Assembly: GCA_964016885.1 (NCBI GenBank)
Contig: CAXHJY010000889.1
Span: 62,001 to 126,000 of the forward strand
Reading direction: 5' to 3'
Source of the DNA: Eledone cirrhosa
Taxonomy: Eukaryota
Length of the DNA stretch: 64,000 nucleotides
How positions within the stretch are numbered: the stretch's first letter is position 1; each line of letters opens with the position of its first letter. Shown here in pieces: positions 1 through 64,000 of the stretch. The notes beneath the pieces are model-generated. The model was not told where the DNA came from and did no database searches. It saw only the letters and a list, made by a program, of their open reading frames with translations. The translations under genes were made by a program, and so were the position numbers.

Positions 1-3000
1 ATTAATGCTTTTACAAATCTTTAGAAATATTTACTTTCTGGTTTCAAATTTTGCAGATTAAATTTTTTTCGAAAAACCTAAAAAAATCAGTTTTCGAAAT
101 CAGAAGTTAATATTTCGGAAAATGCAATTTGGAAAACGCATATTAATTTTTTTTCGAAAACCTTATATAATCGATTTTTTTATACTTTTAGAAATATTTA
201 TATCCGATTTCAAATATTGATTTTTTTAGGTTTTTCGAAAACCTTATATAATCAATTTTTTTATACTTTTATATCTGATTTCAAATATTGATTTTTTTAG
301 GTTTTTCGAAAACCTTATATAATTAATTTTTTTTATGTTTTTCGAAAAAGAGTTCATATATACTTCTGCATTAATCTTTTTACGTTTTTCGGTTTTTTTG
401 CATGTAAATCTAAAAAAAACGTAACAAATTAATGCTTTTACAAATCTTTCGAAATATCTACTTCCTGGTTTCAAATTTTGCAGATTAAACTTTTTTCGAA
501 AAACCTAAAAAAATCAGTTTTCGAAATCAGAAGTTAATACTTCGAAAAACGCAATTTGAAAAACGCAATTTGAAAAACACATATTAATTTTTTTTCGAAA
601 ACTTTATATAATCAATTTTTTTATACTTTTAAAAATATTTATATCTGATTTCAAATATTGATTTTTTTAGGTTTTTCGGAACCTTATATAATCAATTTTT
701 TTTAGGTGTTTCGAAATATATACTTCTGCATTAATCTTTTTACGTTATTCTGATTTTTTGCATATATCGAAATATAAAAAAAACGTAAAAATTTAATGCT
801 TTTACAAATCTTTCGAAATATTTACATTCTGGTTTCAAATTTTGCAGATTAAATTTTTTTCGAAAAACCTAAAAAAATCAGTTTTCGAAATCAGAAGTTA
901 ATATTTCGGAAAATGCAATTTGGAAAACGCATATTAATTTTTTTTCGAAAACCTTATATAATCGATTTTTTTATACTTTTAGAAATATTTATATCCGATT
1001 TCAAATATTGATTTTTTTAGGTTTTTCGAAAACCTTATATAATCAATTTTTTTATACTTTTATATCTGATTTCAAATATTGATTTTTTTAGGTTTTTCGA
1101 AAACCTTATATAATCAATTTTTTTTAGTTTTTTCGAAAAAGAGTTCATAGTCGAAATATATACTTCCGCATTAATCTTTTTACGTTTTTCTGATTTTTTG
1201 CATGTTTCGAAATCTAAAAAAAACGTAAAAAATTAATGCTTTTACAAATCTTTAGAAATATTTACTTTCTGGTTTCAAATTTTGCAGATTAAATTTATTT
1301 CGAAAAACCTAAAAAATCAGTTTTCGAAATCAGAAGTTAATATTTCGAAATATTGATTTTTTTTAGGTTTTTCGAAAACCTTATATAATTAATTTTTTTT
1401 ATGTTTTTCGAAAAAGAGTTCATATATACTTCTGCATTAATCTTTTTACGTTTTTCGGTTTTTTTGCATGTAAATCTAAAAAAAACGTAACAAATTAATG
1501 CTTTTACAAATCTTTCGAAATATCTACTTCCTGGTTTCAAATTTTGCAGATTAAACTTTTTTCGAAAAACCTAAAAAAATCAGTTTTCGAAATCAGAAGT
1601 TAATACTTCGAAAAACGCAATTTGAAAAACGCAATTTGAAAAACACATATTAATTTTTTTTCGAAAACTTTATATAATCAATTTTTTAATACTTTTAAAA
1701 ATATTTATATCTGATTTCAAATATTGATTTTTTTAGGTTTTTCGGAACCTTATATAATCAATTTTTTTTAGGTTTTTCGAAATATATACTTCTGCATTAA
1801 TCTTTTTACGTTATTCTGATTTTTTGCATATTTCGAAATCTAAAAAAAACGTAAAAATTTAATGCTTTTACAAATCTTTCGAAATATTTACTTTCTGGTT
1901 TCAAATTTTGTAGATTAAATTTTTTTCGAAAAACCTAAAAAAATCAGTTTTCGAAATCAGAAGTTAATATTTCGAAAAAAGCAATTTGGAAAACGCATAT
2001 TAATTTTTTTTCGAAAACCTTATATGATCGATTTTTTTATACTTTTAGAAATATTTATATCCGATTTCAAATTTTGATTTTTTTAGGTTTTTCGAAAACC
2101 TTATATAATCAATTTTTTTATACTTTTATATCTGATTTTTTTATACTTTTATATCTGATTTCAAATATTGATTTTTTTAGGTTTTTCGAAAACCTTATAT
2201 AATTAATTTTTTTTAGTTTTTTCTAAAAAGAGTTCATAGTCGAAATATATACTTCCGCATTAATCTTTTTACGTCTTTCTGATTTTTTGCATGTTTCGAA
2301 ATCTAAAAAAAACGTAACAAATTAATGCTTTTACAAATCTTTCGAAATATCTACTTTTTTCGAAAAACCTAAAAAAATCAGTTTTCGAAATCAGAAGTTA
2401 ATACTTCGAAAAACACAATTTGAAAAACGCAATTTGAAAAACACATATTAATTTTTTTTCGAAAACTTTATATAATCAATTTTTTTATACTTTTAAAAAT
2501 ATTTATATCTGATTTCAAATATTGATTTTTTTAGGTTTTTCGAAACCTTATATAATCAATTTTTTTTAGTTTTTTCGAAATATATACTTCTGCATTAATC
2601 TTTTTACGTTATTCTGATGTTTTGCATATTTCGAAATCTAAAAAAAATGTAAAAATTTAATGCTTTTACAAATCTTTAGAAATATTTACTTTCTGGTTTC
2701 AAATTTTGCAGATTAAATTTTTTTCGAAAAACCTAAAAAAATCATTTTTTGAAATGAGAAGTTAATATTTCGGAAAATGCAATTTGGAAAACGCATATTA
2801 ATTTTTTTTCAAAAACCTTATATAATCGATTTTTTTATACTTTTAGAAATATTTATATCCGATTTCAAATATTGATTTTTTTAGGTTTTTCGAAAACCTT
2901 ATATAATCAATTTTTTAATACTTTTATATCTGATTTTTTTATACTTTTATATCTGATTTCAAATATTGATTTTTTTTAGGTCTTTCGAAAACCTTATATA

Positions 3001-6000
3001 ATCAAATTTTTTTAGTTTTTTCGAAAAAGAGTTCATAGTCGAAATATATACTTCCGCATTAATCTTTTTACGTTTTTCTGATTTTTTGCATGTTTCGAAA
3101 TCTAAAAAAACCGTAAAAAATTAATGCTTTTACAAATCTTTAGAAATATTTACTTTCTGGTTTCAAATTTTGCAGATTAAATTTTTTTCGAAAAACCTAA
3201 AAAATCAGTTTTCGAAATCAGAAGTTAATATTTCGAAATATTGATTTTTTTTAGGTTTTTCGAAAACCTTATATAATTAATTTTTTTTAGGTTTTTCGAA
3301 AAAGAGTTCATATATACTTCTGCATTAATCTTTTTACGTTTTTCGGTTTTTTTGCATGTAAATCTAAAAAAAACGTAACAAATTAATGCTTTTACAAATC
3401 TTTCGAAATATCTACTTCCTGGTTTCAAATTTTGCAGATTAAACTTTTTTTGAAAAACCTAAAAAAATCAGTTTTGGAAATCAGAAGTTAATATTTCGAA
3501 AAACGCAATTTGAAAAACGCAATTTGAAAAACACATATTAATTTTTTTTCGAAAACTTTATATAATCAATTTTTTTATACTTTTAAAAATATTTATATCT
3601 GATTTCAAATATTGATTTTTTTAGGTTTTTCGGAACCTTATATAATCAATTTTTTTTAGGTTTTTCGAAATATATACTTCTGCATTAATCTTTTTACGTT
3701 ATTCTGATTTGCATATTTCGAAATCTAAAAAAAACGTAAAAAATTGATTTTACAAATAATCAATTTTTTTATACTTTTAGAAATATTTATATCTTATTTC
3801 AAATATTGATTTTTTAGGTTTTTCGAAAAAATTGATTATATAAATAATCAATTTTTTTTAGGTTTTTCGAAAAAAGAATGACTGTGAGTCATAGTCGAAA
3901 TATATACTTCTGTATTAATCTTTTTACGTTTTTCAGATTTTTTGCATGTTTCGAAATCTAAAAAAAACGTAAAAAATTAATGCTTTTACAAATCTTTAGA
4001 AATATTTACTTTCTGGTTTCAAATTTTGCAGATAAAATTTTTTTCGAAAAACCTAAAAAAATCAGTTTTCGAAATCAGAAGTTAATATTTCGGAAAATGC
4101 AATTTGGAAAACGCATATTAATTTTTTTTCGAAAACCTTATATAATCGATTTTTTTATACTTTTAGAAATATTTATATCCGATTTCAAATATTGATTTTT
4201 TTAGGTTTTTCGAAAACCTTATATAATCAATTTTTTTATACTTTTATATCTGATTTCAAATATTGATTTTTTTAGGTTTTTCGAAAACCTTATATAATCA
4301 ATTTTTTTTAGTTTTTTCGAAAAAGAGTTCATAGTCGAAATATATACTTCCGCATTAATCTTTTTACGTTTTTCTGATTTTTTGCATGTTTCGAAATCTA
4401 ACAAAAACGTAAAAAATTAATGCTTTTACAAATCTTTAGAAATATTTACTTTCTGGTTTCAAATTTTGCAGATTAAATTTTTTTCGAAAAACCTAAAAAA
4501 TCAGTTTTCGAAATCAGAAGTTAATATTTCGAAATATTGATTTTTTTTAGGTTTTTCGAAAACCTTATATAATTAATTTTTTTTATGTTTTTCGAAAAAG
4601 AGTTCATATATACTTCTGCATTAATCTTTTTACGTTTTTCGGTTGTTTTGCATGTAAATCTAAAAAAAACGTAACAAATTAATGCTTTTACAAATCTTTC
4701 GAAATATCTACTTCCTGGTTTCAAATTTTGCAGATTAAACTTTTTTCGAAAAACCTAAAAAAATCAGTTTTCGAAATCAGAAGTTAATACTTCGAAAAAC
4801 GCAATTTGAAAAACGCAATTTGAAAAACACATATTAATTTTTTTTCGAAAACTTTATATAATCAATTTTTTTATACTTTTAAAAATATTTATATCTGATT
4901 TCAAATATTGATTTTTTTAGGTTTTTCGGAACCTTATATAATCAATTTTTTTTAGGTTTTTCGAAATATATACTTCTGCATTAATCTTTTTACGTTATTC
5001 TGATTTTTTGCATATTTCGAAATCTAAAAAAAACGTAAAAATTTAATGCTTTTACAAATCTTTCGAAATATTTACTTTCTGGTTTCAAATTTTGTAGATT
5101 AAATTTTTTTCGAAAAACCTAAAAAAATCAGTTTTCGAAATCAGAAGTTAATATTTAGAAAAAAGCAATTTGGAAAACGCATATTAATTTTTTTTCGAAA
5201 ACCTTATATAATCGATTTTTTTATACTTTTAGAAATATTTATATCCGATTTCAAATATTGATTTTTTTAGGTTTTTCGAAAACCTTATATAATCAATTTT
5301 TTTATACTTTTATATCTGATTTCAAATATTGATTTTTTTAGGTTTTTCGAAAACCTTATATAATCAATTTTTTTTAGTTTTTTCTAAAAAGAGTTCATAG
5401 TCGAAATATATACTTCCGCATTAATCTTTTTACGTTTTTCTGATTTTTTGCATGTTTCGAAATCTAACAAAAACGTAAAAAATTAATGCTTTTACAAATC
5501 TTTAGAAATATTTACTTTCTGGTTTCAAATTTTGCAGATTAAATTTTTTTCGAAAAACCAAAAAAATCAGTTTCGAAATCAGAAGTTAATATTTCGAAAT
5601 ATTGATTTTTTTTAGGTTTTTCGAAAAAGAGTTCATATATACTTCTGCATTAATCTTTTTACGTTTTTCGGTTTTTTTGCATGTAAATCTAAAAAAAACG
5701 TAACAAATTAATACTTTTACAAATCTTTCGAAATATCTACTTCCTGGTTTCAAATTTTGCAGATTAAACTCTTTTCGAAAAACCTAAAAAAATCAGTTTT
5801 CGAAATCAGAAGTTAATACTTCGAAAAACACAATTTGAAAAACGCAATTTGAAAAACACATATTAATTTTTTTTCGAAAACTTTATATAATCAATTTTTT
5901 TATACTTTTAAAAATATTTATATCTGATTTCAAATATTGATTTTTTTAGGTTTTTCGAAACCTTATATAATCAATTTTTTTTAGTTTTTTCGAAATATAT

Positions 6001-9000
6001 ACTTCTGCATTAATCTTTTTACGTTATTCTGATGTTTTGCATATTTCGAAATCTAAAAAAAATGTAAAAATTTAATGCTTTTACAAATCTTTAGAAATAT
6101 TTACTTTCTGGTTTCAAATTTTGCAGATTAAATTTTTTTCGAAAAACCTAAAAAAATCATTTTTTGAAATGAGAAGTTAATATTTCGGAAAATGCAATTC
6201 GGAAAACGCATATTAATTTTTTTTCGAAAACCTTATATAATCGATTTTTTTATACTTTTAGAAATATTTATATCCGATTTCAAATATTGATTTTTTTAGG
6301 TTTTTCGAAAACCTTATATAATCAATTTTTTAATACTTTTATATCTGATTTTTTTATACTTTTATATCTGATTTCAAATATTGATTTTTTTAGGTCTTTC
6401 GAAAACCTTATATAATCAAATTTTTTTAGTTTTTTCGAAAAAGAGTTCATAGTCGAAATATATACTTCCGCATTAATCTTTTTACGTTTTTCTGATTTTT
6501 TGCATGTTTCGAAATCTAAAAAAACCGTAAAAAATTAATGCTTTTACAAATCTTTAGAAATATTTACTTTCTGGTTTCAAATTTTGCAGATTAAATTTTT
6601 TTCGAAAAACCTAAAAAATCAGTTTTCGAAATCAGAAGTTAATATTTCGAAATATTGATTTTTTTTAGGTTTTTCGAAAACCTTATATAATTAATTTTTT
6701 TTAGGTTTTTCGAAAAAGAGTTCATATATACTTCTGCATTAATCTTTTTACGTTTTTCGGTTTTTTTGCATGTAAATCTAAAAAAAACGTAACAAATTAA
6801 TGCTTTTACAAATCTTTCGAAATATCTACTTCCTGGTTTCAAATTTTGCAGATTAAACTTTTTTCGAAAAACCTAAAAAAATCAGTTTTGGAAATCAGAA
6901 GTTAATATTTCGAAAAACGCAATTTGAAAAACGCAATTTGAAAAACACATATTAATTTTTTTTCGAAAACTTTATATAATCAATTTTTTTATACTTTTAA
7001 AAATATTTATATCTGATTTCAAATATTGATTTTTTTAGGTTTTTCGGAACCTTATATAATCAATTTTTTTTAGGTTTTTCGAAATATATACTTCTGCATT
7101 AATCTTTTTACGTTATTCTGATTTGCATATTTCGAAATCTAAAAAAAACGTAAAAAATTGATTTTACAAATAATCAATTTTTTTATACTTTTAGAAATAT
7201 TTATATCTTATTTCAAATATTGATTTTTTAGGTTTTTCGAAAAAATTGATTATATAAATAATCAATTTTTCTTAGGTTTTTCGAAAAAAGAATGACTGAG
7301 TCATAGTCGAAATATATACTTCTGTATTAATCTTTTTACGTTTTTCAGATTTTTTGCATGTTTCGAAATCTAAAAAAAACGTAAAAAATTAATGCTTTTA
7401 CAAATCTTTAGAAATATTTACTTTCTGGTTTCAAATTTTGCAGATTAAATTTTTTTCGAAAAACCTAAAAAAATCAGTTTTCGAAATCAGAAGTTAATAT
7501 TTCGGAAAATGCAATTTGGAAAACGCATATTAATTTTTTTTCGAAAACCTTATATAATCGATTTTTTTATACTTTTAGAAATATTTATATCCGATTTCAA
7601 ATATTGATTTTTTTAGGTTTTTCGAAAACCTTATATAATCAATTTTTTTATACTTTTATATCTGATTTCAAATATTGATTTTTTTAGGTTTTTCGAAAAC
7701 CTTATATAATCAATTTTTTTTAGTTTTTTCGAAAAAGAGTTCATAGTCAAAATATATACTTCCGCATTAATCTTTTTACGTTTTTCTGATTTTTTGCATG
7801 TTTCGAAATCTAACAATAACGTAAAAAATTAATGCTTTTACAAATCTTTAGAAATATTTACTTTCTGGTTTCAAATTTTGCAGATTAAATTTTTTTCGAA
7901 AAACCTAAAAAATCAGTTTTCGAAATCAGAAGTTAATATTTCGAAATATTGATTTTTTTTAGGTTTTTCGAAAACCTTATATAATTAATTTTTTTTATGT
8001 TTTTCGAAAAAGAGTTCATATATACTTCTGCATTAATCTTTTTACGTTTTTCGGTTTTTTTGCATGTAAATCTAAAAAAAACGTAACAAATTAATGCTTT
8101 TACAAATCTTTCGAAATATCTACTTCCTGGTTTCAAATTTTGCAGATTAAACTTTTTTCGAAAAACCTAAAAAAATCAGTTTTCGAAATCAGAAGTTAAT
8201 ACTTCGAAAAACGCAATTTGAAAAACGCAATTTGAAAAACACATAATTTTTTTTCGAAAACTTTATATAATCAATTTTTTTATACTTTTAAAAATATTTA
8301 TATCTGATTTCAAATATTGATTTTTTTAGGTTTTTCGGAACCTTATATAATCAATTTTTTTTAGGTGTTTCGAAATATATACTTCTGCATTAATCTTTTT
8401 ACGTTATTCTGATTTTTTGCATATATCGAAATCTAAAAAAAACGTAAAAATTTAATGCTTTTACAAATCTTTCGAAATATTTACTTTCTGGTTTCAAATT
8501 TTGCAGATTAAATTTTTTTCGAAAAACCTAAAAAAATCAGTTTTCGAAATCAGAAGTTAATATTTCGGAAAATGCAATTTGGAAAACGCATATTAATTTT
8601 TTTTCGAAAACCTTATATAATCGATTTTTTTATACTTTTAGAAATATTTATATCCGATTTCAAATATTGATTTTTTTAGGTTTTTCGAAAACCTTATATA
8701 ATCAATTTTTTTATACTTTTATATCTGATTTTTTTATACTTTTATATCTGATTTCAAATATTGATTTTTTTAGGTTTTTCGAAAACCTTATATAATTAAT
8801 TTTTTTTAGTTTTTTCTAAAAAGAGTTCATAGTCGAAATATATACTTCCGCATTAATCTTTTTACGTCTTTCTGATTTTTTGCATGTTTCGAAATCTAAA
8901 AAAAACGTAACAAATTAATGCTTTTACAAATCTTTCGAAATATCTACTTTCTGGTTTCAAATTTTGCAGATTAAATTTTTTTCGAAAAACCTAAAAAAAT

Positions 9001-12000
9001 CATTTTTTGAAATGAGAAGTTAATATTTCGGAAAATGCAATTTGGAAAACGCATATTAATTTTTTTTCAAAAACCTTATATAATCGATTTTTTTATACTT
9101 TTAGAAATATTTATATCCGATTTCAAATATTGATTTTTTTAGGTTTTTCGAAAACCTTATATAATCAATTTTTTAATACTTTTATATCTGATTTTTTTAT
9201 ACTTTTATATCTGATTTCAAATATTGATTTTTTTTAGGTCTTTCGAAAACCTTATATAATCAAATTTTTTTAGTTTTTTCGAAAAAGAGTTCATAGTCGA
9301 AATATATACTTCCGCATTAATCTTTTTACGTTTTTCTGATTTTTTGCATGTTTCGAAATCTAAAAAAACCGTAAAAAATTAATGCTTTTACAAATCTTTA
9401 GAAATATTTACTTTCTGGTTTCAAATTTTGCAGATTAAATTTTTTTCGAAAAACCTAAAAAATCAGTTTTCGAAATCAGAAGTTAATATTTCGAAATATT
9501 GATTTTTTTTAGGTTTTTCGAAAACCTTATATAATTAATTTTTTTTAGGTTTTTCGAAAAAGAGTTCATATATACTTCTGCATTAATCTTTTTACGTTTT
9601 TCGGTTTTTTTGCATGTAAATCTAAAAAAAACGTAACAAATTAATGCTTTTACAAATCTTTCGAAATATCTACTTCCTGGTTTCAAATTTTGCAGATTAA
9701 ACTTTTTTCGAAAAACCTAAAAAAATCAGTTTTGGAAATCAGAAGTTAATATTTCGAAAAACGCAATTTGAAAAACGCAATTTGAAAAACACATATTAAT
9801 TTTTTTTCGAAAACTTTATATAATCAATTTTTTTATACTTTTAAAAATATTTATATCTGATTTCAAATATTGATTTTTTTAGGTTTTTCGGAACCTTATA
9901 TAATCAATTTTTTTTAGGTTTTTCGAAATATATACTTCTGCATTAATCTTTTTACGTTATTCTGATTTGCATATTTCGAAATCTAAAAAAAACGTAAAAA
10001 ATTGATTTTACAAATAATCAATTTTTTTATACTTTTAGAAATATTTATATCTTATTTCAAATATTGATTTTTTAGGTTTTTCGAAAAAATTGATTATATA
10101 AATAATCAATTTTTTTTAGGTTTTTCGAAAAAAGAATGACTGTGAGTCATAGTCGAAATATATACTTCTGTATTAATCTTTTTACGTTTTTCAGATTTTT
10201 TGCATGTTTCGAAATCTAAAAAAAACGTAAAAAATTAATGCTTTTACAAATCTTTAGAAATATTTACTTTCTGGTTTCAAATTTTGCAGATAAAATTTTT
10301 TTCGAAAAACCTAAAAAAATCAGTTTTCGAAATCAGAAGTTAATATTTCGGAAAATGCAATTTGGAAAACGCATATTAATTTTTTTTCGAAAACCTTATA
10401 TAATCGATTTTTTTATACTTTTAGAAATATTTATATCCGATTTCAAATATTGATTTTTTTAGGTTTTTCGAAAACCTTATATAATCAATTTTTTTATACT
10501 TTTATATCTGATTTCAAATATTGATTTTTTTAGGTTTTTCGAAAACCTTATATAATCAATTTTTTTTAGTTTTTTCGAAAAAGAGTTCATAGTCGAAATA
10601 TATACTTCCGCATTAATCTTTTTACGTTTTTCTGATTTTTTGCATGTTTCGAAATCTAACAAAAACGTAAAAAATTAATGCTTTTACAAATCTTTAGAAA
10701 TATTTACTTTCTGGTTTCAAATTTTGCAGATTAAATTTTTTTCAAAAAACCTAAAAAATCAGTTTTCGAAATCAGAAGTTAATATTTCGAAATATTGATT
10801 TTTTTTAGGTTTTTCGAAAACCTTATATAATTAATTTTTTTTATGTTTTTCGAAAAAGAGTTCATATATACTTCTGCATTAATATTTTTACGTTTTTCGG
10901 TTGTTTTGCATGTAAATCTAAAAAAAACGTAACAAATTAATGCTTTTACAAATCTTTCGAAATATCTACTTCCTGGTTTCAAATTTTGCAGATTAAACTT
11001 TTTTCGAAAAACCTAAAAAAATCAGTTTTCGAAATCAGAAGTTAATACTTCGAAAAACGCAATTTGAAAAACGCAATTTGAAAAACACATATTAATTTTT
11101 TTTCGAAAACTTTATATAATCAATTTTTTTATACTTTTAAAAATATTTATATCTGATTTCAAATATTGATTTTTTTAGGTTTTTCGGAACCTTATATAAT
11201 CAATTTTTTTTAGGTTTTTCGAAATATATACTTCTGCATTAATCTTTTTACGTTATTCTGATTTTTTGCATATTTCGAAATCTAAAAAAAACGTAAAAAT
11301 TTAATGCTTTTACAAATCTTTCGAAATATTTACTTTCTGGTTTCAAATTTTGTAGATTAAATTTTTTTCGAAAAACCTAAAAAAATCAGTTTTCGAAATC
11401 AGAAGTTAATATTTAGAAAAAAGCAATTTGGAAAACGCATATTAATTTTTTTTCGAAAACCTTATATAATCGATTTTTTTATACTTTTAGAAATATTTAT
11501 ATCCGATTTCAAATATTGATTTTTTTAGGTTTTTCGAAAACCTTATATAATCAATTTTTTTATACTTTTATATCTGATTTCAAATATTGATTTTTTTAGG
11601 TTTTTCGAAAACCTTATATAATCAATTTTTTTTAGTTTTTTCTAAAAAGAGTTCATAGTCGAAATATATACTTCCGCATTAATCTTTTTACGTTTTTCTG
11701 ATTTTTTGCATGTTTCGAAATCTAACAAAAACGTAAAAAATTAATGCTTTTACAAATCTTTAGAAATATTTACTTTCTGGTTTCAAATTTTGCAGATTAA
11801 ATTTTTTTCGAAAAACCAAAAAAATCAGTTTCGAAATCAGAAGTTAATATTTCGAAATATTGATTTTTTTTAGGTTTTTCGAAAAAGAGTTCATATATAC
11901 TTCTGCATTAATCTTTTTACGTTTTTCGGTTTTTTTGCATGTAAATCTAAAAAAAACGTAACAAATTAATACTTTTACAAATCTTTCGAAATATCTACTT

Positions 12001-12625
12001 CCAGGTTTCAAATTTTGCAGATTAAACTTTTTTCGAAAAACCTAAAAAAATCAGTTTTCGAAATCAGAAGTTAATACTTCGAAAAACGCAATTTGAAAAA
12101 CGCAATTTGAAAAACACATTAATTTTTTTTCGAAAACTTTATATCAATTTTTTTATACTTTTAAAAATATTTATATCTGATTTCAAATATTGATTTTTTT
12201 AGGTTTTTCGAAATATATACTTCTGCATTAATCTTTTTACGTTATTCTGATTTTTTGCATATTTCGAAATCTAAAAAAAACGTAAAAATTTAATGCTTTT
12301 ACAAATCTTTCGAAATATTTACTTTCTGGTTTCAAATTTTGCAGATTAAATTTTTTTCGAAAAACCTAAAAAAATCAGTTTTCGAAATTAGAAGTTAATA
12401 TTTTGGAAAATGCAATTTGGAAAACGCATATTAATTTTTTTTCGAAAACCTTATATAATCGATTTTTTTATACTTTTAGAAATATTTATATCTGATTTCA
12501 AATATTGATTTTTTTATAAAAATCAGTTTTTGAATTCAGAAGTTAATATTTCGAAAAACGCAAATCAATTTGTTTATACTTTTAGAAATATTTATAACTG
12601 ATTTCAAATATTGATTTTTTTTAGG
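1..12625. repeat. SatA block 1: AT-rich modular tandem satellite (variant monomers about 260-460 bp)
   Basis: Recurring modules TTAATGCTTTTACAAATCTTT, TTTCGAAAAACCTAAAAAAATCAG, TGATTTTTTTAGGTTTTTCGAAAACC and ACTTCYGCATTAATC. Near-identical spurious ORFs recur at 3412-3414 and 6258 bp spacing. The block runs off the left edge. Confidence 0.97.
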
Positions 12626-15600
12626 TTTAAGTCTAAGGCTTGATGTTGGGGTTTAAGTCTATGTCTAAGGGTTGGGGTTGGGGTTTAAGTCTAAGTCTAA
12701 AGCTTGTATTTGTGGTTCAAGTCTAAGTCTAAGGCTTGAGTTTGGGGTTTATGTGTAAGTCTAAGTTTAAGGTTACGTCTAAGGCTAGGGGTTGGGGTTT
12801 AAATCTAAGTCTGAGGCTTGGGTTTGGGGTTTAAATGTAAGCTTTGGGTTGGGGTTAACGTCTAAGTCTAAGGCTTGTGGTTAGGGTTTAAGTCTAAGTT
12901 TAGGGGTTGGTGTTTAAGTTTACGTCTAAGGCTAGGGGTTGGGGTTAAGTCTAAGTCTAAGCGTTGCGCTATAAGTCTAAGTCTGAGGCTTGAGGTTGGG
13001 GTTTAAGTCTAAGTCTAAGGCTTTGGGTTGGGGTTTAAGCCTAAGTCGAAGACTTGGCTTTTGGGTTTAAGTCTAAGGCTTGTGTTTATGGTTTAATTCT
13101 TGGGTTTGGGGTTTAAGTGTAAATCTAAGGCTAATGAGTTGGTGTTTAAGTGTAAGTCTAATGCTAGTGGTTGGGGTTTAAGTCTAACTTGGGGTTGGGG
13201 TTCAACTCTGAGGCTAAAGCTTGGGGTTGGGGTTTAAGTCTATGTCTAAGGCTTGGTTTGGGTTTAAGTTTATTTACGATTAAGACATGTTGTTAGGGTT
13301 TAATTGTAAGGCTTGCTGTTGTGGTTTAAGTCTATGTATAAAGCTTTGGGTTAGGGTTTAATTCTAATTCTAAGGCTTTGGTTTGGGGTTAATGTCTACG
13401 TCTAAGGCTTGAGGTTGGGGTTTAAGTCTAAGCCTAAGTTTTAGAGTTGGGGTTTAAGTCTAAGTTTAAGGGTTGGGTTTAAATCTAAATCCTGGAGTTG
13501 GGCTTTAAGTCTAAGTCTAAGGCTTGGGGTTGGGGTGTAATTCTGAGTCTAAGGCTGAGGGTTGACGTTTAATTCTAAGTCTAAGCCTTGGAGTTGGGGT
13601 TTAAGTCTAAGGCTTTTAGTTGGACTTTCAGTCTAAGTCTAAGTCTTGGGTTTGAGGTTTAAGTCTAAGTCTAATGCTTTGGGTTGAGGTTTAAGTCTAA
13701 GTCTAAGACTTGGGGTTGGGGTTTAAGTCTAAGTCTAAGTCTTGGGGTTTGAGTTTAAATCTAAGCTTGGAGCTGCGGTTGAAGTCTAAGTCTAAGTCAT
13801 GTGGTTGGGGTTTAAATATATGTCTATGGCTTGTTGTTTATGTCTAAGTCTAAGACTTTGGGTTGTGGTTTAAGTCAAAGGTTTGGGGTTGGGGTTTAAG
13901 TTTAAGTCTAAGGCTAGGAGTTGGTGTTTAAGTCTAACACTAAGGCTTAGGGTTGGGGTTTATGTCTAAGCCTTGTGGTTATGGTTTAATTCAAAAGCTT
14001 GGAGTTGGGGTTTAAGCCTAAGTCTAAAGCTTGGGGTTGGGGTTTAAGCCTAAGGCTTCGGGTTAAGGTCTAAGTGCAAGACTTGGTGTTAGGGTTTAAA
14101 TCTAAGTCTAATGCTAGTGGTTGGGTTTTAAGTCTAAGGCTTGGGCTTGTGATTTAAGTCTAAGGCTAAGGCTTGGGGTTTGGGTTTAAGTCTATCTCTA
14201 AGGCTTGGTGTTGGGGATTAAATCTATGTCTAAGGCTTTGGGTTGTGATTTAAGTCTAAGTCTAAGGCCTGGGGTTGAGGTTTAAATCTAAGTCTAAGGC
14301 TTGGGGTTGGTGTTTAATGTAAAGTCTAAGGCTAGTAGTTGGGTCTCAAGTCTAAGTCTAAGCCTTGGGGTTGACGTTAAAATCTAAGTCTAAGGCTTGA
14401 GGTTGGCGTTTAAGTCTACGTCTAAGGCTTGAGGTTGGGGCTTAAATCTATGTCTATGGCTTGGGGTTTAAGTCTAAATCTAAGGCTTATGTTTGGGGTA
14501 AGTTTTAAGTCTAAGGCTTGGGATTGGGATTTAAGTTTAAATCTAAGGCTTGGGGTTAGGGTTTAAGTTTAAGTCTATAGCTTCGGTATGGGGTTTAAGT
14601 TTAATTCTAAGGCTTTTGGTAGAGGTTTAAGTCTGCGACTAAGGCTTGGGGTTGGTCTCTAAGTCTAAGGCTTGGGGTTGGGGTTTAAGTCTAAGTCTTA
14701 TGCTTGTGGTTGGGTTTCAAATCTAAGTCCAACATTTGCGCTTGATCTTCAAGTCTAACTCTAAGGCTTGGGATTGGGGTGTAAGTCTAAGTCAAAGGCT
14801 TGTGGTTGGGGTTTAAATCTATCTCTAAGGCTTGGGGTTAAAGTCTAAGTCTACAGCTTAATATTGGCGAGTAAGTCTAAGTCTAAGGATTGGTGTTGGG
14901 GATTATATCTATGACTAAGGCTTTGGTTGTGTTTTAAGTCTATGTCTAAGGCCTGGGGCTGGTATTTAAATCTAAGTCTAAGGATTGGGGGTCGAGGTTT
15001 AAGACTAAATTTAAGGCTGGGGGTTGGGGTTTAATGTTAAGTCAAAGGCTAGGAGTTGGTATTTAAGTCAAAGTCTAAGGCTTGGGGATGGGGTTTGTGT
15101 CTAAGGCTTGTGGTTATAGTTTAATTCTGAGGCTTGGAGCTGGGGTTTAACTCTAAGTCTAAGTCTTGAGGTTGGGGTTTAAATCTATGTCTATGGCGTG
15201 GAGTTTAAGTCTAAGTCTAATGCTAGTGGTTGGGTTTTAAGTCTAAGTCTTAGGCTTGGGGTTGGGGTTCAAGTCTAAGTCTAAGGCTTAAGGTTGGGGT
15301 TAAGTCTAAGTCTAAGACTTGGGGTTGGGGTTTAAGTCTAAGTTTAAGGCTTGGAGCTGGGGTTTAACTCTAAGTCTAAGTCTTGAGGTTGGGGTTTAAA
15401 TCTATGTCTATGGCGTGGAGTTTAAGTCTAAGTCTAATGCTAGTGGTTGGGTTTTAAGTCTAAGTCTTAGGCTTGGGGTTCAAGTCTAAGTCTAAGGCTT
15501 AAGGTTGGGGTTAAGTCTAAGTCAAAAGGTTGGGGTTTAAGTCTAAGGCTTGGGGTTAGGGTTTATGTCTAAGGCTTGGTGTTGGGGGTTTAAGTCTAAG

Positions 15601-18600
15601 TCTAAGGATTGGGTTTAAGTCTAAGTCTAAGTCTAGTTGTTGGGATTTAAGTCCAAATCTAAGACTTGGGGTTGGGATTCAACTCTAAGTCTAAGGCTTG
15701 GTGTTGGGGTTTGAATCTATGTGTATGGCTTGGGGTTTAACTCGAAGTCTAAGGCTTAATGTTGGGGTTTAAGTCTAAGTCTAATGCTATTGGTTGGGGT
15801 TTATGTCGATGTCTAAAGCTTCGGGTTGGGGTTTAAGTTTAAGTCTAAGGCTTGGATTTTGGGTTTAAGTCTAAGTCTAAGTCTAATGTGGTTGGGGTTT
15901 AAGACCAAGTCTAAGGCTCGGAGCTGGGGTTTAAGTCTATTGCTAAGTCTTGAGGTTGGTGTTTAAATCTATGTCTATGGCTTGGAGTTTAAGTCTAAGT
16001 CTAATACTAGTGGTTAGGTTTTAAGTCTAAGTCTAAGGCTTGGGGTTGAGGTTCAAGTCTAAGTCTAAGGCTTGAGGTTGGGGTTTAAGTCTACGTCTAA
16101 GGTTTGAGGTTGGTGTTTAAATCTATGTCTATGGCTTGGGGTTTAAGTCTAAATCTAAGACTTATGGTTGGGGTAAGTCTAAGTCTAATGCTTGTGGTTG
16201 GGGTTTAAGTCTAAATCTAAGACTTTCGGTTGGGGTTTAAGTTTACAAGCTGGGCTAAGGCTTGGGGTTAGGTTTTAAGTCTAAGGCTTGAGGTTGGGGT
16301 TTAAGTCTAAGTCTAAGTCTTGAAGTTGAGGTTTAAATCTATGTCTATGGCTTGGAGTTTAAGTCTAAGTCTAATGCTAGTGGTTGGGGTTTAAGTCTAA
16401 GTCTAAGGCTTGGGGTTAGGGTTTAAGTTTAAGTCTAAAGCTTCGGTTTGGGGTTTCAGTTTAATTCGAAGGCTTTCGGTAGAGGTTTAAGTCTACGACT
16501 AAGGCTTGGTGTTGGTTTTTAAGTGTAAGGTTTAAGTCTAAGTCTTATGCTTGTGGTTGGGGTTTAAGTCGAAGTCTAAGGCTTGGGCTTGGTGTATAAA
16601 TCTAAGTCTAACGCTTGTGCTTGATCTTCAAGTCTAACTCTATGGTTTGGGGTTGTGGTGTAAATCTAAGTCTAAGGCTTGGGGTTCGGGTTTAAATCTA
16701 AGTCTAAGGCTTGGTGTTGGGGTTTGAGTCTAAGTATAAGGCGTGTGGTTGGGGTTTATGTCTAAGACTAAGGCATGGGGTAAGGGTTTAAGTCTAAGGC
16801 TAAGGCTTGGGGTTAGGATGTGAGTATAAATCTAATGCTTGGCGTTAGGGTTTAAGTCTAAGTCTAAGGCTTGGGTTTGGGGTATAAATCTAATTATAAG
16901 GATAAGGTTGGGGTTCGGGTTTAAGACTAAGTGTTGTGGTTAGGATTTAATTCTAAGGCTTGGCGTTGGGGTTTACGTCTAAGTCTAAAGCTTGGGGTAG
17001 GGGTTTAAGTCATGTCGAAGGCTTGGAGTTTAAGTCTAACTCTAAGGCTTTGGTTTGGGGTTTAAGACTACGTGTAAGGCTTGAGGTTGGGGTTTAAGTC
17101 TAAGTCTTGGAGTTGGGGTTTAATTTTACGTCTAAGGCTTGGGTTTGTGGTTTAAGTCTAAGTCTAAGAGTTGGTATTAGTCTTTAAATCTAAGGCTTGG
17201 ATTTGGGGTGTAAGTCTAAGTCTAAGGCTTGTGGTTGGGGTCTAAATCCATGTCTAAGGCTTAGGGTTTAAGTCTAAGTCTAAAGCTTAATGTTGGGGAT
17301 TAAGTCTAAGTCTAAGACTTAAGGTTGGGGTTTAAGTCTACGTCTAAGGCTTGTGGTTGGGTTTTATGTAGAAGTCTAAACATGGGGTTGGGGTTTAAGT
17401 CTATGTCTAAGGCTTGGGATTGGGGTTTAAGTCTAAGTCTAAGGATTTGTGTTGGTTTTTAAGTTTACGTGTTGGGGTTTGGGGTTAAGTTGTAAGTCTA
17501 AAGCTTGTTATAAGGGTTTAATTCTAAGGCTTGGGGTTGTGGTTTAAGTCTATGTATAAGACTTGGGGTTGGGGTTTAATTCTAAGTCTAAGGCTTTGGT
17601 TTGGGGTTAGTGTCTAAGTCTAAGGCTTGAGGTTGGGATTTAAATCTAAGTCTAAGTCTTGGAGTTGGGGTTTAAGTTTACGTCTAAGGTAAGGGGTTGG
17701 GGTGTAAGTCTAAGTCTAAGGCTTTGGGTTGGGGTTTATGTCTAAGTCTAAGGCTTTGGGTTGGGGTTTAAGTCTAAGTCTAAGCCTTTTGGTTGGTGTT
17801 TAAGTGTATGTCTAAGGGTTGGTGTTGGATTTAAGTCTAAGTCAAATGCTTGGGTTTGGGCTTTATGTCTAAGTCTAAGTCTTGGGGTTGGGGTTTAAGT
17901 CTAAGTTTAAAGCTTGGAGCTGGGGTTTAACTCTAAGTCTAAGTCTTGAGGTTGGGGTTTAAATCTATGTCTATGGCGTGGAGTTTAAGTCTAAGTCTAA
18001 TGCTAGTGGTTGGGTTTTAAGTCTAAGTCAAATGCTTGGGTTTGGGCTTTATGTCTAAGTCTAAGTCTTGGGGTTGGGGTTTAAGTCTAAGTTTAAGGCT
18101 TGGAGCTGGGGTTTAACTCTAAGTCTAAGTCTTGAGGTTGGGGTTTAAATCTATGTCTATGGCGTGGAGTTTAAGTCTAAGTCTAATGCTAGTGGTTGGG
18201 TTTAAAGTCTAAGTCTTAGGCTTGGGGTTGGGGTTCAAGTCTAAGTCTAAGGCTTAAGGTTGGGGTTAAGTCTAAGTCTAAGACTTGGGGTTGGGGTTTA
18301 AGTCTAAGTTTAAGGCTTGGAGCTGGGGTTTAACTCTAAGTCTAAGTCTTGAGGTTGGGGTTTAAATCTATGTCTATGGCGTGGAGTTTAAGTCTAAGTC
18401 TAATGCTAGTGGTTGGGTTTTAAGTCTAAGTCTTAGGCTTGGGGTTCAAGTCTAAGTCTAAGGCTTAAGGTTGGGGTTAAGTCTAAGTCAAAAGGTTGGG
18501 GTTTAAGTCTAAGGCTTGGGGTTAGGGTTTATGTCTAAGGCTTGGTGTTGGGGGTTTAAGTCTAAGGATTGGGTTTAAGTCTAAGTCTAAGTCTAGTTGT

Positions 18601-19441
18601 TGGGATTTAAGTCCAAATCTAAGACTTGGGGTTGGGATTCAACTCTAAGTCTAAGGCTTGGTGTTGGGGTTTGAATCTATGTGTATGGCTTGGGGTTTAA
18701 CTCGAAGTCTAAGGCTTAATGTTGGGGTTTAAGTCTAAGTCTAATGCTATTGGTTGGGGTTTATGTCGATGTCTAAAGCTTCGGGTTGGGGTTTAAGTTT
18801 AAGTCTAAGGCTTGGATTTTGGGTTTAAGTCTAAGTCTAAGTCTAATGTGGTTTAAGACCAAGTCTAAGGCTTGGAGCTGGGGTTTAAGTCTATTGCTAA
18901 GTCTTGAGGTTGGTGTTTAAATCTATGTCTATGGCTTGGAGTTTAAGTCTAAGTCTAATACTAGTGGTTAGGTTTTAAGTCTAAGTCTAAGGCTTGGGGT
19001 TGAGGTTCAAGTCTAAGTCTAAGGCTTGAGGTTGGGGTTTAAGTCTACGTCTAAGGTTTGAGGTTGGTGTTTAAATCTATGTCTATGGCTTGGGGTTTAA
19101 GTCTAAATCTAAGACTTATGGTTGGGGTAAGTCTAAGTCTAATGCTTGTGGTTGGGGTTTAAGTCTAAATCTAAGACTTTCGGTTGGGGTTTAAGTTTAC
19201 AAGCTGGGCTAAGGCTTGGGGTTAGGTTTTAAGTCTAAGGCTTGAGGTTGGGGTTTAAGTCTAAGTCTAAGTCTTGAAGTTGAGGTTTAAATCTATGTCT
19301 ATAGCTTGGAGTTTAAGTCTAAGTCTAATGCTAGTGGTTGGGGTTTAAGTCTAAGTCTAAGGCTTGGGGTTAGGGTTTAAGTTTAAGTCTAAAGCTTCGG
19401 TTTGGGGTTTATGTCTAAGTCTAAGTCTTGGGGTTGGGGTT
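12626..19441 (+). repeat. SatB block 1: G-rich telomere-like minisatellite, 32 bp consensus TTGGGGTTGGGGTTTAAGTCTAAGTCTAAGGC
   Basis: Hexamer-built units (TTGGGG, TTTAAG, TCTAAG) with degenerate monomers; G-rich and C-poor on the + strand. Confidence 0.97.
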
Positions 19442-22400
19442 TAAATCTAAAAAAAACGTAACAAATTAATGCTTTTACAAATCTTTCGAAATATCTACTT
19501 CCTGGCTTCAAATTTTGCAGATTAAACTTTTTTCGAAAAACCTAAAAAAATCAGTTTTCGAAATCAGAAGTTAATATTTCGAAAAACGCAATTTGAAAAA
19601 CGCATATTAATTTTTTTTATACTTTTATATCTGATTTTTTTATACTTTTATATCAGATTTTTTTATACTTTTATATCAGATTTTTTTATACTTTTATATC
19701 TGATTTCAAATATTGATTTTTTTAGGTTTTTCGAAAACTTTATATAATCAATTTTTTTTAGTTTTTTCTAAAAAGAGTTCATAGTCGAAATATATACTTC
19801 CGCATTAATCTTTTTACGTCTTTCTGATTTTTTGCATGTTTCGAAATCTAAAAAAAACGTAACAAATTAATGCTTTTACAAATCTTTCGAAATATCTACT
19901 TCCTGGTTTCAAATTTTGCAGATTAAACTCTTTTCGAAAAACCTAAAAAAATCAGTTTTCGAAATCAGAAGTTAATACTTCGAAAAACACAATTTGAAAA
20001 ACGCAATTTGAAAAACACATATTAATTTTTTTTCGAAAACTTTATATAATCAATTTTTTTATACTTTTAAAAATATTTATATCTGATTTCAAATATTGAT
20101 TTTTTTAGGTTTTTCGAAACCTTATATAATCAATTTTTTTTAGTTTTTTCGAAATATATACTTCTGCATTAATCTTTTTACGTTATTCTGATGTTTTGCA
20201 TATTTCGAAATCTAAAAAAAATGTAAAAATTTAATGCTTTTACAAATCTTTAGAAATATTTACTTTCTGGTTTCAAATTTTGCAGATTAAATTTTTTTCG
20301 AAAAACCTAAAAAAATCATTTTTTGAAATGAGAAGTTAATATTTCGGAAAATGCAATTCGGAAAACGCATATTAATTTTTTTTCGAAAACCTTATATAAT
20401 CGATTTTTTTATACTTTTAGAAATATTTATATCCGATTTCAAATATTGATTTTTTTAGGTTTTTCGAAAACCTTATATAATCAATTTTTTAATACTTTTA
20501 TATCTGATTTTTTTATACTTTTATATCTGATTTCAAATATTGATTTTTTTAGGTCTTTCGAAAACCTTATATAATCAAATTTTTTTAGTTTTTTCGAAAA
20601 AGAGTTCATAGTCGAAATATATACTTCCGCATTAATCTTTTTACGTTTTTCTGATTTTTTGCATGTTTCGAAATCTAAAAAAACCGTAAAAAATTAATGC
20701 TTTTACAAATCTTTAGAAATATTTACTTTCTGGTTTCAAATTTTGCAGATTAAATTTTTTTCGAAAAACCTAAAAAATCAGTTTTCGAAATCAGAAGTTA
20801 ATATTTCGAAATATTGATTTTTTTTAGGTTTTTCGAAAACCTTATATAATTAATTTTTTTAAGGTTTTTCGAAAAAGAGTTCATATATACTTCTGCATTA
20901 ATCTTTTTACGTTTTTCGGTTTTTTTGCATGTAAATCTAAAAAAAACGTAACAAATTAATGCTTTTACAAATCTTTCGAAATATCTACTTCCTGGTTTCA
21001 AATTTTGCAGATTAAACTTTTTTCGAAAAACCTAAAAAAATCAGTTTTGGAAATCAGAAGTTAATATTTCGAAAAACGCAATTTGAAAAACGCAATTTGA
21101 AAAACACATATTAATTTTTTTTCGAAAACTTTATATAATCAATTTTTTTATACTTTTAAAAATATTTATATCTGATTTCAAATATTGATTTTTTTAGGTT
21201 TTTCGGAACCTTATATAATCAATTTTTTTTAGGTTTTTCGAAATATATACTTCTGCATTAATCTTTTTACGTTATTCTGATTTGCATATTTCGAAATCTA
21301 AAAAAAACGTAAAAAATTGATTTTACAAATAATCAATTTTTTTATACTTTTAGAAATATTTATATCTTATTTCAAATATTGATTTTTTAGGTTTTTCGAA
21401 AAAATTGATTATATAAATAATCAATTTTTCTTAGGTTTTTCGAAAAAAGAATGACTGTGAGTCATAGTCGAAATATATACTTCTGTATTAATCTTTTTAC
21501 GTTTTTCAGATTTTTTGCATGTTTCGAAATCTAAAAAAAACGTAAAAAATTAATGCTTTTACAAATCTTTAGAAATATTTACTTTCTGGTTTCAAATTTT
21601 GCAGATTAAATTTTTTTCGAAAAACCTAAAAAAATCAGTTTTCGAAATTAGAAGTTAATATTTCGGAAAATGCAATTTGGAAAACGCATATTAATTTTTT
21701 TTCGAAAACCTTATATAATCGATTTTTTTATACTTTTAGAAATATTTATATCCGATTTCAAATATTGATTTTTTTAGGTTTTTCGAAAACCTTATATAAT
21801 CAATTTTTTTATACTTTTATATCTGATTTCAAATATTGATTTTTTTAGGTTTTTCGAAAACCTTATATAATCAATTTTTTTTAGTTTTTTCGAAAAAGAG
21901 TTCATAGTCAAAATATATACTTCCGCATTAATCTTTTTACGTTTTTCTGATTTTTTGCATGTTTCGAAATCTAACAATAACGTAAAAAATTAATGCTTTT
22001 ACAAATCTTTAGAAATATTTACTTTCTGGTTTCAAATTTTGCAGATTAAATTTTTTTCGAAAAACCTAAAAAATCAGTTTTCGAAATCAGAAGTTAATAT
22101 TTCGAAATATTGATTTTTTTTAGGTTTTTCGAAAACCTTATATAATTAATTTTTTTTATGTTTTTCGAAAAAGAGTTCATATATACTTCTGCATTAATCT
22201 TTTTACGTTTTTCGGTTTTTTTGCATGTAAATCTAAAAAAAACGTAACAAATTAATGCTTTTACAAATCTTTCGAAATATCTACTTCCTGGTTTCAAATT
22301 TTGCAGATTAAACTTTTTTCGAAAAACCTAAAAAAATCAGTTTTCGAAATCAGAAGTTAATACTTCGAAAAACGCAATTTGAAAAACGCAATTTGAAAAA

Positions 22401-25400
22401 CACATATTAATTTTTTTTCGAAAACTTTATATAATCAATTTTTTTATACTTTTAAAAATATTTATATCTGATTTCAAATATTGATTTTTTTAGGTTTTTC
22501 GGAACCTTATATAATCAATTTTTTTTAGGTGTTTCGAAATATATACTTCTGCATTAATCTTTTTACGTTATTCTGATTTTTTGCATATATCGAAATCTAA
22601 AAAAAACGTAAAAATTTAATGCTTTTACAAATCTTTCGAAATATTTACTTTCTGGTTTCAAATTTTGCAGATTAAATTTTTTTCGAAAAACCTAAAAAAA
22701 TCAGTTTTCGAAATCAGAAGTTAATATTTCGGAAAATGCAATTTGGAAAACGCATATTAATTTTTTTTCGAAAACCTTATATAATCGATTTTTTTATACT
22801 TTTAGAAATATTTATATCCGATTTCAAATATTGATTTTTTTAGGTTTTTCGAAAACCTTATATAATCAATTTTTTTATACTTTTATATCTGATTTCAAAT
22901 ATTGATTTTTTTAGGTTTTTCGAAAACCTTATATAATCAATTTTTTTTAGTTTTTTCGAAAAAGAGTTCATAGTCGAAATATATACTTCCGCATTAATCT
23001 TTTTACGTTTTTCTGATTTTTTGCATGTTTCGAAATCTAAAAAAAACGTAAAAAATTAATGCTTTTACAAATCTTTAGAAATATTTACTTTCTGGTTTCA
23101 AATTTTGCAGATTAAATTTTTTTCGAAAAACCTAAAAAATCAGTTTTCGAAATCAGAAGTTAATATTTCGAAATATTGATTTTTTTTAGGTTTTTCGAAA
23201 ACCTTATATAATTAATTTTTTTTATGTTTTTCGAAAAAGAGTTCATATATACTTCTGCATTAATCTTTTTACGTTTTTCGGTTTTTTTGCATGTAAATCT
23301 AAAAAAAACGTAACAAATTAATGCTTTTACAAATCTTTCGAAATATCTACTTCCTGGTTTCAAATTTTGCAGATTAAACTTTTTTCGAAAAACCTAAAAA
23401 AATCAGTTTTCGAAATCAGAAGTTAATACTTCGAAAAACGCAATTTGAAAAACGCAATTTGAAAAACACATATTAATTTTTTTTCGAAAACATTATATAA
23501 TCAATTTTTTAATACTTTTAAAAATATTTATATCTGATTTCAAATATTGATTTTTTTAGGTTTTTCGGAACCTTATATAATCAATTTTTTTTAGGTTTTT
23601 CGAAATATATACTTCTGCATTAATCTTTTTACGTTATTCTGATTTTTTGCATATTTCGAAATCTAAAAAAAACGTAAAAATTTAATGCTTTTACAAATCT
23701 TTCGAAATATTTACTTTCTGGTTTCAAATTTTGTAGATTAAATTTTTTTCGAAAAACCTAAAAAAATCAGTTTTCGAAATCAGAAGTTAATATTTCGAAA
23801 AAAGCAATTTGGAAAACGCATATTAATTTTTTTTCGAAAACCTTATATGATCGATTTTTTTATACTTTTAGAAATATTTATATCCGATTTCAAATATTGA
23901 TTTTTTTAGGTTTTTCGAAAACCTTATATAATCAATTTTTTTATACTTTTATATCTGATTTTTTTATACTTTTATATCTGATTTCAAATATTGATTTTTT
24001 TAGGTTTTTCGAAAACCTTATATAATTAATTTTTTTTAGTTTTTTCTAAAAAGAGTTCATAGTCGAAATATATACTTCCGCATTAATCTTTTTACGTCTT
24101 TCTGATTTTTTGCATGTTTCGAAATCTAAAAAAAACATAACAAATTAATGCTTTTACAAATCTTTCGAAATATCTACTTTTTTCGAAAAACCTATAAAAA
24201 TCAGTTTTCGAAATCAGAAGTTAATACTTCGAAAAACACAATTTGAAAAACGCAATTTGAAAAACACATTAATTTTTTTTCGAAAACTTTATATAATCAA
24301 TTTTTTTATACTTTTAAAAATATTTATATCTGATTTCAAATATTGATTTTTTTAGGTTTTTCGAAACCTTATATAATCAATTTTTTTTAGTTTTTTCGAA
24401 ATATATACTTCTGCATTAATCTTTTTACGTTATTCTGATGTTTTGCATATTTCGAAATCTAAAAAAAATGTAAAAATTTAATGCTTTTACAAATCTTTAG
24501 AAATATTTACTTTCTGGTTTCAAATTTTGCAGATTAAATTTTTTTCGAAAAACCTAAAAAAATCATTTTTTGAAATGAGAAGTTAATATTTCGGAAAATG
24601 CAATTTGGAAAACGCATATTAATTTTTTTTCAAAAACCTTATATAATCGATTTTTTTATACTTTTAGAAATATTTATATCCGATTTCAAATATTGATTTT
24701 TTTAGGTTTTTCGAAAACCTTATATAATCAATTTTTTAATACTTTTATATCTGATTTTTTTATACTTTTATATCTGATTTCAAATATTGATTTTTTTTTA
24801 GGTCTTTCGAAAACCTTATATAATCAATTTTTTTTAGTTTTTTCGAAAAAGAGTTCATAGTCGAAATATATACTTCCGCATTAATCTTTTTACGTTTTTC
24901 TGATTTTTTGCATGTTTCGAAATCTAACAAAAACGTAAAAAATTAATGCTTTTACAAATCTTTAGAAATATTTACTTTCTGGTTTCAAATTTTGCAGATT
25001 AAATTTTTTTCGAAAAACCTAAAAAATCAGTTTTCGAAATCAGAAGTTAATATTTCGAAATATTGATTTTTTTTAGGTTTTTCGAAAACCTTATATAATT
25101 AATTTTTTTTATGTTTTTCGAAAAAGAGTTCATATATACTTCTGCATTAATCTTTTTACGTTTTTCGGTTGTTTTGCATGTAAATCTAAAAAAAACGTAA
25201 CAAATTAATGCTTTTACAAATCTTTCGAAATATCTACTTCCTGGTTTCAAATTTTGCAGATTAAACTTTTTTCGAAAAACCTAAAAAAATCAGTTTTCGA
25301 AATCAGAAGTTAATACTTCGAAAAACGCAATTTGAAAAACGCAATTTGAAAAACACATATTAATTTTTTTTCGAAAACTTTATATAATCAATTTTTTTAT

Positions 25401-27740
25401 ACTTTTAAAAATATTTATATCTGATTTCAAATATTGATTTTTTTAGGTTTTTCGGAACCTTATATAATCAATTTTTTTTAGGTTTTTCGAAATATATACT
25501 TCTGCATTAATCTTTTTACGTTATTCTGATTTTTTGCATATTTCGAAATCTAAAAAAAACGTAAAAATTTAATGCTTTTACAAATCTTTCGAAATATTTA
25601 CTTTCTGGTTTCAAATTTTGTAGATTAAATTTTTTTCGAAAAACCTAAAAAAATCAGTTTTCGAAATCAGAAGTTAATATTTAGAAAAAAGCAATTTGGA
25701 AAACGCATATTAATTTTTTTTCGAAAACCTTATATAATCGATTTTTTTATACTTTTAGAAATATTTATATCCGATTTCAAATATTGATTTTTTTAGGTTT
25801 TTCGAAAACCTTATATAATCAATTTTTTTATACTTTTATATCTGATTTCAAATATTGATTTTTTTAGGTTTTTCGAAAACCTTATATAATCAATTTTTTT
25901 TAGTTTTTTCTAAAAAGAGTTCATAGTCGAAATATATACTTCCGCATTAATCTTTTTACGTTTTTCTGATTTTTTGCATGTTTCGAAATCTAACAAAAAC
26001 GTAAAAAATTAATGCTTTTACAAATCTTTAGAAATATTTACTTTCTGGTTTCAAATTTTGCAGATTAAATTTTTTTCGAAAAACCAAAAAAATCAGTTTC
26101 GAAATCAGAAGTTAATATTTCGAAATATTGATTTTTTTTAGGTTTTTCGAAAAAGAGTTCATATATACTTCTGCATTAATCTTTTTACGTTTTTCGGTTT
26201 TTTTGCATGTAAATCTAAAAAAAACGTAACAAATTAATACTTTTACAAATCTTTCGAAATATCTACTTCCTGGTTTCAAATTTTGCAGATTAAACTTTTT
26301 TCGAAAAACCTAAAAAAATCAGTTTTCGAAATCAGAAGTTAATATTTCGAAAAATGCAATTTGAAAAACGCATATTAATTTTTTTTCGAAAACCTTAAAT
26401 AATCGATTTTTTTATACTTTTAGAAATATTTATATCTGATTTCAAATATTGATTTTTTTAGGTTTTTCGAAAACCTTATATAATCAATTTTTTTTAGTTT
26501 TTTTGAAAAAGAGTTCATAGTCGAAATATATACTTCCGCATTAATCTTTTTACGTTTTTCTGATCTTTTGCATGTTTCGAAATTTAAAAAAAACGTAAAA
26601 AATTAATGCTTTTACAAATAATCAATTTTTTTATACTTTTAGAAATATTTATATCTTATTTCAAATATTGATTTTTTAGGTTTTTCGAAAAAATTGATTA
26701 TATAAATAATCAATTTTTTTTAGGTTTTTCGAAAAAAGAATGACTGTGAGTCATAGTCGAAATATATACTTCGGCATTAATCTTTTTACGTTTTTCTGAT
26801 TTTTTGCATGTTTCGAAATCTAAAAAAAAACTTAAAAAATTAATGCTTTTACAAATCTTTAGAAATATTTACTTTCTGGTTTCAAATTTTGCAGATTAAA
26901 TTTTTTTCGAAAAACCTAAAAAATTAGTTTTCGAAATCAGAAGTTAATATTTCGAAATATTGATTTTTTTTAGGTTTTTCGAAAACCTTATATAAGTAAT
27001 TTTTTTTAGGTTTTTCGAAACATTAATCTTTTTACGTTTTTTGGTTTTTTTGCATGTAAATCTAAAAAAAACGTAACAAATTAGTGCTTTTACAAATCTT
27101 TCGAAATATCTACTTCCTGGTTTCAAATTTTGCAGATTAAACTTTTTTCGAAAAACCTAAAAAAATCAGTTTTCGAAATCAGAAGTTAATACTTCGAAAA
27201 ACGCAATTTGAAAAACGCAATTTGAAAAACACATTAATTTTTTTTCGAAAACTTTATATCAATTTTTTTATACTTTTAAAAATATTTATATCTGATTTCA
27301 AATATTGATTTTTTTAGGTTTTTCGAAATATATACTTCTGCATTAATCTTTTTACGTTATTCTGATTTTTTGCATATTTCGAAATCTAAAAAAAACGTAA
27401 AAATTTAATGCTTTTACAAATCTTTCGAAATATTTACTTTCTGGTTTCAAATTTTGCAGATTAAATTTTTTTCGAAAAACCTAAAAAAATCAGTTTTCGA
27501 AATTAGAAGTTAATATTTTGGAAAATGCAATTTGGAAAACGCATATTAATTTTTTTTCGAAAACCTTATATAATCGATTTTTTTATACTTTTAGAAATAT
27601 TTATATCTGATTTCAAATATTGATTTTTTTATAAAAATCAGTTTTTGAATTCAGAAGTTAATATTTCGAAAAACGCAAATCAATTTGTTTATACTTTTAG
27701 AAATATTTATAACTGATTTCAAATATTGATTTTTTTTAGG
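19442..27740. repeat. SatA block 2 (about 8.30 kb)
   Basis: Same modules and orientation as block 1; ends in the same diagnostic terminal monomer (…TTTTTGAATTCAGAAG…ATAACTG…). Confidence 0.97.
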
Positions 27741-30700
27741 TTTAAGTCTAAGGCTTGATGTTGGGGTTTAAGTCTATGTCTAAGGGTTGGGGTTGGGGTT
27801 TAAGTCTAAGTCTAAAGCTTGTATTTGTGGTTCAAGTCTAAGTCTAAGGCTTGAGTTTGGGGTTTATGTGTAAGTCTAAGTTTAAGGTTACGTCTAAGGC
27901 TAGGGGTTGGGGTTTAAATCTAAGTCTGAGGCTTGGGTTTGGGGTTTAAATGTAAGCTTTGGGTTGGGGTTAACGTCTAAGTCTAAGGCTTGTGGTTAGG
28001 GTTTAAGTCTAAGTTTAGGGGTTGGTGTTTAAGTTTACGTCTAAGGCTAGGGGTTGGGGTTAAGTCTAAGTCTAAGCGTTGCGCTATAAGTCTAAGTCTG
28101 AGGCTTGAGGTTGGGGTTTAAGTCTAAGTCTAAGGCTTTGGGTTGGGGTTTAAGCCTAAGTCGAAGACTTGGCTTTTGGGTTTAAGTCTAAGGCTTGTGT
28201 TTATGGTTTAATTCTTGGGTTTGGGGTTTAAGTGTAAATCTAAGGCTAATGAGTTGGTGTTTAAGTGTAAGTCTAATGCTAGTGGTTGGGGTTTAAGTCT
28301 AACTTGGGGTTGGGGTTCAACTCTGAGGCTAAAGCTTGGGGTTGGGGTTTAAGTCTATGTCTAAGGCTTGGTTTGGGTTTAAGTTTATTTACGATTAAGA
28401 CATGTTGTTAGGGTTTAATTGTAAGGCTTGCTGTTGTGGTTTAAGTCTATGTATAAAGCTTTGGGTTAGGGTTTAATTCTAATTCTAAGGCTTTGGTTTG
28501 GGGTTAATGTCTACGTCTAAGGCTTGAGGTTGGGGTTTAAGTCTAAGCCTAAGTTTTAGAGTTGGGGTTTAAGTCTAAGTTTAAGGGTTGGGTTTAAATC
28601 TAAATCCTGGAGTTGGGCTTTAAGTCTAAGTCTAAGGCTTGGGGTTGGGGTGTAATTCTGAGTCTAAGGCTGAGGGTTGACGTTTAATTCTAAGTCTAAG
28701 CCTTGGAGTTGGGGTTTAAGTCTAAGGCTTTTAGTTGGACTTTCAGTCTAAGTCTAAGTCTTGGGTTTGAGGTTTAAGTCTAAGTCTAATGCTTTGGGTT
28801 GAGGTTTAAGTCTAAGTCTAAGACTTGGGGTTGGGGTTTAAGTCTAAGTCTAAGTCTTGGGGTTTGAGTTTAAATCTAAGCTTGGAGCTGCGGTTGAAGT
28901 CTAAGTCTAAGTCATGTGGTTGGGGTTTAAATATATGTCTATGGCTTGTTGTTTATGTCTAAGTCTAAGACTTTGGGTTGTGGTTTAAGTCAAAGGTTTG
29001 GGGTTGGGGTTTAAGTTTAAGTCTAAGGCTAGGAGTTGGTGTTTAAGTCTAACACTAAGGCTTAGGGTTGGGGTTTATGTCTAAGCCTTGTGGTTATGGT
29101 TTAATTCAAAAGCTTGGAGTTGGGGTTTAAGCCTAAGTCTAAAGCTTGGGGTTGGGGTTTAAGCCTAAGGCTTCGGGTTAAGGTCTAAGTGCAAGACTTG
29201 GTGTTAGGGTTTAAATCTAAGTCTAATGCTAGTGGTTGGGTTTTAAGTCTAAGGCTTGGGCTTGTGATTTAAGTCTAAGGCTAAGGCTTGGGGTTTGGGT
29301 TTAAGTCTATCTCTAAGGCTTGGTGTTGGGGATTAAATCTATGTCTAAGGCTTTGGGTTGTGATTTAAGTCTAAGTCTAAGGCCTGGGGTTGAGGTTTAA
29401 ATCTAAGTCTAAGGCTTGGGGTTGGTGTTTAATGTAAAGTCTAAGGCTAGTAGTTGGGTCTCAAGTCTAAGTCTAAGCCTTGGGGTTGACGTTAAAATCT
29501 AAGTCTAAGGCTTGAGGTTGGCGTTTAAGTCTACGTCTAAGGCTTGAGGTTGGGGCTTAAATCTATGTCTATGGCTTGGGGTTTAAGTCTAAATCTAAGG
29601 CTTATGTTTGGGGTAAGTTTTAAGTCTAAGGCTTGGGATTGGGATTTAAGTTTAAATCTAAGGCTTGGGGTTAGGGTTTAAGTTTAAGTCTATAGCTTCG
29701 GTATGGGGTTTAAGTTTAATTCTAAGGCTTTTGGTAGAGGTTTAAGTCTGCGACTAAGGCTTGGGGTTGGTCTCTAAGTCTAAGGCTTGGGGTTGGGGTT
29801 TAAGTCTAAGTCTTATGCTTGTGGTTGGGTTTCAAATCTAAGTCCAACATTTGCGCTTGATCTTCAAGTCTAACTCTAAGGCTTGGGATTGGGGTGTAAG
29901 TCTAAGTCAAAGGCTTGTGGTTGGGGTTTAAATCTATCTCTAAGGCTTGGGGTTAAAGTCTAAGTCTACAGCTTAATATTGGCGAGTAAGTCTAAGTCTA
30001 AGGATTGGTGTTGGGGATTATATCTATGACTAAGGCTTTGGTTGTGTTTTAAGTCTATGTCTAAGGCCTGGGGCTGGTATTTAAATCTAAGTCTAAGGAT
30101 TGGGGGTCGAGGTTTAAGACTAAATTTAAGGCTGGGGGTTGGGGTTTAATGTTAAGTCAAAGGCTAGGAGTTGGTATTTAAGTCAAAGTCTAAGGCTTGG
30201 GGATGGGGTTTGTGTCTAAGGCTTGTGGTTATAGTTTAATTCTGAGGCTTGGAGCTGGGGTTTAACTCTAAGTCTAAGTCTTGAGGTTGGGGTTTAAATC
30301 TATGTCTATGGCGTGGAGTTTAAGTCTAAGTCTAATGCTAGTGGTTGGGTTTTAAGTCTAAGTCTTAGGCTTGGGGTTGGGGTTCAAGTCTAAGTCTAAG
30401 GCTTAAGGTTGGGGTTAAGTCTAAGTCTAAGACTTGGGGTTGGGGTTTAAGTCTAAGTTTAAGGCTTGGAGCTGGGGTTTAACTCTAAGTCTAAGTCTTG
30501 AGGTTGGGGTTTAAATCTATGTCTATGGCGTGGAGTTTAAGTCTAAGTCTAATGCTAGTGGTTGGGTTTTAAGTCTAAGTCTTAGGCTTGGGGTTCAAGT
30601 CTAAGTCTAAGGCTTAAGGTTGGGGTTAAGTCTAAGTCAAAAGGTTGGGGTTTAAGTCTAAGGCTTGGGGTTAGGGTTTATGTCTAAGGCTTGGTGTTGG

Positions 30701-33700
30701 GGGTTTAAGTCTAAGTCTAAGGATTGGGTTTAAGTCTAAGTCTAAGTCTAGTTGTTGGGATTTAAGTCCAAATCTAAGACTTGGGGTTGGGATTCAACTC
30801 TAAGTCTAAGGCTTGGTGTTGGGGTTTGAATCTATGTGTATGGCTTGGGGTTTAACTCGAAGTCTAAGGCTTAATGTTGGGGTTTAAGTCTAAGTCTAAT
30901 GCTATTGGTTGGGGTTTATGTCGATGTCTAAAGCTTCGGGTTGGGGTTTAAGTTTAAGTCTAAGGCTTGGATTTTGGGTTTAAGTCTAAGTCTAAGTCTA
31001 ATGTGGTTGGGGTTTAAGACCAAGTCTAAGGCTTGGAGCTGGGGTTTAAGTCTATTGCTAAGTCTTGAGATTGGTGTTTAAATCTATGTCTATGGCTTGG
31101 AGTTTAAGTCTAAGTCTAATACTAGTGGTTAGGTTTTAAGTCTAAGTCTAAGGCTTGGGGTTGAGGTTCAAGTCTAAGTCTAAGGCTTGAGGTTGGGGTT
31201 TAAGTCTACGTCTAAGGTTTGAGGTTGGTGTTTAAATCTATGTCTATGGCTTGGGGTTTAAGTCTAAATCTAAGACTTATGGTTGGGGTAAGTCTAAGTC
31301 TAATGCTTGTGGTTGGGGTTTAAGTCTAAATCTAAGACTTTCGGTTGGGGTTTAAGTTTACAAGCTGGGCTAAGGCTTGGGGTTAGGTTTTAAGTCTAAG
31401 GCTTGAGGTTGGGGTTTAAGTCTAAGTCTAAGTCTTGAAGTTGAGGTTTAAATCTATGTCTATGGCTTGGAGTTTAAGTCTAAGTCTAATGCTAGTGGTT
31501 GGGGTTTAAGTCTAAGTCTAAGGCTTGGGGTTAGGGTTTAAGTTTAAGTCTAAAGCTTCGGTTTGGGGTTTCAGTTTAATTCGAAGGCTTTCGGTAGAGG
31601 TTTAAGTCTACGACTAAGGCTTGGTGTTGGTTTTTAAGTGTAAGGTTTAAGTCTAAGTCTTATGCTTGTGGTTGGGGTTTAAGTCGAAGTCTAAGGCTTG
31701 GGCTTGGTGTATAAATCTAAGTCTAACGCTTGTGCTTGATCTTCAAGTCTAACTCTATGGTTTGGGGTTGTGGTGTAAATCTAAGTCTAAGGCTTGGGGT
31801 TCGGGTTTAAATCTAAGTCTAAGGCTTGGTGTTGGGGTTTGAGTCTAAGTATAAGGCGTGTGGTTGGGGTTTATGTCTAAGACTAAGGCATGGGGTAAGG
31901 GTTTAAGTCTAAGGCTAAGGCTTGGGGTTAGGATGTGAGTATAAATCTAATGCTTGGCGTTAGGGTTTAAGTCTAAGTCTAAGGCTTGGGTTTGGGGTAT
32001 AAATCTAATTATAAGGATAAGGTTGGGGTTCGGGTTTAAGACTAAGTGTTGTGGTTAGGATTTAATTCTAAGGCTTGGCGTTGGGGTTTACGTCTAAGTC
32101 TAAAGCTTGGGGTAGGGGTTTAAGTCATGTCGAAGGCTTGGAGTTTAAGTCTAACTCTAAGGCTTTGGTTTGGGGTTTAAGACTACGTGTAAGGCTTGAG
32201 GTTGGGGTTTAAGTCTAAGTCTTGGAGTTGGGGTTTAATTTTACGTCTAAGGCTTGGGTTTGTGGTTTAAGTCTAAGTCTAAGAGTTGGTATTAGTCTTT
32301 AAATCTAAGGCTTGGATTTGGGGTGTAAGTCTAAGTCTAAGGCTTGTGGTTGGGGTCTAAATCCATGTCTAAGGCTTAGGGTTTAAGTCTAAGTCTAAAG
32401 CTTAATGTTGGGGATTAAGTCTAAGTCTAAGACTTAAGGTTGGGGTTTAAGTCTACGTCTAAGGCTTGTGGTTGGGTTTTATGTAGAAGTCTAAACATGG
32501 GGTTGGGGTTTAAGTCTATGTCTAAGGCTTGGGATTGGGGTTTAAGTCTAAGTCTAAGGATTTGTGTTGGTTTTTAAGTTTACGTGTTGGGGTTTGGGGT
32601 TAAGTTGTAAGTCTAAAGCTTGTTATAAGGGTTTAATTCTAAGGCTTGGGGTTGTGGTTTAAGTCTATGTATAAGACTTGGGGTTGGGGTTTAATTCTAA
32701 GTCTAAGGCTTTGGTTTGGGGTTAGTGTCTAAGTCTAAGGCTTGAGGTTGGGATTTAAATCTAAGTCTAAGTCTTGGAGTTGGGGTTTAAGTTTACGTCT
32801 AAGGTAAGGGGTTGGGGTGTAAGTCTAAGTCTAAGGCTTTGGGTTGGGGTTTATGTCTAAGTCTAAGGCTTTGGGTTGGGGTTTAAGTCTAAGTCTAAGC
32901 CTTTTGGTTGGTGTTTAAGTGTATGTCTAAGGGTTGGTGTTGGATTTAAGTCTAAGTCAAATGCTTGGGTTTGGGCTTTATGTCTAAGTCTAAGTCTTGG
33001 GGTTGGGGTTTAAGTCTAAGTTTAAGGCTTGGAGCTGGGGTTTAACTCTAAGTCTAAGTCTTGAGGTTGGGGTTTAAATCTATGTCTATGGCGTGGAGTT
33101 TAAGTCTAAGTCTAATGCTAGTGGTTGGGTTTTAAGTCTAAGTCAAATGCTTGGGTTTGGGCTTTATGTCTAAGTCTAAGTCTTGGGGTTGGGGTTTAAG
33201 TCTAAGTTTAAGGCTTGGAGCTGGGGTTTAACTCTAAGTCTAAGTCTTGAGGTTGGGGTTTAAATCTATGTCTATGGCGTGGAGTTTAAGTCTAAGTCTA
33301 ATGCTAGTGGTTGGGTTTAAAGTCTAAGTCTTAGGCTTGGGGTTGGGGTTCAAGTCTAAGTCTAAGGCTTAAGGTTGGGGTTAAGTCTAAGTCTAAGACT
33401 TGGGGTTGGGGTTTAAGTCTAAGTTTAAGGCTTGGAGCTGGGGTTTAACTCTAAGTCTAAGTCTTGAGGTTGGGGTTTAAATCTATGTCTATGGCGTGGA
33501 GTTTAAGTCTAAGTCTAATGCTAGTGGTTGGGTTTTAAGTCTAAGTCTTAGGCTTGGGGTTCAAGTCTAAGTCTAAGGCTTAAGGTTGGGGTTAAGTCTA
33601 AGTCAAAAGGTTGGGGTTTAAGTCTAAGGCTTGGGGTTAGGGTTTATGTCTAAGGCTTGGTGTTGGGGGTTTAAGTCTAAGTCTAAGGATTGGGTTTAAG

Positions 33701-34562
33701 TCTAAGTCTAAGTCTAGTTGTTGGGATTTAAGTCCAAATCTAAGACTTGGGGTTGGGATTCAACTCTAAGTCTAAGGCTTGGTGTTGGGGTTTGAATCTA
33801 TGTGTATGGCTTGGGGTTTAACTCGAAGTCTAAGGCTTAATGTTGGGGTTTAAGTCTAAGTCTAATGCTATTGGTTGGGGTTTATGTCGATGTCTAAAGC
33901 TTCGGGTTGGGGTTTAAGTTTAAGTCTAAGGCTTGGATTTTGGGTTTAAGTCTAAGTCTAAGTCTAATGTGGTTTAAGACCAAGTCTAAGGCTTGGAGCT
34001 GGGGTTTAAGTCTATTGCTAAGTCTTGAGGTTGGTGTTTAAATCTATGTCTATGGCTTGGAGTTTAAGTCTAAGTCTAATACTAGTGGTTAGGTTTTAAG
34101 TCTAAGTCTAAGGCTTGGGGTTGAGGTTCAAGTCTAAGTCTAAGGCTTGAGGTTGGGGTTTAAGTCTACGTCTAAGGTTTGAGGTTGGTGTTTAAATCTA
34201 TGTCTATGGCTTGGGGTTTAAGTCTAAATCTAAGACTTATGGTTGGGGTAAGTCTAAGTCTAATGCTTGTGGTTGGGGTTTAAGTCTAAATCTAAGACTT
34301 TCGGTTGGGGTTTAAGTTTACAAGCTGGGCTAAGGCTTGGGGTTAGGTTTTAAGTCTAAGGCTTGAGGTTGGGGTTTAAGTCTAAGTCTAAGTCTTGAAG
34401 TTGAGGTTTAAATCTATGTCTATAGCTTGGAGTTTAAGTCTAAGTCTAATGCTAGTGGTTGGGGTTTAAGTCTAAGTCTAAGGCTTGGGGTTAGGGTTTA
34501 AGTTTAAGTCTAAAGCTTCGGTTTGGGGTTTATGTCTAAGTCTAAGTCTTGGGGTTGGGGTT
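27741..34562 (+). repeat. SatB block 2, near-identical copy of block 1
   Basis: Same start (TTTAAGTCTAAGGCTTGATGTTGGGG), same rare variants (GCGTTGCGCTATAAG, TACAAGCTGGGCTAAGG) and same end; 6 bp longer through one extra TCTAAG. Confidence 0.97.
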
Positions 34563-37500
34563 TAAATCTAAAAAAAACGTAACAAATTAATGCTTTTACA
34601 AATCTTTCGAAATATCTACTTCCTGGCTTCAAATTTTGCAGATTAAACTTTTTTCGAAAAACCTAAAAAAATCAGTTTTCGAAATCAGAAGTTAATATTT
34701 CGAAAAACGCAATTTGAAAAACGCATATTAATTTTTTTTATACTTTTATATCTGATTTTTTTATACTTTTATATCTGATTTTTTTATACTTTTATATCTG
34801 ATTTCAAATATTGATTTTTTTAGGTTTTTCGAAAACCTTATATAATCAATTTTTTTTAGTTTTTTCTAAAAAGAGTTCATAGTCGAAATATATACTTCCG
34901 CATTAATCTTTTTACGTTTTTCTGATTTTTTGCATGTTTCGAAATCTAAAAAAAACGTAACAAATTAATGCTTTTACAAATCTTTCGAAATATCTACTTC
35001 CTGGTTTCAAATTTTGCAGATTAAACTTTTTTCGAAAAACCTAAAAAAATCAGTTTTCGAAATCAGAAGTTAATACTTCGAAAAACGCAATTTGAAAAAC
35101 GCAATTTGAAAAACACATATTAATTTTTTTTCGAAAACTTTATATAATCAATTTTTTTATACTTTTAAAAATATTTATATCTGATTTCAAATATTGATTT
35201 TTTTAGGTTTTTCGGAACCTTAATTATATAATCAATTTTTTTTAGGTTTTTCGAAATATATACTTCTGCATTAATCTTTTTACGTTATTCTGATTTTTTG
35301 CATATTTCGAAATCTAAAAAAAACGTAAAAATTTAATGCTTTTACAAATCTTTCGAAATATTTACTTTCTGGTTTCAAATTTTGCAGATTAAATTTTTTT
35401 CGAAAAACCTAAAAAAATCAGTTTTCGAAATCAGAAGTTAATATTTCGGAAAATGCAATTTGGAAAACGCATATTAATTTTTTTTCGAAAACCTTATCGA
35501 TTTTTTTATACTTTTAGAAATATTTATATCCGATTTCAAATATTGATTTTTTTAGGTTTTTCGAAAACCTTATATAATCAATTTTTTTATACTTTTATAT
35601 CTGATTTTTTTATACTTTTATATCTGATTTCAAATATTGATTTTTTTAGGTCTTTCGAAAACCTTATATAATCAATTTTTTTTAGTTTTTTCGAAAAAGA
35701 GTTCATAGTCGAAATATATACTTCCGCATTAATCTTTTTACGTTTTTCTGATTTTTTGCATGTTTCGAAATCTAAAAAAAACGTAAAAAATTAATGCTTT
35801 TACAAATCTTTAGAAATATTTACTTTCTGGTTTCAAATCTTGCAGATTAAATTTTTTTCGAAAAACCTAAAAACTCAGTTTTCGAAATCAGAAGTTAATA
35901 TTTCGGAAAATGCAATTTGGAAAATGCATATTAATTTTTTTTCGAAAACCTTATATAATCGATTTTTTTATACTTTTTGAAATATTTATATCCTATTTCA
36001 AATATTGATTTTTTTAGGTTTTTCGAAAACCTTATATAATCAATTTTTTTATACTTTTATATCTGATTTTTTTATACTTTTATATCTGATTTCAAATATT
36101 GATTTTTTTAGGTCTTTCGAAAACCTTATATAATCAATTTTTTTTAGTTTTTTCTAAAAAGAGTTCATAGTCGAAATATATACTTCCGCATTAATCTTTT
36201 TACGTTTTTCTGATTTTTTGCATGTTTCGAAATCTAAAAAAAACGTAAAAAATTAATGCTTTTACAAATAATCAATTTTTTTATAATTTTAGAAATATTT
36301 ATATCTTATTTCAAATATTGACTTTTTAGGTTTTTCGAAAAAATTGATTATATAAATAATCAATTTTTTTTAGGTTTTTCGAAAAAAGAATGACTGTGAG
36401 TCATAGTCGAAATATATACTTCTGCATTAATCTTTTTACGTTTTTCTGATTTTTTGCATGTTTCGAAATCTAAAAAAAACTTAAAAAATTAATGCTTTTA
36501 CAAATCTTTAGAAATATTTACTTTCTGGTTTCAAATTTTGCAGATTAAATTTCTTTCCAAAAACCTAAAAAAATCAGTTTTCGAAATCAGAAGTTAATAT
36601 TTCGGAAAATGCAATTTGGAAAACGCATATTAATTTTTTTTCGAAAACCTTATATAATCGATTTTTTTATACTTTTAGAAATATTTATATCCGATTTCAA
36701 ATATTGATTTTTTTAGGTTTTTCGAAAACCTTATATAATCAATTTTTTTATACTTTTATATCTGATTTCAAATATTGATTTTTTTAGGTTTTTCGAAAAC
36801 CTTATATAATCAATTTTTTTTAGTTTTTTCGAAAAAGAGTTCATAGTCGAAATATATACTTCCGCATTAATCTTTTTACGTTTTTCTGATTTTTTGCATG
36901 TTTCGAAATCTAACAAAAACGTAAAAAATTAATGCTTTTACAAATCTTTAGAAATATTTACTTTCTGGTTTCAAATTTTGCAGATTAAATTTTTTTCGAA
37001 AAACCTAAAAAATCAGTTTTCGAAATCAGAAGTTAATATTTCGAAATATTGATTTTTTTTAGGTTTTTCGAAAACCTTATATAATTAATTTTTTTTAGGT
37101 TTTTCGAAAAAGAGTTCATATATACTTCTCCATTAATCTTTTTACGTTTTTCGGTTTTTTTGCATGTAAATCTAAAAAAAACGTAACAAATTAATGGTTT
37201 TACAAATCTTTCGAAATATCTACTTCCTGGTTTCAAATTTTGCAGATTAAACTTTTTTCGAGAAACCTAAAAAAATCAGTTTTCGAAATCAGAAGTTAAT
37301 ACTTCGAAAAACGCAATTTGAAAAACGCAATTTGAAAAACACATATTAATTTTTTTTCGAAAACTTTATATAATCAATTTTTTTATACTTTTAAAAATAT
37401 TTATATCTGATTTCAAATATTGATTTTTTTAGGTTTTTCGGAACCTTATATAATCAATTTTTTTTAGGTTTTTCGAAATATATACTTCTGCATTAATCTT

Positions 37501-40500
37501 TTTACGTTATTCTGATTTTTTGCATATTTCGAAATCTAAAAAAAACGTAAAAATTTAATGCTTTTACAAATCTTTAGAAATATTTACTTTCTGGTTTCAA
37601 ATTTTGCAGATTAAATTTTTTTCGAAAAACCTAAAAAAATCAGTTTTCGAAATCAGAAGTTAATATTTCGGAAAATGCAATTTGGAAAACGCATATTAAT
37701 TTTTTTTCGAAAACCTTATATAATCGATTTTTTTATACTTTTAGAAATATTTATATCCGATTTCAAATATTGATTTTTTTAGGTTTTTCGAAAACCTTAT
37801 ATAATCAATTTTTTTATACTTTTATATCTGATTTCAAATATTGATTTTTTTAGGTCTTTCGAAAACCTTATATAATCAAATTTTTTTAGTTTTTTCGAAA
37901 AAGAGTTCATAGTCGAAATATATACTTCCGCATTAATCTTTTTACGTTTTTCTGATTTTTTGCATGTTTCGAAATCTAAAAAAACCGTAAAAAATTAATG
38001 CTTTTACAAATCTTTAGAAATATTTACTTTCTGGTTTCAAATTTTGCAGATTAAACTTTTTTCGAAAAACCTAAAAAAATCAGTTTTCGAAATCAGAAGT
38101 TAATATTTCGAAAAACGCAATTTGAAAAACGCAATTTGAAAAACACATATTAATTTTTTTTCGAAAACTTTATATAATCAATTTTTTTATACTTTTAAAA
38201 ATATTTATATCTGATTTCAAATATTGATTTTTTTAGGTTTTTCGGAACCTTATATAATCAATTTTTTTTAGGCTTTTCGAAATATATACTACTGCATTAA
38301 TCTTTTTACGTTATTCTGATTTGCATATTTCGAAATCTAAAAAAAACGTAAAAAATTGATTTTACAAATAATCAATTTTTTTATACTTTTAGAAATATTT
38401 ATATCTTATTTCAAATATTGATTTTTTAGGTTTTTCGAAAAAATTGATTATATAAATAATCAATTTTTTTTAGGTTTCTCGAAAAAAGAATGACTGTGAG
38501 TCATAGTCGAAATATATACTTCTGTATTAATCTTTTTACGTTTTTCTGATTTTTTGCATGTTTCGAAATCTAAAAAAAACTTAAAAAATTAATGCTTTTA
38601 CAAATCTTTAGAAATATTTACTTTCTGGTTTCAAATTTTGCAGATTAAATTTTTTCGAAAAACCTAAAAAAAATCAGTTTTCGAAATCAGAAGTTCATAT
38701 ATCGAAAAACGCAATTTCAAAAACGCATATTAATTTTTTTTCGAAAACCTTATATAATCAATTTTTTTATACTTTTATATCTGATTTCAAATATTGATTT
38801 TTTTAGGTTTTTCGAAAACCTTATATAATTAATTTTTTTTAGTTTTTTCGAAAAAGAGTTCATAGTCGAAATATATACTTCTGCATTAATCTTTTTACGT
38901 TTTTCTGATTTTTTGCATGTTTTGAAATCTAAAAAAAACGTAAAAAATTAATGCTTTTACAAATCTTTAGAAATATTTACTTTCTGGTTTCAAATTTTGC
39001 AGATTAAATTTTTTTCGAAATACCTAAAAAATCAGTTTTCGAAATCAGAAGTTAATATTTCGAAATATTGATTTTTTTTAGGTTTTTCGAAAACCTTATA
39101 TAAGTAATTTTTTTTAGGTTTTTCGAAAAAGAGTTCATATATACTTCTGCATTAATCTTTTTACGTTTTTCGGTTTTTTTGCATGTAAATCTAAAAAAAA
39201 CGTAACAAATTAATGCTTTTACAAATCTTTCGAAATATCTACTTCCTGGTTTCAAATTTTGCAGATTAAACTTTTTTCGAAAAACCTAAAAAATCAGTTT
39301 TCGAAATCAGAAGTTAATATTTCGAAATATTGATTTTTTTTAGGTTTTTCGAAAACCTTATATAATTAATTTTTTTTAGGTTTTTCGAAAAAGAGTTCAT
39401 ATATACTTCTGCATTAATCTTTTTACGTTTTTCTGATTTTTTGCATGTTTTGAAATCTAAAAAAAACGTAAAAAATTAATGCTTTTACAAATCTTTAGAA
39501 ATATTTACTTTCTGGTTTCAAATTTTGCAGATTAAATTTTTTTCGAAAAACCTAAAAAATCAGTTTTGGAAATCAGAAGTTAATATTTCGAAATATTGAT
39601 TTTTTTTAGGTTTTTCGAAAACCTTATATAATTAATTTTTTTTAGGTTTTTCGAAAAAGAGTTCATATATACTTCTGCATTAATCTTTTTACGTTTTTCT
39701 GATATTTTGCATGTAAATCTAAAAAAAACGTAACAAATTAATGCTTTTACAAATCTTTCGAAATATCTACTTCCTGTTTCAAATTTTGAAGATTAAACTT
39801 TTTTCGAAAAACCTAAAAAAATCAGTTTTCGAAATCAGAAGTTAATATTTCGAAAAACGCAATTTGAAAAACGCATATTAATTTTTTTTATACTTTTATA
39901 TCTGATTTTTTAATACTTTTATATCTGATTTTTTTATACTTTTATATCTGATTTCAAATATTGATTTTTTTAGGTTTTTCGAAAACCTTATATAATCAAT
40001 CTTTTTTAGTTTTTTCTAAAAAGAGTTCATAGTCGAAATATATACTTCCGCATTAATCTTTTTACGTTTTTCTGATTTTTTGAATGTTTCGAAATCTAAA
40101 AAAAACGTAAAAAATTAATGCTTTTACAAATAATCAATTTTTTTATACTTTTAGAAATATTTATATCTTATTTCAAATATTGATTTTTTAGGTTTTTCGA
40201 AAAAATTGATTATATAAATAATCAATTTTTTTTAGGTTTTTCGAAAAAAGAATGACTGTGAGTCATAGTCGAAATATATACTTCTGCATTAATCTTTTTA
40301 CGTTTTTCTGATTTTTTGCATGTTTCGAAATCTAAAAAAAACTTAAAAAATTAATGCTTTTACAAATCTTTAGAAATATTTACTTTCTGGTTTCAAATTT
40401 TGCAGATTAAATTTCTTTCCAAAAACCTAAAAAAATCAGTTTTCGAAATCAGAAGTTAATATTTCGAAAAACGCAATTTGAAAAACGCATATTAATTTTT

Positions 40501-42856
40501 TTTCGAAAACCTTATATAATCAATTTTTTTATACTTTTAAAAATATTTATATCTGATTTCAAATATTGATTTTTTTAGGTTTTTCGGAACCTTAATTATA
40601 TAATCAATTTTTTTTTAGGTTTTTCGAAATATATACTTCTGCATTAATCTTTTTACGTTATTCTGATTTTTTGCATATTTCGAAATCTAAAAAAAACGTA
40701 AAAATTTAATGCTTTTACAAATCTTTCGAAATATTTACTTTCTGGTTTCAAATTTTGCAGATTAAATTTTTTTCGAAAAACCTAAAAAAATCAGTTTTCG
40801 AAATCAGAAGTTAATATTTCGGAAAATGCAATTTGGAAAACGCATATTAATTTTTTTTCGAAAACCTTATATAATCGATTTTTTTATACTTTTAGAAATA
40901 TTTATATCCGATTTCAAATATTGATTTTTTTAGGTTTTTCGAAAACCTTATATAATCAATTTTTTTATACTTTTATATCTGATTTTTTTATACTTTTATA
41001 TCTGATTTCAAATATTGATTTTTTTAGGTCTTTCGAAAACCTTATATAATCAATTTTTTTTAGTTTTTTCGAAAAAGAGTTCATAGTCGAAATATATACT
41101 TCCGCATTAATCTTTTTACGTTTTTCTGATTTTTTGCATGTTTCGAAATCTAAAAAAAACGTAAAAAATTAATGCTTTTACAAATCTTTAGAAATATTTA
41201 CTTTCTGGTTTCAAATCTTGCAGATTAAATTTTTTTCGAAAAACCTAAAAACTCAGTTTTCGAAATCAGAAGTTAATATTTCGGAAAATGCAATTTGGAA
41301 AACGCATATTAATTTTTTTTCGAAAACCTTATATAATCGATTTTTTTATACTTTTTGAAATATTTATATCCTATTTCAAATATTGATTTTTTTAGGTTTT
41401 TCGAAAACCTTATATAATCAATTTTTTTATACTTTTATATCTGATTTTTTTATACTTTTATATCTGATTTCAAATATTGATTTTTTTAGGTTTTTCGAAA
41501 ACCTTATATAATCAATTTTTTTTAGTTTTTTCTAAAAAGAGTTCATAGTCGAAATATATACTTCCGCATTAATCTTCTTACGTTTTTCTGATTTTTTGCA
41601 TGTTTCGAAATCTAAAAAAAACGTAAAAAATTAATGCTTTTACAAATCTTTAGAAATATTTACTTTCTGGTTTCAAATTTTGCAGATTAAATTTTTTTCG
41701 AAAAACCTAAAAAATCAGTTTTCTAAATCAGAAGTTAATATTTCGAAATATTGATTTTTTTTAGGTTTTTCGAAAACCTTATATAATTAATTTTTTTTAG
41801 TTTTTTCGAAAAAGAGTTCATATATACTTCTGCATTAATCTTTTTACGTTTTTCTGATTTTTTGCATGTTTCGAGATCTAAAAAAAACGTAAAAATTTAA
41901 TGCTTTTACAAATCTTTCGAAATATTTACTTTCTGGTTTCAAATTCTGCAGATTAAACTTTTTTCGAAAAACCTAAAAAAATCAATTTTCGAAATCAGAA
42001 GTTAATATTTAGAAATATTGATTTTTTTTTAGGTTTTTCGAAAACCTTATATAATTAATTTTTTTTAGGTTTTTCGAAAAAGAGTTCATATATACTTCTG
42101 CATTAATCTTTTTACGTTTTTCTGATTTTTTGCATGTTTCGAAATCTAAAAAAAACGTAAAAATTTAATGCTTTTACAAATCTTTCGAAATATTTACTTT
42201 CTGGTTTCAAATTTTGCAGATTAAATTTTTTTCGAAAAACCTAAAAAAATCAGTTAATATTTTAAAAAAAGAAGTTAATATTTCGAAAAACGCAATTTGA
42301 AAAGCGCATATTCATTTTTTTTTCGAAAACCTTATATAATCAATTTGTTTATACTTTTAGAAATATTTATATCTGATTTCAAATATTGATTTTTTTAGGT
42401 TTTTCGGAACCTTATATAATCAATTTTTTTTAGGTTTTTCGAAATATATACTTCTGCATTAATCTTTTTACGTTATTCTGATTTTTTGCATATTTCGAAA
42501 TTTAAAAAAAACGTAAAAATTTAATGCTTTTACAAATCTTTCGAAATATTTACTTTCTGGTTTCAAATTTTGCAGATTAAATTTTTTTCGAAAAACCTAA
42601 AAAAATCAGTTTTCGAAATTAGAAGTTAATATTTTGGAAAATGCAATTTGGAAAACGCATATTAATTTTTTTTCGAAAACCTTATATAATCGATTTTTTT
42701 ATACTTTTAGAAATATTTATATCTGATTTCAAATATTGATTTTTTTATAAAAATCAGTTTTTGAATTCAGAAGTTAATATTTCGAAAAACGCAAATCAAT
42801 TTGTTTATACTTTTAGAAATATTTATAACTGATTTCAAATATTGATTTTTTTTAGG
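34563..42856. repeat. SatA block 3 (about 8.29 kb)
   Basis: Same first monomer (CCTGGCTTC variant) and last monomer as block 2, but a different internal monomer order. Confidence 0.97.
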
Positions 42857-45800
42857 TTTAAGTCTAAGGCTTGATGTTGGGGTTTAAGTCTATGTCTAAG
42901 GGTTGGGGTTGGGGTTTAAGTCTAAGTCTAAAGCTTGTATTTGTGGTTCAAGTCTAAGTCTAAGGCTTGAGTTTGGGGTTTATGTGTAAGTCTAAGTTTA
43001 AGGTTACGTCTAAGGCTAGGGGTTGGGGTTTAAATCTAAGTCTGAGGCTTGGGTTTGGGGTTTAAATGTAAGCTTTGGGTTGGGGTTAACGTCTAAGTCT
43101 AAGGCTTGTGGTTAGGGTTTAAGTCTAAGTTTAGGGGTTGGTGTTTAAGTTTACGTCTAAGGCTAGGGGTTGGGGTTAAGTCTAAGTCTAAGCGTTGCGC
43201 TATAAGTCTAAGTCTGAGGCTTGAGGTTGGGGTTTAAGTCTAAGTCTAAGGCTTTGGGTTGGGGTTTAAGCCTAAGTCGAAGACTTGGCTTTTGGGTTTA
43301 AGTCTAAGGCTTGTGTTTATGGTTTAATTCTTGGGTTTGGGGTTTAAGTGTAAATCTAAGGCTAATGAGTTGGTGTTTAAGTGTAAGTCTAATGCTAGTG
43401 GTTGGGGTTTAAGTCTAACTTGGGGTTGGGGTTCAACTCTGAGGCTAAAGCTTGGGGTTGGGGTTTAAGTCAAAGGTTTGGGGTTGGGGTTTAAGTTTAA
43501 GTCTAAGGCTAGGAGTTGGTGTTTAAGTCTAACACTAAGGCTTAGGGTTGGGGTTTATGTCTAAGCCTTGTGGTTATGGTTTAATTCAAAAGCTTGGAGT
43601 TGGGGTTTAAGCCTAAGTCTAAAGCTTGGGGTTGGGGTTTAAGCCTAAGGCTTCGGGTTAAGGTCTAAGTGCAAGACTTGGTGTTAGGGTTTAAATCTAA
43701 GTCTAATGCTAGTGGTTGGGTTTTAAGTCTAAGGCTTGGGCTTGTGATTTAAGTCTAAGGCTAAGGCTTGGGGTTTGGGTTTAAGTCTATCTCTAAGGCT
43801 TGGTGTTGGGGATTAAATCTATGTCTAAGGCTTTGGGTTGTGATTTAAGTCTAAGTCTAAGGCCTGGGGTTGAGGTTTAAATCTAAGTCTAAGGCTTGGG
43901 GTTGGTGTTTAATGTAAAGTCTAAGGCTAGTAGTTGGGTCTCAAGTCTAAGTCTAAGCCTTGGGGTTGACGTTAAAATCTAAGTCTAAGGCTTGAGGTTG
44001 GCGTTTAAGTCTACGTCTAAGGCTTGAGGTTGGGGCTTAAATCTATGTCTATGGCTTGGGGTTTAAGTCTAAATCTAAGGCTTATGTTTGGGGTAAGTTT
44101 TAAGTCTAAGGCTTGGGATTGGGATTTAAGTTTAAGTCTAAGGCTTGGGGTTAGGGTTTAAGTTTAAGTCTAAAGCTTCGGTATGGGGTTTAAGTTTAAT
44201 TCTAAGGCTTTTGGTAGAGGTTTAAGTCTGCGACTAAGGCTTGGGGTTGGTCTCTAAGTCTAAGGCTTGGGGTTGGGGTTTAAGTCTAAGTCTTATGCTT
44301 GTGGTTGGGTTTCAAATCTAAGTCTAACATTTGCGCTTGATCTTCAAGTCTAACTCTAAGGCTTGGGATTGGGGTGTAAGTCTAAGTCAAAGGCTTGTGG
44401 TTGGGGTTTAAATCTATCTCTAAGGCTTGGGGTTAAAGTCTAAGTCTACAGCTTAATGTTGGCGAGTAAGTCTAAGTCTAAGGATTGGTGTTGGGGATTA
44501 TATCTATGACTAAGGCTTTGGTTGTGTTTTAAGTCTATGTCTAAGGCCTGGGGCTGGTATTTAAATCTAAGTCTAAGGATTGGGGGTCGAGGTTTAAGAC
44601 TAAATTTAAGGCTTGGGGTTGGGGTTTAATGTTAAGTCAAAGGCTAGGAGTTGGTATTTAAGTCAAAGTCTAAGGCTTGGGGATGGGGTTTGTGTCTAAG
44701 ACTTGTGGTTATAGTTTAATTCTGAGGCTTGGAGTTAGGGTTTAAGTCTAAGTCTAATGCTAGATGTAGGGGTTTAAGTGTAAGTCTAAGGCTTGGGGTT
44801 GGGGTTCGAGTCTAAGTCTAAGGCTTGCGGTTGGGGTTTAAGTCTTGTGGTTGGGTTTTATGTCGAAGTCAAACCTTGGGGTCGGGGTTTAAGTCTAAGT
44901 CTAAGTCTTGGAGTTGGGGTGTAAGTCTAAGTCTAAGGCTTGGGGTTGGGGTTTAAGTCTAAGTCTAAGCCTTTTGGTTGGGGTTTAAGTGTATGTCTAA
45001 GGGTTGGTGTTGGATTTAAGTCTAAGTCAAATGCTTGGGTTTGGGCTTTATGTCTAAGTCTATGTCTTGGGGTTGGGGTTTAAGTCTAAGTTTAAGGCTT
45101 GGAGCTGGGGTTTAACTCTAAGTCTAAGTCTTGAGGTTGGGGTTTAAATCTATGTCTATGGCGTGGAGTTTAAGTCTAAGTCTAATGCTAGTGGTTGGGT
45201 TTTAAGTCTAAGTCTTAGGCTTGGGGTTGGGGTTCAAGTCTAAGTCTAAGGCTTAAGGTTGGGGTTAAGTCTAAGTCTAAGACTTGGGGTTGGGGTTTAA
45301 GTCTAAGTTTAAGGCTTGGAGCTGGGGTTTAACTCTAAGTCTAAGTCTTGAGGTTGGGGTTTAAATCTATGTCTATGGCGTGGAGTTTAAGTCTAAGTCT
45401 AATACTAGTGGTTAGGTTTTAAGTCTAAGTCTAAGGCTTGGGGTTGAGGTTCAAGTCTAAGTCTAAGGCTTGAGGTTGGGGTTTAAGTCTACGTCTAAGG
45501 TTTGAGGTTGGTGTCTATGGCTTGGGGTTTAAGTCTAAATCTAAGACTTATGGTTGGGGTAAGTCTAAGTCTAATGCTTGTGGTTGGGGTTTAAGTCTAA
45601 ATCTAAGACTTTCGGTTGGGGTTTAAGTTTACAAGCTGGGCTAAGGCTTGGGGTTAGGTTTTAAGTCTAAGGCTTGAGGTTGGGGTTTAAGTCTAAGTCT
45701 AAGTCTTGAAGTTGAGGTTTAAATCTATGTCTATGGCTTGGAGTTTAAGTCTAAGTCTAATGCTAGTGGTTGGGGTTTAAGTCTAAGTCTAAGGCTTGGG

Positions 45801-48800
45801 GTTAGGGTTTAAGTTTAAGTCTAAAGCTTCGGTTTGGGGTTTCAGTTTAATTCGAAGGCTTTCGGTAGAGGTTTAAGTCTACGACTAAGGCTTGGTGTTG
45901 GTTTTTAAGTGTAAGGTTTAAGTCTAAGTCTTATGCTTGTGGTTGGGGTTTAAGTCGAAGTCTAAGGCTTGGGCTTGGTGTATAAATCTAAGTCTAACGC
46001 TTGTGCTTGATCTTCAAGTCTAACTCTATGGTTTGGGGTTGTGGTGTAAATCTAAGTCTAAGGCTTGGGGTTCGGGTTTAAATCTAAGTCTAAGGCTTGG
46101 TGTTGGGGTTTGAGTCTAAGTATAAGGCGTGTGGTTGGGGTTTATGTCTAAGACTAAGGCATGGGGTAAGGGTTTAAGTCTAAGGCTAAGGCTTGGGGTT
46201 AGGATGTGAGTATAAATCTAATGCTTGGCGTTAGGGTTTAAGTCTAAGTCTAAGGCTTGGGTTTGGGGTATAAATCTAATTATAAGGATAAGGTTGGGGT
46301 TCGGGTTTAAGACTAAGTGTTGTGGTTAGGATTTAATTCTAAGGCTTGGCGTTGGGGTTTACGTCTAAGTCTAAAGCTTGGGGTAGGGGTTTAAGTCATG
46401 TCGAAGGCTTGGAGTTTAAGTCTAACTCTAAGGCTTTGGTTTGGGGTTTAAGACTACGTGTAAGGCTTGAGGTTGGGGTTTAAGTCTTGGAGTTGGGGTT
46501 TAATTTTACGTCTAAGGCTTGGGTTTGTGGTTTAAGTCTAAGTCTAAGAGTTGGTATTAGTCTTTAAATCTAAGGCTTGGATTTGGGGTGTAAGTCTAAG
46601 TCTAAGGCTTGTGGTTGGGGTTTAAATCCATGTCTAAGGCTTAGGGTTTAAGTCTAAGTCTAAAGCTTAATGTTGGGGATTAAGTCTAAGTCTAAGACTT
46701 AAGGTTGGGGTTTAAGTCTACGTCTAAGGCTTGTGGTTGGGTTTTATGTAGAAGTCTAAACATGGGGTTGGGGTTTAAGTCTATGTCTAAGGCTTGGGAT
46801 TGGGGTTTAAGTCTAAGTCTAAGGATTTGTGTTGGTTTTTAAGTTTACGTGTTGGGCTAAGACTTGGGTTTGGGGTTAAGTTGTAAGTCTAAAGCTTGTT
46901 ATAAGGGTTTAATTCTAAGGCTTGGGGTTGTGGTTTAAGTCTATGTATAAGACTTGGGGTTGGGGTTTAATTCTAAGTCTAAGGCTTTGGTTTGGGGTTA
47001 GTGTCTAAGTCTAAGGCTTGAGGTTGGGATTTAAATCTAAGTCTAAGTCTTGGAGTTGGGGTTTAAGTTTACGTCTAAGGTAAGGGGTTGGGGTGTAAGT
47101 CTAAGTCTAAGGCTTTGGGTTGGGGTTTATGTCTAAGTCTAAGGCTTTGGGTTGGGGTTTAAGTCTAAGTCTAAGCCTTTTGGTTGGGGTTTAAGTGTAT
47201 GTCTAAGGGTTGGTGTTGGATTTAAGTCTAAGTCAAATGCTTGGATTTGGGCTTTATGTCTAAGTCTAAGTCTTGGGGTTGGGGTTTAAGTCTAAGTTTA
47301 AGGCTTGGAGCTGGGGTTTAACTCTAAGTCTAAGTCTTGAGGTTGGGGTTTAAATCTATGTCTATGGCGTGGAGTTTAAGTCTAAGTCTAATGCTAGTGG
47401 TTGGGTTTTAAGTCTAAGTCAAATGCTTGGGTTTGGGCTTTATGTCTAAGTCTAAGTCTTGGGGTTGGGGTTTAAGTCTAAGTCTAAGGCTTGGAGCTGG
47501 GGTTTAACTCTAAGTCTAAGTCTTGAGGTTGGGGTTTAAATCTATGTCTATGGCGTGGAGTTTAAGTCTAAGTCTAATGCTAGTGGTTGGGTTTTAAGTC
47601 TAAGTCTTAGGCTTGGGGTTGGGGTTGAAGTCTAAGTCTAAGGCTTAAGGTTGGGGTTAAGTCTAAGTCTAAGACTTGGGGTTGGGGTTTAAGTCTAAGT
47701 TTAAGGCTTGGAGCTGGGGTTTAACTCTAAGTCTAAGTCTTGAGGTTGGGGTTTAAATCTATGTCTATGGCGTGGAGTTTAAGTCTAAGTCTAATGCTAG
47801 TGGTTGGGTTTTAAGTCTAAGTCTTAGGCTTGGGGTTCAAGTCTAAGTCTAAGGCTTAAGGTTGGGGTTAAGTCTAAGTCAAAAGGTTGGGGTTTAAGTC
47901 TAAGGCTTGGGGTTAGGGTTTATGTCTAAGGATTGGTGTTGGGGGTTTAAGTCTAAGTCTAAGGATTGGGTTTAAGTCTAAGTCTAAGTCTAGTTGTTGG
48001 GATTTAAGTCCAAATCTAAGACTTGGGGTTGGGATTCAACTCTAAGTCTAAGGCTTGGTGTTGGGGTTTGAATCTATGTGTATGGCTTGGGGTTTAACTC
48101 GAAGTCTAAGGCTTAATGTTGGGGTTTAAGTATAAGTCTAATGCTATTGGTTGGGGTTTATGTCGATGTCTAAAGCTTCGGGTTGGGGTTTAAGTTTAAG
48201 TCTAAGGCTTGGATTTTGGGTTTAAGTCTAAGTCTAAGTCTAATGTGGTTGGGGTTTAAGACCAAGTCTAAGGCTTGGAGCTGGGGTTTAAGTCTATTGC
48301 TAAGTCTTGAGGTTGGTGTTTAAATCTATGTCTATGGCTTGGAGTTTAAGTCTAAGTCTAATACTAGTGGTTAGGTTTTAAGTCTAAGTCTAAGGCTTGG
48401 GGTTGAGGTTCAAGTCTAAGTCTAAGGCTTGAGGTTGGGGTTTAAGTCTACGTCTAAGGTTTGAGGTTGGTGTTTAAATCTATGTCTATGGCTTGGGGTT
48501 TAAGTCTAAATCTAAGACTTATGGTTGGGGTAAGTCTAAGTCTAATGCTTGTGGTTGGGGTTTAAGTCTAAATCTAAGACTTTCGGTTGGGGTTTAAGTT
48601 TACAAGCTGGGCTAAGGCTTGGGGTTAGGTTTTAAGTCTAAGGCTTGAGGTTGGGGTTTAAGTCTAAGTCTAAGTCTTGAAGTTGAGGTTTAAATCTATG
48701 TCTATGGCTTGGAGTTTAAGTCTAAGTCTAATGCTACTGGTTGGGGTTTAAGTCTAAGTCTAAGGCTTGGGGTTAGGGTTTAAGTTTAAGTCTAAAGCTT

Positions 48801-50819
48801 CGGTTTGGGGTTTCAGTTTAATTCGAAGGCTTTCGGTAGAGGTTTAAGTCTACGACTAAGGCTTGGTGTTGGTTTTTAAGTGTAAGGTTTAAGTCTAAGT
48901 CTTATGCTTGTGGTTGGGGTTTAAGTCGAAGTCTAAGGCTTGGGCTTGGTGTATAAATCTAAGTCTAACGCTTGTGCTTGATCTTCAAGTCTAACTCTAT
49001 GGTTTGGGGTTGTGGTGTAAATCTAAGTCTAAGGCTTGGGGTTCGGGTTTAAATCTAAGTCTAAGGCTTGGTGTTGGGGTTTGAGTCTAAGTATAAGGCG
49101 TGTGGTTGGGGTTTATGTCTAAGACTAAGGCATGGGGTAAGGGTTTAAGTCTAAGGCTAAGGCTTGGGGTTAGGATGTGAGTATAAATCTAATGCTTGGC
49201 GTTAGGGTTTAAGTCTAAGTCTAAGGCTTGGGTTTGGGGTATAAATCTAATTATAAGGATAAGGTTGGGGTTCGGGTTTAAGACTAAGTGTTGTGGTTAG
49301 GATTTAATTCTAAGGCTTGGCGTTGGGGTTTACGTCTAAGTCTAAAGCTTGGGGTAGGGGTTTAAGTCATGTCGAAGGCTTGGAGTTTAAGTCTAACTCT
49401 AAGGCTTTGGTTTGGGGTTTAAGACTACGTGTAAGGCTTGAGGTTGGGGTTTAAGTCTAAGTCTTGGAGTTGGGGTTTAATTTTACGTCTAAGGCTTGGG
49501 TTTGTGGTTTAAGTCTAAGTCTAAGTGTTGGTATTAGTCTTTAAATCTAAGGCTTGGATTTGGGGTGTAAGTCTAAGTCTAAGGCTTGTGGTTGGGGTTT
49601 AAATCCATGTCTAAGGCTTAGGGTTTAAGTCTAAGTCTAAAGCTTAATGTTGGGGATTAAGTCTAAGTCTAAGACTTAAGGTTGGGGTTTAAGTCTACGT
49701 CTAAGGCTTGTGGTTGGGTTTTATGTAGAAGTCTAAACATGGGGTTGGGGTTTAAGTCTATGTCTAAGGCTTGGGATTGGGGTTTAAGTCTAAGTCTAAG
49801 GATTTGTGTTGGTTTTTAAGTTTACGTGTTGGGCTAAGACTTGGGTTTGGGGTTAAGTTGTAAGTCTAAAGCTTGTTATAAGGGTTTAATTCTAAGGCTT
49901 GGGGTTGTGGTTTAAGTCTATGTATAAGACTTGGGGTTGGGGTTTAATTCTAAGTCTAAGGCTTTGGTTTGGGGTTAGTGTCTAAGTCTAAGGCTTGAGG
50001 TTGGGATTTAAATCTAAGTCTAAGTCTTGGAGTTGGGGTTTAAGTTTACGTCTAAGGTAAGGGGTTGGGGTGTAAGTCTAAGTCTAAGGCTTTGGGTTGG
50101 GGTTTATGTCTAAGTCTAAGGCTTTGGGTTGAGGTTTAAGTCTATGTCTAAGTCTTGGGGTTGGGGTTTAAGTCCAAGTGTTGGGATTGGGATTTAAGTA
50201 TATGTCTAAGTTTGGGGTTTAAGTCTAATGCTAGTGATTTAGTTTTAAGAGTAAGTCTAAGGCTTGGGGTTGGGTTTTAAGTCTATGTCTAAGGCTTGTG
50301 GTTTCTGTTTACGTCTAAGTCTAAGGCTTGAGGTTAAGGTTTAAGTCTATGTCTAATGCTTGGGGTTGGGGTTGGGGTCTAAGTCTTTGGGTTGGAGTTT
50401 AATTCTAAGTTTAAAGCTTGGGTTTACGGTTAGGCTTTAAGACTAAGGCTTGTGGCTGGGGTTCAAGTCTAACTCTAAGGGTTGGGGTTTAAGACTAAAT
50501 CAGAGGTTTGGGGTTGGGGTTTACGTCTAAGTCTAAGACTAGGAGTTGGGGTTCAAATCTAAGTCTAACCTTTGGGGTTGGGGTTTAAGTCTAAGTCTAA
50601 ACTTGCAGTTGGGGTTCAAGTCTAAGTCTAAGGCTTGAGTTTGCGGTTTAAGTCTAAGTCTAATTTTAAGGTTACGTCTAAGGCTAGGGGTTTGGGTTTA
50701 GTCTAAGTCTAAGGGTTGGGGTTTGGGTTTAAGTCTAAGTCTAAGGCTTGGCGTTTGGGTTTAAGTCTAAGGCTTGTGTTTATGGTTTAATTCTAAGGCT
50801 TGTAGTTGGGGATTACGTC
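42857..50819 (+). repeat. SatB block 3 (about 7.96 kb, rearranged variant)
   Basis: Same start as blocks 1 and 2, a deletion of about 0.64 kb at ~43470, extra units at ~44730-45050, and a private diverged tail at ~50130-50819. Confidence 0.96.
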
Positions 50820-52387
50820 TAATTTTTTACGTTTTTCTGATTTTTTGCATGTTTCGAAATCTAAAAAAAACGTAAAAAATTAATGCTTTTACAAATCTTT
50901 CGAAATATCTACTTTCTGGTTTCAAATTTTGCAGATTAAATATTTTTCGAAAAACCTAAAAAAATCAGTTTTCGAAATCAGAAGTTAATTTCGAAAAACG
51001 CAATTTGAAAACCGCATATTAAATTTTTTTCGAAAACCTTATATAATCAATTTTTTTATACTTTTAGAAATATTTATATCTGATTTCAAATATTGATTTT
51101 TTTAGGTTTTTCGAAAACCTTATATAATCAATTTTTTTTAGGTTTTTCGAAAAAGAATGAATGTGAGTTCATAGTCGAAATATATACTTCTGTATTAATC
51201 TTTTTACGTTTTTCTGATTTTTTGCATGTTTCGAAATCTAAAAAAAACGTAAAATATTAATGCTTTTACAAATCTTTAGAAATATTTACTTTCTGGTTTC
51301 AAATTTTGCAGATTAAATTTTTTTCGAAAAACCTAAAAAAATCAGTTTTCGAAATCAGAAGTTAATATTTCGAAAAACGCAATTTGAAAAACGCATATTA
51401 ATTTTTTTTTGAAAACCTTATATAATCAATTTTTTTATACTTTTAGAAATATTTATATCTGATTTCAAATATTGATTTTTTTAGGTTTTTCGAAAACCTT
51501 ATATAATCAATTTTTTTTAGGTTTTTCGAAAAAGAATGAATGTGAGTTCATAGTCGAAATATATATTTCTGCATTAATCTTTTTACGTTTCTGTGATTCT
51601 TTGCATGTTTCGAAATCTAAAAAAAACGTAAAAAATTAATGCTTTTACAAATCTTTAGAAATATTTACTTTCTGGTTTCAAATTTTGCAGATTAAATTTC
51701 TTTCGAAAAACCTAAAAAAATCAGTTTTCGAAATCAGAAGTTAATATTTCGAAAAACGCAATTTGAAAAACGCATATTAATTTTTTTTCGAAAACCTTAT
51801 ATATCAATTTTTTTATATTTTTAGAAATATTTATATCTGATTTCAAATATTGATTTTTTTAGGTTTTTCGAAAACCTTATATAATCAATTTTTTTTAGGT
51901 TTTTCGAAAAGGAATGAATGTGAGTTCATAGTCGAAATATATACTTCTGCATTAATCTTTTTACGTTTTTCTGATTTTTTGCATGTTTCGAAATCTAAAA
52001 AAAACGTAAAAAATTAATGCTTTTACAAATCTTTCGAAATATTTACTTTCTGGTTTCAAATTTTGCAGATTAAATTTTTTTCGAAAAAGCTAAAAAAATC
52101 AGTTTTCGAAATCAGAAGTTAATATTTCGAAATATTGATTTTTTTAGGTTTTTCGAAAACCTTATATAATTAATTTTTTTTAGGTTTTTCGAAAAAATTC
52201 ATAGTCGAAATATATACTTCTGCATTAATCTTTTTACGTTTTTCTGATTTTTTGCATGTAAATCTAAAAAAAACGTAAAAAATTAATGCTTTTACAAATC
52301 TTTCGAAATATCTACTTTCTGGTTTCAAATTTTGCAGATTCAATTTTTTTCGAAAAAATTTTGCAGATTAAATTTTTTTCGAAAAAC
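50820..52387. repeat. SatA block 4 (array edge; regular 378-379 bp monomers)
   Basis: GAATGAATGTGAGTTCATAG at 51155, 51534 and 51912. Confidence 0.95.
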
Positions 52388-52431
52388 ATAGATTGCGTAG
52401 GACTTACCTCGCCCTCAAACCACATAATGAC

Positions 52432-52433
<2 letters not shown>

Positions 52434-52469
<36 letters not shown>
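52434..52469 (+). repeat. Poly-G tract (36 G)
   Basis: Uninterrupted G run, counted directly. Confidence 0.95.
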
Positions 52470-52470
<1 letters not shown>

Positions 52471-53582
52471 GTGACTAGGGCTATAACACCCCACTTGCCG
52501 ATTTTTCAATGGGTAACCCCTGCTTGCCAAGGGAGACGTAAGATCTTCTTTTCATTCTTTTATCGCTTCCTTTATTTCCTTCCCCCCTTCTCTCCTTAGT
52601 CCTTCTACCCCAGCTCTTCTCCTTTGTCGGCGTCTTTTCTCGCCCACCCGAGGCTGCCCTTTGGCCCCTTGTAGCCTTAGTACCCCCACCCCCTCCCCTA
52701 GTCTATGATAGATTTGGTGGACTCCGCCTTTTATAGCAGTTGGTTTAGACCCCGGATACTTGCCCCCTTTTTCCGACCGCTCCCACTATTCTCCGTGCCT
52801 TCTATATTTCTTAGTGGCACTTATGCCTTATTTTTTCGTTTCAGTATTTCTTTCTTCGCTTTTCTTTTGGGCGGGGTGGATTCTGAATTTATTTTTCCGT
52901 ATTCTACCTTTACGTCATACGAACTTTCATGTAGCTTGTTTTAGATCTTTTAGAGTTAGCATTAGTATATATTTTTTTCGGGACTCAGAATTATTATCTC
53001 GTACTAGTTCACTTTGCTGCACTGGGTGGTTGCTGGCATTGTGCCCGGGATAGAAACCTTTATTATTTATTTCGTGGTTGTCTCTTTAGTATTTTGGCCC
53101 CTTTTGTTGACCCGTCACCGTATCATTTACGTACTTATACCTCTTAAAAGGGTCCTTGCCTATTCCGTCCCACCTAGTTCTTCTACTTATTTCGTTATTT
53201 CTTTATTTCTTTCTTTACTTCTTTCTTTCTTTCTTTATTTATTTATTCTAGCCTAACAATAGCTAGAGACCTAGGTCGTAGAACTTGCTTTACTTTTTTC
53301 TTTACACTTATTCGCTTTTCTTCACTCGCAGTATTTTTTCTTTCATTTATATTTTTACCCCCCATTGTTCTACCTACCGTTCCGACTTCCTCCCCTCCCC
53401 CTCCCCAGTATCTTCTTTGACCTCATGCCCAGCTGTAGCTGGCACTACCAACGCTTGATTGGGTCTACTCCACCCCTCCCCTCTTTCTCCTACTGGCAGG
53501 TTTAGCCACCATCTCCCCTACTAATTTGCAATCACAGAATTACTACTGATTTTTGACAATCACTTTGACCATATTTGGAATT

Positions 53583-53676
53583 ACCCCTTGAGAAGATCGG
53601 CTATTTAAATACCAGGATAAATTTTCATTTAGTCCAGAATTAGCCGTCGAAACGGCTTGAGCTCAGCTGTCGGGGT
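53583..53676 (+). ncRNA. Type I hammerhead ribozyme, U3-A8 core variant (HHR1)
   Basis: Stem I ACCCC/GGGGT; core TTGAGAA (53588-94); stem II GATCGGCTA/TAGCCGTC; GAAA (53649-52); stem III CGGCT/AGCTG; cleavage triplet GUC (53669-71). Confidence 0.82.

Positions 53677-64000: not shown

What the first reader, a model, noticed from the sequence alone, without database searches (positions are those of the whole stretch)
12626..50819. About 15.1 kb macro-repeat alternating an AT-rich satellite with a telomere-like G-rich satellite
Seen: the same SatA-to-SatB junction ends at 12625, 27740 and 42856 (spacing 15115 and 15116 bp), and the same SatB-to-SatA junction lies at ~19441 and ~34562 (15121 bp). 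Two unrelated satellites are thus amplified as one unit in fixed orientation. Inference: a composite higher-order repeat of subtelomeric or pericentromeric chromatin, amplified by unequal exchange, break-induced replication or rolling circle after a single fusion event.
Basis: partly seen in the sequence, partly recalled or inferred. Interest (0 to 1): 0.72.

Follow-up and report, generated by a model that had tools for sequence, protein, structure and literature searches.

The report
Satellite island duplicated inside another satellite
A block of one repetitive DNA family sits inside an array of an unrelated one and has been duplicated twice with its joints, a kind of mixed repeat already known from flies, beetles, plants and primates, and not the regular 15-kb unit it first appears to be.

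Summary
The junctions and spacings are real: three identical SatA-to-SatB junctions lie 15,115 and 15,116 bp apart, and two identical SatB-to-SatA junctions lie 15,121 bp apart. They do not form a 15.1-kb tandem unit. Only 53.5% of unit 1 and 3.5% of unit 2 match on that diagonal. The third SatB block is 7,963 bp (others 6,816 and 6,822), rearranged, and ends at a different junction. The two SatA spacers differ in monomer order. The duplicated object is a 7-8 kb SatB island with its junction flanks. It was probably joined into SatA at short microhomologies, then copied twice by unequal exchange within SatA: an older copy at 0.3-0.4% divergence and a recent one at 0.04%. SatA (about 377-bp monomer, 21% GC, hairpin-rich) reshuffles quickly. 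SatB (32-bp monomer, G/T-skewed) contains no tandem TTAGGG or TTAGG, so a telomeric origin is unsupported. The host is an animal, probably an invertebrate (LINE in the flank). The pattern matches Drosophila Rsp-like/1.688 hybrid clusters. One oddity remains: both spacers have 24 monomers and differ by 5 bp despite different order (about 1% by chance). Verdict: new member of a known kind, modest interest.

The parts
1..12625 (+). SatA array A1 (open at the window start). AT-rich satellite (GC about 0.21), monomer variants 225-464 bp, internal kb-scale duplications such as 2687-5829 to 8945-12087
12621..12628 (+). Left junction L, copy 1. SatA ...TTTTAGG meets SatB TTTAAG...; inferred microhomology GGTTT. 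The preceding ~120 bp of SatA is a diverged, rearranged edge (50/60 and 56/60 best match elsewhere)
12626..19441 (+). SatB block B1 (6,816 bp). 32-bp monomer with 26- and 38-bp variants, GC 0.41, GC skew +0.50, partial internal repeat with period ~2.97 kb (15130-16456 vs 18096-19410)
19411..19450 (+). Right junction R1, copy 1. A 31-bp piece also found at 17865 and 18051, then TAAATCTAA into SatA; inferred to be a secondary, deletion-derived junction
19442..27740 (+). SatA spacer A2 (8,299 bp, 24 monomers). First ~650 bp shared with A3 (0.77% divergence); most of the rest is a mosaic of blocks also in A1 (0.07-0.26%)
27741..34562 (+). SatB block B2 (6,822 bp), with L at its start and R1 at its end. 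Differs from B1 by 3 transitions and one 6-bp indel
34563..42856 (+). SatA spacer A3 (8,294 bp, 24 monomers). About 1% diverged from A2 where collinear; monomer order differs from A2 beyond the first ~3.5 kb
42857..50819 (+). SatB block B3 (7,963 bp). Same L junction, 636-bp in-register deletion, 0.27-0.41% from B2 in three collinear segments (0 in the first 615 bp), and a unique tail 50174-50819 (<=79% to anything else in the window)
50810..50835 (+). Right junction R3, single copy, microhomology TAA; inferred to be the older end of the island
50820..52390 (+). SatA terminal block A4 (~1.57 kb). Monomers of 377-379 bp, the least deleted form; the array ends here against non-satellite DNA

Best explanation
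This is the edge of an animal satellite domain in which an island of an old 32-bp G/T-skewed satellite (SatB) is nested in an AT-rich, hairpin-rich satellite (SatA). Steps: (1, inferred) A double-strand break or stalled fork in SatA was repaired by microhomology-mediated joining or template switching to SatB. This gave junction L and probably R3, with loss of a short part of a SatA monomer. (2, inferred from divergence) The island with its SatA flanks was tandemly duplicated by unequal exchange or break-induced copying, with crossover points inside SatA; B3 is one product. (3, inferred) In the other copy, a deletion removed the 3' ~2 kb of SatB and created R1. (4, inferred) That shortened island was duplicated again recently, giving B1 and B2 and a hybrid spacer A2 that starts like A3 and continues like A1. 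(5, shown as a pattern) SatA has been reshuffled in kb-sized blocks while B1 and B2 stayed collinear. The structure is most likely a neutral product of satellite turnover, and the near-equal spacing is most likely a coincidence built on shared ancestry of the spacers.
For: L is identical in 3 of 3 copies; R1 is shared by 2 of 3. Divergence is layered: B1/B2 3 of 6,816 columns (0.044%), B2/B3 0.27-0.41%, A1/A2 blocks 0.065-0.26%, A2/A3 0.77-1.1%. B3 continues past the point paralogous to the end of B1/B2 and has a unique tail. Nearest-monomer edit distance: A2 to A1 median 1 (17 of 22 at <=3), A2 to A3 median 7 (7 of 22). Microhomology against 400,000 random SatA/SatB joins: >=5 bp P=0.0056 (L), >=9 bp P=5e-5 (R1), >=3 bp P=0.067 (R3); TAAATCTAA is the most abundant shared 9-mer (20 in SatA, 64 in SatB). 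SatA folds far better than shuffles (z -4.4 to -7.9 in 7 of 7 windows; 56-nt arms 88% complementary). The same junction signature is described for Rsp-like/1.688 (PMC7403614, passages).
Against: Microhomology lengths rest on inferred parents. If the donor at 17865/18051 is the parent of R1, the match is 8 of 9 with only 3 contiguous bases before the mismatch, and R3 is not significant. A2 is not a simple copy of the present 3' end of A1, so extra rearrangements or an unseen upstream donor must be assumed. The model does not predict A2 and A3 both having 24 monomers and lengths within 5 bp (P 0.008-0.010 with fixed counts, 0.0008 with free counts). The direction (B into A, or A into B) and the order of R1 and R3 are inferred from one window.
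Confidence: 0.72

Rival explanations
1. Assembly artefact: B1 and B2 (or the A1-B2 and A3-A4 parts) are two haplotypes, or a false duplication, joined in series through the identical sequence around a junction.
For: B1/B2 differ by only 0.044%, with a 3.9-kb exact stretch around J1/J2. The period is close to a typical HiFi read length (recalled). Allelic spacers could share a monomer count.
Against: The 8 differences over 11928-19677 are 7 substitutions and one 6-bp unit indel, none a homopolymer-length change, with private variants on both copies. Homopolymer runs agree in 16/16, 76/78 and 35/35 of those in three duplicated segments, so base accuracy is high. B3 differs in structure, so at least two copies are distinct. 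A2 is closer to A1 than to A3.
Confidence: 0.11
2. Length-constrained composite unit: the ~15.1-kb period is maintained (by in-register pairing anchored on the SatB islands, or by a chromatin loop or selection) while SatA spacer content is exchanged.
For: A2 and A3 both have 24 monomers and are 8,299 and 8,294 bp despite 22 large gaps in their alignment; chance 0.008-0.010. Human Yq12 keeps a near 1:1 DYZ1:DYZ2 unit ratio (10.1101/2022.12.01.518658, passages).
Against: Only one comparison, noticed after the fact in a large scan. B3 (7,963), A1 (>=12,625) and A4 (1,571) do not keep the lengths. In Yq12, array lengths vary widely.
Confidence: 0.06
3. SatB is telomere-derived or is a non-canonical telomeric repeat, and the array records repeated healing, fusion or recombination-based telomere elongation.
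For: Strict strand bias (GC skew +0.50), 6-bp sub-periodicity, 145 TTGGGG in B1, fixed orientation. L falls just after a TTAGG in SatA. G-rich, oriented composite telomeric repeats exist in Meloidogyne (PMC10844300, passages).
Against: No dimer of TTAGGG, TTAGG, TTAGGC, TCAGG, TTTAGGG or TGTGGG on either strand of the window. TTAGGG (13) is rarer than six other one-step variants of TTGGGG (16-32). No canonical G4 motif with 1-7 nt loops in B1 or B3, and only 6-7% of 25-nt windows reach G4Hunter 1.2. The G-strand runs toward 11.6 kb of retroelement and microsatellite DNA, not toward a visible end. B1 and B2 are copies, not independent syntheses.
Confidence: 0.06
4. One reading: a homogeneous 15.1-kb macro-repeat amplified as a unit, for example by rolling circle, after a single fusion.
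For: Spacings of 15,115, 15,116 and 15,121 bp; identical L; B1 nearly equal to B2.
Against: Coverage on the unit diagonal is 53.5% and 3.5%. There are two divergence levels, a different third right junction and non-collinear spacers.
Confidence: 0.05

Closest known systems
Drosophila simulans/mauritiana Rsp-like clusters nested in 1.688 satellite (PMC7403614; passages read)
   Same: Two unrelated satellites, one nested in the other; one junction with microhomology (4-7 bp there) shared between copies and a variable second junction; small deletion in the host monomer; mixed clusters proposed to move as higher-order units.
   Different: There the clusters are dispersed over X euchromatin. Here the islands are 7-8 kb, tandemly arranged, with old diverged 32-bp monomers and an internal 2.97-kb repeat. 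No eccDNA data here.
Human Yq12 alternating DYZ1/DYZ2 arrays (10.1101/2022.12.01.518658; passages read)
   Same: Alternating arrays of an AT-rich (24% GC) and a less AT-rich (38% GC) repeat; here 21% and 41%.
   Different: Arrays there are 11 kb to 3.6 Mb, number 34-86 and vary widely in length; the units are 2.4 and 3.5 kb. No sequence relationship was tested.
Great-ape subterminal caps: ~32-bp pCht arrays with segmental-duplication spacers (PMC12758386; passages read)
   Same: A 32-bp satellite alternating with a second sequence class; exchange proposed to occur in the spacer.
   Different: Spacers there are ~30-kb segmental duplications rather than a satellite, arrays are far larger, and the position is known to be terminal.
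Tribolium freemani TfSat01/TfSat03 centromeric arrays (PMC12581902; passages read)
   Same: Alternating arrays of two satellites with recurring junction regions and dyad symmetry; linked spreading inferred.
   Different: There the arrays show kb-scale macro-dyads (inversions). Here both satellites keep one orientation and the dyads lie within the SatA monomer.
Cuscuta europaea CUS-TR24/(TAA)n/LINE heterochromatin (PMC8091179; passages read)
   Same: An AT-rich ~390-bp satellite broken by a simpler repeat, with truncated monomers at junctions and later segmental duplication.
   Different: There the simple repeat grows out of motifs in the monomer. Here SatB monomers are ~20% diverged pairwise, older than the SatA variants, so growth in place is unlikely.

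Membership tests
Higher-order repeat / macrosatellite with a 15.1-kb unit | Head-to-tail units collinear and near-identical over their whole length | tested here: not met
   53.5% and 3.5% on the unit diagonal; A2/A3 alignment has 22 large gaps
Higher-order repeat / macrosatellite with a 15.1-kb unit | Constant unit length | tested here: inconclusive
   15,115 and 15,116 bp for two units; the third is broken (7,963 + 1,571 bp) and A1 is >=12,625 bp
Nested hybrid satellite cluster (Rsp-like/1.688 type) | Two satellites unrelated in sequence, one flanked on both sides by the other | tested here: met
   No shared 13-mer; 3 of 3 SatB blocks flanked by SatA
Nested hybrid satellite cluster (Rsp-like/1.688 type) | One junction shared among copies, the other variable | tested here: met
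   L in 3 of 3; R1 in 2, R3 in 1
Nested hybrid satellite cluster (Rsp-like/1.688 type) | Microhomology at the junctions | tested here: met
   L 5 bp (P 0.006), R1 9 bp or 8 of 9, R3 3 bp (P 0.07, not significant); parents inferred
Nested hybrid satellite cluster (Rsp-like/1.688 type) | Spread of the hybrid junction to distant loci; presence on eccDNA | not testable with these tools
   Host genome not available; two exact-pattern scans of prokaryotic genomes found 0, as expected for animal DNA
Interstitial telomeric or telomere-derived satellite | Tandem canonical telomere motif, or its clear enrichment | tested here: not met
   0 dimers of six canonical motifs; TTAGGG not above other variants of TTGGGG; motif list recalled
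Interstitial telomeric or telomere-derived satellite | G-rich strand bias in one orientation | tested here: met
   GC skew +0.50 to +0.51 in 3 of 3 blocks
Interstitial telomeric or telomere-derived satellite | Location at or derived from chromosome ends | not testable with these tools
   Window only; the 3' flank is retroelement and microsatellite DNA
Centromeric satellite (SatA) | AT-rich monomer with dyad symmetry and recent homogenisation (typical, not diagnostic; recalled) | tested here: met
   GC 0.21; folding z -4.45 and -4.4 to -7.9; A1 nearest-monomer distance median 1
Centromeric satellite (SatA) | CENP-A occupancy | not testable with these tools
   Needs ChIP or CUT&RUN

The most novel reading that the evidence does not exclude
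The spacer length between SatB islands is conserved by a ruler-like process (24 monomers, 8.3 kb, period 15.1 kb) even while the SatA monomers inside are shuffled and replaced. That would be a composite satellite whose period, not its sequence, is maintained, possibly as a centromeric or non-canonical telomeric structural unit.
Probability: 0.06. Interest if true: 0.7.

Novelty: new member of a known kind. Interest (0 to 1): 0.3.

Why it matters
It is a base-resolved snapshot of how two unrelated satellites become linked and co-amplify. The island acts as an internal clock: while B1 and B2 gained 3 substitutions and one small indel, the SatA around them was rearranged in kb-sized blocks. That allows a direct comparison of structural turnover in a hairpin-rich and a G-skewed satellite at one locus. 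The two satellite families appear undescribed in the searched library, but new satellite families are routine. It would matter much more if the spacer length proved to be conserved across many copies.

Tried and rejected
Rfam scan of the whole window: 0 matches at gathering score. Exact-pattern scans of genome contigs for the SatB 32-mer and a SatA 37-mer: 0 loci each; these are prokaryotic genomes, so the result says little. Full-text search for six 17-18 nt motifs of the two satellites: 0 papers; supplements are not covered by that search and none were read. ESM Atlas search with the LINE ORF1-like protein: no usable hit. Homologue search with the RT fragment: 7,042 of 8,000 scored candidates passed, 120 listed, 2 naming an organism (Octopus 63%, Petrolisthes 48%), so the host clade was not determined. 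Bacterial promoter/terminator scan of the array edge: chance level and not suited to an animal. A six-frame look at 52391-53700 gave no convincing ORF. A1's start does not continue collinearly into A2 on the 21,823 diagonal (38% over 300 bp), so A1 cannot be read as a fourth unit. A coding minisatellite was rejected: the 32- and 26-bp units break frame. Growth of SatB in place from SatA motifs was rejected on divergence grounds. The phage, plasmid and E. coli collections were not searched.
Full report
Setting. The window is animal nuclear DNA. Bases 1 to about 52,390 are satellite, and the rest is retroelement fragments and microsatellites. The flank encodes a frameshifted LINE, with endonuclease PF14529 (E 5.9e-12, in its inverted partial copy) and reverse transcriptase PF00078 (E 2.4e-31); 2 of the 8 ORFs scanned passed a curated Pfam cut-off. 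Of 120 listed RT homologues, two name an organism: Octopus (63%) and Petrolisthes (48%). An invertebrate host is likely; the clade was not determined.

Observation. Composition alone shows seven blocks: A1 1-12625, B1 12626-19441, A2 19442-27740, B2 27741-34562, A3 34563-42856, B3 42857-50819 and A4 50820-52390. The left junction L is identical in all three copies. The right junction is identical for B1 and B2 (R1) and different for B3 (R3). The reported spacings are correct. The satellites share no 13-mer.

It is not a 15.1-kb tandem unit. The 15,115-15,121 diagonals hold from about 11,930 to 19,680 and again from 27,309 to 28,355. Measured per unit, 53.5% of the first and 3.5% of the second match the next. 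B1 and B2 differ by 3 transitions and one 6-bp indel. B3 has an in-register 636-bp deletion, runs about 2 kb past the point where B1 and B2 stop, and ends in a 646-bp tail at most 79% similar to anything else in the window. A2 and A3 share their first ~650 bp (5 substitutions and a 23-bp unit), one 1.7-kb block at 1.1% and their last few hundred bases. Otherwise their monomer order differs. A2 is instead built from blocks found in A1 at 0.065-0.26% divergence, in a different order.

SatA. The least deleted monomer is 377-379 bp (A4); variants run from 225 to 465 bp. The monomer has internal direct repeats at 36, 46, 81 and 85 bp spacing and 18 inverted pairs, the longest with 56-nt arms 88% complementary. 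I infer that the length variants come from exchange between these internal repeats. As single-stranded DNA it folds far better than dinucleotide shuffles: z -4.45 with 0 of 100 shuffles as good, and -4.4 to -7.9 in 7 of 7 further windows, against -1.4 to -4.2 in 3 SatB windows and -0.45 in one AT-rich flank control. GC is 0.21 and CpG o/e 2.83. These features are typical of centromeric or pericentromeric satellites (recalled) but do not identify one.

SatB. The dominant period is 32 bp, with 26- and 38-bp variants made by loss or gain of a hexamer (99, 43 and 7 of the 201 intervals in B1). The 99 32-mers average 88% identity to the consensus and 80% to each other, so the family is old. A ~2.97-kb internal repeat is recent (0.23-0.42%). 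GC skew is +0.50 and TTGGGG is abundant. No canonical telomere motif among six tested occurs as a dimer (motif list recalled). TTAGGG (13 in B1) is less frequent than TTGGGT 32, TTTGGG 29, TTGAGG 26, TTGGTG 20, TTGTGG 17 and TTGGAG 16. There is no canonical short-loop G4 motif in B1 or B3; motifs with a long central loop occur 7 and 12 times. Very ancient descent from a telomeric hexamer cannot be excluded, but nothing here shows it.

Junctions. L joins SatA TAGGTTTTTCG (133 copies) to SatB GGTTTAAG at GGTTT. R1 uses TAAATCTAA, the most abundant 9-mer shared by both satellites. R3 shares only TAA. Random joins give >=5, >=9 and >=3 bp with P 0.0056, 0.00005 and 0.067. The parents are inferred, and the likely SatB donor of R1 matches at 8 of 9. 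The 120 bp of SatA before L is more diverged than interior tiles (50 and 56 of 60, against 59-60 of 60 in 34 of 34 A2 tiles). This suggests L is old and has escaped homogenisation.

Mechanism. Shown: one L ancestor, two right ends, two levels of divergence between islands, and mosaic spacers. Inferred: microhomology-mediated joining of SatB into SatA; an older duplication with crossover in SatA; a deletion creating R1; a recent duplication giving B1, B2 and the hybrid A2; continued block shuffling of SatA, plausibly helped by its hairpins. I put this at 0.72.

The oddity. A2 and A3 each have 24 monomers and measure 8,299 and 8,294 bp. (One 702-bp piece with a missed anchor was split by hand into 440 + 262 in A1 and in A2.) Resampling from 84 observed monomer lengths gives a difference of <=5 bp in 0.79% or 0.95% of 200,000 draws with fixed counts, and 0.08% with counts free between 5 and 40. 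This is one post hoc comparison, the very feature that got the window flagged, and B3, A1 and A4 break the pattern. I treat it as coincidence but cannot explain it away.

Artefact check. All 8 differences between the B1 and B2 regions are substitutions or a unit-length indel, found on both copies. Long homopolymers agree in 16/16, 76/78 and 35/35 cases. That argues against a duplication made from read errors (error profiles recalled). A haplotype join remains possible without reads.

Comparison with known cases. I read passages, not whole texts or supplements, of six papers. PMC7403614 describes Rsp-like arrays inserted in 1.688 with a shared microhomologous junction, a variable second junction and movement of mixed clusters as higher-order units; this is the closest match. 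Alternating or interleaved arrays are also described for Yq12, ape pCht caps, Tribolium freemani centromeres and Cuscuta heterochromatin, and composite G-rich telomeric repeats for Meloidogyne. Seven searches were run; the motif search found no paper printing these sequences. The locus works like a nested hybrid satellite cluster and meets the three features I could test. It fails the collinearity test for a 15.1-kb higher-order repeat and the motif test for a telomere-derived satellite.

Verdict. New member of a known kind; interest 0.3. The novel reading, a conserved period with shuffled content, has probability about 0.06 and would deserve about 0.7.

Noticed in passing
window 59372-63183 (+): Frameshifted LINE: ORF1-like frame with a weak Myb/SANT hit (E 0.005, below cut-off) and a CCCH-type cysteine motif (label recalled), then endonuclease and RT fragments. 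A CT-rich tract precedes it and a TA microsatellite follows.
   Followed up: partly
window 57696-58805 (-): Inverted, truncated copy of the same LINE, 93.9% identical to 60519-61566 over 1,110 columns.
   Followed up: partly
window 54023-56950: Possible Penelope-like retroelement fragment: ORFs 54358-55746 and 55710-56036 with a C-N-C...C-P-L motif (assignment recalled; Pfam gave no support). It is preceded by a self-inverted segment 54023-54446 (90%) and followed by degenerate ~150-bp AT-rich repeats at 55983-56950.
   Followed up: partly
window 52434-52469: A run of 36 G about 45 bp after the end of the SatA array, followed by a pyrimidine-rich segment to ~53680 with no convincing ORF. It could be real, a mobile-element end or an assembly scar.
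   Followed up: partly
window SatA blocks, e.g. 19442-27740: SatA has CpG o/e 2.83 (7 TCGA per 379-bp monomer), while SatB is 0.25 and the LINE 0.46. This suggests different methylation or decay histories in adjacent blocks.
   Followed up: no
window 44735-44983: A 249-bp SatB segment in B3 has no copy above 83% elsewhere in the window.
   Followed up: partly
window 2687-12087: A1 contains its own recent 6,258-bp-offset duplication (3.1 kb, 0.16%) and a recurring 1,066-bp three-monomer unit (440+262+364).
   Followed up: partly
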